IMG/VR virus record: IMGVR_UViG_3300032242_002454
Coordinates: 124,001 to 188,000 of that record
Direction: 5' to 3' (one strand)
DNA: 64,000 bases
Shown: positions 1-64,000 of the stretch, one piece after another
Layout of the letters: each line of letters opens with the position of its first letter
How positions within the stretch are numbered: position 1 is the first letter of the stretch
Program-made: the position numbers and the translations under genes
Notes under the pieces: model-generated
Seen by the model: the letters and a program-made list of their open reading frames with translations, nothing else
The model's database searches: none
Told to the model about the DNA's origin: nothing

Positions 1-1255
1 ACAATGTTATTAGTTGGGATTGGCAAAAACTTAAACTTACCAAAGATGAGATTGTGGGGCTGGCTAATTTTCTTAATCAGTTTGTGGAGGAAAACTAATG
101 GTAATTCAAAAAACTTGGACAGACCTTTTGGGAAAGCCTCAAGGTAATGAAAGTGTTGATGGGAAAGATATTGTGAGGGAAGTTAGTCCTCATCAATTTA
201 GAATACTGTGGTCATGCTGCACTAATAAAGAAGCTAATTGGATTTATACCTATTGGACAACTATGGAGAATAGCTAATGAAATGGAACATAGAACTTGTC
301 AAAGCAAAACACAGGTTTGAGACAGACCATTCATTAAACCAGCTATCATATTATGATACTATGTCAGATTGTTTGGTTCCTATGCTTGACGAGCCTTTGT
401 CTCCTAAATTAATTTTGCAAATGGAAGAATTTTCACAATCGGACAAGGGAATTGTATTCATGGATTATAAAACTCACAAAATAGGCTTAATAATTAATAA
501 CTGAAAAGATATACGGAGAAAACTAATGACTAGATTAAATTTGGATTTGACAACTAAACAGATCAATATTCTATTTAAGGCTTTGGAAAGTCTTGAGAAG
601 AATAATACTGTAGGAGATACTGAACTTAGTAGAGATATTGTTAAGTTGACAAGATATTTGGATAGTGTGGTGTTTGTTGAGAAATGGTATGTGGAGAATA
701 AATAATGACCTATAGTATAGTCTATGAATACGGAGAAGATCCAAATACTTCAATAAAATATATTAGAAATGAATATGGACTATTTTGCTCCAATGGTCGT
801 TTTTTAAGCAAATGGAGTAACCAAAATGGTTGGCTAGACATTACCACATTTATTGATTATACTCCTATTGAGCAAGTTGAGAGTATTACTAGAAAAATGT
901 TTGGAGAATAAATAATGGCTGGACTAGTATTGTTCGGTATATTAGGATATATGGCTTGTATACGAATTTATGATTGGTGGAATGGATATGGGGATTTATT
1001 TTAATGACTAAATCTGAATATAAGGCTTACCACTTTAAAGTTATCCAGTACATTTATGCAGAATATAGGGATTTTCATTTTAATAAGATGAAAAATGGAT
1101 CATTATTGATTCAATTAAATCCAATCGATAAACACCTATTTCATTTACTAATTAAAAATCTATACAATCCTAAAGATAGTATTAATAATATTGCTGGTAA
1201 TGTAATGGAAGAGATGTATCAACATTTATGGGGAATTTCTAAGATAAGGTCTTGA
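1..1255 (+). other. Run of small hypothetical early-type ORFs (277..504, 705..911, 1004..1255 and sub-60-aa ORFs between them)
   Basis: Tightly packed + strand ORFs with GGAG-type RBS and TAATG stop/start overlaps; no recognisable motifs. Confidence 0.7.
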
Positions 1256-1280
1256 CAACATCCGATAAGAATGGTATGCT
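1252..1280 (+). promoter_or_regulatory. sigma70-type promoter (class I)
   Basis: TTGACA-17-TATGCT, spacer contains CCGATA. Confidence 0.8.
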
Positions 1281-1300
1281 TACTGGCAAAGAGATAACTA

Positions 1301-1489
1301 ATGACTCTGCTAAGAACTCTGAATCTTGAATATGATACTATCGAGATTCATTATAATGAGCTTTTGAAAAATAAACCTTACTTGGTGAGGGTTTTCTCAT
1401 ATAATAATACTGATCCCAGCGAACTACGTCTGGACGAAAAAGAAGTAAAAAATCTATATCAAACCCTTAAAGAACATGAGCTATTATGA
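1301..1489 (+). CDS. hypothetical protein
   Basis: ORF directly after promoter. Confidence 0.7.
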   Translation: MTLLRTLNLEYDTIEIHYNELLKNKPYLVRVFSYNNTDPSELRLDEKEVKNLYQTLKEHELL

Positions 1490-1824
1490 AACCCATAATT
1501 CTAACGGATGAACAAGTGGCATCAATGCTGACTAGGGCATTTTACGAGGGTTTTAACTTCACTTGTGAAGGATTTAACGGAGAATGTGCATTTGACCATT
1601 TAGCCCCAGATGGATTGACGCTTGAGGAAAAGTCAGCTATTACCGTCAGAGAGATACTGTCAGATCATGATGCTAAACTAATGACTAAACCCATAATTTT
1701 AACGGATAAGGAAATTGAAGCAATTAAATGGTGTGTGGAGCAGTGGACGGGTATTAAACGAGCCGAAACTCTCCGTAATCTATTAGAAAGAATAAAGGAT
1801 AATGAAAACTTTAGTAGTAATTGA
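1486..1824 (+). CDS. hypothetical protein with shared LTDKEIEAI...TLRNLLER module
   Basis: KPIILTD occurs twice; C-terminal module shared with 2504..2734 and 3136..3492. Confidence 0.75.
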   Translation: MKPIILTDEQVASMLTRAFYEGFNFTCEGFNGECAFDHLAPDGLTLEEKSAITVREILSDHDAKLMTKPIILTDKEIEAIKWCVEQWTGIKRAETLRNLLERIKDNENFSSN

Positions 1825-2504
1825 AGTTGAAAACGAAATCGGCAACCCTTCTGCTCAAGATATAGAATTTTTTGTTAAACAAATCATAGAAAAAGGACTT
1901 GTTGGGAATTTTGACATACACAAGTATTGCCCAATGAGTGGTATATCGCTAAGAGTTTTAATAGCACTTCAAGCTGATAAAGATAGACTAAAGGGTCTTG
2001 CCGATTTTATCTATAAGTATTTGGTGAATAAATAATGAATAACCTACCAGAAATAGACAAAATATCAGTAATGAATCTGAAACCAGACGATATACTAGTT
2101 TTTAGTACCTATGATAAAATAGCTAGTAGTGTTTATTCAAGAATAGACCAAAAAATAACCGATTGGAAAGCCCAAAACAATATAAAAAACAAACATTTGA
2201 TACTAACTTCTCTAAAACTAGAAGTATTGTCAAAAGAACAAGTTGAAGGAGAAAAGAAATGACTGAACCTCTTAATGTTGGTCAAGAATTTATCAAAAGA
2301 CTCCGAAAATATAATGAGGGTACGATTCCTATTATGGGAGATATAGTAGGAATTGATGAATGGCGTAATGTTGCTATGAAAATTGGAGAAAAACTATCTT
2401 CAACAGGCCCGGATGATTACTATAATTTTACTCCACAACAATGGTTTGAGTGGGCAGATTCTCAGATAAATTCAAGATGGATTCCAAAAAGAAACAAAGG
2501 ATAA
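1802..2504 (+). other. three hypothetical ORFs (1802..2035, 2035..2262, 2259..2504)
   Basis: Overlapping start/stop coupling on + strand. Confidence 0.7.
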
Positions 2505-2734
2505 TGATGAATAAAAAATACGCCGTAACAGAGGGTGACACTCTGGCAAACATCCGAACTACAGATTCTTATCGTGAAATGCCAAATGGTCCGCCGCCTT
2601 CTTTATCTAAAAATGCAGAGATTAAGAGTTTGAAACTTACGGATAAAGAAATTGAGGCGATTGAGTGGTACGCAAATTTTCACGACGGGATACATCGTGA
2701 CACACTCCGCAATCTATTAGAAAGAACAAAGTAG
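2504..2734 (+). CDS. hypothetical protein with shared C-terminal module
   Basis: Ends LKLTDKEIEAIEW...DTLRNLLERTK; probable start ATG 2504 overlapping the upstream stop. Confidence 0.7.
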   Translation: MMNKKYAVTEGDTLANIRTTDSYREMPNGPPPSLSKNAEIKSLKLTDKEIEAIEWYANFHDGIHRDTLRNLLERTK

Positions 2735-2772
2735 ACCCAATGCTTACGGAACAGTTTCATTCAAGTTTGGTC

Positions 2773-2801
2773 TTGACAAGTGCCGATAAGTATGGTATAC
2801 T
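2773..2801 (+). promoter_or_regulatory. sigma70-type promoter (class I)
   Basis: TTGACA-17-TATACT, spacer GCCGATA. Confidence 0.85.
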
Positions 2802-2868
2802 AGATCAAATCTTAGAGATTTGATTGTATCAAAAAAATCAACAACGATAAATTGAGAGGAAAAAAAAT

Positions 2869-3129
2869 ATGTTCTCGCATAATGAAGCTAAAAACCTTAT
2901 TGTTAAAACTGTTGAAAATCTTCAAGGTTGCAAAGCTACTGAACTTGCAGCTAATCCCAAAATTGCAATTGAGGTTAGCAATCTTAATGAGCTTATTGAT
3001 GAGCTAATCCAAGAAGGAGATATAGTCGCCATAGAGTATGTTATCCCAAACCTGCCAGATAGAATTAAGATTTATTTGTTTCCACGAGGAACAAATTTTA
3101 AAAACTCAAAATCAGATTCAAAAATTTGA
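2869..3129 (+). CDS. hypothetical small protein, possibly winged-helix-like
   Basis: Pattern 'KATELA...LNELIDELIQEGDIV' suggests a wHTH; not confirmed. Confidence 0.5.
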   Translation: MFSHNEAKNLIVKTVENLQGCKATELAANPKIAIEVSNLNELIDELIQEGDIVAIEYVIPNLPDRIKIYLFPRGTNFKNSKSDSKI

Positions 3130-3135
3130 AGATAA

Positions 3136-3492
3136 ATGATGCACAAACACAGTATCTCTGCAATTAATACATTTGTTATTGAACCAATTGAAAACATTAC
3201 TATTTCATCCAATGAGATAGCTGGTGAAGGATATATTTTTACCATTAAGAATGGTTCATTTAATGAAAGTGTAACTTTTGGCTTAGATATAGAAGAAATA
3301 AAAACTTTTATTCATTATCTCAATAGTCTTATGCAAAAAATAACACCATCTAATAGTCTAGAAATTCTAACTTTGACAATTGACGAAAGACGAGCTATAG
3401 AGTATGCTAAAAAATGGGCATTAACGCTTCGTGATGGTGGTGTTATAGCAAAAACTCTTCAATCTTTATTAGAAAGAACAAAGGATAAATAA
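3136..3492 (+). CDS. hypothetical protein with shared C-terminal module
   Basis: Ends LTLTIDERRAIEY...KTLQSLLERTKDK. Confidence 0.75.
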   Translation: MMHKHSISAINTFVIEPIENITISSNEIAGEGYIFTIKNGSFNESVTFGLDIEEIKTFIHYLNSLMQKITPSNSLEILTLTIDERRAIEYAKKWALTLRDGGVIAKTLQSLLERTKDK

Positions 3493-4477
3493 TGGAAATT
3501 CAAAATAAGAAAGAGATTACTCTAAGTGTTAAAGATGTTCAAGATATTATTTTTGATCATTTAACAAGACAATATAGGCTTGATGGGGATTTTAATTTTG
3601 ACTTTGTTGTTATCAATAAACCATACCCATGCGGAATTCACGATGCTTGTGATCGTTATGAATTTGATGGGGTAAAGATTGTGGTGACTCATGAGTAAAT
3701 TTCTAGACAATCAAAAAGCACAAGATATGACTGTGACTCTAATACTTTTTGGAGTAGTGATAGTTCTCACAGCTTTTTCAATGTTTATTCTTAATCCTAT
3801 TCATAAAAAGAATATAGAAAAGCTAAAAAACAAACCAATAGACAGACAGAAGATTATTATTGACAATATTGCTGGTACTGTAGAAAGTATTCATCCTTGG
3901 GGACGCACAGAAGTTGTTCCTATAAATGGGATAGAATTAGAATACTTTGAATATTGTGATCAGTGGGTTATGTACGGAGATGTAGTTCAACCAATTGGTC
4001 GTAAAGGTTATTTTATGCCGGTCATGAGAGGCAGACTAAATCTTGACGTTAAAGATTTTACCCAAACATGGATTGAATATGGTGGTTACGAAACTGGTTC
4101 CTTAGAAAAACCAGAAACCTATGAGGACTTTAGATTAGCCCACATAAAAGTAAAACTAGGGGAAATTACCAAAGTAGAATATACTCACTACAGACTATTA
4201 CCAAATAATATTTGGAGTATAATCTCTTCGTGGGAGTCAAAATCTAATGAAACCAATTGAAGTTGGATTTGATGGAAGTTTTGATATAACTTCTGGTCAT
4301 GTAGGGCCACTAAAGATAAGACTAACTAGAAGTGGTTCAAATCCTAAAGATTGGATAAACCCACCTATTGACAACACATTCATCTGGTTGTATACTGACA
4401 AGGACAACCCAGAGTTGTTATACAAGAATAAAGATGGTAAACTTTATAGCGTCAATTTTGAACCTTTTGGGGAATAA
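3492..4477 (+). other. three hypothetical ORFs (3492..3698; 3691..4260 with an N-terminal TM helix; 4247..4477)
   Basis: Coupled ORFs; hydrophobic stretch VTLILFGVVIVLTAFSMFIL. Confidence 0.7.
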
Positions 4478-4480
4478 TTC

Positions 4481-4861
4481 GTGATCGGTTTAAATATACG
4501 GTCGCCTTGGTCTACCCTTTTAATTAATGGTCAGAAAACGGTCGAAACCCGCTCCTATCGACTTCCCACAAGATTAGAGGGAGTTGAGTTGGCACTTATT
4601 GAAACTCCGGGGAAATCGGCTAAGTTTAAGAGTAGAATTATCGGAACAATTACTTTTAGTGATTGTATTCAGTATTCCTCTAAAGAACAGTGGGAATCTG
4701 ATGAGAGTAGACATAAGGTGAGTATTGAGGATAGGACTTATGGTTGGAAAGATAAGCCTAAGTTTGGATGGATCGTACAATCAGTCAAAAAATTTAAAAA
4801 TCCCATTGACCCTCCTGCTAAACGTGGTATAATTTACGCTAGAGATTGTAACATTTCTTAG
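4481..4861 (+). CDS. ASCH-domain protein
   Basis: GLNIRSPWSTLLINGQKTVETR matches the ASCH (PUA-like) GxKxxExR motif. Confidence 0.85.
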   Translation: MIGLNIRSPWSTLLINGQKTVETRSYRLPTRLEGVELALIETPGKSAKFKSRIIGTITFSDCIQYSSKEQWESDESRHKVSIEDRTYGWKDKPKFGWIVQSVKKFKNPIDPPAKRGIIYARDCNIS

Positions 4862-4871
4862 GAGAAATAAA

Positions 4872-5489
4872 ATGGATAACTATAATCAAGACTTTATGAT
4901 TTCAGCTAATAAATGTGCTAAATTCATATATAATGATCCTATTCAAAAAGAATCATATGAATCCCATATTCATCTTGGACACAATCCAAGAGATCATATT
5001 TATTTTGATGCTGCCTATGTATTAAACAAAGATGATGAACTGGATATTGACATTAACTATTATCAAGAAATCACTAATAGCTAGGAGTTTAAATGAGTTG
5101 GGTTTTTATTGTGGCTAGAGGATCAACAGTTGAAAGAGTTAAAGTCTTTAATGACTATTTTGCAGGCGAGGCTTATACTAGCGAATATCTTAGGATAGAA
5201 TTTGGGGTCAATGAAGTTGATTTCCCAGAATATCGTAAGGGGGAATATTATCAAAATGCTGATTCTGGAGTAAGTGTGGGTCTTTATAAGGATAACTCCT
5301 AAAATGGAAAAGTTAATTAATCTGTTCCCTCTTTTCCTCATTATTTTTGTTGTAACATTTTTATCTTATCAATCTGAATACAAGTCAGAAAAATGTGAAG
5401 TAAGAATTAGACAGGATAAGTCGGTATGTTTTTGTAATGGATTAAGCGTTCAATCAGAGAAACAATGTCCTACCATGAATGATTTGTAA
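4872..5489 (+). other. hypothetical ORFs (4872..5084, 5093..5302, small membrane protein ending at 5489)
   Basis: ORF track, RBS-preceded. Confidence 0.65.
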
Positions 5490-5497
5490 AGTGCCTG

Positions 5498-5525
5498 TTG
5501 ACAAACGCCGATAACGTAGTATACT
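5498..5525 (+). promoter_or_regulatory. sigma70-type promoter (class I)
   Basis: TTGACA-16-TATACT, spacer GCCGATA. Confidence 0.8.
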
Positions 5526-5549
5526 TAGGGCATCCTTTGGAGAAACTTT

Positions 5550-5714
5550 ATGAGTCCAACAGTTCAACAAAAAGTTCAAGATTTAATTGATAAGTATTTC
5601 ATTGGTCAGAACAACTATGAATTGTCTATCAAACAAGACAACCTAGATAAATTCTTGTCAGAATACAACAAGATTATTATTACTCGTACTGTGGAAGTTT
5701 GCGGTCTACACTAA
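5550..5714 (+). CDS. small hypothetical protein (54 aa, below track cutoff)
   Basis: GGAG RBS, MSPTVQQKVQDLIDKY...VCGLH*. Confidence 0.65.
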   Translation: MSPTVQQKVQDLIDKYFIGQNNYELSIKQDNLDKFLSEYNKIIITRTVEVCGLH

Positions 5715-5728
5715 TTATTGGAGAAAAT

Positions 5729-6046
5729 ATGACAGTTCAAGAATTGCGTAATTGCGGATATAAGGTTAGGGTTCTTCATAATCGTCTTTACAATGGCTAT
5801 TATAAATGGCAAGTAGGCAGCAAGCCTGCGGAGGGTTATGGCTATGGGCCTATTGATCCAGATACTAAAGGTGGTTCAACTCAAATTATAATTGATAGTC
5901 CTCATGGCAGTCACTATGAGGGACTAGCTATTTGCAGTAAGAAAGAGAACTATAATAAGAAATTGGGCGTTAGAATTGCTCTTGGACGATGTAATGTCAA
6001 CCAAACTTTTTATACCCAATATTCTCAAATAAAGGAAGAAAAATGA
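5729..6046 (+). CDS. hypothetical phage protein
   Basis: AICSKKENYNKKLGVRIALGR resembles a common phage 'CS.KD.FNKK.G..IA..R' family. Confidence 0.6.
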   Translation: MTVQELRNCGYKVRVLHNRLYNGYYKWQVGSKPAEGYGYGPIDPDTKGGSTQIIIDSPHGSHYEGLAICSKKENYNKKLGVRIALGRCNVNQTFYTQYSQIKEEK

Positions 6047-6207
6047 GCAACGATCAGAAGATTATAGATATTAAAGATCTTTGTGAATCTATTTTGTCTC
6101 AATGGGGAGTAACTCCATCAGATAATGATGATCTTTATGGTAATGGTCAAACAGTAGGAAGATCAGTATTAGCACAAACTATTCTGGAGATTATTAATAA
6201 TGGCTAA
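6043..6207 (+). CDS. small hypothetical protein (54 aa), paralog of 7473..7655
   Basis: MSNDQKIIDIKDLCESI...DLYGNGQTVGRSVLAQTILEII. Confidence 0.65.
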   Translation: MSNDQKIIDIKDLCESILSQWGVTPSDNDDLYGNGQTVGRSVLAQTILEIINNG

Positions 6208-6729
6208 GAGTTTTGAAGATTTGATGAAAAAAACTTGTTCCAAAGATGTTATCATTGATGGATATAGAAGAACTATGAATTACTTATCTGAATATATTGG
6301 TATGCCCGATCTATTTAAAAGTAGCGATATAATTCTTCCTGCTGGTTTTAGCCCAAAGAAAACTACAAAGTTTTTCCAACCCTGTATTACTATTACAAAA
6401 ACAACCACACATTTTAGTCCACCCAAAAGGCGTGATCCTTCACGACGTTGGAAATGAGAACATTTAAAGAAGAAGTAAGAAAAGTCCTTGATGATATAAA
6501 TTGTGATGTTTGTGGGAAAAGTACAACCAACTATAAAGAAGTTGGGCCAGACTTTGCTACTCTTGAATCATATTGGGGATATGGTTCAACTAATGATGGA
6601 TCAAAATACGAGATTCATATTTGTGAAAATTGTTTTGATGAGACACTAGATTTCCTAAAACAAAAAAGAAAGAGCATCTTGGGGCCGTTCAGTTATCCTT
6701 TCGATAATGACCCTTTGGATGGAGTATGA
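6200..6729 (+). other. two hypothetical ORFs (6200..6457; 6448..6729 with CDVC/CENC zinc-binding pairs)
   Basis: ORF track; CxxC pairs. Confidence 0.65.
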
Positions 6730-7337
6730 ATAATAGTATTACTCTCATTGGTGATGTTCATGGTAAATATAAACATTATCATGAAATAATTAGAGAAAAA
6801 GATCGTCATCCATATACTATTCAGTTGGGTGATTTTGGTTTTAATTACGAAACATTAAAGAATGTAGACCCTACTAAACATAAAATTATTGGAGGTAATC
6901 ATGACAATTACAGTAGCATTAATGATAGCCCTAATTACCTTGGTAATTGTGGGTACTCATGTTTGAATGGTGTTAAATTTTTCTATTATAGAGGTGCTTA
7001 TAGCATTGATCGTGCAAATAGAACCATAGGTATAGACTGGTGGGAAGATGAACAGGTTACTATTGATCAATTTATGAAAGCTAGAGAGCTTTATAGAGAA
7101 GTAAAACCAGACATTGTTTTAACTCATGATTGTCCAGATGAAGTTAGCTTGAGAATACTAGATAGAAATCAAAGAAAATATGAGAACCTAACAGGATGGG
7201 CTTTGCAAGAGCTATTTAATATTCATCAACCTAAAATATGGCGATTTGGTCATTATCATAAGAGTTGGAACTTAAATATAAGTGGTACAGACTTTAAATG
7301 TTTAAACGAGTTGGAAACTGAGCTATTGACAGTTTAG
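6726..7337 (+). CDS. calcineurin-like metallophosphoesterase
   Basis: GDVHG, GDFG, GGNHD, THDCP, FGHYH motifs. Confidence 0.9.
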   Translation: MNNSITLIGDVHGKYKHYHEIIREKDRHPYTIQLGDFGFNYETLKNVDPTKHKIIGGNHDNYSSINDSPNYLGNCGYSCLNGVKFFYYRGAYSIDRANRTIGIDWWEDEQVTIDQFMKARELYREVKPDIVLTHDCPDEVSLRILDRNQRKYENLTGWALQELFNIHQPKIWRFGHYHKSWNLNISGTDFKCLNELETELLTV

Positions 7338-7354
7338 TTCTGACGAGGTATAAT
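7326..7354 (+). promoter_or_regulatory. sigma70-type promoter
   Basis: Perfect TTGACA-17-TATAAT. Confidence 0.85.
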
Positions 7355-7472
7355 AAACTTGTTGATGCCTCAATGGTAGGGATCGCGGGTATTCCCACAA
7401 TCAACTTCCGTAGATTTTTGGTATAGTTTTTTGTAAGACTAAAAACGATATTCTATTACTAGAAACTTTTAT

Positions 7473-8576
7473 ATGAATGAAATAGAAAAAGCTAATATAC
7501 TTGAAATCATAAAGTTATGTAATCGAAAGATTAAAGAACAAAAAGATCATGAGTCTACTTCTGGATATGGAGAAGATTATAATGATGGTAGGATTGTTGG
7601 TGGTGCGGCATTAGCAAGAAGAATTCTGACTATATTAAAATATGTTGAACTTTGATTATGACTGAATTACCAGATAGTAAAATTCCTTGGTGGGATAATC
7701 ATTACGAAGATATTTATAGTGAAGAAATAGAAGATGGATATCCTTATGATATGGGAACTAAAGTACAGGAATAAATTATGAACGAGTCAGTTAATCAAGC
7801 TATTTGTGATTTCTATAATAGCGTTTGGAATTACATGAAACAGGAATATAAACCAAAGTGGGCAAGAATGTATAATGCTCAAAAGACTTTGGATGAAATG
7901 ATTCAGATTACTGGGCAATATTATCTTGGTGGTAATACTGTTCCTAATACTGCTGGGGATATTATAGCCTTTTTGAAAAAGAAAAAGCAATGAGTTATTC
8001 TGAGTTTAGAAATAAAATTGATAATGACTTAAAGAAATATCAACTACGATATGGTCAAACTGTTATGAATTGTTTGGCTGAAGTTTGGCCTAAAAAACAT
8101 AAAGAGTTTGTTGCCACAGACCTTGATTGTTTTTATAATGACAAGAAGGCAGATAGACTATTGAATCATTTAGAAAAGATATGGGAACATGAATCAGACT
8201 GATAAAAATAATCCTTTCTTTGATATTGATACTTATATCAATCATCTAGAAAAAACAATAGAAGAGCAAAAGAAAAAGATAGAATCTCTTGAAATTCAAA
8301 TTGCTAGTTTGAATGTAGAATATTTATTAGATAGATAACTTAATGGAGAATTAAATCATGAAAGATAAGTTAGAAGTTTTTAGTATTGGAACTGATATTA
8401 AGTTGGCCGAAGATGTTTTTGGTAAAGTTACTGGAATCAATATTCGTGGAAATAATTCAGTTTCTTATGAGGTTGGTTGGTGGAATGGACGAAGTTATGA
8501 TTGCAAGTATTTTGCAGATCATGAGCTTGAGTCCACATTATCTACAACTAAGCAAAAAATTGGTTTTTCCTCATGA
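7473..8576 (+). other. hypothetical ORFs (7473..7655, 7778..7993, 7990..8202, 8358..8576 and shorter ones between)
   Basis: ORF track, coupled. Confidence 0.7.
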
Positions 8577-8664
8577 TTCGGTCATGGATGGTCGATATAT
8601 TGATAGTGATTGGTTTCTTTGCTATTGGTTATTTTATAGGAATATTATCTCAAGGAGGAGTTTT

Positions 8665-8979
8665 ATGAAGAAGATTGTAGTTTTGATGATGGCTCTTTGT
8701 GCTTGTTCAGTTTCTTATGGTAAGCCACCCAAGACTTACTCATATACTAGTAATTATTCAGCTAATACTGCTCAGAGTGTAGCTGATATTATGGCTAGTA
8801 GAAACTCTGTGGGACATTTCCTTCCAGTAACTTCAGGCTATGAAGGTTGTGGAAGCGGATCAACACAGCAACAGGCATATAATAATTGTTGTTATGCAAA
8901 TAGTAGACTGCAAACTGTCGATGTTGGTTATGCTCAGGGAGCAAATGGCAAGTGGTTTTGTTGCCGTAGGTATCGTTGA
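8665..8979 (+). CDS. secreted Cys-rich small protein (CAP/SCP-like)
   Basis: AGGAGG RBS before ATG 8665; signal peptide MKKIVVLMMALCACSVSYG; NNCCY...GANGKWFCCRRYR. Confidence 0.7.
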   Translation: MKKIVVLMMALCACSVSYGKPPKTYSYTSNYSANTAQSVADIMASRNSVGHFLPVTSGYEGCGSGSTQQQAYNNCCYANSRLQTVDVGYAQGANGKWFCCRRYR

Positions 8980-9031
8980 GATTAGTGTATTAATTAGTAC
9001 ATATTAATGACCAATTAAATAGGAACATACT

Positions 9032-9727
9032 ATGTACGATGCTGTTGTTATTAGTGATTTACATATTTCATCCAATATTTCACAGACCAGACAAATACTG
9101 CATTTTTTGCACAAAATCTACCAGAATGAAATTAAGACTAAATCACTCATCATAAATGGCGATCTATTTGATAATTTAGATTTTCGTAGACTAAAGAATG
9201 GACATTGGAAAGTTTTAGCATACATTAGAAAAATCTCTAACAAGACTAAGGTTATATACATTTCTGGTAATCATGATGGGCCAGCTAATATTATATCTCA
9301 TATTCTTGGTGCTAACTTTGTAGAGGAATATACTTTTTTTAGTGGACATAATAAAGTAGTAATACTTCATGGAGATAGATTTGATAATTTTATCAGTAAA
9401 CATCCTAGACTTACCAAACTAGCTGATAATATCTACAGAATGATACAAAGAATAGACCCAAGTTTTTATTGGGCCAGACTATTGAAACGTAGCAGTAAAA
9501 TCTTTTTAAGATGTTCTAATCAAATCAAAGACAGAGCAAAACAATATGCTAAATCCATCGGTGCTAATATTATTATTTGCTCTCATACCCATCACGCCTT
9601 GACAGATAAGTCTGATATGGTACACTATATCAACAGCGGTTCGTGGACAGAAAATCCTTGTCACTATGTATTAATAAAAAATGGTCGTGCAAAACTCAAA
9701 GAATTTGAATCCCCCATCACTGGCTGA
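9032..9727 (+). CDS. UDP-2,3-diacylglucosamine hydrolase (LpxH)-like metallophosphoesterase
   Basis: SDLH, NGDLFD, GNHD, LHGDRFD, SHTH, NSGSW motifs. Confidence 0.8.
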   Translation: MYDAVVISDLHISSNISQTRQILHFLHKIYQNEIKTKSLIINGDLFDNLDFRRLKNGHWKVLAYIRKISNKTKVIYISGNHDGPANIISHILGANFVEEYTFFSGHNKVVILHGDRFDNFISKHPRLTKLADNIYRMIQRIDPSFYWARLLKRSSKIFLRCSNQIKDRAKQYAKSIGANIIICSHTHHALTDKSDMVHYINSGSWTENPCHYVLIKNGRAKLKEFESPITG

Positions 9728-11158
9728 TTTTCATTCTCATATTCATACTTGGCTTGATGTTCTTGAGGAAAAAGCTAAGAAACAAACTTATGGAGATGAA
9801 CAAACAGTCTATTATTTTTTTAAGGAAAATAAGAAATATCACAAAATTACCCAAGTGTGGGAAGGAATTGAAACTATTCATGCTTTTGTGAACAAAACTA
9901 ATGGAGATATTTATAAGCCAGCAAGCTACTCCGCTCCGTACAAAGACACTAGATATAATCTGTTTACTGATTTTGACAAACTATTAGAGGAATGTGATTG
10001 GGCAGGTTCATACCTGTATAAAAAATGAAAGAAATTAAAAAAGAAGTCCGCTATCTAACAGATAAGCCAAAGATTAAAGCTTTGGTTGATGATGTGGGTG
10101 TTGAACATATTCTCAAATATTTGCTAGAATATCTTGATTCATTTGATATTGAATCAGATAGTGATCTATGGAAATTCAAGGTTGCTGATAGTATTGAGGA
10201 CGCTTATGATAATTATATCAACCGATTTAAGGAGACTGAACGAGCATGAGACTTGACCTAGCTATGGGATTAAAGGTTGGAGACAAGATTGTTAATGTAT
10301 TCATGGATGAACTTGTTATATCTCAAATAGAACATAATTATGATCCAAAACCACCAGTATTTATAGCATTGGATACTATGCTACAAAAACACTATTTGTG
10401 GTTTGATGAAATTTATTATCCAGATTTGTCCGATATTTGTGATGAAGAAAAAAGTTTTGTTCTTTGGGCTAGAGATAATAAACAATTGATTGGAGAAAAT
10501 TCCAGACTATCCAAAGAGATTTATATGCAAGGATATGCTAATGGTTTTAATTCTAAGCTGAAGTATTCGTATGAGGAACAGATGCAAAAATGAGCGACCA
10601 GAAATACGATCCAGACTGGAATCCAGATGATTATGATATGACGCTCAAGTATGAGCCAATGGACTTGTCCAAAGTAAATACTATACTAACAAAGTATAAA
10701 GGACAACCAGTATTAGATTATATTATTGAACTATATAAGTTAATTGAATATCAAAAACAAAGGATATTTCAACAGGAAAAAGAGATTATTGCTTTAAGAC
10801 ACGAAAAAGCATGGAAACACTATGACAATCCTATTGAGAATTATGATCCAGCTACAAGAAAGAATATAAATAGACCCCCAAAATCTGGTAATGCGAGTTG
10901 CTAATTATGATGATTTCAGAAATCAAGAAATGGGCTAAAGAAAAAGGTTATGAAATAATTAAAGACAAGGAGGATGGTCTTTATTATTGGGCCAAACTAA
11001 ATGCTGGGCCAGATGCTAGTGGTGTAGCAAAAAGCGTTAGTAAAGTAGCTACTGCAATTTTTAACCATATTACAGAAGATAAGTTTGTTGAATATCAACT
11101 TAAATATAAAGAAGAGAAAGAATATACTAAATTTACAGTGAGTGATTATGGCTCTTAA
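9681..11158 (+). other. five hypothetical ORFs (9681..10028, 10025..10249, 10246..10593, 10590..10904, 10898..11158)
   Basis: ATGA-coupled ORFs. Confidence 0.7.
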
Positions 11159-11639
11159 AAGTTTATATATTGATAGAGAATGGGAAACTAAGTGCATAGA
11201 TAAAATCTGTAATGAGATTAGAGATCGTTTTTCCTATGAAGATAAAGCGGCAATATTACAGTTAAGCTATGAATATTCTGGAATTATGGCTCAGTTAATG
11301 AGTCATAAATTATCTATAAAAGATGAACCATTAGATATTGAACCAGTTAATATCCCATACAAAAATGAATTTGAAGCATTTATTCATCCAGATCAACTTG
11401 ATCCTTATAACAAATTGATTATTGTAGATAGTGGATGTCTTAGCGGTAATAACTTTACAAAAATAGAAAAGAAATTATTAGACTATGGATTTGCTCGTTG
11501 GCAGTTATTTTTTACATGCGTAGCTTGTGATTTAAATAGTATTTTTCGACCAGACTTTTGCCCAATATATTTTGATGGTAATAATCAAATCTGTCACTTC
11601 TGGTGGGAGACAAGAACAGAAAAATTTAGGAGAGACTAA
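11148..11639 (+). CDS. phosphoribosyltransferase-fold protein
   Basis: LIIVDSGCLSGNNF resembles the PRPP-binding loop (hhhhDDxxxSGxT). Confidence 0.55.
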   Translation: MALKSLYIDREWETKCIDKICNEIRDRFSYEDKAAILQLSYEYSGIMAQLMSHKLSIKDEPLDIEPVNIPYKNEFEAFIHPDQLDPYNKLIIVDSGCLSGNNFTKIEKKLLDYGFARWQLFFTCVACDLNSIFRPDFCPIYFDGNNQICHFWWETRTEKFRRD

Positions 11640-12280
11640 TGAGTTCAGTAAAGCTAATTTCGGTAACTCCAGACGCAGAAAAACTTATGGCTTATTGTGC
11701 CAGAGTATCGAACCCAAATAATCAAGATAGCGAGAATTATTCAAAACTTCTAGCTTATTGCATTAAGAATCACCACTGGAGTATATTTGAACAAGCTTTT
11801 CTAACAGTAGAGATTAACACCACAAGAGGTTTGGCTGCACAAATTCTACGACACAGAAGTTTTACATTCCAAGAATTTAGTCAAAGATATGCTGATACTA
11901 CATTATTGTCTGAAGATATTCCAATGTTTGAACTACGAAGGCAGGACAATAAGAATAGACAGAATAGTATTGATGACATATCTAATGAAACTAAGGTGAA
12001 ATGGAATACTCAAATTCGTGAACATTTTTCTAAAGCAAAAGCTATTTATGATGGCATGATCGCAGACGGGATTGCTAAAGAATGTGCAAGATTTGTATTG
12101 CCACTAGCTACTCCGACCAGATTATATATGAGTGGATCAGTACGAAGCTTTATTCACTGGATTCAATTACGTTCTGCTCATGGAACTCAAAAAGAACACA
12201 TGCTTATTGTAGAAGAAACAAAGAGAATTTTTTCAGAACAATTTCCCACAGTATCAGAAGCATTAGGATGGAACAATTAA
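11639..12280 (+). CDS. thyX: FAD-dependent thymidylate synthase
   Basis: RHRSFTFQEFSQRY signature; HWSIFE; KECARFVLP. Confidence 0.97.
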   Translation: MSSVKLISVTPDAEKLMAYCARVSNPNNQDSENYSKLLAYCIKNHHWSIFEQAFLTVEINTTRGLAAQILRHRSFTFQEFSQRYADTTLLSEDIPMFELRRQDNKNRQNSIDDISNETKVKWNTQIREHFSKAKAIYDGMIADGIAKECARFVLPLATPTRLYMSGSVRSFIHWIQLRSAHGTQKEHMLIVEETKRIFSEQFPTVSEALGWNN

Positions 12281-12281
12281 T

Positions 12282-12464
12282 ATGTATAATGTAACAGCAC
12301 AAGTTTATGAGTTGCACGATCATTCTAGGCAGCATCTTTTGATTAATCAAGTTATGGATGCAGCATCAGAAGAAGATGCTATTTTTCAGTTTAAAGATCA
12401 GCACCGCATTAAGTTTCAAGTGGTTAAAATACATTCTGTAGAGCAATTTGAATATGGAAACTAA
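12282..12464 (+). CDS. hypothetical protein
   Basis: ORF track. Confidence 0.6.
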   Translation: MYNVTAQVYELHDHSRQHLLINQVMDAASEEDAIFQFKDQHRIKFQVVKIHSVEQFEYGN

Positions 12465-13089
12465 ATCTAATCTTACAATTAAAATAGTTAGAGAATTACT
12501 AGATTACGGATTCTCTGTGCTATTGTATAACAAAGAACAATTGCCAGATTCTTGTGGAGGATGGTGTTCTATTGATGAAGATGAAAGAGAATTTGCTGTT
12601 GCTATGAAACATCATATGGGTTTTGAAATTCTTATCCATGAATATTGTCATTTCTTACAATGGAAAGAAGATCGTAAACTATGGGATAGAAGTATGTCCA
12701 CCTACGATATTCTTTTTGACTGGATCAGTTTCCCATCATTAGTTCATAATGTTTTTATTAAAGATTGTAAGATTACTGATGAACAATTAAATCAAAGCTT
12801 ACATGATATTCTAGAGATAGAACATGATTGTGAAAAAAGAGTTTTGAAATTAGTTAAGAATTGTCCTATAGAAGATTTTGATGTAGATAAATACATTAGA
12901 GCGTCTAATGCTTACTTATGGTCTTATCATTTAAATAGAGAATTGAGGATTAGACCTAAAAATCCTATTTATTCACAAAGAGTATTAGAACATATGCCTA
13001 ATACTTTTAATCCCAATCTGTCTTTTTATCTAGATAGAGATAATTTAACTGATCCTATTCGACAAGCTTTATTGGCTGAATACGAATAA
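12454..13089 (+). CDS. HExxH zinc-metallopeptidase-like protein
   Basis: LIHEYCH plus downstream EIEHDCE. Confidence 0.55.
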   Translation: METKSNLTIKIVRELLDYGFSVLLYNKEQLPDSCGGWCSIDEDEREFAVAMKHHMGFEILIHEYCHFLQWKEDRKLWDRSMSTYDILFDWISFPSLVHNVFIKDCKITDEQLNQSLHDILEIEHDCEKRVLKLVKNCPIEDFDVDKYIRASNAYLWSYHLNRELRIRPKNPIYSQRVLEHMPNTFNPNLSFYLDRDNLTDPIRQALLAEYE

Positions 13090-13103
13090 TTCTCAAGTCT
13101 CAG

Positions 13104-13132
13104 TTGACAGTTGGACGATACTGTGATAGAAT
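13104..13132 (+). promoter_or_regulatory. sigma70-type promoter (class I)
   Basis: TTGACA-17-TAGAAT, spacer ACGATA. Confidence 0.8.
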
Positions 13133-13150
13133 CCTGTAAACGGAGGTATT

Positions 13151-14071
13151 ATGAGATTCGGACTGTGTTGCATTTCTCTCAAACTTAAAGATCAAGGTTT
13201 TGGTCATCAGACTATGACCTTTAAGCGTTTTAATTCTTTGCCAAGAGAAGAAGCATTAGAAACTCTTGGAGATAGAATTCTAAATAATCTAGTTACAACA
13301 AACAAGACTATTCAGTTTTGTGCAGAAAATAATTATACCTATCGCGTTAGTAGCGATATTTTTCCACTTATTACTTATGATGAAGCAAATGTTGAATTGG
13401 AAGATTTACCTAATCATGATGCTATCCAAGATGAGTTCGACAATATCTCAAACACTATTGCCCATACTAATGTTCGGGTTTCTGCTCATCCTAGTGAATT
13501 TAATAGTTTGGCAAGTCTCAACGAAAAAGTTGTCGAAAAAACAATCTCAGAACTCAACTTCTACAGTAGTTTCTTTGACAGAATAGGGTTGCCAGCAGAC
13601 CGTAGATCACCCATGAATTTTCATGTTCATAACAATAACGGAACCAGAGAAGAAATTGCCCACAGATTTTATAACAACTTCAAAAAACTGGACAAAAATT
13701 GTCAGGATCGTATAACAATAGAGAACGATGATAAACTAAATTGTTGGAGTGTTCAAGAATTGGTAGATATTTTCCATCCAATTACACGCATCCCGATCTG
13801 TTTCGATTATCTGCATCATAAATGTCACCCCAATAATTTGTCGGAAAGTGATGCTATTAATATGTGCTGGGAAACTTGGCAAACAAAACCTCTTTTTCAT
13901 TATAGCGAATCATCACTAGGAACTAATCCTCGTAAACACGCAGATTATGCAGTAAAACCCTTGAATACTTATGGACTAGAGTTTGATCTTGATATGGAAT
14001 TGAAAGCTAAAGACTTGGCTATTGCAGAGTACAGTGAACTTTTAACCAGAGAGATTTCAAATGTCAGCTAA
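13151..14071 (+). CDS. uvsE: UV DNA damage repair endonuclease
   Basis: RFGLCCI, YRVSSDIFP, SAHPSEF, IENDD, FDYLHH, HYSES, RKHADY, MELKAKD. Confidence 0.95.
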   Translation: MRFGLCCISLKLKDQGFGHQTMTFKRFNSLPREEALETLGDRILNNLVTTNKTIQFCAENNYTYRVSSDIFPLITYDEANVELEDLPNHDAIQDEFDNISNTIAHTNVRVSAHPSEFNSLASLNEKVVEKTISELNFYSSFFDRIGLPADRRSPMNFHVHNNNGTREEIAHRFYNNFKKLDKNCQDRITIENDDKLNCWSVQELVDIFHPITRIPICFDYLHHKCHPNNLSESDAINMCWETWQTKPLFHYSESSLGTNPRKHADYAVKPLNTYGLEFDLDMELKAKDLAIAEYSELLTREISNVS

Positions 14072-14210
14072 TCTTATTCTTATTACTGGCTTAATTTATG
14101 TTTACATAGCAATAGAACAAGGTTATTTACATAATAATTACGGTATGTTTATTGCTTATATGGGATATGCAGCGGCAAATGTGGGCTTATATATGTTAGC
14201 TTCTAAATGA
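14061..14210 (+). CDS. small membrane protein (49 aa)
   Basis: MSANLILITGLIYVYIAIEQ...GYAAANVGLYMLASK; two hydrophobic segments; not in track. Confidence 0.65.
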   Translation: MSANLILITGLIYVYIAIEQGYLHNNYGMFIAYMGYAAANVGLYMLASK

Positions 14211-14389
14211 TAGGAACTAAATTATGAAAGAACCAAAAAAAATTAAACTAAATCCAGAAACACCAGTAATAAAAGAACCTATAAGGTATAGACTACTACC
14301 AGTTGATAATAAAGAATTTGAGATTAGCGGTCAAGATAATGATGATACATATATTTCTTTGGACTTAACTACATTCAACAGATCATTAA

Positions 14390-14845
14390 ATGAAGATAAT
14401 TCAGAAAACAATTAAGAAAGCCTATCAACATTGGCAACCCGATCCTCTCATTCGTTGCTATCATTATGCTGCTGCTTTTGATGGAACCAAGATGATTGAA
14501 TTTGCACAGAATAACCCTATCAAGATGAGTACCAAAGCTTTTAGAATTGGTAAACGATTTAATATACCTAAGTATTTGGAGTATCCTTATGTTCATAGTG
14601 AATCTCATCTTATTTCTAAATTACTTGATCGCTATAATTCCATTGATCCTAATTGGAGCATATGTGTCCTTAGAATTAACAGACAAGGATTAATTCTTGG
14701 AAGTAAGCCGTGCGTTAACTGTTCTAAACTGTTAAATGCTGTTGGGTTAACTCAAGTATATCATAGTGATGATAATGGAGATTTCGTTTGTCCAACCAAA
14801 ACCATTAAGGTTGAAAGCTTGACAATGCCGATAGCTATGGTATAA
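14390..14845 (+). CDS. cytidine/deoxycytidylate deaminase-family protein
   Basis: HSE ... SKPCVNC zinc-binding motif. Confidence 0.8.
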   Translation: MKIIQKTIKKAYQHWQPDPLIRCYHYAAAFDGTKMIEFAQNNPIKMSTKAFRIGKRFNIPKYLEYPYVHSESHLISKLLDRYNSIDPNWSICVLRINRQGLILGSKPCVNCSKLLNAVGLTQVYHSDDNGDFVCPTKTIKVESLTMPIAMV

Positions 14846-14846
14846 A
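14819..14846 (+). promoter_or_regulatory. sigma70-type promoter (class I)
   Basis: TTGACA-16-TATAAA, spacer GCCGATA. Confidence 0.7.
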
Positions 14847-14881
14847 CACAGCGTTGGCTACTCTTTGTCATTGGAGACACG

Positions 14882-15100
14882 ATGAATTGTATCTATTGTA
14901 AGAATTGTGTTGGTGTTGAAAGATATGAATTTTTGGTCGAAACTAACCGCAATATAGTATGTAAAGAATGTTCAGCAGAGCAAAAGGCTGTTGGATATAT
15001 GGATTGGGGACATAAGACCGCACCAAGTTTAGTTATGGTGCCAAGTAATGCTAAAGAAACTATTAGGATTTTAGACCGAGCAAATAGGAGAGCTAGATGA
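14882..15100 (+). CDS. TraR/DksA-like C4 zinc finger protein
   Basis: CIYC-x-VGVER...CKEC spacing matches the DksA C4 finger. Confidence 0.6.
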   Translation: MNCIYCKNCVGVERYEFLVETNRNIVCKECSAEQKAVGYMDWGHKTAPSLVMVPSNAKETIRILDRANRRAR

Positions 15101-16019
15101 TTAGTGATTATGAAATTGAAAGTCTTTTGTTTGAACAAGTAAAAAAACCCAAACATCATTCTATGACTAAGGTAATAAATGTTTTTCATGACTATTATCG
15201 AATTAATGTTTATACTGAAATTGAAGAAGAAGGTTTGATTAAACGTAAAATTGCTCAAAGTTATATGACTACGTTTAGAAAGAATGTTCTGACTATTATT
15301 CCCGATCCAGATAAAAAACCAGAAGATCTAAAAAGGAAATTTTAATATGCCACTATTTGAAGTTAACACTGTTTCTCTTTTCAGACACAAGTATGTTATT
15401 GAGGCGAAAAGTCTTGAACACGCTTATGATACGGTTTATTGTGATAAGCCAGAAGAATTGACACAAAAGCATCTTGAAGAAACTATTGTTGATGGTCGAA
15501 AGATTGATAGAAAAGAATTTGAAAGACTTTGTAAAGAAGCTATAAATAATGAGGGGGAGCTTAGTAACGCTCATTTAGGAACAAAAATTATTCATAAAGT
15601 AAAATATAATGATGAATATTGATCTTCAAGATAAGCTAAGAGAAAAATATCCAGAACAATTTAAAAATCTCACATGGATTGAGTGTGATGAAGGTTGGTA
15701 TGATATACTATCTCGTCTTTTTTATATTGTGAATAATCATCTAGACCATAAAAAAAAGATTAATGAACCAGTAGAATCTTTTGGATGGACTCAAATTAAA
15801 GAAAAGTTTGGTGGATTACGAGCTTACTATTATGGTGGTGATGAATTTATTCGTGGAGCTATATGGATGGCAGAAAGTATGAGCTATACTATTTGTGAAC
15901 ATACTGGAGAAAAAGGCAAATTAAGAAAGCAAAAGAAAGACGAAGTAACTGGACAGATTATTCCAGCATGGATTAAAACTTTTTCTGATAAAGAAGCAGA
16001 GAGACAAGGGTATGTTTGA
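15097..16019 (+). other. three hypothetical ORFs (15097..15345, 15347..15622, 15609..16019)
   Basis: 15609 ORF has the widespread phage motif QIKEKFGGLRAYY. Confidence 0.7.
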
Positions 16020-16049
16020 AATTTTCAGAGAACCGCTAAAGATTTCCAC

Positions 16050-16077
16050 TTGACAGTGCCGATTACTGTGATATACT
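16050..16077 (+). promoter_or_regulatory. sigma70-type promoter (class I)
   Basis: TTGACA-16-TATACT, spacer GCCGATT. Confidence 0.8.
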
Positions 16078-16113
16078 TGGGAAGTAACGTCAACTAACAC
16101 AGGAGAAAAGAAG

Positions 16114-16518
16114 ATGGGTAAGGGTCAAAAAACTTGTGATAAATGTGGAGCTACCACAGGCCCAAGAGCTTATATGTGTCCTAAATGCAATGCTCCATTT
16201 GTTTTTAAGGCAAAGAGCAAAGAAGCAAAGAACACGAAGATTATTCGTGACTTTAATTGGAAAGAACTGGTAAAGGGAGATCGTATCAGAGTTGGTGGAG
16301 GCCCATACTTTGTATCCAAGGGAGATTTTGTTCCTATGGGTTATAGGGGTCGTTTTGTTGTGGAGGGTCTTGACCATGATGGAATTAAAGCATGGGGGCT
16401 AGACAAGCATCAAGGTTTTTGTCATATCTATATGGGGCCAGATATTCAGAACAAAGAAACTGGCGTATGGAAGATTAAACATAAGCTTATGAAACTCAAA
16501 CAAAAAGTGGAGGCGTAA
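16114..16518 (+). CDS. zinc-ribbon protein
   Basis: KTCDKCG...CPKC double CxxC; AGGAG RBS. Confidence 0.7.
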   Translation: MGKGQKTCDKCGATTGPRAYMCPKCNAPFVFKAKSKEAKNTKIIRDFNWKELVKGDRIRVGGGPYFVSKGDFVPMGYRGRFVVEGLDHDGIKAWGLDKHQGFCHIYMGPDIQNKETGVWKIKHKLMKLKQKVEA

Positions 16519-16802
16519 TGTCTCTTACACAGGAACAACGGGATCAGATTAATAGGCTCATAGATTACCGTGATGAGATGGTAAGTAGTTTATTTCATAT
16601 TGAGCGTATTCTTAAAACATATTTTCCAGAAGAATTTGAAAGAGCTATCCAGTTTTATCTGCCTCAAATTACCACTGCTCTTTATGAGGATAAAAAGTGG
16701 CTAAGTAGAGGCGAGTATAGTTTGCAGAACACTATTGACAATCTGATAGAGCGGTGTAAAACGATAGACAGTGGCGACAAGAATATCAATAAGTATCTCT
16801 AA
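16518..16802 (+). CDS. hypothetical protein
   Basis: ORF track. Confidence 0.65.
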   Translation: MSLTQEQRDQINRLIDYRDEMVSSLFHIERILKTYFPEEFERAIQFYLPQITTALYEDKKWLSRGEYSLQNTIDNLIERCKTIDSGDKNINKYL

Positions 16803-16817
16803 TTTGGAAAGACTATT

Positions 16818-17189
16818 ATGGAAACCTATAGTATTATTGATCTTGAGGGATATGCTAAGGCTATGAGAGATGGTGCCGCATCTTCTTTTGAAAAAGACTA
16901 CACAGAAAATCTTGATGATTTCATCACTATTGAGCAAGTAATCAATCTTATCAAGAAAAATAATCTTGGTTTGGATGAGGACGGGAACTACATTATTAAC
17001 TCTAATATTTTTGATGAAATGTTTGGGGAGATTAGGGACTGGCTTTATGGTGTTGGACTTTCTAAGTTGGCAGCAAAAGGCTTTGTAGATTGTGCATGGG
17101 ATGATGAAGCTAATGAGATGGTATTCTGGTTAGCTAATAAAGACAAGACTAATATTCCAGCAAAACCATCAGTAGATAATGATGACTGA
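16818..17189 (+). CDS. hypothetical protein, paralog family A
   Basis: C-terminal SKLAAKGFVDCAWDDEANEMVFW. Confidence 0.75.
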   Translation: METYSIIDLEGYAKAMRDGAASSFEKDYTENLDDFITIEQVINLIKKNNLGLDEDGNYIINSNIFDEMFGEIRDWLYGVGLSKLAAKGFVDCAWDDEANEMVFWLANKDKTNIPAKPSVDNDD

Positions 17190-17553
17190 ATACTACAAAG
17201 TTAAAAACATCAAATTGTTTGCTAAAAGTATCAGAAAGAATGTTGCCCTTTGTTTCCCCAAATCTTATTCTGCTCAAATAGATGAGTTGATTTCAGTTGG
17301 TCAAACAGAAAATCTAATAAGACAGTATGCTGAAATTTCTTCTAATGATGAATTTTTAATGAGTGAAGATAATTATAATCTGATATTTGACAATATTAAA
17401 GCTTGGCTATATAATAGTAGTCTAAGTAAGCTTGCATCTTCTGGAGAGATAGAGTGTGCATGGGATGATGAAATAAATGAAATGATCTTTTGGCACACAA
17501 AATCTTCAGAAAAATTCCATATTGCCTCTTGTTCTAGAAATAATTATGAGTAA
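17179..17553 (+). CDS. hypothetical protein, paralog family A
   Basis: C-terminal SKLASSGEIECAWDDEINEMIFW. Confidence 0.75.
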   Translation: MMTEYYKVKNIKLFAKSIRKNVALCFPKSYSAQIDELISVGQTENLIRQYAEISSNDEFLMSEDNYNLIFDNIKAWLYNSSLSKLASSGEIECAWDDEINEMIFWHTKSSEKFHIASCSRNNYE

Positions 17554-17709
17554 TCAAAACGAAATAAATGAACTAAAAAATCAAATACATGATTTAAAAG
17601 AATATCTATATTCTGATTTATGTAAGGCTTGTGGAGAGGCAGCATTATCTCTGGAGAAAATTAGCGAAAGATTAAATGAACTAGAGTCTCAACAAAATTC
17701 CTAAAGGTC

Positions 17710-17738
17710 TTGACAGTGGTTGGTCGATAGGATACAAT
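17710..17738 (+). promoter_or_regulatory. sigma70-type promoter (class I) driving the tRNA/tmRNA locus
   Basis: TTGACA-17-TACAAT, spacer TCGATA. Confidence 0.85.
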
Positions 17739-17751
17739 AGAAAGACAATAC

Positions 17752-17824
17752 GGGGCGTTCGTCTAATGGTCTAAGACGCTAGTCTTATTAACTAGCTAAG
17801 GGAGTTCGATTCTCTCACGCCCTA
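17752..17824 (+). tRNA. tRNA-Ile (anticodon UAU), atypical U37
   Basis: Acceptor GGGGCGT/ACGCCCT+A; D stem GTCT/AGAC; anticodon stem CTAGT/ACTAG with loop CT-TAT-TA; T arm GGGAG-TTCGATT-CTCTC. Confidence 0.8.
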
Positions 17825-17864
17825 CTTTTGCTTTAAGTATTCGATTCTTGATTGAAAGCAAGTA

Positions 17865-18065
17865 ATGAAACTACAGCCACTAACAGTAATTTTTGCTGGA
17901 TTATTTCTAGTATCACTAGGATTTAATATTCTATTGACTATACAGGTAAAAAAACTAGCTAATAAGCCTCCCAGAATTATTATAGAAAGAACACCAGAAA
18001 TTCATATCAAACCAAAAGTTTGGGGGTATACTAAAGAATGGGCTAGTAAAGGTATCGACAGGTAA
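17865..18065 (+). CDS. small single-TM protein whose 3' end overlaps tmRNA
   Basis: Hydrophobic helix LTVIFAGLFLVSLGFNILLTI; last 8 codons and stop lie inside tmRNA. Confidence 0.55.
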   Translation: MKLQPLTVIFAGLFLVSLGFNILLTIQVKKLANKPPRIIIERTPEIHIKPKVWGYTKEWASKGIDR

Positions 18066-18389
18066 AATAGATATAGATGGCATCGACTGGTTAATCGACC
18101 GGCCAGTTTAAAAGTCGATTAAAATTGTTAATTGGCGAAGTAACTCTCGCTCTCGCTGCCTAATTAATTAGGTAATGAGTGGGGCGGCATGAGCCTTATT
18201 ACCAAATCATGCTGACTCCGATATTCGGATATGGTAGTCTTACCAGACATAAATAAGACTGATGATTGTACTCAATCTGACGCAGATAATTCTGATAGCT
18301 TTGTTGGTAGTGTGATAACAACCAACTAACGATGTAGAAGTTTGTATTGATGTTTATTCTGGACGGCAGTTCGACTCTGCCCTAGTCCA
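18040..18389 (+). ncRNA. ssrA: tmRNA; tag peptide (A)GEVTLALAA
   Basis: Acceptor GGGCTAG/CTAGTCC+A with G3:U70 and A73; 5' GG-N-ATCGAC; T arm GGCAG-TTCGACT-CTGCC; internal ORF 18134..18163 ending LALAA-TAA. Confidence 0.93.
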
Positions 18390-18443
18390 CTTAATTTAGC
18401 TCTTGTTCATATTTTGGTGTAAAGATATGTACAGGAAATAACT

Positions 18444-18977
18444 ATGAAAACTAATACATCTGTTGATTGTGCATATTGTGGTAAAAAAGTAGTAAAATTA
18501 GCTTCAGAAGTAAAAAGACGAAGGAAAGTAGGAAAAGATAAGTTTTATTGTAATAATAATTGTTCTGGTAAGCATAAGGCTGTTTATGTTATGCCATATA
18601 AGGATAATTTCAAAAAAACAAAATATACTAGACAACCAGATAAGTTTGCTAATTTTAGATGGTATATAAAAAATGTCATCAAAAATTCTAAAAAACGTAA
18701 TCAGGAATATGATATAGATCTAGAATATTTGAATCAATTATGGGAAAACCAACTTGGAGTCTGTCCATTTACTAAACAGAAATTAGAACTCAGAACTCAC
18801 AGCTATAAAAATAAGAAACATCCATATTCAGCTTCTTTAGATAGAATAGATAATACAAAAGGCTATATCAAAGGGAATATAAGATTTGTTGCTTTGATAT
18901 TCAATTACGCAAAGAACACATTTAACGATCAACAAGTTTTAGATTTTTGTCAAAACACAGTTTTAAGTATATCATGA
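18444..18977 (+). mobile_element. free-standing HNH-type (His-Me finger) endonuclease
   Basis: N-terminal CAYC...YCNNNC; C-terminal CPFT...SLDRIDNTKGYIKGNIRFV. Confidence 0.7.
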
Positions 18978-19540
18978 TAAATCCTAATGACGTAATTTTA
19001 CATACTATAGATGCAAAATTTACACAACTTATAATCTCTAATGCTAAAAAAGCAGAGATTGGAGGAAAATCTCAAATTAGAAATTCTAGTAAAAGATTAT
19101 CTAATTTAGCAGAAGATCAGTTGGTCGGTCAAATATCTACATATTGTGGATCAATGATACTAACTGGTTCTCCAGAAGGATATATTCAAGCAAGAGATAA
19201 AGCAAATGCTACTCCTTTGGCTGGAGATAATGGACTAGATATAGTTGGTCTACCTAATGTGGATATTAAAGGTAGTTTGATGAGGTATTCTAATAATCCC
19301 CTAAATTACAGACTATTAGTTAGACCAAAAGAAAGACACGAAAACTGGATTTATGTATTAGCATTAGTTCCAAAAGAAAGACCGTATAAAACTTATCTTG
19401 TGGGATGGGCTAATGACAATGATCTTCCATCAGAACCATATAATGGAGAGATAATATCTTTACATGGTGCATATGTTATTGAGGCTAGAAACTTAAGAAA
19501 AATTGAAGAATTAATTTCTCTTCAACATAATTATGTCTAG
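18974..19540 (+). CDS. hypothetical protein, possible PD-(D/E)XK fold
   Basis: LDIVGLPNVDIKGS pattern; weak. Confidence 0.45.
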   Translation: MINPNDVILHTIDAKFTQLIISNAKKAEIGGKSQIRNSSKRLSNLAEDQLVGQISTYCGSMILTGSPEGYIQARDKANATPLAGDNGLDIVGLPNVDIKGSLMRYSNNPLNYRLLVRPKERHENWIYVLALVPKERPYKTYLVGWANDNDLPSEPYNGEIISLHGAYVIEARNLRKIEELISLQHNYV

Positions 19541-19958
19541 AAAAATTTGCATTTACTGTGGTAAAAGGAAAAATGCCAAGTCTTTTGCTAGACATATTGG
19601 ACATAAAGATAATCTGGACAGTAGATGCAGAAAGTGCGTTAAACAACATACTAAGATTAGAAATAAACTAAGGAAAAAGGCTCCTCAAAAGCCAGATGGT
19701 TGTGAGTGTTGTTTTTGTAGTCCAGATAAATGGCACCTAGATCATGACCATGTTTATCATACCTTTAGGGGATGGTTATGTGAAACTTGTAATATAGGGA
19801 TAGGAAAATTAGGAGATAATTTAGAAGGTATTGTTGCTGCTTTGAAATATTTATCAGTAAGAAGTAAGGTTGAAGATCAAGCTGTGCTAAATCACATTAT
19901 TCAAGGCGTGGTTTTTTCTTTAAACCATTTGCTAGAGAAAAGACGAAATGATGCTTGA
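19533..19958 (+). CDS. recombination endonuclease VII-like protein
   Basis: CECC...HLDHDH...RGWLCETCNIGIGKLGDN. Confidence 0.88.
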   Translation: MSRKICIYCGKRKNAKSFARHIGHKDNLDSRCRKCVKQHTKIRNKLRKKAPQKPDGCECCFCSPDKWHLDHDHVYHTFRGWLCETCNIGIGKLGDNLEGIVAALKYLSVRSKVEDQAVLNHIIQGVVFSLNHLLEKRRNDA

Positions 19959-20008
19959 CAACAGCATTACCGTATGCTATACTTGGGAAAACACAGGAGA
20001 AATTGGAA

Positions 20009-21307
20009 ATGTCATTTGAGCATCTTAATGGTTTTGTTCGTGATCTGAAAGCAACTAGTAGTACACTTGATAAAGTTGGAATTATTGAGGATTATACCTC
20101 TTCCAATCAGGCTGGAGCAGATTTTATCAAAAAGATTTTGCTCTATACTTATCATCCTCTTTGGCAGTATAATGTGACCAGCGATAATCTCAAAAAGAAA
20201 TCTTCACTCAGAGGACAATCTTTTAAGACTGTTTTTGATTTGCTAGATTCTTTGAAGAACAGAGAAATCACAGGTCACGATGCTATTGGAGCAGTTAATA
20301 CTTTTATTGACAATAATGGATACGAAGAACTCATCCACTGTATTATTGATAAGGATTTGAAAACCCGTGCTGGAGATAAGTTAATCAATAAGGCTATTCC
20401 AGATCACATTCCAACATTTAGCGTTGCATTAGCGGACAAGTATGTTCCTAAAATTGTAGACTGGAAGGATGGATGGTATGTTAGCAGGAAGATCGACGGT
20501 GCTAGATGTATTGCTATTGTTGACAGTAATGGTAATACTACCTTTTATTCCCGCACGGGAAAAAACTTTGATACTCTTGACGTTGTTAGCGGTGGGATTA
20601 AAGCTTTGGGACTTACTAATGTAATTCTTGATGGAGAACTTTGTCTTGTTGATGAAGATGGTAATGAGGATTTTCAAGGAGTAATGAAAGAACTTCGCAA
20701 GAAGGATCATACTATTCCTAATCCTTCATATAAGATTTTTGATATGATTACTCATGATGAATTTTATAGTCAGAAGGGAGAACATAATAGACCCTTTGGT
20801 ATCAGACTCAAGAATCTTACAGAAGTTATGAAAAAGAATGAATGTCCATGCCTAACACTATTGGATCAGTCCTTGATTAAGGACGAAAACCATTTTCAAG
20901 AATTTGTCAAAGAATCTACTCAGAATGGTTGGGAGGGACTTATGCTTCGTGCAGATACTCCTTATAAGGGTAAGCGATCAAAAGACCTTCTCAAATATAA
21001 ATCATTCTTTGATGACGAATATGAAGTTCTAGATACTGAAATGGGGCCGTTCCGCTATGTTAAAGATGGTGCAGAGTGCGAGGAGATTATGTTGAGTTGT
21101 GTTATGATTCAACATAAGGGTCATACTGTCAGGGTTGGTTCTGGTTTTAGTATTGATCAAAGACAAGAGTTTTATAAGAATCCTAAGAAGATTTTGGGCA
21201 AAATAATTACTGTCCAATACTTTGAAGAAACAGAAAATGAAAAGGGTGGTATTAGCCTAAGATTTCCGACATTTAAAATTTTGCATGGGGATGAGAGGGA
21301 TATTTGA
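20009..21307 (+). CDS. ATP-dependent DNA ligase
   Basis: SRKIDGARC (KxDG), LDGEL, EGLML, DLLKYK, SLRFP; AGGAG RBS favours ATG 20009. Confidence 0.95.
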   Translation: MSFEHLNGFVRDLKATSSTLDKVGIIEDYTSSNQAGADFIKKILLYTYHPLWQYNVTSDNLKKKSSLRGQSFKTVFDLLDSLKNREITGHDAIGAVNTFIDNNGYEELIHCIIDKDLKTRAGDKLINKAIPDHIPTFSVALADKYVPKIVDWKDGWYVSRKIDGARCIAIVDSNGNTTFYSRTGKNFDTLDVVSGGIKALGLTNVILDGELCLVDEDGNEDFQGVMKELRKKDHTIPNPSYKIFDMITHDEFYSQKGEHNRPFGIRLKNLTEVMKKNECPCLTLLDQSLIKDENHFQEFVKESTQNGWEGLMLRADTPYKGKRSKDLLKYKSFFDDEYEVLDTEMGPFRYVKDGAECEEIMLSCVMIQHKGHTVRVGSGFSIDQRQEFYKNPKKILGKIITVQYFEETENEKGGISLRFPTFKILHGDERDI

Positions 21308-21364
21308 TTATTGGTTCCAATTAAGAGCGGTGTATAAAAATGTCCCGCCTCAAAGGAGCCTACC

Positions 21365-21790
21365 ATGCACAAGATTGTTATACGGTCAATTTTTTATCAC
21401 TGGCTATTTTTATTTGTCGGTGTTGCTATAGGATTTATCTGCAACTCAGAATATGTTGGAGAAAAAGCTGTTGTTATAGAAAGATCAATTAATAATATCT
21501 TTTTCCCTATAGAATATAATGAGCAGATAGAAAATTATGTTAAATGGATGGGTAAAAATAGGATACATTCTGAATTAGGATATCCGCATGATTTTCAAAT
21601 TCTTGAAGATGTTGTAAAGGGCGAGGAATATTATTGGGCTATAGCGAAATATACAGATGTAAAAACTGGACAAGAAATTAAAACTATAGTTAGTACAAAA
21701 ATAAGATGGCGACCTTGGGAATATAATTATCATACCAAGAAATTTGATAGCATCGTGGAAGAAAAAAGGCTAAGTCAGGATAAAAACTAA
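21365..21790 (+). CDS. membrane-anchored hypothetical protein
   Basis: N-terminal TM helix. Confidence 0.65.
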   Translation: MHKIVIRSIFYHWLFLFVGVAIGFICNSEYVGEKAVVIERSINNIFFPIEYNEQIENYVKWMGKNRIHSELGYPHDFQILEDVVKGEEYYWAIAKYTDVKTGQEIKTIVSTKIRWRPWEYNYHTKKFDSIVEEKRLSQDKN

Positions 21791-21801
21791 AGAGCAGTGG
21801 C

Positions 21802-21830
21802 TTGACAAGACGATAGGACTAGTGTACAAT
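21802..21830 (+). promoter_or_regulatory. sigma70-type promoter (class I)
   Basis: TTGACA-17-TACAAT, spacer ACGATA. Confidence 0.85.
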
Positions 21831-21866
21831 CACAGCATACACTTTGGAAACAAACTTGGAGTTGAA

Positions 21867-22577
21867 ATGTCTGACCTAATCCAGCAAGATCGAATTGAAA
21901 AAAAGCCTGTTGTTATGAGTACCAGCAAGGCCGATGAATTTTTTAAGAATTTTCCCAAGGACAAGGTTGTTGCTTATAAAGATTATTGGGAAACTGTTCG
22001 TCCCAAGACTGATGAAGATATTTTTCGTCGCTATCTTTTTGCTTATTGCTCAGTTCACACCACTTGGCAAGGTAATGTCAAAGGATATAATGCTATTAAG
22101 AATTTTAGCGAATGGGTAGATAGCAAAGAAATTCTTTTGGAAAAACTTCATAAGAGTGGCGTCGGTCTACACAATAATCGCACCACTTATATCTGGGATT
22201 TTAGTACCAAGTTTTGGGCTAATCCTAAAGACTTTTATTTGACTACCAAGAAGTATCATGTTAAGAAACGAGACAGTATCCTTAATAAGATTAGTGGGAT
22301 TGGTCTGGCTAAAATTAGCTTTGCTCTTGAAATGATCCATCCTAATGAGGCAAGAGTATTGTGCGGAGATATTCACCAATTGAGACTTTACGATGTCGAG
22401 GCTCTTAAGTATAATAAAAGTAAGTCTGGCTCAGAGATTTATAAAAAGATGGAGCGTCACTGGATGGTGAATTGTGGAAAGCTTAAAGTTCCATCGTATG
22501 TTGCCCGATCAATCTATTGGGATGATCTGCAAAAGAAAGAAGATAGTCGTTACTGGAGTTATGTTCTGGAGAACTAA
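21867..22577 (+). CDS. putative helix-hairpin-helix DNA glycosylase-like protein
   Basis: ISGIGLAKISF (HhH-like) followed by GDIHQLR. Confidence 0.45.
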   Translation: MSDLIQQDRIEKKPVVMSTSKADEFFKNFPKDKVVAYKDYWETVRPKTDEDIFRRYLFAYCSVHTTWQGNVKGYNAIKNFSEWVDSKEILLEKLHKSGVGLHNNRTTYIWDFSTKFWANPKDFYLTTKKYHVKKRDSILNKISGIGLAKISFALEMIHPNEARVLCGDIHQLRLYDVEALKYNKSKSGSEIYKKMERHWMVNCGKLKVPSYVARSIYWDDLQKKEDSRYWSYVLEN

Positions 22578-22673
22578 TTATGCAGAATGGTAAAGGTTCT
22601 AAAAGACGAGTCAGTTTAGTTTCTCAAGAAACTTGGGATAAAAACTACGAAAGAATTTTTAGAAAGAAAAAAG

Positions 22674-23469
22674 ATGGGAAGCGTAACGAATCTAAAAGAA
22701 AATAAAACAATTTTCATTCCGTGTTCTTGTAAGAGTGAAATTTTAATGATCGAATATGATCATGAAATAGATATGGCTGATCTGGCAATATTTGAACATT
22801 ATACAAATTATAGCAATAAGATGTCATTATGGCAGAGACTACGATATTGTTTTCAGGTTTTGGTATATAAAAAACCCTATTCTGATCAGATGGTGCTAGA
22901 CAAAAAACAATTAAAAGATTTGCAAAAATTCCTGAGTGGACTTAGCCTTTAAGGTGTATATTATAAGGTTTCCTAACTTATAACAGGGAGGCTAATTATG
23001 GTCGTTAGAACAGCAGTAGAATTCATGAATGATCAATTAGCTGATAGAGTGAAGGTCTTACAAAAAGCTTTAAACCAAGCAGAAAATATTATAACCACTC
23101 TAGAAAAAGAAAACAACAATCTAAAAGACGTTCTTAATAATCTAACGTCAGAAAATAAGGAAGATTATATGCTTAATAGCGAGGCTTTTAATGAGCCAGT
23201 GTTTACGGTCTAAAAATAAAAGAGTAATAACACAAATTGGTGAGAATGAATATTTGGTTGAAGGCGAAAGTGATTGGGCTAGATTTGGTTGTCAATCAGA
23301 TATATCAATAATAACTTCCGCTAATTTAGAAGGTGGCCCATTTTTATTAGTGGGCGATTCTTTTTTGGGTAAAGGTAAAATCTCAGCAATACAAAATATT
23401 GACAGTGGCAGAGATGGCTATATAATAATCAAAGTTACCTTATTCTCTAAAAAGGAAAAACATGATTAA
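22674..23469 (+). other. three hypothetical ORFs (22674..22952; 22998..23213 coiled coil; 23191..23469)
   Basis: ORF track. Confidence 0.7.
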
Positions 23470-23561
23470 TGAATTGATTCCTATGATCGGATTTAATCAA
23501 GCTATGTTAATAGCTGGATATAATGAATATCAAACTCAACAAATAATTAAAGGGTCTACTT

Positions 23562-23747
23562 ATGAGCCAACTTCACAAGAGTAATAAGAATAGAGTTTTA
23601 TTTGGTGTTTGTGGAGGACTAGCAGAAAATCTAGGAGTAGATGCCGCCGTACTAAGAATAGGATTTGTTCTTGGAGCAATTTTTACTGGAAGTATTTTGT
23701 TTTGGGTTTACTTACTTTTTGCTTTAGTATTACCTACACAGGATTGA
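23562..23747 (+). CDS. PspC-domain membrane protein
   Basis: LHKSNKNRVLFGVCGGLAENLGVD...LR...YLLFALVLP is the PspC consensus. Confidence 0.9.
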   Translation: MSQLHKSNKNRVLFGVCGGLAENLGVDAAVLRIGFVLGAIFTGSILFWVYLLFALVLPTQD

Positions 23748-23751
23748 TTCA

Positions 23752-24318
23752 ATGGACAGGATAGAAGGTGGTCAGAAAATTTTCTTTATCTCTGATCTTC
23801 ACCTTGGACATAAAAATATCATAGGATATTGTAATCGTCCATTCTCCACTGGAGAAGAAATGGATTCTCAAATTCTTTCTTCCATAAACGAAAAAGTCTC
23901 CCAAAACGATATTCTTTATGTTCTAGGAGATTTTTGCCATAAAGGTGGAGTTGCTCAATCTTATAGAGAAAGAATAGCTTGTGAAAATATTCATATGATT
24001 CTAGGTAATCATGATGAACCAACTAAATTTTCCACAGGATTTTCTAGTGTTGGCTATCAGAAAATGATTCTATATAAAAATCAAAAAATATTTATGTGTC
24101 ACTATCCCATGCGAAGCTGGCCTAGTAGTCACAAAAAAAGCTGGATGCTTTATGGTCATGTTCATAGCAGATTCCATCGTGAGGACGTTGTTTCTGGTAG
24201 CCTCACGCTTGATGTAGGCGTGGATAATAAAAGAGATGGGGTGACATTCGGTACTCCTTGGAGTTTTAAAGACGTTCAACAACAATTTCTGGCGAGAGCG
24301 AAAAATTTTTCAAGGTAG
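23752..24318 (+). CDS. calcineurin-like phosphoesterase
   Basis: SDLHLGH, LGDF, GNHD, MCHYP, GHVH, DVGVD. Confidence 0.9.
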   Translation: MDRIEGGQKIFFISDLHLGHKNIIGYCNRPFSTGEEMDSQILSSINEKVSQNDILYVLGDFCHKGGVAQSYRERIACENIHMILGNHDEPTKFSTGFSSVGYQKMILYKNQKIFMCHYPMRSWPSSHKKSWMLYGHVHSRFHREDVVSGSLTLDVGVDNKRDGVTFGTPWSFKDVQQQFLARAKNFSR

Positions 24319-24322
24319 CCTG

Positions 24323-24351
24323 TTGACAATGCCGATACCATACTGTACAAT
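24323..24351 (+). promoter_or_regulatory. sigma70-type promoter (class I)
   Basis: TTGACA-17-TACAAT, spacer GCCGATA. Confidence 0.85.
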
Positions 24352-24430
24352 CAAAGGAACAACGAGGGTAAGATCAGTCGCCTGACTGAGCCTGTCGTTG
24401 AAAGATTGGTTAAGAATTTGGAGGTTGATT

Positions 24431-24715
24431 ATGGCTGAAGTTACTACTACTGATAAGCAGACCCGTGTTCGTTGCAGTGATGATCAGTTTCTTGAGGCGG
24501 TTTTTAACAGCAGGACTTATGCTGAGATTGCTACTAAGACAGGTCAGAAGGTTGCTAGTACGATGGCTCGTTATGCTCGTACAAAGGCTGCTCTGGCTAA
24601 GAAGGGAATTGAACTTCCTGCTATGGAACGAGCAAAGCCTATTAAGACTATTGATAATGTCGAAGCTATGGCTGAGACAGTTCGCCGTCTAAAGGCTGCT
24701 CATTCTAACGGCTGA
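24431..24715 (+). CDS. small basic protein, possibly HTH DNA-binding
   Basis: GGAGG RBS; TYAEIATKTG...; strongly biased codon usage. Confidence 0.7.
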   Translation: MAEVTTTDKQTRVRCSDDQFLEAVFNSRTYAEIATKTGQKVASTMARYARTKAALAKKGIELPAMERAKPIKTIDNVEAMAETVRRLKAAHSNG

Positions 24716-24822
24716 GTTTAGTTCAAACCAAATGCTTCCAACTACATCCCTCATAAATATTGTTAGAGACAACATAGACAAAATCTAACCAATCGTTATG
24801 ATATGTAGCTTGGAAGTATAAT

Positions 24823-24895
24823 GGCCCAGTAACCCAATGGCAGAGGTAGCGGACTTAAAATCCGTCAAGTATCAGTTCGAGTCTGATCTGGGCCA
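24823..24895 (+). tRNA. tRNA-Leu (anticodon UAA), short variable arm
   Basis: Acceptor GGCCCAG/CTGGGCC+A; anticodon stem GCGGA/TCCGT with loop CT-TAA-AA; T arm ATCAG-TTCGAGT-CTGAT. Confidence 0.92.
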
Positions 24896-24972
24896 CTTTA
24901 ATGTGGTGTAAAAAGTAGACAAAATATATCTATCTTGGTGTATGTAATTGTGGCACATACAAGGAGATAGTT

Positions 24973-25443
24973 ATGAAAAAATGTTTGAAATGCTCCAAAG
25001 AATTTAAGAACAGGGTTGTGATTGATGGTGTTGAAAGGAATATACATAAAAGAAGTTATTGTTTAGAATGTTCCCCATTTGGAAAACGTAATACTAAAAG
25101 ACTACATATTCCACCAAGAGATACGAATAGCACAAAACACTGTACAAAATGCAGTCGTAAGTTTAAATGGACAAAAAACAATGTATGTTCCACATGTAGG
25201 ACATTTAAAAGAAGAAATAATCAAAGAATAAAGTCAATAGAATATCTTGGTGGTAAATGTACTGGCTGTGGAAATAAAGATCATGATGTTTTGACTTTTC
25301 ACCATAAGAACCCTAAAAATAAAAAATTTACCTTATGCCAAAGTTGGCACAGAGCTTGGAAAATACTTTTGTCAGAGATTAAAAAGTGCGAGCTACTTTG
25401 TGCTAATTGTCACATGAAACATCACAGAAAAGAAATGCTATGA
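24973..25443 (+). mobile_element. free-standing HNH endonuclease
   Basis: Several CxxC pairs; CTGCG...LTFHHKNP...KCELLCANCH. Confidence 0.85.
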
Positions 25444-26711
25444 CATTCGACCACTGGCTAAATGAAATTGAAGGATATAGCGTTAGACACGAAAGAGCTA
25501 TGACCGACATAAGAAACTGTGTTGCAAAAGGAGAAACTGACGATATAATTAAGTGGCTGATGGCAGCTTATGCTATGGGCCATGAACAGGGTTATGATGT
25601 TGGTCATTATGATGGTAAGAAAAACTGCAAACAACATTTTGATGAATATGGATGGGTATAATTATGGAAATCCACAACAAAAAACATATCACAATGACTC
25701 CTGACGATGTTAAAAAAGCTATTGAGAGATATATTGATGATGAAATCGTTAGTACTGAAACTGGTTGTGATATTAAGTTTATTGTACATGATATTTATCA
25801 GAAAGATAGTTTGACCGGATATTATAAGTCAGAATTTGTTGGTGCTGAAGTTGTGGTGCGTCCTAATGAGAGCTGAATTTTTAATGGGCAAAGCATCTAA
25901 AGATAGCCCATATATTCCAAAAAGAGGAGAAACTATCCAGTATGATAGACTGGGTGATGGAACTTGGCTAACTATTCATGTTGGTGATGGTAAAACTCCA
26001 GTTAAAGATCTCCCTGCAATAGCTGATTATGATATTCGTGAACGAGTTAGGATCTTGGAAGAAAAAATAGCAAAATTAGAAAATGATCGAAGAATATGAA
26101 AACTGGGAAGATAGTATAAGAAGAACTTTTATAGAATTGGCAAATTATATGGAACAACATTCTAATCCTATTGAATATTTAATTGAATTTGCTTGGGCAA
26201 ATGGTGCTGATCGTTTTGTTGTAAATAATGCCAAGGATGAATTGAAAAAACTTCAAGAAAATAATATTGCTAATCCTGTTGCTTGGGCTAGAATAAATAA
26301 ACGTGGGGATTTGTTTGATCCTCGTTTATGTAATAATATTCATGTTGATCAAAGTTCTGTGGTTCCACTATACAGGAAGTAAAAATGAGACCAAGAGGAA
26401 ATAGATTGTGTCGAGCAGAAGTAAAAAATCATAATCCAAAATCTCCAATAGATACTTTTGTTCTTGTTACAGTAAGAGAATGTAATGATTGCGATGGAGG
26501 TACATACATTGATGAGATCAACACTGCTGCTCAATTTTTAGCAACTGAAAATGAATCATGTGATGAGCCTTTCTATCAGATTTATGGAAGAAGATACATG
26601 GACGATATAATGTCTGGTCCGATGTTTCTTGCAGAGTTTTATGACTTGGATAAAGCTCTCAATTTTCTATATTATTTAACTGGTGAAGAAGCCAAAGTTG
26701 TTTCTTACTAA
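25440..26711 (+). other. five hypothetical ORFs (25440..25661, 25652..25876, ~25866..26099, 26083..26382, 26385..26711)
   Basis: Coupled ORFs. Confidence 0.65.
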
Positions 26712-26712
26712 T

Positions 26713-27234
26713 ATGATTAATAGTAAATACAAAATTGATTTATCTGATTTTTATAGTGATGACGGTGGGTATTGTACACTATTTAAATTGCTTAATGAGC
26801 CATCACTAGGATTCAAAGAATTCATTTCCAAATCTAGAGCAAAATATGCTAGGAGAATTCAGATAAGACTAAGTAAACTTAATCTTGCACCAAAAGTATA
26901 TTCTAGAGTATGCAAGATGACTTATAATGGATTTTTTCCGGGCAAAAAAAGTGGTTGGGGATATGTCACAGAATTAGCTAAAACTGGAAATAAAAAAGTT
27001 AGATTATGCAATATACAGAGATTGGTTGATGTTATTTACGATAGAACAAAATTAAAATTTTGGGACTGTCATTGGGCTAATCTTGGATATATTATAAGAA
27101 AAGGCAAAAGAAAATTGGTTTGTATTGATACTGGTAAAGAAACTTGGGATGGTTATGCTAATTATTTTGGAAATATTGATCCTGGCCCAAAGTGTTCGTA
27201 TTGTTTAAAATATAAATGTAGGTGTGTAGAATAA
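26713..27234 (+). CDS. protein kinase-like / APH-fold phosphotransferase
   Basis: GFKEF (Lys), DCHWAN (DxHxxN catalytic loop), CIDTG (DFG-like). Confidence 0.65.
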   Translation: MINSKYKIDLSDFYSDDGGYCTLFKLLNEPSLGFKEFISKSRAKYARRIQIRLSKLNLAPKVYSRVCKMTYNGFFPGKKSGWGYVTELAKTGNKKVRLCNIQRLVDVIYDRTKLKFWDCHWANLGYIIRKGKRKLVCIDTGKETWDGYANYFGNIDPGPKCSYCLKYKCRCVE

Positions 27235-28121
27235 TGAAATATCTTATAGCTGGTGGTGCTGGTTTTATAGGTAGTCATATTGCAGATACTCTTTTAGATA
27301 TGGGTCATGATGTTATAATTATTGATAATCTATCTACAGGAAAAAAAAGTAACATACCTAATAGAGCTACTTTTGTAGAATTAGATATAGCTAAATCTCC
27401 TATAGAAATTTTATCATCTTTTTTTGATGGAGTAACCGCAGTATTCCATTGTGCCGCATTACCCAATGTTCAGTTTTCTATAGAACAACCTTTGGATTCT
27501 AATAAAGCTAATGTAGATACTACTATTAAAATTTTAGAGTCTATGAGAATCAAAAAAATTAAGAAGATTATATACAGCAGTTCTTGTTCTATATATGGAG
27601 ATGCTATACAGATACCTACTACTGAAAATGAAACTATTAAACCATTAAGCCCATACGCTTTACAGAAATATATTGGAGAAGAATACTGTTCCCTTTATTA
27701 TAGGCTTTACAATATAGAATATGTTGCTTTGCGTTATTTTAATGTATATGGTGAACGAATGACTGATACTGGAGCTTATGTTAGTGTATTGAGTCACTTT
27801 TTAAGAGCTTACAAAAATAATCAGCCGTTAAATATTACTAATACTGGAGAACAAAAAAGAGATTTTGTATATGTAAAAGACATAGCCAAAGCAAATGTTT
27901 TGGCTGCATTAAAAAATATTGGTGGTGAAACTATATTAAACTTAGGATCAGGTAATAACTATTCTATAAATTCTATTGCTAGTTGGTTTAATCATAATAT
28001 TGTTTATGGAGAATCTAGAATAGAACCATTTGAAACTTTAGCTGACATAAATAAAGCTAAAAATATATTGAATTGGTTACCAAAAGTAAATTTAAAATCA
28101 TGGGTAATGCAAAATATTTAA
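27234..28121 (+). CDS. NAD-dependent epimerase/dehydratase (UDP-glucose 4-epimerase-like)
   Basis: GGAGFIG, SSSCSIYG, YALQK (YxxxK), LRYFNVYG. Confidence 0.93.
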   Translation: MKYLIAGGAGFIGSHIADTLLDMGHDVIIIDNLSTGKKSNIPNRATFVELDIAKSPIEILSSFFDGVTAVFHCAALPNVQFSIEQPLDSNKANVDTTIKILESMRIKKIKKIIYSSSCSIYGDAIQIPTTENETIKPLSPYALQKYIGEEYCSLYYRLYNIEYVALRYFNVYGERMTDTGAYVSVLSHFLRAYKNNQPLNITNTGEQKRDFVYVKDIAKANVLAALKNIGGETILNLGSGNNYSINSIASWFNHNIVYGESRIEPFETLADINKAKNILNWLPKVNLKSWVMQNI

Positions 28122-28131
28122 GGAAATTATA

Positions 28132-28482
28132 ATGCCATATATTAAAGAAGAAAATAGACTTACTCTTGATGAATGTATTGATCATATGGTGGTTTGTTTG
28201 AAAAATAGTGCTTTCAGAGCATCATTTGATCCAAATAAAAATAATTATATGAAGGAAGAACTAAGTAATGAAGATGTTTTAGCTATAGTTGGAGATATTA
28301 ATTACTGTATTTCTCGTGTTGTTTCTAAGCTAATGGGCAAGGTATCGTATTCTAAAATAGCAATGATTACAGGAGTATTAGAAAATATAAAGCAAGAGTT
28401 TTATCGTAGAATTGGTGTATCTTTAGAAGATAAGAAAATTATAGAAAATGGAGATATACCAGAATACAAAAGGTTATGCTAA
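28132..28482 (+). CDS. conserved phage hypothetical protein
   Basis: MPYIKEE...GDINY...EFYRR...NGDI pattern typical of a widespread phage family. Confidence 0.75.
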   Translation: MPYIKEENRLTLDECIDHMVVCLKNSAFRASFDPNKNNYMKEELSNEDVLAIVGDINYCISRVVSKLMGKVSYSKIAMITGVLENIKQEFYRRIGVSLEDKKIIENGDIPEYKRLC

Positions 28483-29195
28483 AAAACACAAAAAAGAATG
28501 ATTATTCATTAATCTCAAAAAAAGAACTAGAAAAATTATTAAATGAAGGATTGAATTTTACAGAAATAGGTTCTCTTTATGGTAGAAATCTGCACTATAT
28601 TAGAACGATATGTAAAAAATACAATCTTAAAATTAAATCAAAGGCGACTGTCTGTTTAAACTGTCAAAAAAAGTTTAAGCATAAAGCAACCATCCCAGCC
28701 AAATACTGTTCCACAAAATGTCGATCTGCACATTGGCCAAAAATAAATAAAGAAAAGCATAAAGAATTAGTTAAAAAATCTAGATTTAAGTGTCATCCAG
28801 TAAAATGCAGAAAATGTAACAATAATATATCAGATAATAATAGAAAATCTGGTTTGGTTTACTGTAGTGATTTATGTAGAAAACAGAATAAGACGATATC
28901 TGATAAACAAAGTCGAGATAAAAAATATAAACAATTTGGTCTTTACAAAATATCTATAGGATGTCAAAATTGCGGATATAATAAATGTTCTGGTTCTTTA
29001 GATTTTCATCATGTCAATCCACAAACAAAATCGACTAGAATAAGCTGTGGACTCTGGAAAGCTAATACTGAAGTATTTCAAAAAGAACTGTTAAAATGTA
29101 TATTACTATGTAAAAATTGTCATTATGAAGCACATAATCAGATTCTTATTATAGAAGGAAATGAAGGACAATGGAATTGTATATACCAAAATTAA
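28476..29195 (+). mobile_element. free-standing HNH endonuclease
   Basis: HTH-like N-terminus, CxxC...YCSxxC repeats, CQNCG...LDFHHVNP...KCILLCKNCH. Confidence 0.85.
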
Positions 29196-29205
29196 AGGTG
29201 TATAA

Positions 29206-29250
29206 ATTATTAAGAATGGCGATATTAAAGAGTATAAACGCCTAAAATAA
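29206..29250 (+). pseudogene. orphan duplicate of the last 14 codons of gene 28132..28482
   Basis: Reads IIKNGDIKEYKRLK* versus IIENGDIPEYKRLC*. Confidence 0.75.
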
Positions 29251-29260
29251 AGAGGCCAAA

Positions 29261-29572
29261 ATGTCTAAAAATATTGATGATGTAATTAAAGAGGTAATGA
29301 AAAGCAATAAGGAGATTCATACTATGGACGCTCATATCTCTAAAGACATTACCGATCTAAAAAAGAGCATCAAAAATATTGAGAATAAGATCAAAATGAT
29401 AGATAATAAAATGGATCAAACCATAGATCTATTAAATACTTTCATTACTCTTATTACTGAACAGGATGATATAGATCTTGATGATGAAGAAGAGAATGAG
29501 GATTGGACTCCTTATGATCAACAAGAAGATTATCAAGCTGATGATGAAGATGAGGAAGAAGAACAATACTAA
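29261..29572 (+). CDS. coiled-coil protein with acidic tail
   Basis: Heptad pattern then D/E-rich C-terminus. Confidence 0.7.
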   Translation: MSKNIDDVIKEVMKSNKEIHTMDAHISKDITDLKKSIKNIENKIKMIDNKMDQTIDLLNTFITLITEQDDIDLDDEEENEDWTPYDQQEDYQADDEDEEEEQY

Positions 29573-29823
29573 TGGCTAGTTTAGCTCTACTAGTAACAAT
29601 AATTTTTTTATCTGTGCTAATAATAGGTCCAATTAGTTATATTCTATCATTATTTTCTTGGATGCCAAATTTAATCAAATGGATAATGGCAATAGTTTGT
29701 ATTTTTGTTGGGGGTTGGGTTTGTTTTCTACCTATACCCTTTTTAAGAGCTTTGGGATTAATTGATATAGCAATAGGATTAAAGATCATATCGGATAGCA
29801 CACAAAAGAAAAGTGATGCTTGA
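29572..29823 (+). CDS. small multi-TM membrane protein
   Basis: Three hydrophobic segments. Confidence 0.7.
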   Translation: MASLALLVTIIFLSVLIIGPISYILSLFSWMPNLIKWIMAIVCIFVGGWVCFLPIPFLRALGLIDIAIGLKIISDSTQKKSDA

Positions 29824-29848
29824 CAAGACCGTATGCCGATGGTATACT
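29820..29848 (+). promoter_or_regulatory. sigma70-type promoter (class I) for rIIA
   Basis: TTGACA-17-TATACT, spacer GCCGATG. Confidence 0.85.
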
Positions 29849-29888
29849 TGAGCCATCACAGGAACGATAACACTTTTGGAGAATAAAG

Positions 29889-32579
29889 ATGAAGTTGGCA
29901 GATAGGACGATTGAGACTCACAGCGTTGGTGTTGCAAGTAGGAACCAATTCAATATCGCTCAGACGAGCAAGATGTTTAAAATCCTTTCAGACTCTCTTT
30001 ATTCTGATAAGGTAATGGCAGCAATTCGTGAGCTTTCTACTAATGCTTATGATAGTCATATCTCTGCTGGGAATAGGAATCCTTTTAAGGTTACTCTGCC
30101 CACCGCTGCTAATCCTACCTTTATGGTGAGAGATTATGGTACTGGTCTTAGTCAGGCCGATATGGAGGACTTGTATACAACTTATGGTGCCTCAAACAAA
30201 AATGATAGCAATGATTTTGTTGGTTGTCTTGGTCTAGGGTCTAAGAGTCCGTTTGCCTACACCAAGAGCTTCACCACTGCATCATATTACAATGGTAAGA
30301 AATATACCTATATTGCAGCAATTGATGAGAGTGGTGTTCCTACTCTGAATCTTTTTAATACTGCCGAAACATCTGAGCCTAATGGTCTTGAGATTAGTTT
30401 TGCTGTTAAGCAGCATGACTTTCAAGAGTTCACCGATAAGGCTAAGAGAATTTTCCACTACTTCCGAATGAAACCCATCATTGAGGGTGGTGTTGGTGGT
30501 AATCTTATGGATCATAAGTATAGCAATACCAATATCGTTATTAGTGGTGAGGGTTGGAGAGTTTGCCGACTCAATAATGATAACAGTTATTTTCCCAGCA
30601 ATTATCATCGAATTGATAGTGGTATCATCGCTATCATGGGAAATATTGCGTATCCTGTTCAAACCGCACAGATTGTTGGTCAAGAAAAGGAAGAAATGCC
30701 CGACCATATTCAGAAGTGGAATAGGGCTTTCCAGAAAGCAGATATTGATTCTTGGAAGAGTTTTGTGGGAGAGATTCTTAACTCTGGTCTTTATCTTGAA
30801 CTGGATTTTGGTATCGGTGAACTTGAGATGGACGTTAGCCGCGAAGGTTTGCAGTATACCAAGGATGTAATTAAGGCTCTTCGTAAAAAGACCCAAGAAA
30901 TTTACATGGAGATGAAGGAAGAATTCTCCAAGAAAATTCAAGCATCCAAGACCAAGGTAGAAGCAATTACTTCATATTATACTATGAATGAATTGGCTGG
31001 CGGCTGGGGTGTTGGTGCCACTTGGACTGATCCCAAGGGTAAAGATCATCCGATCAATTCTGGAAATGATTTGGAATATAAAATTCCGGCTGGCAAGAGT
31101 CTGTATGTTTTTAACTATAAGACTGCTGGCTATCGTTCTCGTCGTCAAGTTGCTTTGACAGATAAGATTCATCACGAAACTCTTACTGGTAAAGGTTCTT
31201 ACTATTGGAATAACCAGAGGAAGAAAGGCACGATGGCTTTCTTTATCTGTGACGTTAAGGGTGAAGAAACAGCAAAGAAGATCATCACAAAGTATTGCAA
31301 TAGTAATGATTGTTTTGCCTACTTGATGCTTGATACTAAGGACTATACCAAGAGTGGAGAAGGTTTTGATAAGCTGATCGAAGATGTTGGATCTGAAAAT
31401 CTGCTCAAGGTTTCAGACTACAAACATCTTACTCAAAGTTCTGGCCCAAGAAAGTCTTACAATAGAAATTCTAATGGTAGTGTTAGTGATCAAGACGTAT
31501 TCTTTATTCATGGCTATGATGATGATAGTAAGCAGATTACTAATCCTTATAACGATGCTACTTGTCTAAGAATTCTTTCAGAAGAACAACTGGAAGATTT
31601 TCTAGAGCAGGATGAGATAGTGTACGTTCCTATGCTTCGATATAAGACTGAGGCTGAATCCGGTCATCCTGAGATTAGTGATATTACCACTACTCTTGGT
31701 GATGATAGCTTGAAGTTTATAGTCAAGGATTTGCTGGGAGATAGTAAGATTTATGCTATCAAAAACGCTTTTGTTAAAAAGCTTCAAAATGATGGGTATA
31801 ATCTTGTCAGTTTTAATGAATTCTTTAAGCGTCAGTTGAAGATTGTTGCTCAGAAACATTTTTCAAGTTTGGCTTCTTTCAATGATCTTGTTGAGTTCTG
31901 TAAGAAAGAATATGCAAGCGAAGAACATAAGAACAACCAATATAGATATTATAATCATGGAACTATGGATAAACAGTTCATGTTTCATATGTTGAATATC
32001 TTTGGGTTGAATTATGAAAAGTTTATTGGTAGTAAGACTCTGGTTGAGTGCATAGACACTACTATGCTTATGGAATTCTTTGCTAATACTGTTCATGATA
32101 ATAACTTTAGGATTGAAAGATTTTCTCAATCAGATTATTTCTCTCATATCTCAAGGTTAATGGACAAGGTTAATATCCGATCAGTAGACAGTAAAGATAT
32201 TCGTAAGGCTAGTTTGGCTTACAATGTCTTGACTAGTCTGATTAGTGGATCACTTTATACTGGATCTAATTCTCATAAAGCTGAAACTTATCTGAAAATT
32301 ATTAAGGGTGAGTCTAAGGAAAACTTTAAACTACCAGCAATCTCTAAGATTAGAGAGAGTGTCAGAACTGAACTTGATAAGAACCCTATGCTAAAGTATA
32401 TTCTTGGTAGTCATCAAGTTACTGGAACTCTTACTGATCTAAGAGCTAAGAAGAATCCTATTAATCAGCTTGATGAACGTCATTCCTATTATAATAATGA
32501 TGGTAAGGATTGGATCATGCAGATGAGCCAAGAGAATATTGACCTATTTAGAATTCAGTTGAGTAGTTTAGTCAAGTAG
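29889..32579 (+). CDS. rIIA: RIIA-like protein (GHKL/HSP90-type ATPase N-terminus)
   Basis: LSDSLYSDK...IRELSTNAYD, VRDYGTG, GCLGLGSKSPF; adjacent rIIB. Confidence 0.88.
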   Translation: MKLADRTIETHSVGVASRNQFNIAQTSKMFKILSDSLYSDKVMAAIRELSTNAYDSHISAGNRNPFKVTLPTAANPTFMVRDYGTGLSQADMEDLYTTYGASNKNDSNDFVGCLGLGSKSPFAYTKSFTTASYYNGKKYTYIAAIDESGVPTLNLFNTAETSEPNGLEISFAVKQHDFQEFTDKAKRIFHYFRMKPIIEGGVGGNLMDHKYSNTNIVISGEGWRVCRLNNDNSYFPSNYHRIDSGIIAIMGNIAYPVQTAQIVGQEKEEMPDHIQKWNRAFQKADIDSWKSFVGEILNSGLYLELDFGIGELEMDVSREGLQYTKDVIKALRKKTQEIYMEMKEEFSKKIQASKTKVEAITSYYTMNELAGGWGVGATWTDPKGKDHPINSGNDLEYKIPAGKSLYVFNYKTAGYRSRRQVALTDKIHHETLTGKGSYYWNNQRKKGTMAFFICDVKGEETAKKIITKYCNSNDCFAYLMLDTKDYTKSGEGFDKLIEDVGSENLLKVSDYKHLTQSSGPRKSYNRNSNGSVSDQDVFFIHGYDDDSKQITNPYNDATCLRILSEEQLEDFLEQDEIVYVPMLRYKTEAESGHPEISDITTTLGDDSLKFIVKDLLGDSKIYAIKNAFVKKLQNDGYNLVSFNEFFKRQLKIVAQKHFSSLASFNDLVEFCKKEYASEEHKNNQYRYYNHGTMDKQFMFHMLNIFGLNYEKFIGSKTLVECIDTTMLMEFFANTVHDNNFRIERFSQSDYFSHISRLMDKVNIRSVDSKDIRKASLAYNVLTSLISGSLYTGSNSHKAETYLKIIKGESKENFKLPAISKIRESVRTELDKNPMLKYILGSHQVTGTLTDLRAKKNPINQLDERHSYYNNDGKDWIMQMSQENIDLFRIQLSSLVK

Positions 32580-32600
32580 TCAGAAATTTCTCAAGACCCC

Positions 32601-32628
32601 TTGACAAGCTTGCCGATTAGTGTAAAAT
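32601..32628 (+). promoter_or_regulatory. sigma70-type promoter (class I) for rIIB
   Basis: TTGACA-16-TAAAAT, spacer GCCGATT. Confidence 0.8.
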
Positions 32629-32672
32629 GAGAGTATCACAGGTATCGTAACTAAAAACTAGGAGTTTGGATT

Positions 32673-33566
32673 ATGGCTGTTCCGTTTATGTTTGTGGATG
32701 GTAATTTGACGCTGGTTCTTAATAATCAGAGTTATCAGGTGTTGCCAGATCATATCAACTATAAGTTGATTCTGGAAAGACTTCCATCTGCTACGGCAGA
32801 TGAACTACTGGAAGTTGTTGATGTTCAAAAGGCTGTTGCTACTTTTAGCGATGGTCTTGTGGAGATCAAGAATGGACAGGTTCTCTACGAGGGTGAGGAA
32901 GTTCATGGTAGTATCAGTAAGCGTATTCTGGAGTTTATGAGTAAGGGATTGCCTTTTCAACCCCTTGTTAATTTCCTGAATAATCTCATGGAAAATCCAA
33001 GTATGCAGAGTCAAAAGGAGTTGTATGACTTCTTGGAACATGAACATCTTCCCATTACTGAGGATGGTTTCTTCCTCGCTTATAAGGCTGTTCGTTCAGA
33101 CTTTAAGGATAAGTATAGGGGAGTTTTTGACAATAGAGTTGGTAAGGTCTGTGAAATGCAAAGAGCAAAGGTTGATGATGATCGTGGTCGTGGTTGCTCT
33201 AATGGACTTCATGCTGGTGCATTGAATTATGTTGCCAACTATGGAAGTCTTGAGTCTGGAGACAAGATTGTTATTGTCAAGATTAATCCCAAGGATGTTG
33301 TGAGCGTTCCTAGTGACTGCAATTATGAAAAGCTTCGCACTTGTCGCTATGAAGTAGTTGGACAGTATGAGGGTGAATTGCTCAAGCCTCTCTACAAGGC
33401 CGATTTTAGTCAGGATGATTACGAGGACGATGAGGATGATTATCTGAATGACTATGATGAGAGCTATTGGGATCAGTTTGATGATGAAGATGAAGATGAG
33501 GACGATGATCTTGTTGGTGATGAAGATGATTCAGATTTTGATAATGGACTCTACGGAACTCATTGA
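32673..33566 (+). CDS. rIIB: RIIB-like protein
   Basis: NLMENPS...ELYDFL...ITEDGFFLAYKAV...CSNGLHAG...INPKDVVSVP...KLRTCRYEV; acidic tail. Confidence 0.92.
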   Translation: MAVPFMFVDGNLTLVLNNQSYQVLPDHINYKLILERLPSATADELLEVVDVQKAVATFSDGLVEIKNGQVLYEGEEVHGSISKRILEFMSKGLPFQPLVNFLNNLMENPSMQSQKELYDFLEHEHLPITEDGFFLAYKAVRSDFKDKYRGVFDNRVGKVCEMQRAKVDDDRGRGCSNGLHAGALNYVANYGSLESGDKIVIVKINPKDVVSVPSDCNYEKLRTCRYEVVGQYEGELLKPLYKADFSQDDYEDDEDDYLNDYDESYWDQFDDEDEDEDDDLVGDEDDSDFDNGLYGTH

Positions 33567-33579
33567 AATTAATTAGTTA

Positions 33580-33660
33580 AGGTGGTGTTTGGTAACTTGT
33601 AAGGTAGCACCTATATAGTTTCTGCTATCGTGCAATAACGGTTCGATTCCGTTACCATCT
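33580..33660 (+). ncRNA. tRNA-like element (pseudo or atypical tRNA)
   Basis: Acceptor AGGTGGT/ACCATCT; canonical T arm AACGG-TTCGATT-CCGTT; non-canonical D and anticodon regions. Confidence 0.45.
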
Positions 33661-33739
33661 TTTAGATATTGCTCTTGATAATGATGTTCATTATCCCAAT
33701 ATCAAAAATGTAGGTAGGAAGTTGGAAAAAGGAAAACAA

Positions 33740-34900
33740 ATGTTTAGTGATACTTTGGCTTTTAATCCATTCGATAAGACTCATAGTGCTATTGGAACAA
33801 GAGATCAAATTACTTTGAGGAATAAGTTTTTTGATTCTTTTGGTGGTCAGCAGATTTTCTGTTACAACGGTGATCCTCGTAAGAAGATCAGTAGTATGAA
33901 TCATACGGATCATCTTACCACTGTTGCTATTGCTAATGATAGTCAAGGTGCTGATGCTTACTTCTATGTTAATGGTGGACGTAAACAATATGCTATTAGT
34001 AGAATTCGTGCTTGTTTTGTTGATATGGATGCTGGGCGAGATGATCAGGGTAGCTATTTAAAGCCTAGCATTGTTATGCAAAAGAAGCGGGAGTTCTTAA
34101 ATAAGATCAATAACTTTCCAGTAAAACCAAGCTGGGTTGTTGATACTCGTAATGGCTATCAGTGCTATTGGATTCTAAACCAAAACAATATAAATCCTCA
34201 CAAGACTTATTGGAATGGTATTCAAAAGAAACTTGTGAACCATTTTGGTGGTGATGCCAGAGCTATCAAAATCAATCAGATTTATAGAATCCCTTATACT
34301 TGGTGGAGGAAGGGTTGGGAAGGAAAGCAACCTTATTTTACCAGTATTTTGTCGGGATCGACTGGTGACTGGGTAAATATTGAACAACTTAAAGAAGCTC
34401 TTGATGGCGTTTCTGCTGTGGTCAATGTTATTGCAAATAAGACTAGTGATGAATGGTTTAAGGAATATGCTAAGGCTTATAAGAGGTCTGATGTTACTGG
34501 AGTTCCAGTATCAGTCAATGTTGCTGCAACTATTGCTGATCAGATGAAGTCTCTTAACCTTAAGAACAGCACTGTATTCTGTAATACATATACCAATAGT
34601 ACAGATGATATCAAGAATAAGTATGTATATTCTGGTCATGGTGTTTTCAATAAGGCTTATGGTGATCCTACTCCAGTATCTCCTGTGGTTGAGGACGATA
34701 CAGATTCTCTTGAGACGCTTCCTGCTGACGCTGGGGGCGAGGATTTAGATCTTGACGGTTCCCAGACCAAGCTTTTAAAGACGGTTGTGGAGTTCCTTAA
34801 TCAAGTCTCAACGCCGCTCTACTTTAGCAACAATAGATTCTTGTCTAACTCTGCTAAAGACCTTGCTTCTCAAATTAGTGACAAGTTTTGTATAGGGTGA
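33740..34900 (+). CDS. RepB-like DNA primase domain protein
   Basis: YFYVN, CFVDMD, PSWVVDTRNGYQCYW, GD...INQIYRIP. Confidence 0.7.
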   Translation: MFSDTLAFNPFDKTHSAIGTRDQITLRNKFFDSFGGQQIFCYNGDPRKKISSMNHTDHLTTVAIANDSQGADAYFYVNGGRKQYAISRIRACFVDMDAGRDDQGSYLKPSIVMQKKREFLNKINNFPVKPSWVVDTRNGYQCYWILNQNNINPHKTYWNGIQKKLVNHFGGDARAIKINQIYRIPYTWWRKGWEGKQPYFTSILSGSTGDWVNIEQLKEALDGVSAVVNVIANKTSDEWFKEYAKAYKRSDVTGVPVSVNVAATIADQMKSLNLKNSTVFCNTYTNSTDDIKNKYVYSGHGVFNKAYGDPTPVSPVVEDDTDSLETLPADAGGEDLDLDGSQTKLLKTVVEFLNQVSTPLYFSNNRFLSNSAKDLASQISDKFCIG

Positions 34901-34907
34901 GGGTTTT

Positions 34908-35818
34908 ATGGGACAACAAGATGAAGATTACAACTACGATGATGACTATGAAGATAGTCAGGATAATTTAGACAGTCAGCATAAAAATTATTTCAAGTTT
35001 GATCCTAGTGCATGGGATGCTTGGGGTAAAATGCTATACGAAGCTCTAAATGACATAGTTGAATATCCTTCTAATGTTTGGTATATTGGACATGGATTCG
35101 ATAAAGGTTCGTTACCTGTGAATGATTACTTCTCCAAATCAGGGAACTTTAAAAACTCCCTGTTTTTGGGGAACAATCATTATAAAGAACCAGTCTATAA
35201 AACCAAATACTTTATACATAACAAGTTAGATGTGGCGTATAGAAATCACTTAGTATCACACGCGGTTCATTTTCTTTCGCAACCAAACTATTATATGGGT
35301 ATGTTCGACATACTTAATTAGAGGACAAGGATGTTACCAGCAGCACTATTGTATGTGGCTATGTTCTTCAGTTCATTAACTGAAACTCCTTTTGTTGCAT
35401 ATGATCTAGCAACTCATATGAGCAAAGCACAAAGAGTAGAATGGACAAAAATGACAGATGATGATAATAATGTTAGGTTCACTATTACATTTTATAAGAT
35501 GCCTATATTGGCAGAGCTAGGTTTTGAAAGAACTTTTGTGGATAAACACAATAACTGTCAAACGGAGCTTAATAAAAAATAATGAACACATATTTTGAAA
35601 TTTATTTTAATGAATCATCAGTCAGCAAAGTGTGCGACGCAATGGCTGAAGTTATAATCTTTATTGAAAATTGCACCAATCAAGATAGACGCATACCTGT
35701 CAAGATAGTAGAAAAAGATAAGAAAACAGATAGGATCGTAGTGGTGTACAAACCCGTCCTGTCTGCTAAACTGGAATGGGTCAGCATCCCAAAGTACGAA
35801 GGGGAAACAATAGTATAA
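34908..35818 (+). other. three hypothetical ORFs (34908..35321, 35331..35582, 35582..35818)
   Basis: ORF track. Confidence 0.65.
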
Positions 35819-36252
35819 TGAAGAACGAAAAATGGTTTTTTATAAGTAACTTTGAAGAATTTGTTGACCACTCAAGAGCTTTAGTTTTTAATTTATTTGG
35901 ACAAGTTAATGAGATAGCCGCAGATTCTTTAACTGCTTCTTTATCAACAATGAGTAAAGAAGAAATAGAAGAAATGGATACTACTCTTAGTCATGAAGAA
36001 GCGTCAGTTATAGTAAAGAATCATGCTAGAAAACAAATCAATAGAAATACTAAAGAAATTAGATATTCATTGACAGATAAAATTTTAGAAGAAATTATTG
36101 AAGATCTGAATGGAAGAATGGTTAGTAATATTTTGAATACCTTGGTTAACAAGGGAGTTTTGGATAGTGGATACGACAGTGAAAAAAACGATTTCATTTT
36201 TTGGGTGAAAGAAGATGCCAACAATCAAAAAGAAACTCCTGAGACCGATTGA
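35776..36252 (+). CDS. hypothetical protein, paralog family A (start probably near 35818)
   Basis: C-terminal NTLVNKGVLDSGYDSEKNDFIFW. Confidence 0.7.
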   Translation: MGQHPKVRRGNNSIMKNEKWFFISNFEEFVDHSRALVFNLFGQVNEIAADSLTASLSTMSKEEIEEMDTTLSHEEASVIVKNHARKQINRNTKEIRYSLTDKILEEIIEDLNGRMVSNILNTLVNKGVLDSGYDSEKNDFIFWVKEDANNQKETPETD

Positions 36253-36643
36253 TCAAGATATTCATTTCAAATATAGATGTTATGAATGTTCTTTAGATCA
36301 TTGGTTATCAATTAGGGAAACTCAAACAAAGGGTTTTAAAATAGTATGTGATTGTGGACAAATCCTAAAGGTAAAACTTATAGAAAAAATTGAGATAGTT
36401 TATCAGAAAGTTATCAAGAAAGAAATTCCTCCTGAGCCAGATAAGCCAGAAGAATTACCAAAAAAATCAGAAACTATTCCAATAGATTTACTGTCACAAT
36501 GTTGTACAATATTACTTGGTTATGGGTTTGATATTACTGAAGGTGAAGACTTAATAGTATCAACTTTTAATGAAAACCCTACTTATATTTGTGTAGATTT
36601 AATAAAACAAGCTTTGAAAAAATTTGGAGAAAAGAATGGCTAA
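36215..36643 (+). CDS. zinc-ribbon protein with RuvA C-terminal-like helical end
   Basis: CYEC...CDCG; ends LLGYGFDITEGEDLI...DLIKQALK, reminiscent of RuvA domain III; lies immediately upstream of ruvB. Confidence 0.45.
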   Translation: MPTIKKKLLRPIDQDIHFKYRCYECSLDHWLSIRETQTKGFKIVCDCGQILKVKLIEKIEIVYQKVIKKEIPPEPDKPEELPKKSETIPIDLLSQCCTILLGYGFDITEGEDLIVSTFNENPTYICVDLIKQALKKFGEKNG

Positions 36644-37553
36644 TGCAATCAGACCTACTCGTTTTAGTGAAATTATTGGACAATCAGAAGTTGTCACCAG
36701 ACTCAACATCGTGGTTGCCGGTTGTAAAAACTCTGGTGGTGTGATGCCTCATCTTTTAATAGACGGCCCACCGGGGCTAGGAAAGACCACCATAGCGAGT
36801 GCTATAGCTACTGAGATGGGAGTGAACCTATATACCATCAATGCGGCGACTATCCGTGGTATTAAAAATATTTTGCCATACATCATGGGTATGGAAAAAA
36901 AATCTGTTCTTTTTATTGATGAAATTCATCGCCTGCCAAAAATTGTGGAAGAATTTCTCTATCCAGTAATGGAAGATTTTGTTCTTAATATTACTGTCAA
37001 AGATGAACAGGATAAAGAAAAGCCAGAAACCATTGAGTTGCCAATATTCACTTTAGTTGGAGCAACAACCAGCGGAGGATCTTTGAGTCAGCCATTTTAT
37101 GATAGATTTCAAATCAAGGAACATTTGTCATTCTATAGTGAAAGTGATCTAGCTAAACTAGCAGGGTTAAATGCGCAAAAGCTCGGACTAATGATAAGCG
37201 ATGATGATCTGGTTGAAATTGCCAAAAGAAGTAAAGGTACTCCAAGAATCTTAAATGGTAGGTTGCAATGGTATAAGAATTGTATAGCCTATTATACAGA
37301 GAAAAAAATGAGTGTGGATGAGATCTTTAATAGTCAGGGTATTGATAAGGACGGTTTGGATGTGTATGATAAGATGTATCTGAAGGTTCTTGCTAAGTCT
37401 AAGGGTGCTGGATTAGGTCTAAAGAGTATTTCTGCTTTAACTGGAATTGCTATGGATACTATTGAGAATAGCATTGAACCATATCTAGTACGAAAAGGTT
37501 TTGCCATAAGAACCCAAAAGGGACGAGTGATAGGCTCATATAAACATGAATGA
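36636..37553 (+). CDS. ruvB: Holliday junction branch-migration ATPase
   Basis: IRPTRFSEIIGQ, GPPGLGKTT, FIDEIH, LYPVMEDF, GATT, DRF, GTPR, EPYL, RTQKGR. Confidence 0.95.
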   Translation: MANAIRPTRFSEIIGQSEVVTRLNIVVAGCKNSGGVMPHLLIDGPPGLGKTTIASAIATEMGVNLYTINAATIRGIKNILPYIMGMEKKSVLFIDEIHRLPKIVEEFLYPVMEDFVLNITVKDEQDKEKPETIELPIFTLVGATTSGGSLSQPFYDRFQIKEHLSFYSESDLAKLAGLNAQKLGLMISDDDLVEIAKRSKGTPRILNGRLQWYKNCIAYYTEKKMSVDEIFNSQGIDKDGLDVYDKMYLKVLAKSKGAGLGLKSISALTGIAMDTIENSIEPYLVRKGFAIRTQKGRVIGSYKHE

Positions 37554-37878
37554 AATATCAGTATCAATAAACTTACCCACCATTATTTTCTTCTCAAGCA
37601 CACTCCTAATCTTAGGGGTGTGTTTGTTTTTAATCGGCTATTTTGTTGGTAAGCAGTCTAGTGCTGGTGTATGTAATACTGTTGGTTATACAAAACCCAC
37701 GAGCTTTTTTCAAGAACAGAAAAAGGATAAAACAGTTGTCTCTATTGATGACACTAAATATGTGGTTGATATTAAGACATCTGAAATGGAAAAAAAATAT
37801 GAATCTTTGGGCGAAATAAAAGAATCTGAAGAAGATATAATCAGTTCTATAAATAAACTTAAAAATATGAAAAGGTGA
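37546..37878 (+). CDS. single-TM membrane protein
   Basis: IIFFSSTLLILGVCLFLIGYFVG. Confidence 0.7.
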   Translation: MNEISVSINLPTIIFFSSTLLILGVCLFLIGYFVGKQSSAGVCNTVGYTKPTSFFQEQKKDKTVVSIDDTKYVVDIKTSEMEKKYESLGEIKESEEDIISSINKLKNMKR

Positions 37879-37881
37879 AAT

Positions 37882-38883
37882 ATGGCAGCTGGATTAGACG
37901 TTGGCACAAGTTATATAGTGTTGTCAAAAGAAAACAAAAATAGTATCATCTATAAAGATTTTAGAGATGCTTTTTATGTTATCAAACCAACCACACCAGT
38001 CGCCACAAAGATGATAGAGAAAGGATTAGCGGGGAAAGTTTTTATTAAAGATGCTGATGGATCATTTATTCTATTAGGTAAAGATGCTATTGAAAAAGCT
38101 ATAGAAAGAAATGATACTGCAAAAAGACCAATGTATAAAGGCGTAGTATCTGCAAAAGAAAAAGATGCTAAGAAGATATTGGCTTTTATCTTGAAAGAAG
38201 TAGCTGGTAAGGCTAAGGAAGAAAATGAAAAACTAGTATTCTGCGTTCCTGCTCAACCAGTAGATCAAGAAGATGAAGATTTCGATGTTGGATACCATGA
38301 AGATGTGGTAAAGACTATTCTAGCTGAATGTGGATATAGTGCCAAAGCTATTAATGAAGCAGAGGCGCTTTGTTATGCCGAACTGGAAGTTGAAGATTAT
38401 ACTGGTATCGCAGTTAGCTGTGGTGCTGGAATGACCAATGTTTGCGTGATGTTAAATGGTGAACCCACTGTAGTATTCAGTACAACTAAAAGCGGAGACT
38501 GGATTGATCGTATGAGTGCTGTTGCTACAGGAGAACCAGACAGTGTTGTACAGGCAGAGAAGGAGGCTGGTGGTTTTACTATAGGTGAACCAAATGATAA
38601 TCCAGTTTTAGGTGCAGTGTCAGCATATTATGAGAGACTAATAGACTATACTACAAAACAATTAGCTCATGCTTTATCAAATCATAAATCATTACCAAAA
38701 TTTAAAAATCCTTTAGTTATTGTCGTAGCTGGTGGTACTTCTCAGGCTAATGGATATATCAAGGAGTTTGCTAAAAAACTAGAAGAAAATGGATTTCCAT
38801 TACAAATTAAAGAAGTCAGACATGCGGCAGACCCCTTACATTCTGTCGCCAAAGGATGTTTGATTGCTGCAAAGGTATTATAA
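37882..38883 (+). CDS. actin-like ATPase (MreB/ParM/FtsA superfamily)
   Basis: GLDVGTS (phosphate 1), INEAEA (connect 1), SCGAGMT (phosphate 2), VAGGTS (adenosine). Confidence 0.8.
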   Translation: MAAGLDVGTSYIVLSKENKNSIIYKDFRDAFYVIKPTTPVATKMIEKGLAGKVFIKDADGSFILLGKDAIEKAIERNDTAKRPMYKGVVSAKEKDAKKILAFILKEVAGKAKEENEKLVFCVPAQPVDQEDEDFDVGYHEDVVKTILAECGYSAKAINEAEALCYAELEVEDYTGIAVSCGAGMTNVCVMLNGEPTVVFSTTKSGDWIDRMSAVATGEPDSVVQAEKEAGGFTIGEPNDNPVLGAVSAYYERLIDYTTKQLAHALSNHKSLPKFKNPLVIVVAGGTSQANGYIKEFAKKLEENGFPLQIKEVRHAADPLHSVAKGCLIAAKVL

Positions 38884-39188
38884 TGTTTAATTTTCTGAAT
38901 AAAATCAGGTTTGCAGTAAGATCTCCAAAATGGAGTACTGTAAGAAAACAACATCTAAAAGAAAATCCATTTTGTATAGCCTGTGGTAGAAATAAAAAAT
39001 TAGAAGTTCACCATAAAACTCCAGTACATATTAGTCCAGAACTTGAATTAGATCCTTCAAATCTTGTTACTTTATGTGCTGATCCGTGTCATATTTTGTT
39101 TGGTCATTTGATGAATTTTAAGAGTTATAATAAATCGGTCATAGAAGATTGTTCGGTGTATTTAAGTAAGGTAAAAAATAGACCCTAA
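38883..39188 (+). CDS. small HNH endonuclease
   Basis: CIACG...LEVHH...NLVTLC...CH. Confidence 0.88.
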   Translation: MFNFLNKIRFAVRSPKWSTVRKQHLKENPFCIACGRNKKLEVHHKTPVHISPELELDPSNLVTLCADPCHILFGHLMNFKSYNKSVIEDCSVYLSKVKNRP

Positions 39189-39216
39189 TTTTACATATCC
39201 GTCAAAGGAATGACCC

Positions 39217-39957
39217 ATGAAAAGCTTAATTTTTCTTCTGGGTATCTTTTTATTTTTTTCAAATTCTCTTGCTGGGACAATTGATCCCAATGTTGAAGAT
39301 TCTAAGTATGTGGAGTATGGAAACAAATTTAAACATACTGTCAGGATAATTTGTTATGACGATAATGGACAGGCGGCAGGTTCTGCTGTGATAGTTGATA
39401 ATAATTGGATAATAACAGCAGCTCATGTTGTAAAAAATATGAAAGATCATCACATTATTGTTGATGGTAAACAATATAATTTAGATTTTATTGTGTGTCA
39501 TGAAAAATATAGCGATAATGTTTTTGGATATTATGATATTGCAATAGGTCATATAGCTGAACAGGTGGATATGTCTCCTTATCCAGATCTTTATGAAGAA
39601 GAGGACGAAGTAGGAAAAGTGGCAGCTATTGCTGGTGTTGGGCTTACTGGAAATTTTAATACTGGAGTGACCATTTCTGATGGTAAAAAAAGAGCTGGTT
39701 CAAACTATATTAAAAAAATAGAAAGAGGAACACTAGTATGCGATGCTTCCAGGCCCAGTCAAAAAATAACAGAACTTGAGTATCTTATTTGTAGTGGAGA
39801 TAGTGGTGGAGGTCTTTTTATAGATGGAAAACTTGCTGGAATAAATTCTTCTGTATTGGGGTATGATGGTAAGCCAGACTCAACGTATGGAGATGAAAGT
39901 TGTCATACAAGAATTAGTATGTATATTCCATGGATTAGAAACATTATTAAGAAATAA
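39217..39957 (+). CDS. secreted trypsin-like serine protease (S1)
   Basis: Signal peptide; ITAAHV, DIAI, GDSGGG triad. Confidence 0.93.
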   Translation: MKSLIFLLGIFLFFSNSLAGTIDPNVEDSKYVEYGNKFKHTVRIICYDDNGQAAGSAVIVDNNWIITAAHVVKNMKDHHIIVDGKQYNLDFIVCHEKYSDNVFGYYDIAIGHIAEQVDMSPYPDLYEEEDEVGKVAAIAGVGLTGNFNTGVTISDGKKRAGSNYIKKIERGTLVCDASRPSQKITELEYLICSGDSGGGLFIDGKLAGINSSVLGYDGKPDSTYGDESCHTRISMYIPWIRNIIKK

Positions 39958-39959
39958 TT

Positions 39960-40889
39960 ATGTTAAAAAAGAAACAATGCAAGCTTTTACCGCACACAAG
40001 AAAAGATATTTATGGTTTATCGGTAGGATCTAGTCAGTTCCATAGCTGGCCCATTGATAAATTCTCAGTTCCTCAACAATGGAGACATTCTCAAGGAGAA
40101 GGTGTAACTGTAGCAGTAATAGATACTGGATGCGATTTAAATCACGAAGATATTAAAGACAATATTGTAGATGGTTATAATTTCATAAATCCAGATCAAC
40201 CCCCACAAGATGATAATGGTCACGGAACTCACGTTGCTGGTACAATAGCTGCCGTGAACAATGGTGTAGGCATGGTAGGAGTCGCTCCACAAGCCAAGAT
40301 CATGCCTATTAAAGCACTTGGAGCCGATGGGTCAGGAATTAATAAAAACGTCGCTGAAGCGATTGTGTGGGCTGCTGACCACGGAGCAGATTTGATAACT
40401 ATGTCTCTAGGTTCAGAATATCCATCCATTCAGATAGAAAAAGCTATAGAGTATGCTAAATATAAAAATGTAATTATATTTTGTGCGGCAGGCAATAGTG
40501 GAATAGAGTCTGGCATCCAATATCCTGCTAAGTATAATAATACTATTAGTGTTGGAGCAATAGATGAAAAATTAAATATTTGTACATTTAGTTGTTGTGG
40601 AGAAGAGCTTGACTTTTTAGCTCCGGGAGCAGATATTATTAGTGCTGTACCTGGAAATGCTTATGCTTCTATGTCTGGAACAAGCATGGCAACACCATTT
40701 GCCGTAGGTTGTGCTGCGTTGTTTCTATCTTTTGCCAAAAAAATTAAGTTCGCTATGCTAGAGAATATGCTTAAATCATCAGACGACTATGTGTCTGTTT
40801 TTGCTAAAAAAGCCATGAAGCTACATCAGCAAAATTATACAGGAATAAAGAAATATGAAGGCTATGGTATCATTAGACCCATACTCTAA
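39960..40889 (+). CDS. subtilisin-like serine protease (S8)
   Basis: VAVIDTG, NGHGTHVAG, AAGN, GTSMATP. Confidence 0.96.
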   Translation: MLKKKQCKLLPHTRKDIYGLSVGSSQFHSWPIDKFSVPQQWRHSQGEGVTVAVIDTGCDLNHEDIKDNIVDGYNFINPDQPPQDDNGHGTHVAGTIAAVNNGVGMVGVAPQAKIMPIKALGADGSGINKNVAEAIVWAADHGADLITMSLGSEYPSIQIEKAIEYAKYKNVIIFCAAGNSGIESGIQYPAKYNNTISVGAIDEKLNICTFSCCGEELDFLAPGADIISAVPGNAYASMSGTSMATPFAVGCAALFLSFAKKIKFAMLENMLKSSDDYVSVFAKKAMKLHQQNYTGIKKYEGYGIIRPIL

Positions 40890-40965
40890 CTTAATCACCC
40901 TCTGCATAAGATATAGTTTTTTCTGGGTGTTGTGTCAAGCAGAAAAACTTTTTATCCGTAACCAC

Positions 40966-40994
40966 TTGACTTGTTTCACGTTGTCTCGTATCAT
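40966..40994 (+). promoter_or_regulatory. probable sigma70-type promoter
   Basis: TTGACT-17-TATCAT upstream of 41020. Confidence 0.55.
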
Positions 40995-41019
40995 AAACTC
41001 TGAAAGGTGAGCAAAAGAA

Positions 41020-41651
41020 ATGAACGATTTTGATTTTGAAAAGCGAAAAGTAAATAGACGACAGAATATTGAGAAGAAAACTACTGATAAAAAATCTGAT
41101 CAATATCAAAATAGAGATTTGAATAAGGTTAAAAAGGAATTCAAGAAAGCCAAAGAAGAAATCAGACAGGATGAACTTTGGGATTATTGGGAAGATGAAA
41201 TATCTTGAAGAAATAAAACCTGGTCAATTATTTTCATATAAAGAGAATAGGTTTATTTTAACCTCTGACTTTACAAAGTCCAATAAGAGATCTTGTATAA
41301 GTTTGAATAATGGTTTTGTTAGCTGGTTGCCCGATAATACTGTGGTAGATCTTTTAGATCTCTACTATAGAGATCACGATGGAAATATTGTCGCGGTAAA
41401 GGAATATAAAAATGAGTATACTGAAAAAACTGAAAAATTTCATTAAGGCTTTATGGTTCCATATCGGTGCTGGATTACCAAAGTCATCTCAAGAAGAAAT
41501 CAATAAAAGATTTGCCATTTGCCAAAAGTGTGATTTGTTTGATAATAAGTCTAGTCAATGTCTAGCTTGTGGTTGCAATCTGAGTCAGAAAAGTATTTTT
41601 TTAAATAAGCTAGCATGGGCAGACCAGAAATGTCCAATTAATAAATGGTAA
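41020..41651 (+). other. three small ORFs (41020..41208; ~41197..41446; 41412..41651 Cys-rich zinc-binding)
   Basis: CQKC...CLACGC...CP in the last. Confidence 0.7.
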
Positions 41652-41655
41652 AATA

Positions 41656-42204
41656 ATGACAATCAAAACACACATTAATACCACATCTAATTTATATACC
41701 TTAGTTAAAAGACATAACCTCTTTGATGTTATCGACGAGAGAATTATGGCTGGGGTTAATGGTGGTACAGTTATTGTTCCACACGTTTGTAATAATGTTA
41801 ATGCTTTTGGCGCTGGGTTTGCAGGTCAAGTAGCAGATATTTATCCACAAGTAAAAGCTAACTTTCATATGCTTGGTCAGCAAGCTAAATTAGGACACAC
41901 CCAGTTCATTAATGTTAAATCAGACCAGAAATATCGTCATAGCATCATCTTTGGAAATATGATCGCTCAAAACAAACTGATCAATACAAATAATAAAAGA
42001 CCATTAAATTATGGAGCTTTAGTTTATTGTATGAATCAAGTCAGATCTTATGTAAAAGAATTGCAGAAAAATTCAGAAAACTCTAGAGTAGAAATACATG
42101 CTCCTAAATTTGGGAGTGGTTTAGCTGGGGGTAACTGGAATTTTATTGAAGAACTAATTAGAGATATTTGGTACGATTGCGAGGTCTTTGTTTATTCAAA
42201 GTGA
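41656..42204 (+). CDS. macro-domain (ADP-ribose-binding/processing) protein
   Basis: HVCNNVNAFGAGFA, NMIAQ, PKFGSGLAGGNW. Confidence 0.88.
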   Translation: MTIKTHINTTSNLYTLVKRHNLFDVIDERIMAGVNGGTVIVPHVCNNVNAFGAGFAGQVADIYPQVKANFHMLGQQAKLGHTQFINVKSDQKYRHSIIFGNMIAQNKLINTNNKRPLNYGALVYCMNQVRSYVKELQKNSENSRVEIHAPKFGSGLAGGNWNFIEELIRDIWYDCEVFVYSK

Positions 42205-42363
42205 AACTATGGACAATAATCAATATTTGTATTTTTTATATCTAGCATGTGGAATCTATGGATTATGTCAGGGTCTATTTACCCCTGACCGTTCTTCATC
42301 AGGTTCTAAACCAGATAATATACTTGAGTACTTATTTCCACCCGGTTCAAAAAAGTAATATTT

Positions 42364-42903
42364 ATGTCTTCTTTTGGCAGATTAAATGGACAAAGAGTTT
42401 ATCTGGCTGGTGCTATGGATAGAGTACCAGATAGAGGTGCAACTTGGAGAGATAATATAACTCCATTTTTACAAAATCTAGGAATAGAAGTCTTTAATCC
42501 TATTAGTAAGCCATCTAATATAGGATTAGAAGATTGTGATGTTCATCAAATTAAGACTAAACTAAAAGAAAAAGAAAATTATGATGAACTATCATCTATG
42601 ATGAAAACTATTAGGGCAGTTGATTTACGTCTAGTAGACATCAGTGATTTTTTAGTAGTTAATATGAATTTAGATATTCATCCTTGTGGAACATATGAAG
42701 AAATATTCTGGGCTAATAGACAAAAGAAACCCATACTTATTCATATGGAACAGGGGAAAAAATATTCTCCTGACTGGTTGTTTGGAACCATTCCACATCA
42801 AATGATTTTCTCTGCATGGGATGAAATAAAATCTTATCTATTGCATATTAATGTATCAGAAAATATAGATACTCATAAAAGATGGTATTTCTTTAACACA
42901 TAG
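42364..42903 (+). CDS. nucleoside 2-deoxyribosyltransferase-like protein
   Basis: VYLAGAM, VFNP, DLRLVDISD, GTYEEIFWA. Confidence 0.8.
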   Translation: MSSFGRLNGQRVYLAGAMDRVPDRGATWRDNITPFLQNLGIEVFNPISKPSNIGLEDCDVHQIKTKLKEKENYDELSSMMKTIRAVDLRLVDISDFLVVNMNLDIHPCGTYEEIFWANRQKKPILIHMEQGKKYSPDWLFGTIPHQMIFSAWDEIKSYLLHINVSENIDTHKRWYFFNT

Positions 42904-42910
42904 GCTAACA

Positions 42911-43117
42911 ATGCCAAAATATTATGTGCAAACTGGACAAATGAAATATGTTGTTGATAAGCCAAACTCTGATGAGGCAATAATATGTACGTTGAAACAC
43001 TTTAAAGGTAAAGGACTAGTTACTCACTCAAAAATATGCATTAGTGAATTTGGGTGGGGAAAAAGATTAAAGTGTTATGATACCGATGAATTTTTGAAAG
43101 AAATCAATAATGAATAA
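42911..43117 (+). CDS. hypothetical protein
   Basis: ORF track. Confidence 0.6.
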   Translation: MPKYYVQTGQMKYVVDKPNSDEAIICTLKHFKGKGLVTHSKICISEFGWGKRLKCYDTDEFLKEINNE

Positions 43118-43574
43118 ACATACTATTAGACCAGATGATCCAGAAAAACTAAACTACTTACCTCCTACTAAAATTATAGTCGGAGATTCGCTTGTTCATG
43201 GTAGGGGAGTTTTCGCTACCAGCAAAATCTATAAAGGAGAAATAATTGAACGATGTCCTTTGATAGAAATGGAATATAGATCTAAATACCAATTAGATCC
43301 TATTATTTTTGGTTATATGTATGCACAACCACCATGTAATTGTGAAGATTGTGAAAAACATGGATTCGTTTTCCACATGGTTCTTGGTTATGGTATGATA
43401 TATAATCATCAAGACCAACCTAATGCCTTGTGGAAATTTAATTATTCTCAATTACTATCAGATGTTATTGCTACAAAAGATATTAATAAAGATGATGAAA
43501 TTTTTGTAAGTTATGGTAATTGTTATTTTGATTCAGAAGGTATAGAGACAGGAAAAACTAAGGTTATCAAATGA
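43110..43574 (+). CDS. SET-domain protein (copy 1)
   Basis: HGRGVFA, YNHQDQPN, EIFVSY. Confidence 0.9.
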   Translation: MNKHTIRPDDPEKLNYLPPTKIIVGDSLVHGRGVFATSKIYKGEIIERCPLIEMEYRSKYQLDPIIFGYMYAQPPCNCEDCEKHGFVFHMVLGYGMIYNHQDQPNALWKFNYSQLLSDVIATKDINKDDEIFVSYGNCYFDSEGIETGKTKVIK

Positions 43575-44005
43575 GTATAGATTTTTTACAAGATTTTCCT
43601 ATTAAAGTAGGACTATCTGCCATAGAGGGTAGAGGTATCTTTTCTACTAAAGAAATTAAAGAAGGAGATCTTATAGAAAGATGCCCTATGGTTCCTTTGG
43701 CTTTTAGATCTAGATATCATTCAGATCCTCAAATATATAAGTATTTGTATTCTCAACCAACTTGTCCATGTAATGAATGCAAGGTTCATGGTTTTAAATT
43801 TTATATGGTATTAGGATATGGAATGCTTTATAATCATCAAGATGATCCTAACACAGAATGGCAATTTGATTTTCCTAATCTAGTAGCAGACATTATGGCT
43901 ATAAAAAATATTCCAGCAGGAAATGAAATTTTTGTAGATTATGGCACCAAATATTTTAATGATCAACCAAAAATAGAAAATAAAGATAATGCAAAAAATA
44001 ATTAA
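43571..44005 (+). CDS. SET-domain protein (copy 2)
   Basis: EGRGIFS, YNHQDDPN, EIFVDY. Confidence 0.9.
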   Translation: MSIDFLQDFPIKVGLSAIEGRGIFSTKEIKEGDLIERCPMVPLAFRSRYHSDPQIYKYLYSQPTCPCNECKVHGFKFYMVLGYGMLYNHQDDPNTEWQFDFPNLVADIMAIKNIPAGNEIFVDYGTKYFNDQPKIENKDNAKNN

Positions 44006-45113
44006 TGAAATTAAGCTTGATTTTGATGATGTTCTTATCAAACCCAAAAGATCAGCTTTAAATAGTAGATCTGAGGTAACTTTAGTTAGAGAATTTAATT
44101 TTTCTAATTCAACAAGAAAATTGTCTTGTGTGCCAATTATGGTGGCTAATATGGATACTACTGGAACTTTTAGTATGACTGATCCAGTCTGTTCAGCACA
44201 GAGCATAGTGTGTTTACACAAGCATTATTCTATAGAACAGTTGACATCTTTTTATTCTACTGATACTAATATAGATAAAGATCTTGTTTTTTATTCTACG
44301 GGAACGTCTGCAAAAGATCTTGAAAAACTAAAAGAGGTTTTTAACTCATTACTTTATATAGGCAAAAAAGTTCCTAATGTTTGTATTGATGTTGCAAATG
44401 GTTATAGTGAAAAATTTGTAAAAATAACCAGTCATATTCGTGGACTATATCCAGATATTGTAATTATGGCTGGCAATGTAGTAACCCCAGAAATGGTTGA
44501 AGAATTAATACTCCATGGCAGAGTGGATATTGTTAAAGTAGGAATAGGATCAGGCTCAGTCTGCACTACTAGACTAAAAACTGGAATAGGCTATCCTCAA
44601 TTGGCAGCAGTAATGGAATGTACCGATGCTGCTCATGGATTAGGTGGTCATATTTGTTCTGATGGTGGATGCAAGATAGTTGGAGATGTTTGTAAAGCAT
44701 TTGGTGCTAATGCAGATTTTGTAATGCTAGGTAGTATGTTTGCTGGTACTGATGAATGTGAAGGAGAATGGGAATATGAGTTTAAATGTAAAAGAGCTGG
44801 CTTAACATCTGAATTTTGGCAACCATTTAACCCCGGTTATGAAACAGAAAAGAAAAAAACTAAACTTAAGTTCTATGGTATGAGTTCTAAAAACGCTATG
44901 GATAAATATCATAATGGGATTGCAAACTATAGAACTAGCGAGGGAAAATGCGTTACTATTCCTTACAAAGACAAAGCAGAAGTAATCCTACAAGATATTC
45001 TTGGTGGTATTAGAAGCGCTTGCACTTACGTAGGAGCTTCTAAAATTAAGGATTTTGGCAAAAAAACTACTTTTATTCAGGTTAACAATACTCATAATAG
45101 GATTTTTGAATGA
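43989..45113 (+). CDS. guaC: GMP reductase
   Basis: LDFDDVLIKP, ANMD, DVANG, AGNV, GIGSGSVCTTR, SDGG, GSMFAG, FYGMSS. Confidence 0.93.
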   Translation: MQKIINEIKLDFDDVLIKPKRSALNSRSEVTLVREFNFSNSTRKLSCVPIMVANMDTTGTFSMTDPVCSAQSIVCLHKHYSIEQLTSFYSTDTNIDKDLVFYSTGTSAKDLEKLKEVFNSLLYIGKKVPNVCIDVANGYSEKFVKITSHIRGLYPDIVIMAGNVVTPEMVEELILHGRVDIVKVGIGSGSVCTTRLKTGIGYPQLAAVMECTDAAHGLGGHICSDGGCKIVGDVCKAFGANADFVMLGSMFAGTDECEGEWEYEFKCKRAGLTSEFWQPFNPGYETEKKKTKLKFYGMSSKNAMDKYHNGIANYRTSEGKCVTIPYKDKAEVILQDILGGIRSACTYVGASKIKDFGKKTTFIQVNNTHNRIFE

Positions 45114-46174
45114 ATATTAATTTATATGCTCCAATAGGAGTAACAGGCTATGGTAATGTGGCCTTTAATTTACTGAAACAGCTTGTTAAACAAGATCATA
45201 ATGTTTGCTTAACTCCAATGGGCAATCCAAAAGTAGAATCAGAGGAAGATTTAAATTTAATCCACCACGCTGTTGGTTTGGGCTCAAGTATTGATTATAA
45301 TGCTGCTTGTATTAAAATTTGGCATCAATTCGATTTACTAACTAGATCTGGTAATGGAAAATATTTAGCATATCCTTTTTTTGAAATAGACACTTTTAAT
45401 ACTCTAGAAAAGCATCATTTAGGATTTCCAGATCAATTAATAGCTAGTAGTGAATGGGCTAAGAATGTTTTATTAGATAATGGCATTAAACAAGAAATTG
45501 GTATTGTACATTTGGGTGTTGATAATACTATTTTTTATCCTAGAGAATTGACAACAAAAAGACCTCAAAATTTTATTTTTATCACAATAGGAAAGTGGGA
45601 AGTTCGCAAGTCGCACGATGTTATTATAGAATGTTTTAATAAAGCATTTTCTAATCAAGATAATGTTGAGCTTTGGATGGTCACACATAATCCATTTTTG
45701 AATGAAACACAAGAAAAAGAATGGTTATCATTAGTTAATATCTCAAATCTTAAAAACAAAATTAAAGTTTTCCCAAGATTACCTAGTCAAGAAAATTTAG
45801 CAGAAGTTTTGTCCTACGCTGACTGTGGATTATATGTTTCCAGAGCGGAAGGATGGAATTTAGAAATACTTGAAACTATGGCAATGAATAAACCAGTTAT
45901 AGTAACAAATTATTCTGCCCATACAGAATATTGTAATTCAAAAAATTCTTATTTGGTCGATATATCAGATAAAGAATTAGCTAATGATGGTAAATGGTTT
46001 CATGGAGAGGGTAATTGGGCTAAGATTGGCGAAAAAGAAAAAGATCAAATTATTGAACACATGAGATATGTGTATTCCAATAAAATTAACACCAATCCAG
46101 AAGGTATACAAACAGCACAAAATTTTACTTGGGAAAATTCGGCCAAGCAATTAGTTAGGTGTATAGAAAAATAA
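45110..46174 (+). CDS. glycosyltransferase, GT-B fold (GT4-like)
   Basis: GKWEVRK, SRAEGWNLEILETMAMNKPVI. Confidence 0.88.
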   Translation: MNINLYAPIGVTGYGNVAFNLLKQLVKQDHNVCLTPMGNPKVESEEDLNLIHHAVGLGSSIDYNAACIKIWHQFDLLTRSGNGKYLAYPFFEIDTFNTLEKHHLGFPDQLIASSEWAKNVLLDNGIKQEIGIVHLGVDNTIFYPRELTTKRPQNFIFITIGKWEVRKSHDVIIECFNKAFSNQDNVELWMVTHNPFLNETQEKEWLSLVNISNLKNKIKVFPRLPSQENLAEVLSYADCGLYVSRAEGWNLEILETMAMNKPVIVTNYSAHTEYCNSKNSYLVDISDKELANDGKWFHGEGNWAKIGEKEKDQIIEHMRYVYSNKINTNPEGIQTAQNFTWENSAKQLVRCIEK

Positions 46175-46185
46175 GGAGAAATACT

Positions 46186-46752
46186 ATGCCAATTCCTGAT
46201 CCACATCAAAATGAAGATAAAGATAAATTTGTATCTCGCTGTATGTCTAGTGAGATAATGAAAAAAGAGTATCCTGATAGCAAGCAAAGAGTTGCTATTT
46301 GTTTATCTCAAACTAAAAAAGATAAACATGCTAAAAATCAATTACTAGAAGATGTTCAAGACAATTTAGCTTATCTAAGAGCTGAATATGATAATGAATG
46401 GGATGAATTTACTCAAGAAATTGTTCCAGAAATAATCTATGAAGATAATGATGAACAGATCATAGCTAAAGAAAATAATAAAAACAATAAAAACAATAAA
46501 AAAGTAACATTGAATAAACCTTTTCGCACCCCAAGTGGTCCCAAAAAGTTTTCTGTGTATGTTAAAAATGAAAAAGGTAATGTTGTAAAAGTAAACTTCG
46601 GTGATCCAAATATGGAAATTAAAAGAGACGATCCAGAAAGAAGGAAGTCTTATAGAGCAAGGCATAACTGTGATAATCCTGGACCAAAATGGAAAGCAGA
46701 ATATTGGTCTTGTAAAATGTGGTCAAAAACTAATGTCTCAGATTTAACATAA
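46186..46752 (+). CDS. hypothetical protein with conserved phage modules
   Basis: PIPDPHQNEDKDKFVSRCM and KVNFGDPNM...RRKSYRARHNC...YWSC modules. Confidence 0.7.
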   Translation: MPIPDPHQNEDKDKFVSRCMSSEIMKKEYPDSKQRVAICLSQTKKDKHAKNQLLEDVQDNLAYLRAEYDNEWDEFTQEIVPEIIYEDNDEQIIAKENNKNNKNNKKVTLNKPFRTPSGPKKFSVYVKNEKGNVVKVNFGDPNMEIKRDDPERRKSYRARHNCDNPGPKWKAEYWSCKMWSKTNVSDLT

Positions 46753-46761
46753 GGAATCAAT

Positions 46762-47352
46762 ATGTCAAAAGATCATCATAGTATTTCAGAACTATTAAAA
46801 GAACAAGAATCTAAGTTATCCATCAAAGAAAAGGCAAAAATTATGGCAGATCATATAGAATTATTATCCGATAAAGATGCACAAAATTATATCAATGATA
46901 ATGTAGTAGATCTACTAAAAAAGTCTTTAAATATTCATTGGCAACAGACTACCGCTTTATCCGCACAAGCTGTTCATCTTGAAAGATGGGGATATGCTAA
47001 ATTAGCCGAAGTTGTTAAAGCAGATGCTTTACAAGAACATCAACACGCCATGATTAATCTTACAAGATTAGAATTTTTTGATGCAGACTATCAACCGCTC
47101 ATTGTTCAACCAAAGACATGGAAAAGACACGATATGATAGATATGATAAAATATAATCTAGAGTCTGTCCAAGAGGCATCAAAAGCTGAACGAGCAACTA
47201 TTTCTGCTGCTAGAGCAGTTGGTGATGAAATTACTGCTAATATAATGATACCTCTACTTCAAGGCAGCGAAGATGGCATTATACTATATAGTGGTTTCTT
47301 AAAACTTATTGAACAAATGGGGCTAGACAACTTCCTCTCTATTCAAGCATAA
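46762..47352 (+). CDS. bacterioferritin-like protein, degenerate ferroxidase centre
   Basis: HLERWGYAKLA...QEHQHA...RLEFFD; LIEQMGLDNFL C-terminus matches Bfr. Confidence 0.8.
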   Translation: MSKDHHSISELLKEQESKLSIKEKAKIMADHIELLSDKDAQNYINDNVVDLLKKSLNIHWQQTTALSAQAVHLERWGYAKLAEVVKADALQEHQHAMINLTRLEFFDADYQPLIVQPKTWKRHDMIDMIKYNLESVQEASKAERATISAARAVGDEITANIMIPLLQGSEDGIILYSGFLKLIEQMGLDNFLSIQA

Positions 47353-47361
47353 AGATTAATA

Positions 47362-48288
47362 ATGAATAATTTTCATAAAATATTACTAAATATAGAGCAA
47401 GCAATAGCTGCACAAAAAACATATGATGGCAAAAAAAGAAGTGATCTGAAAGACAGTGATTTCCTTTTTCCAGAAACACAATCATTTCCAATCGTATCTC
47501 CAACAGATGTAAAAGATGCTATTAGTAATTATGGAAGAATGAGTGAAAAAATAACTTATGATGCTTTTTTAAGGAAACTTTATAATTTTTGTAAGAAAAA
47601 AGGTTCAGAATTTGTAGCAGCACTACCTGATGCTAGTAAAGAAAAATTAGGCATTAAAAGTAATGCTGATGATGTTTTTGATTTAATAACATCTCCACCA
47701 GAAAATTTATCTGAGGATGAAGAAAATTCTTCTATAGTAGAAAATGAAGAAACTATAAAAGAATTATATGATATGTCTCTTTCTTCCATAAAGTCCATCA
47801 ATGTACATGTACAGGGAATTTTAAATGCTATTGACAATAACAACATGGACGTAAAAGACAATTTGACAGAAGCTTGGCTTCAGGGTAAAATCGCCATAGT
47901 TGCTGACTATGTTAGACAAATACATGATTTTCTCATGTTTTCTCAGGATTCTGACGATATTGAAAATAGCGATACTACAGCGAATAAAGCTATTAAGAAA
48001 AAAAAGAAAATCCAACCATCATTTTTACATAATTTTCCATTTTTACATTTTAGCGCACCCATTACAACTAATGAAGAATCTCAAGAAAATGAGAATAATG
48101 AAACAGAAGAAATGCCTGAAACCTCAGAACCATCCACCATTTCTAAAACAGGACTATGGGATAATATTCGTAAAAAGAAAGAAAGAGAAGGCAAGAATTA
48201 TAAACCAGCTAAACCTGGAGATAAAGATAGACCAGATCCAAAAACTTGGAAAAAGTTAATCGACGAAGAAAATAAGAAGAAGAACTAA
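47362..48288 (+). CDS. multi-module hypothetical protein
   Basis: SDLKDSDFLFP module; GLWDNIRKKKER...RPD module; acidic linkers. Confidence 0.7.
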   Translation: MNNFHKILLNIEQAIAAQKTYDGKKRSDLKDSDFLFPETQSFPIVSPTDVKDAISNYGRMSEKITYDAFLRKLYNFCKKKGSEFVAALPDASKEKLGIKSNADDVFDLITSPPENLSEDEENSSIVENEETIKELYDMSLSSIKSINVHVQGILNAIDNNNMDVKDNLTEAWLQGKIAIVADYVRQIHDFLMFSQDSDDIENSDTTANKAIKKKKKIQPSFLHNFPFLHFSAPITTNEESQENENNETEEMPETSEPSTISKTGLWDNIRKKKEREGKNYKPAKPGDKDRPDPKTWKKLIDEENKKKN

Positions 48289-48333
48289 TTAAATAGTTCG
48301 GATATTAGGAATCTAACTTAAAGGAAATAAATA

Positions 48334-48915
48334 ATGGAAAAAGAATTCGACAGTCTGTCTGCGTATATTACTTTAGCTAAAAAAATTATATCCAAGTTTG
48401 CTCCAACATTTTATAGTAATCTTCGTCAAGAATTACTATCTAATGAGGATGCTATAGCAGATATAGCTTCTGCTATTATGATTGGAGATTGGAGATGGGA
48501 TGAAAATAGATCAGGCTTTAATGGCAAGTCCAAGACTAAATATTCCTATAGAAATCAATGTGGTATTTGGGCGATTAAAACCTATCTTTCTAATAAATAT
48601 AGAAAGTGCAATACTCATTATTCTATAGATGCCACAGATGTCAATGATGTTAATTTTTCAGATAATATTAGTGATAAAGAAGAGTATGATCCTTCTCTTT
48701 TGGCTGAGAAAGAAGAATACAATGATGCTCTAAAATCTAATATAAATAACATTCTTAGTTGTGGTATTATTTCTGATAAGCAAAGAGATCAGATTAAACA
48801 GTATTATTTTGAAGAAAAAACACTGTCAGAGATCGGTAGAGATTTTGGAGTAACAAGAGAAGCAGTTAGACAAAATATTCAGAAGGGTCTTTCTAAAATC
48901 AGAGAATATGTATAA
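48334..48915 (+). CDS. RNA polymerase sigma factor (sigma70 family, regions 2+4)
   Basis: Region 4 HTH KTLSEIGRDFGVTREAVRQNIQKGLSKIR; region-2-like WDENR...KYSYRNQCGIWAI. Confidence 0.82.
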   Translation: MEKEFDSLSAYITLAKKIISKFAPTFYSNLRQELLSNEDAIADIASAIMIGDWRWDENRSGFNGKSKTKYSYRNQCGIWAIKTYLSNKYRKCNTHYSIDATDVNDVNFSDNISDKEEYDPSLLAEKEEYNDALKSNINNILSCGIISDKQRDQIKQYYFEEKTLSEIGRDFGVTREAVRQNIQKGLSKIREYV

Positions 48916-50089
48916 AACTAATGTCTGTTTATTTATTAGTTCTTTTGATCTAGAGAAAAATGAAAGATTTATTCTTTCAACTACAGAAGAAAAATATATT
49001 CCTTTGTCAATTGAACTTCAGGATTATCATAAAACAGTTCGTGATGCTTTGAGAGAATTATTTGAATCCACAGTTGTGATAGATTTTGAATGGATTAATC
49101 CTCTTTTGGTTGATGTTCTTAAAGAAGATGATTCCGTTAATATTCACTATGCTTGTACTATTCCTCCAGAAACAGAAATTAAACAGGGTTCTCGTATAAG
49201 TGTGCATTTGGCCATTATAAATAAAATTGCTAGAAAGTCATTATCATATGTTTAGTTTTTTAAAATCCATATTTCATTCTCGTAAGAAAGAAGAGACAAA
49301 AGAAAACTATTTATGTAGTATAAAAATAGAATTAAACCATGATAGTTCTATTAATATAGTGTGTTATTGGCCTGATTTAACAAATTTAGATGAAGATGTT
49401 ATTGATAATGTTGCCAATCCCTATGCTGGTTTATTATATCTATTAAATGGGGGCTCATTAAATCAAGATATTATTAAGGCTTTGTCTAATTTTCAAGAAA
49501 ATAATATTGAAGATTCTTATTTTGTAAATAAAGTTTTAACCAAATGGCTAGAATTAGCCACTCCTAAAATTGATTCAAAAAAATATAATATAGATCCGAT
49601 GATCAGACCATCTAGTGTATTTAAAAACTATACTAAGTAGATATTCTCGTATTTAAATAGGACAATATGAAAAACGTATATAATGAGGATAATCTAGTAG
49701 TTTGGCAAAAATGGTTTGATCCTTTTGGAGATGACGATACTCCAGAGCTAGGGCTTCATCGCACTAATGATGAAGAGTCCGATGATGTAGAAGGTAATTA
49801 CGAAGAAGTTAGAGAGATACAAAAACCTATGAGAGCTATTGCTACTCCTATGGGTTTGATACCTTATACAGAAAATACTGCATCTGGTAAGATTTTTAAT
49901 TTTTGGGTAGGCCATACCAACTTCAATGTTAATAATGATATTGTGGATATAATTGAAAATACTGATGGAGTAGAAACACTAGATGTTTTTACTAGATATA
50001 GGTTTCGTATTGCTATTGGCAAAGTATTTGATGACGCTAAGGTTATGAAAGAAATTAATGATCAAGTATATTATCACCTAGGTAATTAA
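48908..50089 (+). other. three hypothetical ORFs (48908..49255, ~49248..49640, 49667..50089)
   Basis: ORF track. Confidence 0.7.
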
Positions 50090-50090
50090 T

Positions 50091-50768
50091 ATGGTAATAG
50101 CCTCTCCTAATGATAGTGAAATCAATGATATCCATAATTTTAATATAGATATCAAAAATAGAGAGGTATATCTACACTCATATATAGATGGTGCAGATGA
50201 AGGTGGTGTTGATTATAGGTCAGCTGTTGTATTTGAAAAAAATATCAGATATCTAAATACACTATCTTCCGAACCCATATTAGTTCATATGCACTTGCCG
50301 GGAGGAGAATGGCAAGACTGCTTAGGAATATATGATACTATTAGATTTTCTAAATCTAGAATTGTTGTACTAGCTTATGCAAAAGTAGAGTCCTCAAGTA
50401 GCGTCATATTCCAAGCTGCACCACTAAGGATTCTAACTCCAAATGCTACTATGCTAATTCATTATGGTTCATTTAGTATGGATAGTGAACACTCTAAGGC
50501 TGCTGCTAGTTCTATCAAATGGAATGAACAAGAGTGTGATAAGATGATTGAAATTTTTACCGACAGATGTATGGAAAGTGAACTAGCTAAACAAAAGAAT
50601 TGGAAGAAAATGATGGCCAGAAAACACATCACTTCCCAATTGGCTAATAAGTGTGATTGGATTTTAACTTCTAACGAAGCAGTAGAGTATGGGTTTGCAG
50701 ACGGTGTATTAGGTAGTAAGAAATACCCCAGTATTGAACTACTTAAAACACACAGAATTAAAAAATGA
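50091..50768 (+). CDS. ClpP-like protease subunit
   Basis: HLPGG...GIYDTI; Ser (KVESS), His (LIHYG), Asp (CDWILT); EAVEYGFAD. Confidence 0.82.
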   Translation: MVIASPNDSEINDIHNFNIDIKNREVYLHSYIDGADEGGVDYRSAVVFEKNIRYLNTLSSEPILVHMHLPGGEWQDCLGIYDTIRFSKSRIVVLAYAKVESSSSVIFQAAPLRILTPNATMLIHYGSFSMDSEHSKAAASSIKWNEQECDKMIEIFTDRCMESELAKQKNWKKMMARKHITSQLANKCDWILTSNEAVEYGFADGVLGSKKYPSIELLKTHRIKK

Positions 50769-51409
50769 TAATTGAATATTCAATATATGATATTTCTTTA
50801 TCTGATGAAGAAATAAAAAAACTATTAGCTGAAGCAGTTCAGTATAAACCAAATACAATTTCTGTATTATTACCACACATTAAAGTAGCTAAAAACATTT
50901 TAGCCAGTACTGGTATTAGTATTTCTACTCCAATAGATTATCCATTTGGTATCTTAGATACTAAAAATAGAGCAACTATTGTGGAGACAGCTATTAAATC
51001 TGGTGCTAACATCGTAAGCCTAGTTGCTCAACCATCTTTTTTTTGTAATCGTAAATACGATAAATTTAGAGAAGATATTAAAATCAATTTAGAAATATGC
51101 ACCCAAGCCTCTGTAGAACTAAGATACATGTTAGAGTATAGAGTATTCACATATGAGTTATTATACAAAGTTTCTCAAATCTTGATGGATTTTGGAATAG
51201 ATACCATATATCCTTCAACAGGACATTCTTTAGATGATATTAATGACAATATCCTCGCTGCTGCTCTAATCAATAAAAAAGTGCCAATTAATATCATTTG
51301 TAATGGTAATGTTTGGAATATTGGCCACATTAATAATATCAAGAAGATCGATCTTTATGGTATTAAGGTCAACTCTATTAATGCTTTACAACTATTATCA
51401 CAAAAATAA
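50765..51409 (+). CDS. deoxyribose-phosphate aldolase (DeoC)-like protein lacking catalytic lysines
   Basis: IDYPFG, AIKSGA, YMLE, YPSTG (vs KTSTG), ICNG (vs KASGG). Confidence 0.7.
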   Translation: MIIEYSIYDISLSDEEIKKLLAEAVQYKPNTISVLLPHIKVAKNILASTGISISTPIDYPFGILDTKNRATIVETAIKSGANIVSLVAQPSFFCNRKYDKFREDIKINLEICTQASVELRYMLEYRVFTYELLYKVSQILMDFGIDTIYPSTGHSLDDINDNILAAALINKKVPINIICNGNVWNIGHINNIKKIDLYGIKVNSINALQLLSQK

Positions 51410-51473
51410 TAGACCTTCTTTTAGTTTTAGGGTATAGTATAATTAGCATTTCCGTCAACCATGGGAGAATAAA

Positions 51474-52028
51474 ATGGCTATAGCAAAAACATCTGGTTCT
51501 GATTATACAGTACCTCCAAACGTAAAGTCCAGTGGCTCAGTTAATAACAGAGGCACAGTAGCTCGTGGTGGCTCAGTTGCTTCTGGTAAGCTCACAAACG
51601 TAGGCGTTAGTAGATATAACACAACAGTATTTGCTTCAACAGTTCTTGATAATAGTTGGGCTGATAAAGCTCTAAGTGCTGGCACTTTTGCTTATAATGA
51701 TAAGAATGGTGTTGCTATGAGAACCACATCAGATATAGCTGGTGTTGCTAATACTTCATTGTTAACTGGAGCTAATGTTCCAGGTATCACTCGTAGTATC
51801 CACAAACTTGAAACCCTTAGAACTCGTAGATTCACAACAGCTATCAGAGCTAACAAGTACAACCTTTATACAGGAACATTCGATAATGGTTATCCTGTTG
51901 TAGCTGTTGATACATTAGCCACAGATAATGCTGCAAATCCAACTCGTTCTGCTCCTGGTCAGCTTACTTATAAGCTTGGTGGCGTAGTACCAGTTATAAA
52001 TAATGATTACAAGGCTAAGACTGGCTGA
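51474..52028 (+). CDS. G/S/T-rich protein, possibly a virion structural protein
   Basis: Own promoter-like motif upstream and terminator downstream; biased codon usage. Confidence 0.55.
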   Translation: MAIAKTSGSDYTVPPNVKSSGSVNNRGTVARGGSVASGKLTNVGVSRYNTTVFASTVLDNSWADKALSAGTFAYNDKNGVAMRTTSDIAGVANTSLLTGANVPGITRSIHKLETLRTRRFTTAIRANKYNLYTGTFDNGYPVVAVDTLATDNAANPTRSAPGQLTYKLGGVVPVINNDYKAKTG

Positions 52029-52057
52029 GTATAACTAATCAATTTTACTATACAACT

Positions 52058-52091
52058 AAAGCCAGCGATGCCTTGAGTGTCGTTGGCTTTT
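52058..52091 (+). terminator. intrinsic terminator
   Basis: AAAGCCAGCGATGC-CTTGA-GTGTCGTTGGCTTT then a T-rich tract. Confidence 0.75.
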
Positions 52092-52116
52092 AGTTATTAC
52101 TTAGAAGGTAAATTTC

Positions 52117-52434
52117 ATGAGCGAAACAATTATTCATTTCTGGGAAAATATTGCTACAACCAGTATTGGCATTATTGTTACTATGGTAGGGTTTTGGGTG
52201 GCTATAGGACGAAATATGGCTACTAAATCAGAAGTTTTAGTAATGATTGAGACACAATCTCCATATGTACATGATCGTCAATTTATTATGGAAAGATTAA
52301 ATACTAATAAAGAAACCCAAGCGGCTTTTGCTAATGCTTTACAAAGAAACACTGAAGTTATGACAGAATTAAAAATTCAAATAGCAACACTTGGTAAAAC
52401 TCTAGAGGCTCTAGAAGACCGCATCGAAAAATAG
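52117..52434 (+). CDS. TM plus coiled-coil protein
   Basis: SIGIIVTMVGFWVAIG followed by heptads. Confidence 0.7.
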   Translation: MSETIIHFWENIATTSIGIIVTMVGFWVAIGRNMATKSEVLVMIETQSPYVHDRQFIMERLNTNKETQAAFANALQRNTEVMTELKIQIATLGKTLEALEDRIEK

Positions 52435-52473
52435 TGTATATAATTACAACCCCTTATTCTGGAGAATCAAACA

Positions 52474-52683
52474 ATGGCTAGACCATATACAGACGTTCAA
52501 GCTGCAATCAGTGGTAATGTGGTTAAAAATGGCACAGCAGTCGTATCAACAACATTTACTGGTAAATATTCAACAAATAACAATTACGTCAAGAACACAC
52601 CAGCAATCAGTACCATTTACAATAAATATGGCAATAAGTTCTATAATGGTATATTTGTTAAAGTATTACCTAGCGGCACATGA
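52474..52683 (+). CDS. hypothetical protein
   Basis: GGAG RBS. Confidence 0.6.
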   Translation: MARPYTDVQAAISGNVVKNGTAVVSTTFTGKYSTNNNYVKNTPAISTIYNKYGNKFYNGIFVKVLPSGT

Positions 52684-52719
52684 TATTTTTTGGCAATTTA
52701 AAATGGGAGTTTAACATTC

Positions 52720-53064
52720 ATGGTCAAACCCGGCTATAGAACTAGCGAATTTTGGTTCACTATGGTCAGCTTTGTTTTTAGTGGACTATATTTAATGGGA
52801 ATCATTGGAGAGAATAGTCAGAAAGAAGATTTGATTCAAGAAACAAGTAGAGGTCTAGAAGCTACAATACTTATTATAGGACAATTAACAGTTCTATTTA
52901 AGTATGTATCAAGTAGAGCTGAACTAAAGAAAACTTGGTGGAGCACAGCTAATCCAGAAGAAAGAAAAGTAGCAAATAGAGCTAATAGTAGAAAAAAGAA
53001 AAAACCCAAAAACACCACAGGAAAAACCAATGCCAAATCCGATAGTCCTATTACAGATCAATAA
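52720..53064 (+). CDS. holin-like two-TM protein
   Basis: KPGYRTSEFW N-terminus, two TM helices, strongly basic C-tail. Confidence 0.5.
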   Translation: MVKPGYRTSEFWFTMVSFVFSGLYLMGIIGENSQKEDLIQETSRGLEATILIIGQLTVLFKYVSSRAELKKTWWSTANPEERKVANRANSRKKKKPKNTTGKTNAKSDSPITDQ

Positions 53065-54339
53065 CATCGTTGACTCTGCTAAAGCTATGCTTAAACAAGC
53101 AGAATCAGTAGCAGTTCCTCAAGCATGGAATTTATTACAGTTAGCAATAGCAGATATAGTCCAACAAATTCAATTAACTCATCCAGAACTAAAAGGATCT
53201 AATAAAAAAGAAATAGCTATGAATGCCGTTTCTAGTTTTTATGATCAGGTTTTTTTAGTAGTAGAATTTCCCTTTCTACCACACTTGCTACAACCTATTA
53301 TACAAAAGTACGTTAAACAGCTGTTAATGATTTTAGTTGGCGCTTCTATAGATGCTATGGTTACTACCTTTAAAAATACTGGTGTTTTCAGTACTCCAAC
53401 AGTTGATAATACAGTCGATAATACCCCTAAAGTTTCAGATAAATGAGAAAGAGAGATTCCAATGAATTTCACAGAAAGTTTCCAAGAGTTTAGTAGTCGT
53501 TTGAGCACAATGGATTTGGCTCTTTATGCTGGTGCTGGTCTTGTACTATGGGTTTTATTTAAGGATAAGTTGAGTCCCGTACAAACATTCTTGGGTGGTC
53601 TATTAGCTAAAATGAAAGGCTCCACTCCTTCTTCTGTTGTACCAATTGTTGTACCATCAGTTGATGCTGTTGTTGTTCCAAAGTTAGCAGCTAATCAACC
53701 AGATGATACTTTTTTTAAGCTAGTTGTATCATGGAAGCAAACCAGAGATTTGGCTGTTCAAAGCGGTTGCGGCGAAGCAGTTAAGGTTGCTGACCAAATG
53801 TTTCCTTTCCTAAGTCCCAATGTTTGCAAAAAAGAGGATAAAGTATCATGAGCATGGATAAAAAAGTATTATTAGCACTAGGTGGTTTACTCATTTTAGT
53901 AGGTCTACTTAAGCCAGAGTTTTCTGATATGTTTAAGCCTAGACCAACTGTAGTAGATGTTCTTGAATTATCAGTACCAACAGATGAAGCTGTAAAAAAA
54001 GAAGCTGATGATGTTGTAATAGTTCTAAAAGAAGCTGGTATCAAGTCAGAAGCTAGGAAGCTAAGAGATTTATATATTGATTTAGCAAAGCTAGTTGAAC
54101 TTGACGGTGAAGACGAAGTAATTAAAAGTACTGAAGAAATTCGTCAAGCTAATAGTCTAGCTGGTATTATGCTCAGATTGGATATGAAAGGTAAATATCC
54201 AAATCTAGCTAAAGAAGCAAAAGAAGTAGTAGTTGCTTCTATTGGTGATGATCAAATTCTTTTATCAAAAGAGCTAAGAGTTAAAGCTGTAGAAGGTCTT
54301 AATGCTTTAGCTTGGGCTTGCAATGAAGGGTCAAAATAA
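53030..54339 (+). other. three membrane-associated hypothetical ORFs (53030..53446, 53462..53851, 53848..54339)
   Basis: Hydrophobic or N-terminal TM segments; coupled. Confidence 0.7.
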
Positions 54340-55265
54340 TGCCACGTTATTCTCCAAAAGAGCTTTACGATAACTATCGTCAAGGATTTAGTGGTTGCAT
54401 ATGGGAGCAACACGTATACGACCATTTTATGGAGAATGCAAAATATCCATTGTTTGGTGATGCTAGTAAAAAAATTAAAAATTCTGGTAAAGGGAAACTT
54501 TCAACACCGTATAAGAGTGTGTTAAGGTTTGAGAAGAATCCTTATAATGAAAGACAAACTGTCGGAGATTGTGTCAGTCATGGAACACGAAATGCTTGTG
54601 ATGTTACTAGAGCGGTAGAAATAGATGTAAATCACGAAAGAGAAGATTGGGTAACAAAAGGTGCAACGGAAGCTATTTATGGTGCTAGGGGTTTTTCTGG
54701 TGAAGGCATGAGTTGTGCTAGAGCCGCTGAATTTGTTAGTAAGATTGGTGGTATAGTTCTTAGAAAGAATTATCCCGGCATTGCTGACTTTAGTAAATAC
54801 AATGGCAATCTAGGTGCTGGCTGGGGAGGTCGAGGACTTCCAGATAAAGTATTAGACTTAGCCAATGATCATCAGATCAAAACTGCTTCATTAATTAGAA
54901 CAGTAGAAGAGGCTCGTGATGCTCTATCTAATGGCTATGGTATAGCAGTATGTTCTAATTATGGTTTTAGTAATACAAGAGATAAAAGGGGATTTGCTAA
55001 ACAATCTGGTAGCTGGGGGCATTGTATGGCTTGGATAGCATGTGATGATACTGGTAGTGAGCCAGCCTTTTTAGTCCAAAATAGCTGGGGAAAGTGGAAT
55101 GATGGTGGACATCCCGAATGGGGTCCAATTCCAGATGGTTCATTTTTAATTCATGTTGATGTAGCTGCTGGTATGCTTGCTATGAATGGCTCATATACAT
55201 TTAGCAGTTTTGACGGTTTTCCTCTCCAAAAGCTACCAAGCTACGGGTTTGAAGACTATCTCTAA
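54339..55265 (+). CDS. papain-like (C1A) cysteine peptidase
   Basis: Q-TVGDC (oxyanion Gln, catalytic Cys), GHCMA (His), QNSWG (Asn). Confidence 0.88.
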   Translation: MPRYSPKELYDNYRQGFSGCIWEQHVYDHFMENAKYPLFGDASKKIKNSGKGKLSTPYKSVLRFEKNPYNERQTVGDCVSHGTRNACDVTRAVEIDVNHEREDWVTKGATEAIYGARGFSGEGMSCARAAEFVSKIGGIVLRKNYPGIADFSKYNGNLGAGWGGRGLPDKVLDLANDHQIKTASLIRTVEEARDALSNGYGIAVCSNYGFSNTRDKRGFAKQSGSWGHCMAWIACDDTGSEPAFLVQNSWGKWNDGGHPEWGPIPDGSFLIHVDVAAGMLAMNGSYTFSSFDGFPLQKLPSYGFEDYL

Positions 55266-55343
55266 AATTCGCAATTAGCTATTTTAAACCATCATCTCTA
55301 TTAGGTGTATATATTTATATATCTAAATTCCTAGGAATATTTT

Positions 55344-55571
55344 ATGAACCTAAGAGAAAGATTAGAACTCCGCGCTGTCATTAACATGATCATTGGCATG
55401 ATTGAAACTTTGGCAAAACTATTTACCAAAGCTCAAAAAAAGTTTGGACCAAAACCTAAAATTGATAATCCAGACTCTCCAGTGAAACCCAATAGGCCAC
55501 GACCCTTGAAAAGAGTTGTGGATACTATTGATAATATTATACCTCTTCCATGGAGAGATAAAAATGAATAA
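55344..55571 (+). CDS. hypothetical protein
   Basis: ORF after GGTGTAT motif. Confidence 0.65.
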   Translation: MNLRERLELRAVINMIIGMIETLAKLFTKAQKKFGPKPKIDNPDSPVKPNRPRPLKRVVDTIDNIIPLPWRDKNE

Positions 55572-55920
55572 ATTATTCGTTGGTTTATTTTGCGTTAGTT
55601 TGTTATTTACTCAGTCTCATTACTATGGCTCAACAACGGCCCCGGTGACTCTTGCTGGAGGCATTATTAAAGCCAAGCATGTACAGGAAGTATCACAAAA
55701 GTATAAAAGAAAAGATTGTCCCGTTTGCAAGGGTAAGGGTTGGTATATGAGTGGTGATGGTATTCTTAAAATTGATTGCACATACTGTGAAGCAGATAAA
55801 GGATCGATTTCTGTAGGTCCAATTCAATCATTTAATCCAAAAGCCCCAACTCCAAAAGTATATTCAACATCACCAAATTGTCCTGATGGCAGTTGTCCTC
55901 TTAAATCCGTCAAAAAATAA
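55564..55920 (+). CDS. secreted protein with CxxCxGxG zinc motif
   Basis: Signal-like N-terminus; CPVCKGKG...CTYC; CPDGSCP. Confidence 0.7.
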   Translation: MNKLFVGLFCVSLLFTQSHYYGSTTAPVTLAGGIIKAKHVQEVSQKYKRKDCPVCKGKGWYMSGDGILKIDCTYCEADKGSISVGPIQSFNPKAPTPKVYSTSPNCPDGSCPLKSVKK

Positions 55921-55938
55921 TCAAGGTGGTTGAATCAT

Positions 55939-58170
55939 ATGTCTGATCCAAATACACCACCACCATTTAAGATAGTAGATGATGATTTAATTTATGTTAT
56001 TACTGGATACAATAAAATCAATTGTTTGCCAGACTCTAGAGAATCATCAATAGCTAATCTCAGAAAATATATCATAGATATGATTGGTGTTTCCGGAGTA
56101 GGCTTTTCCAGAGAAGGACCAGCAACAGTATTCTCTACTGCACAAGAAGATAATTTAATAGATATCAATTATTCTAGTTCCTATCCATATACTCAGAAAA
56201 TAGCAACTACTGGATTAAATAGTAAAACAGAAAATTTAATAGTAAAAGACTATGATACTATTTGGCCATATAGTGGAATACTCTATAATACTGGATTAAA
56301 TGCTGTTGTTGGAAATAATGTAGAAATACAATTTTCCACAGGAACACCGGCAGCAAATAAGTATGGTGGGGTTGGAGGAAAATATTTTAGTGGAATTATC
56401 TCTACAACAGGACTTAATTCTCGTACAGAGAATTTAATTGTTAGAGATTTTGAAACTTCCTGGCCTTATAGTGGTATTATCTACAATACTGGATTGAATG
56501 CCAGAATTGGAAATAATATGGAGATTCAATTCTCAACATCAACTCCGGCTGCTAATAAATACGGTGGTGTTGGAGGAAAATATACTAGCGGTATTATTTC
56601 TACTACTGGACTTAATTCTCGCACAGAAAATCTAATAGTAAGAGATTTTGAAACCGATTGGCCCTATAGCGGTGTTATCTATAATACTGGTTTGAATGCT
56701 GTTGTTGGAAATAATATGGAAATCCAATTTTCAACATCCACACCAGCAGCTAACAAATATGGTAGAGTTGGAGGTAAATATACTAGTGGCATAGTTTCAA
56801 CTACAGGATTAAATGCAAGAAGTGAAAATTTAATAGTAAGAGATTTTGAAAGAGCTTGGCCTTATAGTGGAGTAATTTACAATACTGGTTTGAATGCTAG
56901 AGTTGGTAATAATATGGAAATTCAATTTTCCACAGATACTCCCGCAGATGATAAATATGGTGGAGTTGGAGGTAAATATACCAGCGGTATTATTTCCACT
57001 ACTGGATTAAATTCCAGAACGGAAAACCTAATAGTCCGAGACTTTGAAACTGATTGGCCATATAGTGGTGTGATATATAATACAGGATTAAATGCTAGAG
57101 CTGGTAATTTAATACAAATTCAATATCAATCATCTTCTCCGGCTGGTGGTATTTATGGTGGAACCGAAGGAAAATATAAATCAGGTATTATTTCTACAAC
57201 CGGTTTAAATATGATAGATGGATCTAATATAGGTTATACTATAGGAACTTCTTTTCCTCATAAATATACTATTTTTACAGTTGACCAAGCTAGAACATCT
57301 ACTGACCCAATAACATTTATTAATAATAGCGCTAATACTATCAGTACTACATCTGGATATATAGATCCAGCAATGGTTATAGATTATAGTCCATTATATA
57401 CTTCAAAACCTGGTGAAAATATTAATTTGATTTCTTCTTTTAAATTTTTGACAGATGATAGTGGAGATAATGATTGGTATGTCTCATTTACTATGCCATT
57501 AGCTTCTACAATGAAAATAAAAGAATTGATCCCAGTATCAGGAGTATCATATTCAACTACTGCTAACTCATGTTATATGACAACAAGAAGCGTATATAAT
57601 CCAGAAACTGATGATTATATTAATGTTCCTTATTGTCAAACAACATTTAAAACTATTACAGACCCTAATCCTTCGGACTTAAGTGGTTGGACACCAGTAT
57701 CAGCAGCTATAACAGCAAAATCATTCTATTTTTCTATTCTATGTAGTGGAGGATCATCGTCTGAATTTGCAAAAGGAACATTAACATTTACTAATCCTAG
57801 TGGTGCGGCTTGTTATACTGCAAATGGTGGAGAGACATATAATTTTGGCGCAAGTTTTATTAAAGAAGCATATAGACCAAGTGGTTATGAGCTTGATCGT
57901 TTAAATCCTATGGAGATAGAATTTTTCCAACAATTATCAATTAATAGCAACACAATAAATAACTACAATGCTACCTCTCCTAAATTTAATATTTCTAATT
58001 TTGGATATACTAGAACATACAGAAAACTTATAGGATATGGTGATTTATGTATTGGAGATGCTTGTACCTATAATGCAACACCCGTATATAGGTATTATAC
58101 AGCAACTGCATATGGCCCAGCTTCATTCACAATAGGTAAAAGATCCTTTAGAACAACAAATGTATCATAA
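55939..58170 (+). CDS. large protein with five 66-aa tandem repeats
   Basis: Repeat TTGLNSRTENLIVRDFETDWPYSG...GKYTSGIIS. Confidence 0.85.
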   Translation: MSDPNTPPPFKIVDDDLIYVITGYNKINCLPDSRESSIANLRKYIIDMIGVSGVGFSREGPATVFSTAQEDNLIDINYSSSYPYTQKIATTGLNSKTENLIVKDYDTIWPYSGILYNTGLNAVVGNNVEIQFSTGTPAANKYGGVGGKYFSGIISTTGLNSRTENLIVRDFETSWPYSGIIYNTGLNARIGNNMEIQFSTSTPAANKYGGVGGKYTSGIISTTGLNSRTENLIVRDFETDWPYSGVIYNTGLNAVVGNNMEIQFSTSTPAANKYGRVGGKYTSGIVSTTGLNARSENLIVRDFERAWPYSGVIYNTGLNARVGNNMEIQFSTDTPADDKYGGVGGKYTSGIISTTGLNSRTENLIVRDFETDWPYSGVIYNTGLNARAGNLIQIQYQSSSPAGGIYGGTEGKYKSGIISTTGLNMIDGSNIGYTIGTSFPHKYTIFTVDQARTSTDPITFINNSANTISTTSGYIDPAMVIDYSPLYTSKPGENINLISSFKFLTDDSGDNDWYVSFTMPLASTMKIKELIPVSGVSYSTTANSCYMTTRSVYNPETDDYINVPYCQTTFKTITDPNPSDLSGWTPVSAAITAKSFYFSILCSGGSSSEFAKGTLTFTNPSGAACYTANGGETYNFGASFIKEAYRPSGYELDRLNPMEIEFFQQLSINSNTINNYNATSPKFNISNFGYTRTYRKLIGYGDLCIGDACTYNATPVYRYYTATAYGPASFTIGKRSFRTTNVS
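56206..57210 (+). repeat. 5.1 x 198-bp coding tandem repeat
   Basis: Unit starts at 56206, 56404, 56602, 56800, 56998, 57196. Confidence 0.92.
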
Positions 58171-58214
58171 GGTGTATCAAATTAAGATTCAATCATTTTA
58201 ATAAGGTGATAATT

Positions 58215-58619
58215 ATGACAACTCCAGATAATGCAAAACTCAAAGCTATAGCTATTAAAATTTTAGAAAAATCTAATGTTAAAAAAGACGAAGTATATGG
58301 ATTTGCTATTGTTACTATCCTAATGATCATTAGTATCATTCTCACCTGTGTAAGAATTTTACAAGAATGCAATAAAAATAAACTATCAGCTAGTTCTACA
58401 ACAGAAGATAAATATGCTATGTATGGTGAGCAGTTACATACTTTTAGTGAGCGTAGAGGCTGGTTTACAAAAATGAGAATTAAGAAAATTTTACGAAGAG
58501 AAATGAATAGAGAAGATTATGAAAAATATTCATTAAGTATTTTGAATGCTTTGTTAGAGACAGGAGAAGTTCTCACGGATGATGAGATTCAAACCCTAGT
58601 GGAGAATGCCAATGTTTAA
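58215..58619 (+). CDS. single-TM hypothetical protein
   Basis: FAIVTILMIISIILTCV. Confidence 0.7.
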   Translation: MTTPDNAKLKAIAIKILEKSNVKKDEVYGFAIVTILMIISIILTCVRILQECNKNKLSASSTTEDKYAMYGEQLHTFSERRGWFTKMRIKKILRREMNREDYEKYSLSILNALLETGEVLTDDEIQTLVENANV

Positions 58620-58863
58620 TATTTTAGTATGGTGTGTTTATGGTCTATTTGTGGGGTCTATTGCCAAAAGTTTAGTTCCCGGCGAAGAAAATTTTGGCTT
58701 TGTTAAAACCGTTGCTCTTGGAGTAGCTGGTTCTTATTTAGGTGGAGCTATAATGTATTTAATGGGACAATATAGTAGCATGAGTCCAGCGGGTATATTT
58801 ATGGGTGTTGCCGGTGGCACTCTTGCTCTTGTGCTTTATAATAAGGTTAATCAAATTAAGTGA
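58612..58863 (+). CDS. GlsB/YeaQ/YmgE (transglycosylase-associated) membrane protein
   Basis: GLFVGSIAKSLVPG...TVALGVAGSYLGG...GVAGG. Confidence 0.85.
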   Translation: MFNILVWCVYGLFVGSIAKSLVPGEENFGFVKTVALGVAGSYLGGAIMYLMGQYSSMSPAGIFMGVAGGTLALVLYNKVNQIK

Positions 58864-58898
58864 TTTTGATCTTATTACTTTAAAGTGACTGTGATACT

Positions 58899-60479
58899 AT
58901 GCTTACTCCTAGAGAATTATACAACCAATATACCTCTCAGATATATAATGATATTCATGGAAAAGGAACGCCATATGATCTAGTAAGATTAGTATATTTT
59001 CTGAAACATCTTAAAACACCTTGTTACAGAAGAACTCTCAATTCTATTGTAACTAATCCAAATGGGACAACATCTGAACAAAAAGATACTTGGAATACTA
59101 TTACTGATACTGGATTAGGAAAGCTTGGTATACCATTTAAATTTTTAACCAGAATAGATGCCGAAGCTTTTGAAGAAATTCAACCATCTATGGATAGTGG
59201 AACAGCTTTTGCTGTTAGAAATTCTTGTGATCTTACTAGAGCTTGTGATACAGAAATCAAAAAAGCTTATGATTTATGGGAAGCTAGGATGGCAACAGAG
59301 TATTTACAGCGTTTTGCTGGTAATTCTTTACCTGATTGTTTATTAATGCTGGGGCCTGATTTAGTATCAGAAGATACTGCTCTTAATAGATCAACAGGTT
59401 GTGGAGACCTATCCTGCATAACTAATACTAAGTTTGAAGACGAAGTAGTGGGTGCTATTGGTGCTCCTCATTCGTGTATGCGAAATAAAACTGGCAAAAG
59501 ATATTGTGGTAGCTGTGGTACTTGTGATATAGACCCAGAAGAAGATCCAGTAGGATTTGCTAATAATCCTTGCTGTACCTCACCAACTTGCGAAGATAAA
59601 ATTAATAAATGTTGTCATGGACCATTAACTTTAAGGTTTGATTTTACATATTTGCAGAGATCTGATGATAGCTTATTTGGTGGTACAGTTAATGCTGGAT
59701 GGGTGGATTCAATATTTAAACATATTGGTATTATTAAAAGAAAAAGTTATGGTGGTTATGCTAATTTCATAGATAGCAGTGGATCTAATTTTTATGCTAG
59801 TCCTGATAATGTATTTTTAAGATATATGCAATCTCAAAATGGATATGATTATACTAAAGATACGTCAACTTCTGGAACTATTGACAGAATCAAAACTATT
59901 TGTGGATTATTTGGTGATACAGAGACAATTGTTAAGAATATTAAAGATTTATTATTTAATGGATATGGGGTAGTACTATTTACTAATGTCGGTTTTCCTG
60001 ATATTAGAGATTCTACTGGATTAAGTTATCCAGATCGTAATTGGTATCATACCTACTCTATCATAGCTTACGATGATAGAAAAACTGAATTTAAAGAATG
60101 TGTATTTTTATTAGCAAACAGTTGGGGAGAATGGAATTCTGGAGGTAATCCTACTTGGGGACCAATACCTCCCGGAAGTTTTTTGGTAACTGAAAGTCAT
60201 TTAAAATGTATGTTAGATTTCAATAGAGCCCCAGACTATAAGGGTTGTAAATCTCAATTTTGTCCACCTCCATGTCCTACACCAGAAGATTTTGCTGCTT
60301 GCACAGATGAAGGGACATGTGTTCCTTTTGAGTGTACCGATAAACAAAAGGCTTTTGGTTTAGCTTTTGCTCTTTCTATGAAAGAAGGATTTCTTCTTCA
60401 AAAGTTAGATTATGATCAATTTACTAAGCCTATTTTACCAGTGCTCGACGGATCTATAGTTTACTTTAATCCAAATTAA
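58899..60479 (+). CDS. papain-fold protein with Cys-rich insertion, catalytic Cys apparently lost
   Basis: Paralog of 54339 (PRELY, RACD, EARMATE, WYH, ANSWG, PIPPGSFL); Q-PSMDSGTAF at the Cys site. Confidence 0.7.
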   Translation: MLTPRELYNQYTSQIYNDIHGKGTPYDLVRLVYFLKHLKTPCYRRTLNSIVTNPNGTTSEQKDTWNTITDTGLGKLGIPFKFLTRIDAEAFEEIQPSMDSGTAFAVRNSCDLTRACDTEIKKAYDLWEARMATEYLQRFAGNSLPDCLLMLGPDLVSEDTALNRSTGCGDLSCITNTKFEDEVVGAIGAPHSCMRNKTGKRYCGSCGTCDIDPEEDPVGFANNPCCTSPTCEDKINKCCHGPLTLRFDFTYLQRSDDSLFGGTVNAGWVDSIFKHIGIIKRKSYGGYANFIDSSGSNFYASPDNVFLRYMQSQNGYDYTKDTSTSGTIDRIKTICGLFGDTETIVKNIKDLLFNGYGVVLFTNVGFPDIRDSTGLSYPDRNWYHTYSIIAYDDRKTEFKECVFLLANSWGEWNSGGNPTWGPIPPGSFLVTESHLKCMLDFNRAPDYKGCKSQFCPPPCPTPEDFAACTDEGTCVPFECTDKQKAFGLAFALSMKEGFLLQKLDYDQFTKPILPVLDGSIVYFNPN

Positions 60480-60490
60480 TAAAGGCTATT

Positions 60491-63400
60491 ATGTCTCCAT
60501 CAACATGGTGCGATAAAGATCATTGGTATTCTGATCAAAATTTAACAGAAAAAAATAATAGTATACCTAAAAATGAAATAGATGACGTTGAAATAGAAGG
60601 AACTGGATATACTTATTCTATCATAGATAGTACATGTTTTGGAAGAATGCCATTTTTAAAATGTCATAATCTTAATGTTGTGATAGCAACAGGTGTTATT
60701 ATAGGTGAAGGAGGTTTACAATTTTCTTGTGCTAATTTAGCAGCAGACACAGTTTTCCTAGGTCCACAGAATATTACATGTCAACATTGGAATATTAATG
60801 AGTTTTGCAATTGGGATATTTCTACATTAATTACTTATCCTGGTCATAAATCTACTTTTTTAAATCAAATTATTTTTAGTAATCTGAATTCAGGATCTTT
60901 AGATCATACTTATATCAATGAATGCTATGTCAAATCTAATATATTAAATTTAGACCATTGTTATTTTCATGGAACCGATGATATAACAACATACATATCT
61001 TGTTCTAGTGGATTATTAATAAATTCACAAGCAAATAATAATAAAATATATTGGGAGGGTAATTTTTGGATTTCAGGTACCACGATTGATGACCAGTCAG
61101 GATTCAATAATGAATCTAAATTAAGAGGTAGTGGTCAGGGAACTTTTGATTTTACTCGATCTACTAATTTTGCGGCACTAGATGGTGATATTAAATTTGG
61201 GCATAACTCTAAGAATTATGGTAATCTGTATGGAAATCCTATTTTTTCTGGTGGTTCTCGTAACTATGGAATAATAGTTGGTGATTGTATTTTTAGTGGA
61301 GAAAATAGTGCTAATTACGGAACTATTTCTGGAACTAGCATTTTTGTTAGCGGAGCTTTAAATAGTGGAATTATTACTCAACCTTGTATTTTTTATTCTG
61401 GTACAAATAATTTTGGAACTTTAAAAGATTTTTCTCTTTTTTATTATGCTTATAATGGTGGATCATTAAATAATGGTTCTAAATTTATTTGTTCGGAAAA
61501 TATGAGTATTGGCTTGATTCCTAGTGGTGATGTTATTTTTATAAGCGGAATAAATCGGGGTAACCTAGCTACATCTGGTAAGATTTCTTTTAGTAGTGGA
61601 TGTCAAAATTTTGGTAATCTAACGTCACCTTCTGCCGAAATTAGTTTTGATTTTTATTCAAATAACATGGATCAATCAGAGATTAAAACTAGTGGTTTTG
61701 TTACATTCGGTACAGGGTGTGCTAACTTAGGCTTAATAAAAAATGGTATTTTTAATAGTTCATCTCAAAACTATGGAACTATTTCAAATACTGGTATTTT
61801 TAAAGATTTTTCAATTAATACCGGAATAATAACAACTGGAATTTTCTATAATTTATCTGTGAACGGAGGAAAGATTATAGATTTGGGTCAGTTTTATGGT
61901 TCATCTACGAATACCTATTATGATATTACAGTTAACACAACAGGCATCTTCAATGATTCCTCCATAAATAATGGATTTTTAAAAAATGGATCTTTCTATA
62001 ATAACAGTATAAATAATTCAGGATCAACTGCAAGAATTAAAACTTCTGGTATGTTTTATAATTCTTCAAAAAATTATGGATCTGGTTCAAATATTTTCTT
62101 TTATGATAATAGTCGTAATGGAGTTAGTGGTATTGTAGAGAGTGGTAGGTTTTTATCTCATTCTATTAACTCTAGTGGGGCTATAATTCAAAGTTTGGCT
62201 TATTTTAGTGGTAACAGTATCAATTGTGGAAATATTTTTCTTAGTGGTAATTGTGATATAGTTTTTAATGAAAATTCTATTAATAGCGGTATTATTAATA
62301 AAGATTTGGTTGTTCTTTTTTCTGGTTACTCTTCCAACAATAATTATGTAAAAAATGCTGAATTTTATAATTCTGGACAAAACGCTGTTATGGGTACTGG
62401 ATATAAATTGAGTTTTTTTAATGAATCATTCAATAAAGGATATATTGATCCTACTGGATTATTTTATGATAAATCTATGAATTTAAATAATGGAATTATA
62501 ATTAATGCTATTTTTTATGATAAGTCTAGTAATAGTAGTTCCATGAGACGACCTTTGGTATCCGGCTATGAGTTTTTAACATCTGGTAATCGTATATTAA
62601 AAATAACAGATACAGCAATAAATTTTGGAGAACTAAATAATGTTGATGTTAGTTTTTCTGGTGCTAGTATTAATCAAGGGACTATAACATGGAAATTCAA
62701 TCCATTATTTATTTATACTTCATCAGGTATATTTAACACTGGCACCACTCCCTATAGTTTTGTTGCGACAGGAATATTTTTACAAAATTATAGTGGAGCA
62801 AGTATTCCTACAGTTAATTTTAATGAATATTCAACTAATCAAGCAAATATAGTTGGATACAGAGATGTTTTATTCAATGGTACTACCATAATAGATTATA
62901 GTGGGGGTGTTACAAACTACGGATCTATTTCGACATATCCTCCAGTGCCTAAGGATAGTTTTTGTGTTAGTTTTATAAATGGAACTAATTATGGGCCAAT
63001 TCAAAATTTGTCTATTTTCTATAAGTCCATTAATTATGATGTTTTATTTATAGCTGAATTTGATCAAAGTATTAATTCTGGAACAATTATTGATTATGGG
63101 TCGTTTTATAAATCCATAAATTATGGTAATGTTAATTATGGATTTTTTCAATCAAAAAGTATTAATAGTGGAATTGTTAATATTGGTAATTTTCAACAAT
63201 CATATAATTTTAATCGTATAAATATTGGAGATTTTTATCAAGGTTCAATAAATACTCTTTCTGGAATTATTTCAAATTCAGGAAGCTTTTTTTCAAATAA
63301 TCCTCCATCTATCAATTATAGTACAATTATAACTCCTATAATATGTTTTTCTGGCGATTCAAAAAATATGGGAAGGGTAATGGAAGCATATTTTTCTGGT

Positions 63401-64000
63401 ACAGCTATTAATGATGTATCTGGGAATATACTAGGACATGGAATTTTTACAGATAAATCTACTAACAATAGTAATCAAGTGTCTTTATTAGACTTTTATG
63501 ATTCCTCTGCTAATCAAGCTAACTCAACAGGAATTTTTCAATTTCATGATCGGTCTCAAAATAGTGGAATTTTAACAGGTCAAACAATATTTTTGAATGA
63601 TAGTAAAATCTATGGGGAATGTTTTGGAAAAATATTTCTATATGATTCATCAATCAATAGTGGACTATTGTCAGGGACAATACTTCTCCAAGGATCAGGA
63701 TCTAATCCTCCTTCTAATCGTTCTTTAATAATAGGAGATAGTGATACTGTATTAGTATTAGCTGAAAACAATGGACAAATAGTAGGAAATAGTATATTTA
63801 CTTCTGGTATTAATAAGGGATTTATTGAAAAAGGATCATTTTTTAATAGTACTAATGATAGTAATGGAATAGTTTCTGGTGAAGGTAAATTTTATGATAG
63901 CGCAAATCTTGGAAATGTTAAAACAACCGCTCTTTTTTATGGAAGTGGTTATAATCTAGGTAGTGGGTCTGTGGGTATATTTAATAATCAATCAACTAAT
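60491..64000 (+). CDS. very large Asn/Gly/Ser-rich beta-helix-like repeat protein (partial, >1170 aa; tail fibre/adhesin candidate)
   Basis: ATG 60491; the first ~380 codons read open and the last codons at 64000 are in the same frame; recurring F-x-x-x-S-x-N-x-G-x-I units; absent from the track, consistent with no stop before the end. Confidence 0.8.
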   Translation, partial: MSPSTWCDKDHWYSDQNLTEKNNSIPKNEIDDVEIEGTGYTYSIIDSTCFGRMPFLKCHNLNVVIATGVIIGEGGLQFSCANLAADTVFLGPQNITCQHWNINEFCNWDISTLITYPGHKSTFLNQIIFSNLNSGSLDHTYINECYVKSNILNLDHCYFHGTDDITTYISCSSGLLINSQANNNKIYWEGNFWISGTTIDDQSGFNNESKLRGSGQGTFDFTRSTNFAALDGDIKFGHNSKNYGNLYGNPIFSGGSRNYGIIVGDCIFSGENSANYGTISGTSIFVSGALNSGIITQPCIFYSGTNNFGTLKDFSLFYYAYNGGSLNNGSKFICSENMSIGLIPSGDVIFISGINRGNLATSGKISFSSGCQNFGNLTSPSAEISFDFYSNNMDQSEIKTSGFVTFGTGCANLGLIKNGIFNSSSQNYGTISNTGIFKDFSINTGIITTGIFYNLSVNGGKIIDLGQFYGSSTNTYYDITVNTTGIFNDSSINNGFLKNGSFYNNSINNSGSTARIKTSGMFYNSSKNYGSGSNIFFYDNSRNGVSGIVESGRFLSHSINSSGAIIQSLAYFSGNSINCGNIFLSGNCDIVFNENSINSGIINKDLVVLFSGYSSNNNYVKNAEFYNSGQNAVMGTGYKLSFFNESFNKGYIDPTGLFYDKSMNLNNGIIINAIFYDKSSNSSSMRRPLVSGYEFLTSGNRILKITDTAINFGELNNVDVSFSGASINQGTITWKFNPLFIYTSSGIFNTGTTPYSFVATGIFLQNYSGASIPTVNFNEYSTNQANIVGYRDVLFNGTTIIDYSGGVTNYGSISTYPPVPKDSFCVSFINGTNYGPIQNLSIFYKSINYDVLFIAEFDQSINSGTIIDYGSFYKSINYGNVNYGFFQSKSINSGIVNIGNFQQSYNFNRINIGDFYQGSINTLSGIISNSGSFFSNNPPSINYSTIITPIICFSGDSKNMGRVMEAYFSGTAINDVSGNILGHGIFTDKSTNNSNQVSLLDFYDSSANQANSTGIFQFHDRSQNSGILTGQTIFLNDSKIYGECFGKIFLYDSSINSGLLSGTILLQGSGSNPPSNRSLIIGDSDTVLVLAENNGQIVGNSIFTSGINKGFIEKGSFFNSTNDSNGIVSGEGKFYDSANLGNVKTTALFYGSGYNLGSGSVGIFNNQSTN

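What the first reader, a model, noticed from the sequence alone, without database searches (positions are those of the whole stretch)
18040..18389. Phage-encoded tmRNA with its own degradation tag
The alanyl-tRNA-like domain is complete (G3:U70, A73, no encoded CCA) and the tag ORF reads GEVTLALAA*. The phage also encodes a ClpP-like subunit (50091), so it may supply both tagging and degrading halves of trans-translation, or redirect them. No smpB is in this window. Phage tmRNAs are known but functionally little studied.
Basis: partly seen in the sequence, partly recalled or inferred. Interest (0 to 1): 0.6.

Follow-up and report, generated by a model that had tools for sequence, protein, structure and literature searches.

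The report
Jumbo-phage tmRNA gene, Bacteroidota-type tag
A 205-kb freshwater jumbo phage carries a complete, evolutionarily conserved tmRNA (ribosome-rescue RNA) gene with a Bacteroidota-style degradation tag; this is a real but already familiar kind of phage gene, and the idea that the phage also supplies the matching protease is not supported.

Summary
Window 18040-18389 (+) is a full one-piece tmRNA gene: Rfam RF00023 scores 88.6 bits (cut-off 47). It has G3:U70, discriminator A73, no encoded CCA, resume codon GGC and tag GEVTLALAA-stop.

It is not chance and not a relic. The gene sits in the same place in at least 62 of 80 related viral contigs, giving 35 distinct sequences. In the curated structure, 30 of 43 pairs show compensatory changes and 97% of cells are paired, against 75% in shuffles. 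The last five tag residues, LALAA, are invariant apart from one Phe at the first of them, despite synonymous codon changes.

The host genome is a complete 204.6-kb phage with terminal repeats, from lake metagenomes. Neither it nor five complete relatives encode SmpB, so the RNA must work with host SmpB, AlaRS and the CCA-adding enzyme.

The tag is not idiosyncratic. Its Gly start, 9-aa length, ALAA end and missing CCA match Bacteroidota tmRNAs, not those of Pseudomonadota or the third phylum sampled.

The ClpP-like protein is a divergent peptidase far below curated ClpP cut-offs. It lies far from the head genes, and the phage has no Clp unfoldase, so the 'both halves' idea is unsupported.

One puzzle remains: the phage's dense sigma-70-consensus promoters do not look Bacteroidota-like.

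Phage tmRNAs are well documented, so this is a new member of a known kind.

The parts
17710..17738 (+). Sigma-70-type promoter-like site (TTGACA-17-TACAAT, 11 of 12), 13 nt upstream of tRNA-Ile. It is the likely start of a tRNA-Ile plus tmRNA precursor transcript.
   Evidence: It is one of 51 such near-consensus sites in the genome, against 12 expected. No terminator-like site lies between it and the tmRNA. Co-transcription is inferred, not shown.
17752..17825 (+). tRNA-Ile (anticodon UAU), with no encoded CCA.
   Evidence: ARAGORN; Rfam tRNA at 55.1 bits; 3' flank read.
18040..18389 (+). tmRNA (ssrA) gene, from mature 5' G1 to discriminator A73 (350 nt; CCA is added after transcription).
   Evidence: Rfam RF00023 at 88.6 bits, E 4.6e-33. 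Conserved in at least 62 related loci. Covariation.
18040..18046 (+). Acceptor stem 5' strand (GGGCUAG), pairing with 18382-18388. G3:U70 is the alanine identity pair.
   Evidence: G:U is invariant in 27 of 27 sequences, while pairs 4-7 covary (CG/GC, GC/UA/CG, AU/CG/GC, GC/UA).
18059..18085 (+). 5' strand of the long helix H2 (three segments), pairing with 18330-18361.
   Evidence: Helices 2-4: 12 of 19 pairs show changes on both sides, and 95-100% of cells are paired.
18086..18120 (+). Pseudoknot PK1. Stem 1 is 18086-18090 with 18103-18107. Stem 2 is 18093-18099 with 18114-18120.
   Evidence: Helices 5 and 6. Stem 1 covaries at two pairs (CG to GC, GC to AU). Stem 2 covaries at 7 of 7 pairs.
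18134..18163 (+). Tag reading frame: resume codon GGC, then GAA GUA ACU CUC GCU CUC GCU GCC, then UAA. It encodes GEVTLALAA, so the appended peptide is A-GEVTLALAA.
   Evidence: ARAGORN reads homologous tags in 14 relatives. ALAA is invariant in every sequence. The preceding residue is Leu encoded by CTC, CTT or TTA in all but one sequence, which has Phe.
18164..18329 (+). Region after the tag (H5 hairpin around the stop codon, and the PK2-PK4 region). The exact pairing is not resolved here.
   Evidence: Rfam alignment posterior is low here, and the two phage subclades cannot be aligned reliably in this stretch.
18365..18381 (+). T-arm (GGCAG, loop UUCGACU, CUGCC).
   Evidence: Helix 7 has 5 of 5 pairs with compensatory changes.
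18444..18977 (+). HNH / endonuclease VII-like homing endonuclease gene, inserted immediately 3' of the tmRNA. It is a neighbour, not part of the tmRNA.
   Evidence: PHROG endonuclease families. A DNA contig of run X2 joins 18391 directly to 18968, so the gene is present in some genomes and absent in others.
50091..50768 (+). Divergent ClpP-superfamily serine peptidase (225 aa). No link to the tmRNA is shown.
   Evidence: PF00574 at 55.9 bits. PHROG head maturation protease. Aligns to PDB ClpPs at E 1e-8 with the triad positions aligned. Below all NCBIfam cut-offs.

Best explanation
Window 18040-18389 is a functional one-piece tmRNA gene carried by a lytic-looking 205-kb freshwater jumbo phage. 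It has been inherited vertically within a large clade of uncultured relatives.

Inferred mechanism:
- It is transcribed from a phage promoter, probably together with the upstream tRNA-Ile.
- Host RNase P and 3' processing enzymes trim it. The host CCA-adding enzyme completes it, since none of the phage's ten tRNA genes nor the tmRNA encodes CCA.
- Host AlaRS charges it with alanine through G3:U70.
- Host SmpB and EF-Tu bring it to stalled ribosomes, because the phage has no smpB.
- Translation resumes at GGC and appends A-GEVTLALAA, whose ALAA end hands the truncated product to host proteases.

The likely benefit is extra ribosome-rescue capacity during infection, when host mRNA breakdown or RNA-cutting defences produce many non-stop messages.

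Shown here: the gene's identity, its structure, selection on both the RNA folds and the tag peptide, the absence of SmpB, and the Bacteroidota-type features.

Inferred only: expression timing, charging, the SmpB partnership and the benefit to the phage.
For: Identity:
- Full-length Rfam hit at 88.6 bits.
- G3:U70, A73, the T-arm and the tag frame are read directly from the sequence.

Conservation:
- 271 related contigs were found through the neighbouring ligase.
- The tmRNA is syntenic in at least 62 of the 80 fetched loci, with 35 distinct sequences.
- The phage copies form one clade with SH-aLRT 97.

Structure under selection:
- 34 of 56 RNAalifold pairs show compensatory changes.
- In the curated structure with PK1, 97.2% of cells are paired, against 75.5% in shuffles (0 of 500 reach it) and 37-42% when the partners are slid. 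30 of 43 pairs have double changes.

Tag under peptide-level selection:
- All tags start with Gly and end in ALAA.
- The residue before ALAA is Leu in all but one sequence, using CTC, CTT or TTA; the Ala codons vary among GCT, GCC and GCA.

Dependence on the host:
- No SmpB in this genome or in 5 complete relatives.
- No tRNA gene encodes CCA.

Transcription hints:
- Contigs from two lake metatranscriptome libraries lie inside the tmRNA (18062-18351).
- A near-consensus promoter lies upstream of tRNA-Ile, and no terminator lies between.

Precedent:
- tmRNAs were found in 402 of 18,146 phage genomes (PMC9004378), in huge phages (PMC7162821), and in mycobacteriophages and Bacillus phage G (PMC4131195).
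Against: - No direct evidence of expression level, ends, charging or tagging. The RNA-library data are assembled contigs, which cannot exclude DNA carry-over.
- The gene is dispensable. One complete close relative (231 kb, ligase 88% identical) and one 152-kb relative have no tmRNA at all, and in the first the whole segment is replaced.
- The PK2-PK4 region was not resolved.
- The host is unknown. The tmRNA looks Bacteroidota-like, but the promoter content does not, so compatibility with the real host's SmpB is assumed, not shown.
Confidence: 0.62

Rival explanations
1. Redirected or distinguishable tagging. The phage tmRNA is foreign to its real host's phylum (a Bacteroidota-type RNA in a phage of a host with canonical sigma-70 promoters). 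It therefore marks rescued chains with a tag different from the host's own. This could change their fate, or simply record a past cross-phylum host switch, as proposed for phage Melnitz.
For: - There are 51 near-consensus TTGACA/TATAAT promoters against 12.1 +/- 4.4 expected. 45 of them are co-oriented in the 100-172 kb block.
- The Bacteroidota motif TAnnTTTG lies upstream of ssrA in 32% of sampled Bacteroidota but in none of the 35 phage copies.
- SD-like motifs occur upstream of 33% of ORFs against 8.6% in the background.
- Tag positions 2-5 differ from the common Bacteroidota GENNY.
- Precedent: Melnitz, in PMC9004378.
Against: - The ALAA degron is canonical and invariant, so degradation by ordinary Clp-type or other proteases is the simplest reading.
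- Whether the host's sigma factor or another factor reads the promoters is untested; the one phage sigma gene found is ECF-like, and ECF factors normally use a different consensus.
- Absence of CCA in all phage tRNA genes and the tmRNA fits a Bacteroidota-like host as well as any other.
- The host was not identified.
Confidence: 0.15
2. Decoy or inhibitor. The RNA titrates host SmpB or blocks host trans-translation rather than carrying it out, as suggested for the TLD-only molecule of mycobacteriophage DS6A.
For: - The phage lacks SmpB, so its tmRNA competes with the host's tmRNA for SmpB.
- The DS6A precedent is described in PMC4131195 and PMC11915505.
Against: A decoy needs only the tRNA-like domain. 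Here PK1, the resume context and the tag frame with its ALAA end are all conserved, with covariation and synonymous changes, across 35 distinct sequences. That argues the message part is used.
Confidence: 0.08
3. Self-contained tagging and degradation module. The phage tmRNA marks proteins and the phage ClpP-like peptidase at 50091-50768 degrades them.
For: A ClpP-family protein with Ser/His/Asp positions retained exists in the same genome. It does not sit in the head-gene module.
Against: - The two genes are 32 kb apart.
- All NCBIfam ClpP models are far below their cut-offs (56.7 against 228 bits), and PHROGs rank head maturation proteases first.
- There is no Clp unfoldase in the phage, and ClpP alone does not degrade tagged proteins (established knowledge of the ClpXP and ClpAP systems).
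- No co-occurrence test was done.
Confidence: 0.05
4. Passenger or relic. The gene is a recently captured host gene, or an integration-site remnant, with no role for the phage.
For: The gene is absent from two relatives. It lies in a variable segment next to mobile HNH endonuclease genes.
Against: - It is full length, not a 3' fragment.
- The phage copies are monophyletic, split into two deep subclades and far from any sampled bacterial tmRNA.
- There is strong purifying selection on structure and tag.
- No integrase lies nearby.
Confidence: 0.05

Closest known systems
Phage-encoded one-piece tmRNAs (mycobacteriophage Bxz1 group, Bacillus phage G, huge phages, and many jumbo phages found by ARAGORN surveys)
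   Same: A complete ssrA gene in a large phage genome that also carries tRNA genes. The presumed role is to support translation in the infected cell (PMC4131195, PMC7162821, PMC9004378).
   Different: - This one has Bacteroidota-type features.
- It belongs to an uncultured freshwater clade with no close cultured relative: the best ligase identity in GenBank phages is 33%, and blastn of the tmRNA finds no match.
- ARAGORN, the tool those surveys used, misses it.
- Some huge phages carry SmpB as well; this clade does not.
Bacteroidota chromosomal tmRNA (for example the Chitinophagales and Flavobacterium ssrA genes sampled here)
   Same: - Resume codons GGC GAA or GGC AAY.
- 9-aa tags of the form G-x-x-x-[Y/F/L]-A-[L/M]-A-A, such as GNTQLAMAA and GNTQYAMAA.
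- A TAA stop followed by a similar AT-rich hairpin in Ferruginibacter.
- A 3' end ...UCCA without encoded CCA.
- The best profile similarity among the three phyla sampled.
   Different: - The phage RNA is shorter (350 nt against 360-400).
- It starts GGGC in most copies rather than GGGG.
- It has Leu rather than Tyr at tag position 5.
- It lacks the TAnnTTTG promoter motif upstream.
- It forms its own long-branched clade.
Methylophilales phage Melnitz and pelagimyophage tmRNAs
   Same: An aquatic phage tmRNA that is common in its phage group but not universal. Its phylogenetic affinity has been used to discuss host history (PMC9004378).
   Different: Those are two-piece, permuted tmRNAs with a glutamine riboswitch. 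This one is a standard one-piece tmRNA, and no riboswitch was detected by Rfam in the window.
Cellulophaga phage Calle (a cultured phage of a Bacteroidota host with 20 tRNAs and one tmRNA)
   Same: A tmRNA gene in a phage linked to Bacteroidota (PMC8776804).
   Different: It is a 73-kb podovirus. Its tmRNA could not be compared here, because blastn with the phage tmRNA and with a Flavobacterium tmRNA found no counterpart in the phage collection.

Membership tests
tmRNA (Rfam RF00023, one-piece ssrA) | Covariance-model score above the curated gathering threshold over the full model | tested here: met
   88.6 bits against 47, model positions 1-374. Relatives score 73-114 bits.
tmRNA (Rfam RF00023, one-piece ssrA) | tRNA-like domain: a 7-bp acceptor stem joining the 5' and 3' ends, G3:U70, a discriminator A, and a T-arm | tested here: met
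   Read directly from the sequence. G:U is invariant in 27 of 27 sequences. The other acceptor pairs and all 5 T-stem pairs covary.
tmRNA (Rfam RF00023, one-piece ssrA) | A long helix H2 connecting the tRNA-like domain to the body, and pseudoknot PK1 just upstream of the resume codon | tested here: met
   Helices 2-6 are 95-100% paired. Compensatory changes occur in 12 of 19 H2 pairs and 9 of 12 PK1 pairs.
tmRNA (Rfam RF00023, one-piece ssrA) | An internal short reading frame without a start codon, ending in a hydrophobic Ala-rich degron and a stop codon | tested here: met
   GGC...GCC UAA encodes GEVTLALAA. 12 tag variants, all ending in ALAA, with synonymous codon changes.
tmRNA (Rfam RF00023, one-piece ssrA) | Pseudoknots PK2-PK4 downstream of the tag | tested here: inconclusive
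   The Rfam alignment has low posterior probability there, and the subclades cannot be aligned. Candidate stems seen by eye were not tested.
tmRNA (Rfam RF00023, one-piece ssrA) | Expressed as a stable RNA, alanylated, bound by SmpB, and tagging nascent chains | not testable with these tools
   The only evidence is metatranscriptome contigs lying within 18062-18351, which do not prove transcription.
Bacteroidota-type tmRNA | Gly resume codon, 9-aa tag ending A-[L/M]-A-A, and a 3' end without encoded CCA | tested here: met
   - 20 of 22 sampled Chitinophagales tags start with Gly, and 20 of 22 genes lack CCA.
- Pseudomonadota: 21 of 21 tags start with AN or AR, and all genes encode CCA.
- Third phylum: only one of 20 tags starts with Gly, and all differ from the phage pattern; many are long tags of the AK/AN...FAPAVA type.
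- Firmicutes, Fusobacteriota and other phyla could not be sampled.
Bacteroidota-type tmRNA | Placement inside Bacteroidota in a tmRNA tree | tested here: inconclusive
   The phage clade lies on the Bacteroidota side of a split supported at 98. Only two bacterial phyla are in the tree, and the phage branch is long.
Bacteroidota-type tmRNA | A Bacteroidota housekeeping promoter (TAnnTTTG) upstream | tested here: not met
   0 of 35 phage copies have it, against 16 of 50 Bacteroidota ssrA genes.
ClpP (ATP-dependent Clp protease proteolytic subunit), for the ORF at 50091-50768 | Ser-His-Asp triad in the ClpP fold | tested here: met
   The phmmer alignment to solved ClpPs places Ser, His and Asp at the catalytic positions. 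PF00574 scores 55.9 bits.
ClpP (ATP-dependent Clp protease proteolytic subunit), for the ORF at 50091-50768 | Score above the curated family cut-off for bona fide ClpP | tested here: not met
   The best NCBIfam ClpP model scores 56.7 bits against a cut-off of 228. TIGR00493 scores 23.9 against 308.6.
ClpP (ATP-dependent Clp protease proteolytic subunit), for the ORF at 50091-50768 | A partner Clp unfoldase (ClpX, ClpA or ClpC) | tested here: not met
   No AAA_2 family match over the cut-off in the phage genome; the best is 15.6 bits against 27. Use of a host unfoldase was not testable.
ClpP-related phage head maturation protease | Family score over the cut-off, and a position next to the portal, scaffold or capsid genes | tested here: not met
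   NF045542 scores 43.7 bits against 120. PHROG head-maturation families rank first. However, the gene lies about 80 kb from the head and tail module.

The most novel reading that the evidence does not exclude
The tmRNA is foreign to the phage's present host. A Bacteroidota-type tmRNA would then be maintained under selection in a phage clade whose dense sigma-70-consensus promoters point to a host outside Bacteroidota. In infected cells rescued chains would receive a tag unlike the host's own. That would be either a trace of a cross-phylum host jump or a way to separate phage-driven tagging from host quality control.
Probability: 0.15. Interest if true: 0.6.

Novelty: new member of a known kind. 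Interest (0 to 1): 0.33.

Why it matters
Phage tmRNAs are catalogued often but studied rarely. This case adds a large, abundant, uncultured freshwater jumbo-phage clade in which the gene is clearly under selection for both its RNA structure and its tag peptide, without a phage SmpB.

That clade gives a natural comparative data set: 35 sequence variants, 12 tags, and natural loss in some members. It could be used to ask what a phage gains from its own ribosome-rescue RNA.

There is also a practical lesson. ARAGORN, the standard tool used in the published phage surveys, misses 60% of the clade, including this copy, so phage tmRNA frequencies from such surveys are underestimates.

The mismatch between a Bacteroidota-like tmRNA and E. 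coli-like promoters is a concrete, testable host-history question.

Tried and rejected
- **blastn of the tmRNA against 50,697 GenBank phage records:** no match. A Flavobacterium ssrA query also found no phage counterpart.
- **ARAGORN at a lowered threshold:** only obvious false positives inside coding regions.
- **Host inference from the GuaC-like auxiliary gene:** uninformative. Bacteroidota and Gammaproteobacteria both match at 50-53% identity.
- **First tag pattern, with a variable gap:** too permissive. Pseudomonadota gave as many scattered matches as the reversed-pattern controls. Only the recurrent in-frame 30-nt class in Bacteroidota was meaningful, so I replaced this test with ARAGORN tag reading on unbiased Rfam-found tmRNAs.
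- **The co-binned 'MAG' G004 as a candidate host:** rejected.
  - Its phylum has genomes of 0.7-1.2 Mb and long tags unlike the phage's.
  - Its own tmRNA and SmpB loci are 40-43% GC, against 33-35% for the phage-like contigs, so the phage-like contigs look like binning contaminants.
- **Membership in the published bS21-encoding freshwater Bacteroidetes phages:** rejected, because this genome has no bS21.
- **Shine-Dalgarno usage:** ambiguous with naive start calls.
- **HK97-type capsid family search:** no hit. The head module was located only weakly, by PHROGs.
- **The tree:** it cannot name a donor, because only two bacterial phyla could be included. A third phylum was compared only by profile score and tags.
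Full report
**What is there**

The Rfam tmRNA model (RF00023) matches window 18040-18392 on the + strand over its whole length, at 88.6 bits against a gathering score of 47, E 4.6e-33.
- The acceptor stem is GGGCUAG (18040-18046) paired with CUAGUCC (18382-18388), with G3:U70.
- The discriminator A is at 18389, followed by CUU, so CCA is not encoded.
- The T-arm is at 18365-18381.
- The tag frame starts at GGC (18134-18136) and reads GEVTLALAA before UAA (18161-18163).

With the alanine carried by the charged RNA, the appended peptide would be A-GEVTLALAA. ARAGORN does not call this gene.

**Genomic setting**

The window is bases 124,001-188,000 of a 204,625-bp virus record with direct terminal repeats. 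It is rated complete and has 34.5% G+C.
- The genome has ten tRNA genes.
- A minus-strand structural block at about 17-96 kb holds giant ORFs of 2,679, 4,023 and 5,022 aa, plus tail-fibre, head-decoration and weak major-head matches.
- A plus-strand block holds small genes and replication and metabolism genes, and includes the tmRNA.
- The tmRNA lies 215 nt downstream of a tRNA-Ile(UAU) gene. It is followed by two homing-endonuclease-like genes and an ATP-dependent DNA ligase.
- No cultured phage is close. The ligase reaches only 33% identity in GenBank phages, and blastn of the tmRNA finds nothing.
- Public runs that hold the locus are freshwater or lake metagenomes from 17 studies.

**Is it more than chance, and is it functional?**

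Using the ligase as an anchor, 271 related viral contigs were found and 80 loci fetched, many from genomes of 190-244 kb.
- nhmmer and Rfam find the tmRNA upstream of the ligase in at least 62 of them, giving 35 distinct sequences.
- A 27-sequence alignment (A1) splits into two deep subclades.
- RNAalifold finds compensatory changes in 34 of 56 predicted pairs.
- I then tested a curated structure: acceptor stem, three H2 segments, both stems of pseudoknot PK1, and the T-arm.
  - 97.2% of cells are standard pairs, against 75.5 +/- 0.9% in 500 shuffles (none reach it) and 37-42% when the 3' partners are slid by 1-3 columns.
  - 30 of 43 pairs show changes on both sides.
  - G3:U70 never varies, while the neighbouring acceptor pairs swap freely.
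- The tag is conserved as a peptide.
  - There are twelve tag variants: GEVTLALAA, GEVSTLALAA, GEVTLTLALAA, GKTTLALAA, GKTSLALAA, GERTFALAA, GEVNLALAA, GETQLALAA, GTNQLALAA, GNNQLALAA, GANQLALAA and GVNQLALAA.
  - All start with Gly and end in ALAA.
  - Leu at the fifth-from-last position is written CTC, CTT or TTA, and the Ala codons vary.
  - ARAGORN independently reads the same tags in the 14 relatives it detects.

This is a gene maintained by selection on both its fold and its message.

**Expression**

A near-consensus sigma-70-type promoter (TTGACA-17-TACAAT) lies 13 nt upstream of tRNA-Ile, and no terminator-like site lies between it and the tmRNA. A tRNA-Ile plus tmRNA precursor is therefore plausible.

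Clade-A copies also share a TATACT hexamer 7 nt before G1.

Contigs from two lake metatranscriptome libraries lie within 18062-18351 and do not extend beyond the gene. A few other contigs from these libraries lie on neighbouring genes. Contigs cannot exclude DNA carry-over, so this is suggestive only.

**Dependence on the host**

SmpB is absent from this genome and from five complete relatives of 229-244 kb. None of the ten phage tRNA genes encodes CCA, and almost all are followed by TT. The tmRNA therefore needs host SmpB, AlaRS, EF-Tu, processing nucleases and the CCA-adding enzyme.

The gene is dispensable in nature. One complete relative of 231 kb (ligase 88% identical) and one 152-kb relative have no tmRNA anywhere. 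In the first, the whole segment holding tRNA-Ile, tmRNA and the endonuclease genes is replaced by unrelated DNA.

**Whose tag is it?**

I obtained bacterial genome handles through the phage's GuaC-like gene. I then sampled tmRNAs found by Rfam in three phyla.

| Group | Tags read | Tag form | Encoded CCA | Score against the phage profile |
|---|---|---|---|---|
| Bacteroidota: Chitinophagales sample, chosen without reference to tags | 22 | 20 start with Gly; 9 aa; G-[E/N/D]-x-x-[Y/F/L]-A-[L/M]-A-A | absent in 20 of 22 | median about 32 bits, maximum 62 |
| Bacteroidota: other genomes, found through the tag pattern | 26 (plus 2 named genomes) | mostly GENNYALAA | mostly absent | median about 33 bits, maximum 66 |
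| Pseudomonadota | 21 | all start AN or AR; 10-13 aa (one of 18) | present in all | median 17 bits, maximum 38 |
| Third phylum (genomes of 0.7-1.2 Mb) | 20 | many long AK/AN...FAPAVA-type tags; only one starts with Gly; none like the phage's | present in 13 of 20 | median 21 bits, maximum 47 |

Further points:
- GNTQLAMAA and GNTQYAMAA, the latter from a Ferruginibacter MAG, are close to the phage's clade-B tags. Ferruginibacter also shares the AT-rich hairpin after the stop codon and the ...UCCACUU 3' end.
- In a tree, the phage copies are one clade (SH-aLRT 97) on the Bacteroidota side of a split supported at 98. Only two bacterial phyla are in that tree and the phage branch is long.

So the tag is a variant of the Bacteroidota pattern with the canonical ALAA end, not a novel degron. 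Phyla I could not sample, such as Firmicutes and Fusobacteriota, also have Gly-start tags as far as I remember. That limits the claim.

**A conflict about the host**

The genome carries 51 sites matching TTGACA-N16-18-TATAAT at 11 or 12 of 12 positions, against 12.1 +/- 4.4 in resampled sequence. 45 of them are on the + strand between 100 and 172 kb, co-oriented with the genes there.

The Bacteroidota housekeeping motif (TTTG ... TAnnTTTG, from my background knowledge) is barely enriched: 11 sites against 5.3 +/- 2.3. As a check on that background, TAnnTTTG lies just upstream of ssrA in 16 of 50 sampled Bacteroidota, 0 of 21 Pseudomonadota and 0 of 35 phage copies. SD-like motifs precede 33% of ORFs against 8.6% in the background.

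These features look like a host with canonical promoter and SD usage. The tmRNA and the universal lack of encoded CCA look Bacteroidota-like.

The phage does encode a sigma-70/ECF-family factor at 48334-48915 (61.4 bits against a cut-off of 42.9), but ECF factors normally read a different consensus.

I could not resolve this. It leaves open a cross-phylum origin of the tmRNA, as proposed for phage Melnitz (PMC9004378).

**The ClpP-like gene**

The ORF at 50091-50768 matches PF00574 at 55.9 bits. It aligns to solved ClpPs at E about 1e-8, with Ser, His and Asp at the catalytic positions.
- It is far below every curated NCBIfam cut-off: ClpP 56.7 against 228, and the ClpP-related head maturation protease 43.7 against 120.
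- PHROGs rank head maturation proteases first.
- It sits about 80 kb from the head module, right after the sigma factor gene.
- The phage has no Clp unfoldase.

Nothing links it to the tmRNA. ClpP cannot degrade tagged proteins without an unfoldase (established knowledge of ClpXP and ClpAP). The 'both halves' idea is therefore unsupported, though a partnership with a host unfoldase is not excluded.

**Comparison with what is known**

Phage tmRNAs are well documented:
- Eight Bxz1-like mycobacteriophages, Bacillus phage G and the TLD-only DS6A molecule (PMC4131195).
- tmRNAs and SmpB in huge phages (PMC7162821).
- 402 of 18,146 phage genomes in an ARAGORN survey (PMC9004378).
- One in Cellulophaga phage Calle, which has a Bacteroidota host (PMC8776804).

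This finding is therefore a new member of a known kind. What it adds:
- A large uncultured freshwater clade with strong comparative evidence of function.
- A Bacteroidota-type tag.
- No phage SmpB.
- Natural losses of the gene within the clade.
- The fact that ARAGORN, the tool used in those surveys, misses 21 of the 35 distinct copies, including this one.

**Verdict**

The most likely mechanism is that the phage supplements host trans-translation during infection, using host SmpB and host proteases. My confidence is about 0.6 for the mechanism and about 0.9 for its being a functional tmRNA gene. Interest is moderate to low (0.33).

Noticed in passing
window 18392-18968 (HNH ORF 18444-18977): The HNH / endonuclease VII-like gene immediately 3' of the tmRNA is a presence/absence polymorphism. 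A DNA contig in run X2 joins 18391 directly to 18968, skipping 576 bases. A second endonuclease VII-like gene follows at 19533-19958. The tmRNA 3' end may be a homing site.
   Followed up: partly
G000 100-172 kb (window about -23,000 to 48,000), for example window 17710-17738: A dense array of near-perfect sigma-70 consensus promoters: 51 sites with at least 11 of 12 matches against 12 expected, 45 of them on the + strand. TATACT and TAGAAT are frequent -10 variants. This is at odds with a Bacteroidota host.
   Followed up: partly
window 48334-48915: A phage-encoded sigma-70/ECF-family sigma factor (TIGR02937, 61.4 bits against a cut-off of 42.9), directly upstream of the group of small genes that contains the ClpP-like ORF.
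   Followed up: no
phage-clade tmRNAs in L005-L084: ARAGORN 1.2.41 detects only 14 of 35 distinct tmRNAs of this clade (40%). Copies with nearly the same sequence differ in whether they are called. Published phage tmRNA surveys rely on ARAGORN.
   Followed up: partly
- It contains at least two large contigs of this jumbo-phage clade, at 33-35% GC, one of them with a phage-type tmRNA.
- It also holds its own tmRNA and SmpB, at 40-43% GC.
- The phage-like contigs are likely binning contamination.
   Followed up: partly
window 17752-17825, and all ten tRNA genes of G000: A tRNA-Ile with anticodon UAU, which would read AUA directly. None of the ten phage tRNA genes encodes CCA, and nine are followed by TT.
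   Followed up: no
window 17865-18065: A 66-aa ORF with a hydrophobic N-terminal segment is conserved at the protein level in part of clade A. In this genome it runs 26 nt into the tmRNA 5' end. In several relatives it stops just before the tmRNA, so the overlap is incidental.
   Followed up: partly
G636 (record of L047) and G637 (record of L064): Two relatives rated complete lack any tmRNA. In L047, window 16500-19950 (tRNA-Ile, tmRNA and the endonuclease genes) is replaced by about 1.8 kb of unrelated DNA.
   Followed up: partly
G000 17,642-75,090 (outside the window, minus strand): Giant ORFs of 2,679, 1,868, 1,443, 5,022 and 4,023 aa lie in the structural block. They were not annotated here.
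   Followed up: no
window 43989-46174: Auxiliary genes: a GuaC/IMPDH-family GMP-reductase-like protein (PF00478, 204 bits; 50-53% identical to bacterial homologues) followed by a group-1 glycosyltransferase.
   Followed up: partly
window 18141: A TTC insertion that turns GEVTLALAA into GEVSTLALAA is present in a metatranscriptome contig (X20) and a DNA contig (X2). Tag-length variants therefore co-occur in lakes.
   Followed up: no

What the first reader, a model, noticed from the sequence alone, without database searches (positions are those of the whole stretch)
17865..18065. A gene whose stop codon lies inside the tmRNA: maturation would create a non-stop mRNA
The last 8 codons and TAA (18063..18065) of the TM-protein ORF are within the tmRNA 5' domain that starts at 18040. 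If promoter 17710 makes a tRNA-ORF-tmRNA precursor, RNase P cleavage at 18040 removes the stop. The resulting non-stop message is exactly a tmRNA substrate, so the product would be tagged by the RNA it flanks, and ribosomes on the uncleaved RNA would disrupt tmRNA folding. This would be a built-in feedback or timing switch, and I know of no described equivalent. Alternative: TATACT at 18027..18032 is a separate tmRNA -10 box.
Basis: partly seen in the sequence, partly recalled or inferred. Interest (0 to 1): 0.75.

Follow-up and report, generated by a model that had tools for sequence, protein, structure and literature searches.

The report
Membrane-protein gene overlapping a phage tmRNA
A real small membrane-protein gene of an uncultured freshwater jumbo phage ends 26 bases inside the phage's own tmRNA gene, but close relatives move that stop codon in and out of the tmRNA freely, so the overlap looks like a tolerated by-product of tight gene packing and not a built-in switch.

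Summary
Rfam places a full-length tmRNA at 18040..18392 (88.6 bits). The 66-codon ORF 17865..18065 ends 26 nt inside it. A consensus promoter (17710..17738) and tRNA-Ile(UAU) (17752..17825) lie upstream, with no terminator between.

The ORF is a real gene: dN/dS is 0.14 across 19 relatives and it has an N-terminal membrane helix. The unit promoter, tRNA-Ile, membrane ORF, tmRNA recurs in a clade of roughly 190-240 kb lake phages. A transcript carrying the ORF therefore runs into the tmRNA, and cutting at tmRNA base 1 would remove the stop here.

The "designed feedback switch" is not supported:
- The stop lies anywhere from 23 nt before to 26 nt inside the tmRNA.
- Only 15 of 37 distinct relatives would lose it, with at least 5 switches on the tree.
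- Two of the three ORF subtypes always stop before the tmRNA.
- The 8-residue tail follows compensatory changes in the tmRNA acceptor stem.
- The last codons before the tmRNA (GTTTGGGGGTATACT) are frozen at wobble positions.

Programmed non-stop mRNAs controlled by tmRNA are already known (E. coli arfA). Interest is modest.

The parts
17710..17738 (+). P1: sigma-70-type promoter-like site, TTGACA-17-TACAAT
   Evidence: 11 of 12 matches. It is one of 7 perfect TTGACA-N17-TANAAT sites in the window, all on the + strand, with 0.2 expected. The same sequence, spacer included, sits upstream of the tRNA/ORF in relatives: a P1-like site lies within 260 nt of the ORF in 21 of 36 distinct loci.
17752..17825 (+). 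tRNA-Ile, anticodon UAU; CCA not encoded
   Evidence: ARAGORN and Rfam at 55.1 bits. A tRNA-Ile(tat) lies upstream of the ORF in all 17 relatives scanned, either adjacent or about 600 nt away.
17865..18065 (+). 66-aa single-pass membrane protein gene (subtype A); hydrophobic helix at residues 8-26, basic C-terminal part
   Evidence: Homologues. dN/dS 0.14. Best Kyte-Doolittle 19-residue window scores 2.38 at residues 8-26. No Pfam or PHROG family.
18018..18032 (+). Nucleotide-level conserved block GTTTGGGGGTATACT (codons V-W-G-Y-T) holding the -10-like hexamer TATACT at 18027..18032; candidate tmRNA promoter P2
   Evidence: Minor synonymous codons are 1 of 92 here against 170 of 774 elsewhere in the ORF, Fisher p 0.0036. 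GGG is fixed although it makes up only 6% of Gly codons in the window's long ORFs. A similar motif is read in another frame in L046 and is non-coding in L079. No good -35 is present.
18040..18065 (+). The 26-nt overlap: tmRNA 5' acceptor strand and start of helix 2, read as (W)ASKGIDR plus stop
   Evidence: In relatives the tail varies as ASKGIDR, AIPGIDR or AITGIDR, exactly as the acceptor stem changes with compensation on the 3' strand.
18040..18392 (+). One-piece tmRNA (ssrA); G3:U70 acceptor stem, T-arm, CCA not encoded
   Evidence: Rfam RF00023, 88.6 bits, model positions 1-374. 39 distinct relatives are 60-98% identical, 82-98% excluding the outlier L038. Lake metatranscriptome contigs cover 18053..18350 at word depth up to 423.
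18134..18163 (+). tmRNA tag reading frame GGC...GCC TAA, giving (A)GEVTLALAA
   Evidence: alignment to the Rfam resume region. Relatives encode GEVTLALAA, GEVSTLALAA, GEVNLALAA, GKTSLALAA and GERTFALAA.
18444..18977 (+). Next gene on the same strand: HNH-type endonuclease. No terminator-like site between it and the tmRNA.
   Evidence: PHROG 3322 'endonuclease', E 9.6e-23. Zero terminator-like sites in 16500..19500.

Best explanation
A conserved transcription unit of a clade of freshwater jumbo phages reads: strong sigma-70-type promoter, tRNA-Ile(UAU), small membrane-protein gene, tmRNA. The membrane-protein gene is real and abuts the tmRNA. In subtype A its last codons overprint first a short conserved DNA element just upstream of the tmRNA, most likely a -10 box for the tmRNA, and then, unless a stop arises in the 1-2 free codons in between, the first 26 nt of the tmRNA, up to the first in-frame UAA. 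The 8-residue tail is dictated by the RNA and is evolutionarily labile. The tmRNA is matured by host RNase P from read-through transcripts and probably also made from the internal -10 element (inferred). In this phage, some ORF messages will therefore lose their stop and be handled by trans-translation. That is a tolerated side effect of packing, not a conserved regulatory switch (inferred from comparative data).
For: The tmRNA and ORF coordinates and the 26-nt overlap come.

The ORF is under purifying selection: dN/dS 0.14, dS 0.85.

Anchoring on the tmRNA alone (63 loci) shows a homologous 58-83 aa N-terminal-helix ORF directly upstream almost everywhere. Its stop lies at -23 to +26 relative to tmRNA base 1.

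Counts by subtype:
- A: +26 in 9, +7 in 2, +1 in 3, -1 in 3, -6 in 1, and a gene inserted in between in 2.
- B: -9 in 7, -5 in 1.
- C: 0 in 4, -4 in 4.

On a tree built without the junction, 15 loci would lose the stop and 22 would keep it, with at least 5 changes. P0042 equals P0032 minus the tail.

The tail follows compensatory acceptor-stem variants: GGGCUAG/CUAGUCC in 29, GGGCGAU/AUCGUCC in 9, GGGCGAG/CUCGUCC in 1.

The block GTTTGGGGGTATACT is invariant at wobble positions. It recurs in another frame (L046) and in non-coding spacer (L079). The 5-15 nt between it and tmRNA base 1 are variable.

P1 and tRNA-Ile are conserved upstream. No terminator-like site was found.

In L011 and L019 a methyltransferase gene with its own TGcTATAAT sits between ORF and tmRNA, leaving no comparable -10 hexamer next to the tmRNA (only TAAGTA, 4 nt before base 1). 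Subtype C has only weak -10-like matches and varies at wobble positions right up to the tmRNA. Maturation from read-through transcripts must therefore work in this clade.

Metatranscriptome contigs cover the tmRNA at depth 5-423 and do not extend upstream of 18053.
Against: Within subtype A the read-in form is the majority: 36 of 50 protein clusters (a search biased toward the query's own tail). Some benefit in that subtype cannot be excluded.

The candidate -10 box has no convincing -35. The hexamer 17 nt upstream reads ATATCA or ACATCA, 2-3 of 6. It belongs to no repeated promoter class in the window.

No 5'-end mapping exists. The RNA data are assembler contigs without strand or precise ends, and they also stop 40-110 nt short of the tmRNA 3' end, so they cannot separate a primary from a processed 5' end.

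Host, RNase P cleavage and translation of the ORF are all inferred.
Confidence: 0.6

Rival explanations
1. The overlap is a selected feedback or timing device. RNase P maturation of the tmRNA removes the ORF's stop, so the membrane protein is ssrA-tagged and destroyed once tmRNA is being made, and ribosomes finishing the ORF delay tmRNA folding.
For: The geometry is as described. The P1, tRNA, ORF, tmRNA unit is conserved with no terminator. The read-in form is frequent in subtype A. Even the +1 forms (TAG whose G is tmRNA base 1) and the +7 forms would lose the stop on cleavage. A precedent for the logic exists in arfA.
Against: The stop position is not conserved: 22 of 37 relatives keep it, with at least 5 switches. 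Subtypes B and C always stop 0-9 nt before the tmRNA. Near-identical proteins occur with and without the tail. The tail sequence is set by RNA-level compensation. Only 1-2 free codons separate the conserved block from the tmRNA, so read-in is the mutational default, not a sign of selection. A likely internal -10 box uncouples tmRNA synthesis from the ORF message.
Confidence: 0.12
2. The tmRNA is made essentially only from its own promoter (TATACT, 18027..18032), starting at or next to 18040. ORF messages from P1 are a minor, separately decaying population, so non-stop messages are negligible.
For: Wobble-invariant -10-like block. The motif occurs in three coding contexts, and the hexamer lies 5-7 nt before base 1 in most subtype A loci. 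RNA contigs start 13-22 nt inside the tmRNA and none continues upstream. ORF positions 17930..18052 have zero depth, against depth up to 423 on the tmRNA.
Against: P1 transcripts have nowhere to stop before the tmRNA. L011, L019 and subtype C have at most a weak -10-like match next to the tmRNA. L013 has a 15-nt gap, so a leader and RNase P are still needed there. The -35 is weak. A stable RNA will outnumber its precursor whichever way it is made.
Confidence: 0.2
3. The ORF is not a gene. It is only an open frame in the spacer of a stable-RNA operon, so there is no overlap of functional elements.
For: No Pfam or PHROG family. The Shine-Dalgarno-like sequence is weak in the window (gaaagcaagtaATG). 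No expression was seen over 17930..18052 in four metatranscriptomes.
Against: dN/dS is 0.14 with abundant synonymous change over the membrane helix. Length and architecture are conserved across three subtypes whose C-terminal parts differ. Most relatives have AGGA or AAGG 8-12 nt before the ATG.
Confidence: 0.03

Closest known systems
E. coli arfA: programmed non-stop mRNA controlled by tmRNA
   Same: An endonuclease cut inside the 3' part of the ORF removes the stop codon. The truncated product is ssrA-tagged and degraded while trans-translation is active (PMC3989581).
   Different: arfA is cut by RNase III at a hairpin inside its own ORF, the outcome is conserved, and the product is itself a ribosome-rescue factor. 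Here the cut would be RNase P at the 5' end of an overlapping tmRNA. The stop-less outcome is not conserved. The protein is an unrelated membrane protein with no ArfA family match.
tRNA punctuation of animal mitochondrial transcripts (established knowledge, Ojala et al. 1981; not checked in the library here)
   Same: Messages are released from polycistronic precursors by excision of flanking tRNA-like structures. ORF ends abut or overlap the tRNA, so cleavage leaves an incomplete stop or none.
   Different: In mitochondria polyadenylation completes U or UA to UAA. No such completion is known or shown here. The flanking RNAs are a tRNA and a tmRNA of a phage.
Phage-encoded tmRNAs
   Same: tmRNA genes occur in huge phages (PMC7162821) and in about 2.3% of sequenced phage genomes, sometimes just downstream of an early promoter (PMC9004378). 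This one is a canonical one-piece tmRNA with an ...LALAA tag and no phage SmpB.
   Different: None of the passages I read describes a protein gene reading into the tmRNA, or the conserved tRNA-Ile, membrane ORF, tmRNA unit. No cultured phage matches this locus.
Bacterial ssrA precursor processing
   Same: The tmRNA 5' end is made by RNase P, as for tRNAs (PMC3985003 abstract).
   Different: Bacterial ssrA is normally preceded by a short non-coding leader, not by the last codons of a translated gene.

Membership tests
tmRNA (Rfam RF00023) | Full-length covariance-model match above the gathering score | tested here: met
   88.6 bits against 47, model positions 1-374, at 18040..18392. 19 relatives score 73-114 bits.
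tmRNA (Rfam RF00023) | tRNA-Ala-like acceptor stem with G3:U70, plus a T-arm | tested here: met
   GGGCUAG/CUAGUCC with G3:U70. Three stem variants in relatives all keep pairing through compensatory changes.
tmRNA (Rfam RF00023) | Internal tag reading frame ending in a hydrophobic ...LAA-type degron and a stop | tested here: met
   GEVTLALAA plus TAA at 18134..18163. The frame is conserved with variants in 38 of 39 distinct relatives.
tmRNA (Rfam RF00023) | SmpB partner available | tested here: not met
   No SmpB (PF01668) in the 204,625-bp phage record. It would have to come from the unknown host, so function is inferred.
arfA-like programmed non-stop message | Loss of the stop codon by processing is a conserved property of the gene family | tested here: not met
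   15 of 37 relatives would lose the stop and 22 keep it, with at least 5 changes. Subtypes B and C always keep it.
arfA-like programmed non-stop message | Endonucleolytic cut upstream of the stop shown; tagged product detected | not testable with these tools
   Only assembler contigs of metatranscriptomes were available. None spans 18030..18050.
arfA-like programmed non-stop message | Sequence homology to ArfA | tested here: not met
   No Pfam family at E 0.01 or better for the 66-aa protein.
Sigma-70-type promoter for the tmRNA (P2) | -10 hexamer at the right distance from the RNA's first base, conserved beyond coding needs | tested here: met
   TATACT lies 5-7 nt before base 1 in most subtype A loci. 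Wobble invariance gives p 0.0036. The motif is also present in another frame and in non-coding spacer.
Sigma-70-type promoter for the tmRNA (P2) | -35 hexamer or extended -10 (TGn) | tested here: not met
   ATATCA or ACATCA 17 nt upstream, 2-3 of 6. No TG at -15/-14. The consensus scan did not list it.
Sigma-70-type promoter for the tmRNA (P2) | Mapped transcription start | not testable with these tools
   No primary-transcript data. Contig ends at 18053..18062 are compatible with it but not decisive.
Co-transcribed tRNA, ORF, tmRNA unit | Conserved promoter upstream, same strand, no terminator between the parts | tested here: met
   P1 is conserved. tRNA-Ile is present in all 17 relatives scanned. 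No terminator-like site in 16500..19500.
Co-transcribed tRNA, ORF, tmRNA unit | RNA molecules that bridge the junctions | tested here: inconclusive
   One depth-7.3 contig of a relative joins the tRNA and the ORF 5' part in an RNA library, where DNA carry-over is not excluded. None bridges ORF and tmRNA.

The most novel reading that the evidence does not exclude
In subtype A phages, including this one, the membrane protein's expression is deliberately limited by the tmRNA it overlaps. Every transcript that yields a mature tmRNA also yields a stop-less message whose product carries the phage tag (...GYTKE-AGEVTLALAA) and is degraded. Protein level would then report the balance between precursor processing and trans-translation capacity. 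This would be an arfA-like circuit built from RNase P and a phage tmRNA.
Probability: 0.12. Interest if true: 0.6.

Novelty: new variant of a known kind. Interest (0 to 1): 0.35.

Why it matters
Phage tmRNAs are widespread but functionally unstudied. This locus shows how one is embedded: a conserved stable-RNA-plus-small-gene unit in abundant lake jumbo phages, expressed in lake metatranscriptomes.

The overlap gives a natural series of variants with the stop at +26, +7, +1, 0, -1, -4 and -9 relative to an RNase P site. That series could be used to ask how close to a processed 3' end a stop codon can sit before trans-translation takes over.

It also cautions against reading a single genome's overlap as design. 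The comparative data show the feature drifting.

Tried and rejected
- blastn of 17500..18500 against 50,697 cultured-phage records found no match, so there is no annotated or experimentally studied relative.
- Scanning bacterial and archaeal genomes for the tmRNA 5' 20-mer, to find a host, gave only 7 scattered MAG or genome hits in unrelated phyla. The host remains unknown.
- I looked for a repeated phage promoter class resembling TGGGGGTATACT. There were 8 hits at up to 2 mismatches against 3.1 expected. At least three of the others lie inside called ORFs, and none is visibly intergenic or gene-proximal, so this is not a class.
- SmpB is absent from the phage genome.
- Pfam and PHROGs give nothing for the membrane ORF.
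- ARAGORN fails on the window's tmRNA, so the tag was read from the Rfam alignment and from relatives.
- I saw no complementarity by eye between the conserved 15-nt block and the tmRNA 3' trailer, so a precursor helix is unlikely (sequence, no tool run).
- An UP-element reading of the second wobble-invariant block, ATTATTATAGAAAGA (codons I-I-I-E-R), is left as speculation because 3-nt indels change its spacing.
- Metatranscriptome contigs could not settle primary against processed 5' ends.

Full report
**1. What is there**

The window is bases 124001-188000 of a 204,625-bp viral record with direct terminal repeats.

Rfam places a complete one-piece tmRNA at 18040..18392 on the + strand: 88.6 bits against a gathering score of 47, model positions 1-374. 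ARAGORN misses it here but calls the homologous tmRNA in relatives.

The acceptor stem GGGCUAG/CUAGUCC carries the alanine identity pair G3:U70. This fixes base 1 at 18040. The tag frame at 18134..18163 encodes GEVTLALAA followed by a stop. CCA is not encoded.

The ORF 17865..18065 (66 aa) ends with TAA at 18063..18065, 26 nt inside the tmRNA. Upstream lie TTGACA-17-TACAAT at 17710..17738 and tRNA-Ile(UAU) at 17752..17825. No terminator-like site exists anywhere in 16500..19500.

**2. The ORF is a real gene**

A back-translated search found 21 viral loci encoding a homologue. A protein search found 50 further clusters, all unnamed or "hypothetical".

Across 19 distinct subtype-A genes, codons 2-56 give dN/dS 0.14 at a mean dS of 0.85. 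Synonymous change is dense over the hydrophobic N-terminus.

Residues 8-26 form a strongly hydrophobic helix, with a Kyte-Doolittle 19-residue mean of 2.38. The rest is basic.

There is no Pfam or PHROG match.

**3. An unbiased view from the tmRNA side**

Searching viral contigs for the tmRNA's first 20 nt gave 63 loci. Almost all have a 58-83 aa ORF with the same N-terminal helix directly upstream on the same strand.

Three C-terminal subtypes exist:
- A: ...IKPKVWGYTK
- B: ...QKLEAGPA...KQERMV
- C: MKYRLLF...RLIELEN

The stop ends between 23 nt before and 26 nt after tmRNA base 1. Counts by subtype among 36 distinct contexts:

| Subtype | Stop position relative to tmRNA base 1 (number of loci) |
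|---|---|
| A | +26 (9), +7 (2), +1 (3), -1 (3), -6 (1), another gene inserted (2) |
| B | -9 (7), -5 (1) |
| C | 0 (4), -4 (4) |

On a tree built from the ORF's first 120 nt plus tmRNA positions 31-345, with the junction excluded, 15 loci would lose the stop on cleavage at base 1 and 22 would keep it. This needs at least 5 changes of state.

In the protein database, 36 of 50 subtype-A clusters carry the read-in tail. However, P0042 is P0032 without the tail, and P0049 is nearly identical to P0024 up to where the tail begins. The switches are single-base or 2-nt events in the 1-2 codons between the conserved block and the tmRNA.

**4. The tail is written by the RNA**

The tmRNA acceptor stem occurs as GGGCUAG/CUAGUCC (29 distinct sequences), GGGCGAU/AUCGUCC (9) and GGGCGAG/CUCGUCC (1). 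It is always fully paired with G3:U70.

The protein tails ASKGIDR, AIPGIDR and AITGIDR are simply these RNA variants read in frame. The stop is the first in-frame UAA, in the conserved GACAGGUAA.

**5. A nucleotide-level element under the last codons**

Codons V57-K62 (GTT TGG GGG TAT ACT AAA) show 1 minor synonymous codon in 92 observations. Over codons 1-56 the figure is 170 in 774 (Fisher p 0.0036 by column). GGG is fixed although it makes up only 6% of glycine codons in the window's long ORFs.

All subtype-A loci in the tmRNA-anchored list carry this block, so the conservation is not a selection artefact.

A closely similar motif is read in a different frame in L046 (tct ttg ggt gta caa tag). 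It lies in the non-coding 23-nt spacer of L079 (tttggggtatagt), whose ORF is subtype-B-like. L027 has ggtgtatatt at the same place.

The 5-15 nt between the hexamer and tmRNA base 1 vary freely. This is the pattern of a -10 box with a variable discriminator.

Against this reading, there is no convincing -35 or TGn. The motif is also not a repeated promoter class in the window.

**6. Read-through must also work**

P1, including its spacer, and tRNA-Ile(UAU) are conserved upstream of the ORF in most relatives. L009 and L014 carry TTGACA-17-TATAAT directly in front of the ORF. The window has 7 perfect TTGACA-N17-TANAAT sites, all on the + strand, against 0.2 expected.

In L011 and L019 a Methyltransf_24 gene with its own TGcTATAAT and GGAGA is inserted between ORF and tmRNA. 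The tmRNA then follows that gene's stop by 17 nt, with no comparable -10 hexamer beside it.

Subtype C has only weak -10-like matches and varies at wobble positions right up to the tmRNA.

The clade's tmRNA can therefore be matured from messenger-tmRNA co-transcripts. By analogy with all tmRNAs this would be by RNase P (PMC3985003). That step is inferred.

**7. Expression**

Four lake metatranscriptomes hold contigs 95-99% like 18053..18350, at word depth 5-423. None continues upstream of 18053, and 17930..18052 has zero depth.

One depth-7.3 contig of a subtype-B relative joins the tRNA to the ORF's 5' part.

These are assembler contigs without strand. They also stop short of the tmRNA 3' end. 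They show that the tmRNA accumulates far above the ORF message, but not how its 5' end is made.

**8. Interpretation**

| Shown | Inferred |
|---|---|
| The overlap | Transcripts from P1 run into the tmRNA |
| The gene's reality | RNase P cutting at 18040 leaves ...GYTKE plus one base with no stop |
| The conserved unit | Such messages are rescued by trans-translation |
| The lability of the stop position | A -10 element inside the ORF also drives the tmRNA |
| The RNA-dictated tail | |
| The frozen 15-nt block | |

The comparative pattern fits a tolerated by-product of overprinting in a tightly packed unit, not a selected switch.

**9. Comparison with known systems**

- The logic of a deliberately stop-less message policed by tmRNA is established for arfA (PMC3989581).
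- Message ends created by excision of tRNA-like structures, with incomplete stops, are classic in animal mitochondria (my own knowledge).
- Phage tmRNAs are known (PMC7162821; PMC9004378).
- What the passages I read do not describe is a translated gene reading into a tmRNA, or the conserved tRNA-Ile, membrane ORF, tmRNA unit.
- The phage has no SmpB and no cultured relative. Its host is unknown.

**10. Verdict**

This is a new variant of known kinds, of modest interest (0.35). The functional-switch reading keeps about 0.12 probability.

Noticed in passing
window 7326, 13104, 17387, 17710, 21802, 24323, 47863 (all + strand): Seven perfect TTGACA-N17-TANAAT sites against 0.2 expected. Four of them (13104, 17710, 21802, 24323) share a CGATA motif in the spacer, and the P1 spacer TGGTCGATAG is conserved in relatives. 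This may be a phage-specific early promoter class or an operator.
   Followed up: partly
L004 2897-2976, L052 5135-5214, L084 4082-4163 and other relatives: The tRNA-Ile(UAU) upstream of the ORF varies from 73 to 82 nt, with different D-arm and variable regions. In the 20-locus scan, Rfam's tRNA model reached threshold only for the copies in L009 and L019, while ARAGORN found one in all 17 loci it scanned.
   Followed up: partly
L019 3221-3787 and L011 (equivalent place): A 188-aa Methyltransf_24 gene (E 2e-20) with its own extended -10 (TGcTATAAT) and GGAGA is inserted exactly between the membrane ORF and the tmRNA. This junction appears to be an insertion hot spot.
   Followed up: partly
window 18444..18977 (+): An HNH-type endonuclease (PHROG 3322, E 9.6e-23) lies 52 nt downstream of the tmRNA. 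It may be a mobile homing endonuclease. In L006, L020, L029 and L048 the sequence between tRNA-Ile and the membrane ORF reads, by eye, as a minus-strand gene start with AGGAGG.
   Followed up: no
window 16818..17189 and 17179..17553 (+): Two tandem paralogous ORFs of 123 and 124 aa share ...KLA..G..(D/E)CAWDDE.NEM.FW.... They have no Pfam or PHROG family.
   Followed up: no
window 13151..14071, 19533..19958, 19955..21307, 21822..22577 (+): A DNA-repair cluster surrounds the locus: UvdE UV-endonuclease (E 7.7e-43), endonuclease VII, ATP-dependent DNA ligase (about 32% identity to Bacillus phage ligases) and an Ogg-type glycosylase.
   Followed up: partly
window 18040..18392: ARAGORN does not detect this tmRNA, although Rfam scores it 88.6 bits and ARAGORN detects close relatives (L017, L030, L039). 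Surveys of phage tmRNAs that rely on ARAGORN alone will undercount this clade.
   Followed up: yes
window 17988..18002 (codons I-I-I-E-R of the ORF): A second block, ATTATTATAGAAAGA, is invariant or nearly so at wobble positions in 19 relatives, with the AUA codon fixed in all 18 that have Ile there. It lies about 50-60 nt upstream of the tmRNA start. Whether it is an UP-like element or reflects codon preference is undecided.
   Followed up: no
window 17826..17864: In the leader between the tRNA and the ORF, TTGCTTT can pair with AAAGCAA just before the ATG, which would cover the weak ribosome-binding region. The 5' arm is absent in L009 and L014, so it is not conserved.
   Followed up: no

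What the first reader, a model, noticed from the sequence alone, without database searches (positions are those of the whole stretch)
39217..60479. Protease arsenal plus membrane cluster: candidate protease-based lysis or entry system
The window encodes secreted trypsin (39217), subtilisin (39960) and two papain-fold proteins (54339, 58899). The papain genes sit in a run of holin-like and TM genes (52117, 52720, 53030, 53462, 53848, 58215, 58612) at the position where a lysis cassette would have an endolysin, yet no amidase or lysozyme is recognisable here. Inference: the phage breaches a largely proteinaceous envelope (planctomycete wall or S-layer) with holin-released or exported proteases. 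This would be an undescribed lysis architecture.
Basis: inference. Interest (0 to 1): 0.72.

Follow-up and report, generated by a model that had tools for sequence, protein, structure and literature searches.

The report
Phage papain-like envelope (lysis?) module
A complete 205-kb uncultured jumbo phage has no recognisable cell-wall-degrading enzyme; it carries instead a widespread, uncharacterised trio (membrane-anchored helper, papain-type cysteine protease, exported zinc-ribbon protein) that acts outside the cytoplasm and is the best candidate for how these phages break out of their host.

Summary
Window 39217-39957 is a trypsin-like protease with a signal peptide. 39960-40889 is a subtilisin without one. 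54339-55265 (g233) is a papain/C1-fold protein with an invariant Gln-Cys-His set. 58899-60479 (g238) is its paralogue but has Gly in place of the catalytic Cys. The genes around them are enriched in membrane proteins. Ten endolysin Pfam families are absent from the whole 204,625-bp genome.

The "arsenal" reading is only partly supported. The trypsin-subtilisin pair is a separate unit found only in close relatives. g238 and the large genes 55930-58170 and 60491-64498 are variable accessories.

The conserved core is a trio: g232 (membrane anchor plus helical domain), g233, and g234 (signal peptide plus CxxCxGxG zinc-ribbon motif). Other uncultured phages have these fused in pairs or all three in one protein, or carry Tat signals, signal anchors or lipoboxes. 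The module therefore works outside the cytoplasm.

Nineteen phage records that carry it, 11 of them complete, lack eight endolysin families. No isolated phage in the INPHARED collection (50,697 records) has it.

The best reading is a papain-type lysis enzyme with two exported partners. No activity or expression timing has been shown. A planctomycete host or S-layer target has no support.

The parts
53848..54339 (+). g232: N-terminal membrane anchor plus a ~125-residue helical domain. Partner of the peptidase; its stop codon overlaps the g233 start (ATGA).
   Evidence: Hydropathy. Present in 44 of 44 full-length related loci. jackhmmer from g232 finds residues ~1-160 of 17 homologues in which this domain is fused to the papain domain (alignment A5). 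g232-like domain present in 76 of 84 distant loci. In the fused-homologue model this region forms four long helices.
54339..55265 (+). g233: C1/papain-fold cysteine peptidase with Gln73, Cys78, His228 and Asn248. No signal peptide. Residues ~1-50 are placed like a zymogen pro-segment. Core gene of the module.
   Evidence: It is the most conserved gene of the block (median 85% identity in 44 relatives).
55344..55571 (+). orf75: small conserved protein with an amphipathic N-terminal helix and a Pro/Arg/Lys-rich tail. Role unknown.
   Evidence: ORF list. Homologues in 49 close and 9 distant loci at the same position.
55564..55920 (+). g234: exported small protein with a signal peptide and a CPVCKGKGW...GDG...CxxC zinc-ribbon (DnaJ-like CxxCxGxG) motif. 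Third member of the trio. The real start is probably the ATG at 55564, not the TTG at 55516.
   Evidence: Sequence. Weak DnaJ_CXXCXGXG and anti-TRAP matches. Homologue directly downstream of the papain gene in 73 of 84 distant loci; 72 of 73 have a hydrophobic N-terminus and at least 14 have a lipobox. Fused to the g232-like domain in 23 loci and to both partners in P0158.
52720..53064 (+). g229: small membrane protein with two hydrophobic segments and a very basic C-terminal tail. Holin-like in shape only.
   Evidence: Present in 44 of 44 relatives. No family match.
53030..53446 (+). g230: conserved protein of unknown function with no clear membrane segment.
   Evidence: Present in 44 of 44 relatives. 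Homologue upstream of the papain gene in distant locus L096.
53462..53851 (+). g231: small protein with one or two weak hydrophobic segments.
52117..52434 (+). g227: N-terminal membrane segment plus a coiled-coil-like C-terminal part. First gene after a terminator-like hairpin.
   Evidence: Present in 41 of 44 relatives.
52058..52090 (+). Terminator-like hairpin (14-bp stem) after gene 51474-52028. Marks the likely start of a new transcription unit.
58206..58619 (+). g236: single-pass membrane protein, preceded at 58171 by the motif GGTGTATCA.
   Evidence: GGTGTAT[ATC]A occurs 11 times in the genome, 8 of them in the 6.9% non-coding DNA, including upstream of structural and tail-fibre genes.
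58606..58863 (+). g237: small multi-pass membrane protein of the YeaQ/GlsB ('transglycosylase-associated') type.
   Evidence: PF04226 at 2e-4. PRK10457 at 6.5e-10, below the curated cut-off. Present in 44 of 44 relatives.
58899..60479 (+). g238: accessory paralogue of g233 with a Cys-rich insertion. Catalytic Cys replaced by Gly; conserved Ser before it; His and Asn kept. Probable pseudo-enzyme or altered enzyme.
55930..58170 (+). g235: 746-residue protein with five ~132-residue tandem repeats. A variable insertion inside the module, not part of its core.
   Evidence: Sequence. Present in only 3 of 44 relatives. No family match.
39217..39957 (+). Trypsin-like serine protease with a signal peptide. 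Separate unit, not linked to the module by any evidence.
   Evidence: Conserved next to the subtilisin in 9 of 9 complete close relatives and absent from distant carriers of the module.
39960..40889 (+). Subtilisin-like (S8) serine protease without a signal peptide or pro-domain.

Best explanation
The core of the finding is a three-part module, g232-g233-g234, embedded in a conserved operon of small membrane proteins (about 52117-58863).

- g233 is a papain-family (C1-fold) cysteine peptidase made in the cytoplasm without an export signal.
- g232 is anchored in the cytoplasmic membrane with its helical domain outside.
- g234 is exported by a signal peptide and carries a zinc-ribbon or redox-type Cys motif.

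Proposed mechanism (inferred). Late in infection, one of the neighbouring small membrane proteins (g229, g231, g236 or g237) permeabilises the membrane. g233 then reaches the periplasm and meets g232 and g234. There it is activated, either by loss or displacement of its pro-segment-like N-terminus or by thiol control of Cys78. It then cuts peptide bonds that hold the envelope together: peptidoglycan stem peptides or cross-links, or protein tethers of the wall. In this reading g233 is the phage's endolysin equivalent. The canonical muralytic enzyme is absent and this module stands in its place.

Shown: the fold and catalytic residues, the trio's conservation and fusions, export signals in homologues, and the absence of known endolysin families.

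Inferred: release by a holin, activation, substrate, timing, and the lysis role itself.

The trypsin-subtilisin pair and g238 are not needed for this model.
For: 1. Fold and active site.
- Gln73, Cys78 and His228 are invariant in 47 diverse homologues.
- The family profile hits papain-family structures.
- The model has pLDDT 93 and matches xylellain at Z 20.7 and procathepsins at Z 17-19.5.

2. The trio is one functional unit.
- The g232 domain is fused N-terminally to the papain domain in 17 representative proteins.
- g232-like and g234-like parts are fused in 23 of 84 distant loci.
- P0158 carries all three parts in one chain: residues 3-161, 269-540 and 593-621.
- The g234 homologue lies directly downstream of the papain gene in 73 of 84 distant loci.

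3. It acts outside the cytoplasm.
- Fused forms start with a signal anchor that has basic residues before it and an acidic or Pro-rich stretch after it.
- Four representatives have Tat-type signals, for example the RRHFL motif in P0125.
- Fifteen have N-terminal anchors or signal peptides; 125 have none. This mix resembles the one known for endolysins.
- 72 of 73 g234 homologues have hydrophobic N-termini, and at least 14 have lipoboxes.

4. No canonical lysin.
- Ten informative endolysin families are absent from this complete genome, and the positive control worked. PF05838 was also not found, but nothing rang in its controls.
- Three Pfam sweeps of 136 ORFs found none.
- Eight families are absent from 19 other carriers, 11 of them complete, including two distant genomes of 167 and 131 kb.

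5. Core-gene behaviour.
- g233 is the most conserved gene of the block.
- The family has 1430 clusters at 50% identity.
- Homologues host inteins at the two catalytic motifs.

6. Context.
- The genes around the trio are enriched in membrane proteins (p = 0.0018).
- A motif shared with structural genes lies upstream of g236.
Against: - No activity, substrate or expression time is known.
- I know of no characterised peptidoglycan hydrolase in the C1 family. The structural neighbours are protein-cutting enzymes.
- g233 itself has no export signal, and no neighbour matches a holin or spanin family.
- A muralytic enzyme of an unrecognised family could hide among the many unannotated ORFs. Those include ORFs under 95 residues and proteins over 800 residues, which were covered only by the six-frame family searches. 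The family list from the third sweep was cut at 25 of 31.
- Complex prediction for g233 with the g232 domain gave no verdict.
- There is a second membrane-protein-rich gene run at about 105-111 kb of the genome.
- The host is unknown, so the nature of its wall is unknown.
Confidence: 0.45

Rival explanations
1. The trio acts in the periplasm during lysis but is not the wall-degrading enzyme. It cuts protein links between outer membrane, wall and inner membrane, or otherwise handles the last envelope layer, as spanins do. An unrecognised muralytic enzyme exists elsewhere in the genome.
For: The shapes of g232 (membrane anchor plus periplasmic helical domain) and g234 (exported, a lipoprotein in at least 14 distant homologues, Cys-rich) recall inner- and outer-membrane spanins. 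C1-fold relatives cut proteins; Cwp84 processes an S-layer protein (Z 17). Many ORFs remain unannotated.
Against: Ten informative endolysin families are absent here and eight are absent in 19 other carriers. g234 in this phage has no lipobox. There is no spanin family match. To my knowledge, fusion of an enzyme to spanin-like parts is not a known spanin feature.
Confidence: 0.17
2. The trio is a periplasmic protease system with a non-lysis role, for example destroying or trimming host receptors or envelope proteins. That could serve superinfection exclusion, prevent progeny from re-adsorbing, or remodel the envelope during infection.
For: The export signals and fusions show only the location, not the purpose. 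A redox partner next to the peptidase (a thioredoxin-like gene in L096; the Cys motif in g234) would suit any periplasmic cysteine protease.
Against: Such functions are usually accessory and variable. This gene is the most conserved of its block, spans 1430 clusters at 50% identity and hosts inteins at its catalytic motifs. Most members lack export signals, so they cannot reach the periplasm until the membrane is breached. This reading also leaves the missing endolysin unexplained.
Confidence: 0.2
3. One reading: trypsin, subtilisin and both papain-fold proteins form one arsenal that digests a largely proteinaceous envelope (planctomycete wall or S-layer) for lysis or entry.
For: All four genes are real. 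The trypsin has a signal peptide. One bacterial cluster near the family in the ESM Atlas is mostly Planctomycetota. Cwp84, an S-layer-processing protease, is a structural neighbour.
Against: The trypsin-subtilisin pair occurs only in close relatives and is absent from distant complete carriers of the papain module. The subtilisin has no signal. g238 lacks the nucleophile Cys and is accessory. The two loci are 13 kb apart in different gene neighbourhoods. Sec, Tat and lipoprotein signals argue against virion delivery. The genome is about 33% G+C. From general knowledge, planctomycetes do have peptidoglycan. No host evidence was obtained.
Confidence: 0.06
4. The proteases are virion-maturation or cytoplasmic enzymes (head maturation, host protein turnover, anti-defence) with no action on the envelope.
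For: A ClpP-like protease matching head-maturation PHROGs lies just upstream at 50091-50768. The subtilisin and g233 have no signal peptides.
Against: For g233, homologues are fused to signal anchors, carry Tat signals, and are fused to a part that is itself exported in split versions. The genes next to the ClpP-like gene are metabolic rather than a head module: a DeoC-like gene (judged by eye only) and a glycosyltransferase. For the subtilisin this rival remains open.
Confidence: 0.08

Closest known systems
Papain family (MEROPS C1, clan CA): xylellain (3ois), procathepsins B/K/L, pro-Der p 1, Cwp84
   Same: Same two-lobed fold (Z 17-21) and the same order of Gln, Cys, His and Asn with the Asn-Ser-Trp motif. 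The N-terminal ~50 residues superpose on the last part of zymogen pro-peptides.
   Different: 12-16% identity. g233 has no match to the Pfam model. It is phage-encoded, has no signal peptide of its own, and always comes with two exported partner proteins or domains that no described C1 enzyme has.
Canonical holin-endolysin-spanin lysis cassettes of phages of Gram-negative bacteria (lambda S/R/Rz/Rz1 type)
   Same: A signal-less hydrolase encoded among small membrane proteins. Relatives of the hydrolase come either signal-less or with an N-terminal anchor or export signal, as endolysins do. A membrane-anchored periplasmic helical protein and an exported, sometimes lipidated, small Cys-containing protein sit beside it. 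It is the only candidate envelope hydrolase in the genome.
   Different: The enzyme is a C1-fold peptidase, not a glycosidase, amidase or known wall peptidase. No holin or spanin family matches. The partners are found fused to the enzyme. The partner genes are not nested or overlapped in the Rz/Rz1 manner.
Cysteine-peptidase endolysin domains of the same clan (CHAP, NlpC/P60, Amidase_5, pseudomurein endoisopeptidases PeiW/PeiP/PeiR)
   Same: Papain-like Cys-His catalytic core used by phages to cut wall peptides. PeiR appears as a weaker structural neighbour (Z 10.8).
   Different: CHAP and NlpC/P60 models find nothing in this genome. g233 has the full two-domain C1 architecture with a Gln oxyanion residue and a pro-segment-like N-terminus, not the minimal fold of those families.
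SAR (signal-anchor-release) endolysins such as P1 Lyz, with disulfide caging of the catalytic Cys
   Same: Fused homologues are tethered by an N-terminal membrane segment. A catalytic Cys must work in the oxidising periplasm, next to a Cys-motif or thioredoxin-like partner.
   Different: g233 itself has no anchor. No evidence of release or of disulfide isomerisation. The fold is unrelated to lysozyme.

Membership tests
Peptidase family C1 (papain), clan CA | Catalytic Gln, Cys, His and Asn in that order | tested here: met
   Gln73, Cys78 and His228 are invariant in 47 homologues. Asn248 is the majority residue, followed by near-invariant Ser249-Trp250.
Peptidase family C1 (papain), clan CA | Two-lobed papain fold | tested here: met
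   Model pLDDT 93.2. Foldseek 1.4e-9 to xylellain. VIA-align Z 20.7 over 234 residues.
Peptidase family C1 (papain), clan CA | Match to the curated sequence model PF00112 above its cut-off | tested here: not met
   g233 and g238 have no Pfam hit. Only 9 of 47 homologues give weak hits, the best at 3.6e-4.
Peptidase family C1 (papain), clan CA | Peptidase activity | not testable with these tools
   Needs an enzyme assay.
Peptidase family C1 (applied to g238, 58899-60479) | Nucleophile Cys | tested here: not met
   Gly at the Cys position in g238 and in 10 of its 11 orthologues (Thr in the eleventh, L090), with Ser before it in 10 of 11. His and Asn are kept in 10 of 11.
Phage endolysin (functional class) | A recognised peptidoglycan-hydrolase catalytic domain | tested here: not met
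   No lysozyme, transglycosylase, amidase, M15, M23, CHAP or NlpC/P60 match anywhere in the genome.
Phage endolysin (functional class) | Site of action outside the cytoplasmic membrane | tested here: inconclusive
   Met for homologues: Tat signals, signal anchors, and fusion to an exported part. g233 itself has no signal and would need a membrane lesion.
Phage endolysin (functional class) | Degrades the host wall and is required for lysis | not testable with these tools
   Needs sacculus assays and genetics.
Holins | Small membrane protein with a charged C-terminus encoded beside the lysin, matching a known holin family | tested here: inconclusive
   g229, g231, g236 and g237 are small membrane proteins, and g229 has a very basic tail. 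None matches a holin family in Pfam, PHROGs or NCBIfam.
Two-component spanins | Inner-membrane protein with N-terminal anchor and periplasmic coiled coil, plus a small outer-membrane lipoprotein with a lipobox | tested here: inconclusive
   g232 has an anchor plus a helical domain. g234 has a signal peptide but no lipobox in this phage; at least 14 distant homologues have one. No family match.
Head-maturation (prohead) proteases | ClpP/S49-type or herpesvirus-type serine protease fold, encoded in the head module | tested here: not met
   g233 has a papain fold and is linked to exported partners. The ClpP-like gene is a different one, at 50091-50768.
Trypsin family S1 (39217-39957) | Pfam match above cut-off and a His/Asp/Ser triad | tested here: met
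   PF00089 at 64.9 bits against a cut-off of 20.6. TAAH, DIA and GDSGG motifs are visible in the sequence.
Subtilase family S8 (39960-40889) | Pfam match above cut-off and an Asp/His/Ser triad | tested here: met
   PF00082 at 197.6 bits. DTG, HGTH and GTSMA motifs are present.

The most novel reading that the evidence does not exclude
A large group of uncultured phages, with no cultured member, has replaced the canonical endolysin (and perhaps the spanins) by a latent papain-family cysteine peptidase. The enzyme works in the periplasm with a membrane-anchored helical partner and an exported zinc-ribbon or lipoprotein partner. This would be a new enzymatic class of phage lysis system with its own activation logic: pro-segment and/or thiol control.
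Probability: 0.4. Interest if true: 0.85.

Novelty: new variant of a known kind. Interest (0 to 1): 0.68.

Why it matters
How tailed phages break the cell envelope is thought to be well understood: a holin, a muralytic endolysin, then spanins. Here a complete jumbo phage genome and at least 11 other complete genomes show none of the usual endolysin families.

They share instead a strongly conserved papain-type peptidase tied by gene fusions to two exported partners. The family is large. It has 1430 clusters at 50% identity and hundreds of IMG/VR contigs, and it has no member among 50,697 isolated phage genomes.

If it is the lysis enzyme, three things follow.
- It adds a new catalytic class to endolysins.
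- It offers a new source of envelope-active enzymes.
- It explains why endolysins cannot be annotated in many environmental phage genomes.

If it is not, these phages still need an undiscovered wall-degrading enzyme, which is also worth knowing.

The inteins inserted at the two catalytic motifs of homologues are an independent sign that the gene is important to the phage.

Tried and rejected
- Complex prediction of g233 with the soluble part of g232 gave no verdict (score 0.01). It counts neither for nor against binding.
- Pfam, PHROGs and NCBIfam searches of all small genes in the block found no holin, antiholin or spanin family.
- DNA and protein searches against 50,697 isolated phages gave only short unrelated DNA matches and no homologue of g233. 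No annotated relative could be used.
- Host identification failed.
  - Homologues of the GDP-mannose dehydratase carry no organism names.
  - The only genome contigs match is a 141-kb contig of an unclassified 'MAG: bacterium'.
  - Cluster look-ups gave one partial 'Solirubrobacterales' MAG fragment, which proves nothing.
- Locus searches that failed:
  - A search with the whole family alignment failed for lack of a conserved stretch.
  - A search with P0125 found nothing in IMG/VR.
- T4-type late promoters (TATAAATA) are not enriched upstream of genes. The generic sigma-70 scan was at chance level.
- I first took 50091-50768 for the prohead protease of an adjacent head module. It is ClpP-like, and the gene after it looks like a DeoC-type aldolase by eye. 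I therefore dropped the idea that the block belongs to a head module.
- Limits of the lysin screen:
  - ORFs under 95 residues, one ORF outside my loci (genome 17151-17642) and proteins over 800 residues were not in the Pfam sweeps.
  - The third sweep lists only 25 of 31 families.
  - For PF05838 (both searches) and for PF00182 in the 19-record search, nothing rang in the control genomes, so those negatives are weaker.

Full report
**What the window is.** The window is bases 124001-188000 of a 204,625-bp IMG/VR virus record with direct terminal repeats, rated 100% complete. G+C is about 33%.

It is a tailed jumbo phage. Supporting features:
- A minus-strand arm of tail-fibre and structural genes, with proteins of up to 5022 residues.
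- A split family-B-type DNA polymerase, primase, ligase, UvsX-like recombinase and ribonucleotide reductase.
- rIIA/rIIB and ten tRNA genes.
- Bacterial-type functions: a Sigma70 region-4 protein, ClpP, SSB and PhoH.

It has no close relative among 50,697 isolated phages. It has many relatives in IMG/VR, on contigs of up to 244 kb.

**Checking the observation.** The trypsin gene (39217-39957; PF00089 1.2e-17) and the subtilisin gene (39960-40889; PF00082 3.7e-58) are real. Both have intact catalytic motifs. Only the trypsin has a signal peptide.

The gene at 54339-55265 (g233) has no Pfam hit of its own, but the papain assignment is sound.
- In 47 homologues down to 32% identity, Gln73, Cys78 and His228 are invariant, and Asn248 is the majority residue before near-invariant Ser249-Trp250.
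- Nine of the 47 give weak Peptidase_C1 hits.
- The family profile finds papain-family structures, with caricain at 2e-5.
- The AlphaFold model (pLDDT 93.2) matches xylellain and procathepsins (Foldseek 1e-9 to 1e-7; Z 17-21).
- It also matches 'Peptidase C1A' clusters in AlphaFold DB at 3e-22.

Mature papain-type enzymes align from about residue 50 of the model. Zymogens align from residue 5, starting inside their pro-peptides. The first ~50 residues therefore sit like a pro-segment. This is an inference from a predicted structure.

The gene at 58899-60479 (g238) is a paralogue (6e-24). In g238 and its orthologues the nucleophile Cys is replaced by Gly, preceded by a conserved Ser, while His and Asn are retained.

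The surrounding genes are enriched in hydrophobic segments: 6 of 11 against 32 of 249 elsewhere (p = 0.0018). None matches a holin or spanin family, and 53030-53446 has no clear membrane segment.

**Is there an endolysin elsewhere?** Six-frame searches of the whole genome found nothing above cut-off for these families:
- Phage_lysozyme, Amidase_2, SLT and Peptidase_M23
- Amidase_3, Glyco_hydro_25, NLPC_P60 and CHAP
- Peptidase_M15_4, Glyco_hydro_19 and Glyco_hydro_108

The only match of any kind was 12.7 bits to Peptidase_M15_4 inside the DNA polymerase. For Glyco_hydro_108 nothing rang in the control genomes either, so that negative says little. The same method found the trypsin gene at 9.9e-19, so for the other ten families the negatives are meaningful.

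Pfam scans of 136 ORFs of 95-800 residues showed many replication and sugar-metabolism enzymes and an alginate lyase. They showed no peptidoglycan hydrolase. One of the three lists was truncated at 25 of 31 families.

**What is conserved.** Among 44 related loci with full flanks:
- g229, g230, g231, g232, g233, g234, g236 and g237 are present in all 44.
- g233 is the most conserved, at a median of 85% identity.
- The 746-residue repeat protein (55930-58170) is present in 3 of 44.
- The 1335-residue protein starting at 60491 is present in 10 of 44.

A true orthologue of g238 is present in about 11 of 80 loci. A small ORF at 55344-55571 between g233 and g234 is also conserved.

A terminator-like hairpin at 52058-52090 precedes the block.

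The motif GGTGTAT[ATC]A occurs 11 times in the genome, and 8 of these lie in the 6.9% of the genome that is non-coding. It sits upstream of structural and tail-fibre genes and also 35 bases upstream of g236. This is a weak hint of co-regulation with late genes.

**The key result: a trio linked by gene fusions and export signals.** The g233 family has 1430 clusters at 50% identity.

Among the best 150 representatives, many longer proteins start with a hydrophobic anchor followed by a ~130-residue helical domain with the motifs 'DLAxFY' and 'AIAWAC'. This region is homologous to g232: jackhmmer from g232 finds residues ~1-160 of 17 such fusions (alignment). So g232 plus g233, whose stop and start codons overlap, is the split form of a single membrane-anchored protein.

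In the fusions the residues before the anchor are basic. Those after it are acidic or proline-rich, which places the rest of the protein outside.

Four representatives carry Tat-type signals, for example the 'RRHFL' motif in P0125. Fifteen carry anchors or signal peptides, and 125 carry none.

In the phage contig of P0125, a g232 homologue lies directly upstream and a thioredoxin-like gene directly downstream.

In 84 more distant IMG/VR loci, where the papain gene is 42-49% identical to the query homologue P0172:
- A g234 homologue follows the papain gene in 73 loci.
- 72 of these 73 have a hydrophobic N-terminus, and at least 14 have a lipobox.
- All share the Cys motif seen in g234 (CxxCxGxGW...GDGH...CPxC).
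- In 23 loci the g232-like and g234-like parts are fused.
- In P0158 all three parts are in one 642-residue chain.

Because g234 is exported on its own in the split versions, the fused papain domain must also lie outside the cytoplasm.

A model of a fused homologue (pLDDT 87, pTM 0.81) shows four long helices ahead of the papain domain. The tools report no inter-domain contacts, so I draw no conclusion on how the two parts pack.

**Do other carriers have endolysins?** I searched 19 IMG/VR records that carry the family. Eleven are rated complete, including two distant genomes of 167 and 131 kb. None has a match above cut-off to Phage_lysozyme, Amidase_2, SLT, Glyco_hydro_108, Peptidase_M15_4, Glyco_hydro_19, Peptidase_M23 or NLPC_P60. 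The close relatives are not independent of this genome. The two distant complete genomes are.

**The serine proteases.** The trypsin-subtilisin pair is adjacent and conserved in all nine complete close relatives, at 44-90% and 57-97% identity. It is absent from the distant carriers of the papain module. It lies between an HNH endonuclease gene, an actin-like (Volactin) gene and a RuvB-like gene.

Nothing links it to the 52-60 kb block. Its role is open. The periplasmic trypsin may act on the envelope. The signal-less subtilisin may act on cytoplasmic proteins.

**Explanation.** The best-supported reading is that g232-g233-g234 is an envelope-directed module with g233 as the lytic enzyme. g233 is made in the cytoplasm and released through a membrane lesion made by one of the neighbouring small membrane proteins. 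It is then activated in the periplasm next to its two pre-positioned partners.

The pattern of signal-less, anchored and Tat-exported relatives mirrors what is known for endolysins. This comparison rests on general knowledge of canonical, SAR and signal-peptide endolysins.

The Cys-motif or thioredoxin-like partner suggests thiol control of the catalytic Cys in an oxidising compartment, by analogy with disulfide caging in P1 Lyz. That is an analogy only.

The substrate is unknown. It could be wall peptides, as for the clan-related CHAP, NlpC/P60 and pseudomurein endoisopeptidase enzymes. It could also be protein tethers of the envelope. I put this reading at about 0.45. The rivals are:
- a spanin-like or tether-cutting accessory role with a hidden muralytic enzyme elsewhere (0.17);
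- a non-lysis periplasmic role (0.20);
- a cytoplasmic or maturation role (0.08);

**Comparison with what is known.** The enzyme belongs structurally to the papain (C1) family but fails its curated sequence model. The gene arrangement works like a lysis cassette, but no defining family of holins, endolysins or spanins is matched.

My literature searches found no description of a C1-type phage lysis enzyme or of this trio. A 2023 classification of papain-like proteinases lists only CHAP, NlpC/P60, Amidase_5 and pseudomurein endoisopeptidases as phage wall enzymes (PMC10318531).

Automatic annotation already labels related ESM Atlas clusters 'Peptidase C1A'. These clusters are mostly viral. The fold assignment is therefore not new. 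The trio, its location and the missing endolysin are.

**Verdict.** It is wrong in lumping the four proteases together and in the proposed host and target. I rate it a new variant of a known kind of system, a phage lysis cassette, with function still to be shown.

Noticed in passing
Homologues of window 54339-55265: P0121, P0122, P0132, P0149, P0214: Many homologues of the papain-like protein carry one or two inteins (Intein_splicing, Hint and LAGLIDADG domains). They are inserted at about the catalytic Cys78 and at His228-Cys229. Inteins in a phage protease-like gene are unusual and point to a gene under strong constraint.
   Followed up: partly
window 36624-38883: A RuvB-like AAA+ protein (RuvB_N 1.2e-46), a small membrane protein and an actin-like protein matching the archaeal Volactin family (PF25216, 1.1e-63) are encoded side by side, just upstream of the HNH, trypsin and subtilisin genes.
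   Followed up: no
genome 101.5-121 kb (outside the window, upstream of it): Sixteen copies, on both strands, of a unit made of a G+C-rich hairpin followed by TTGACGTAAGTC(C/G)TT, between small genes. They look like terminator plus early-promoter units.
   Followed up: no
window 58171; also genome 61634, 76094, 82507, 113559, 145329, 153197, 198039: The motif GGTGTAT[ATC]A occurs 11 times in the genome, 8 of them in the 6.9% non-coding DNA, 7-69 bases upstream of genes including tail-fibre and structural genes. It is a candidate middle or late promoter element.
   Followed up: partly
window 55930-58170: A 746-residue protein with five ~132-residue tandem repeats is inserted between g234 and g236. 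It is present in only 3 of 44 related loci and has no family match.
   Followed up: partly
window 50091-51409: A ClpP-like protease (CLP_protease 6.7e-15; it also matches 'head maturation protease' PHROGs) is followed by a gene that looks like a deoxyribose-phosphate aldolase by eye. Both are conserved in 39 of 44 relatives.
   Followed up: partly
window 29889-33566: rIIA-like (896 residues, 3.8e-112) and rIIB-like (1.5e-71) genes are present. They are of interest because in T4 these proteins relate to lysis timing and exclusion.
   Followed up: no
genome 111994-112377 (outside the window): A 127-residue protein contains a 'GLKEAKD' motif. One member of the scanned set containing it (the tool does not say which) matched the ribosomal protein L7/L12 C-terminal domain (PF00542, 2e-5).
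   Followed up: no
genome 3437-7832 (outside the window): The DNA polymerase is split into two ORFs (624 and 543 residues, matching the first and second halves of phrog_405), with two small ORFs between them.
   Followed up: no
genome about 105.5-111 kb (outside the window): A second run of genes rich in membrane segments (6 of 11) lies among the small early-looking genes. No lysin was found there.
   Followed up: partly
window 48334-48915: A Sigma70 region-4 protein is conserved in relatives and in the distant locus L014, upstream of the papain module in the same gene order (glycosyltransferase, sigma-like, 49667-50089, 51474-52028, papain).
   Followed up: partly
structural arm of the genome (one of the ORFs in alignment A3): One ORF matches an alginate lyase domain (PF05426, 3e-48). 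It is probably a virion-borne polysaccharide depolymerase and a possible clue to a capsule-bearing host.
   Followed up: no
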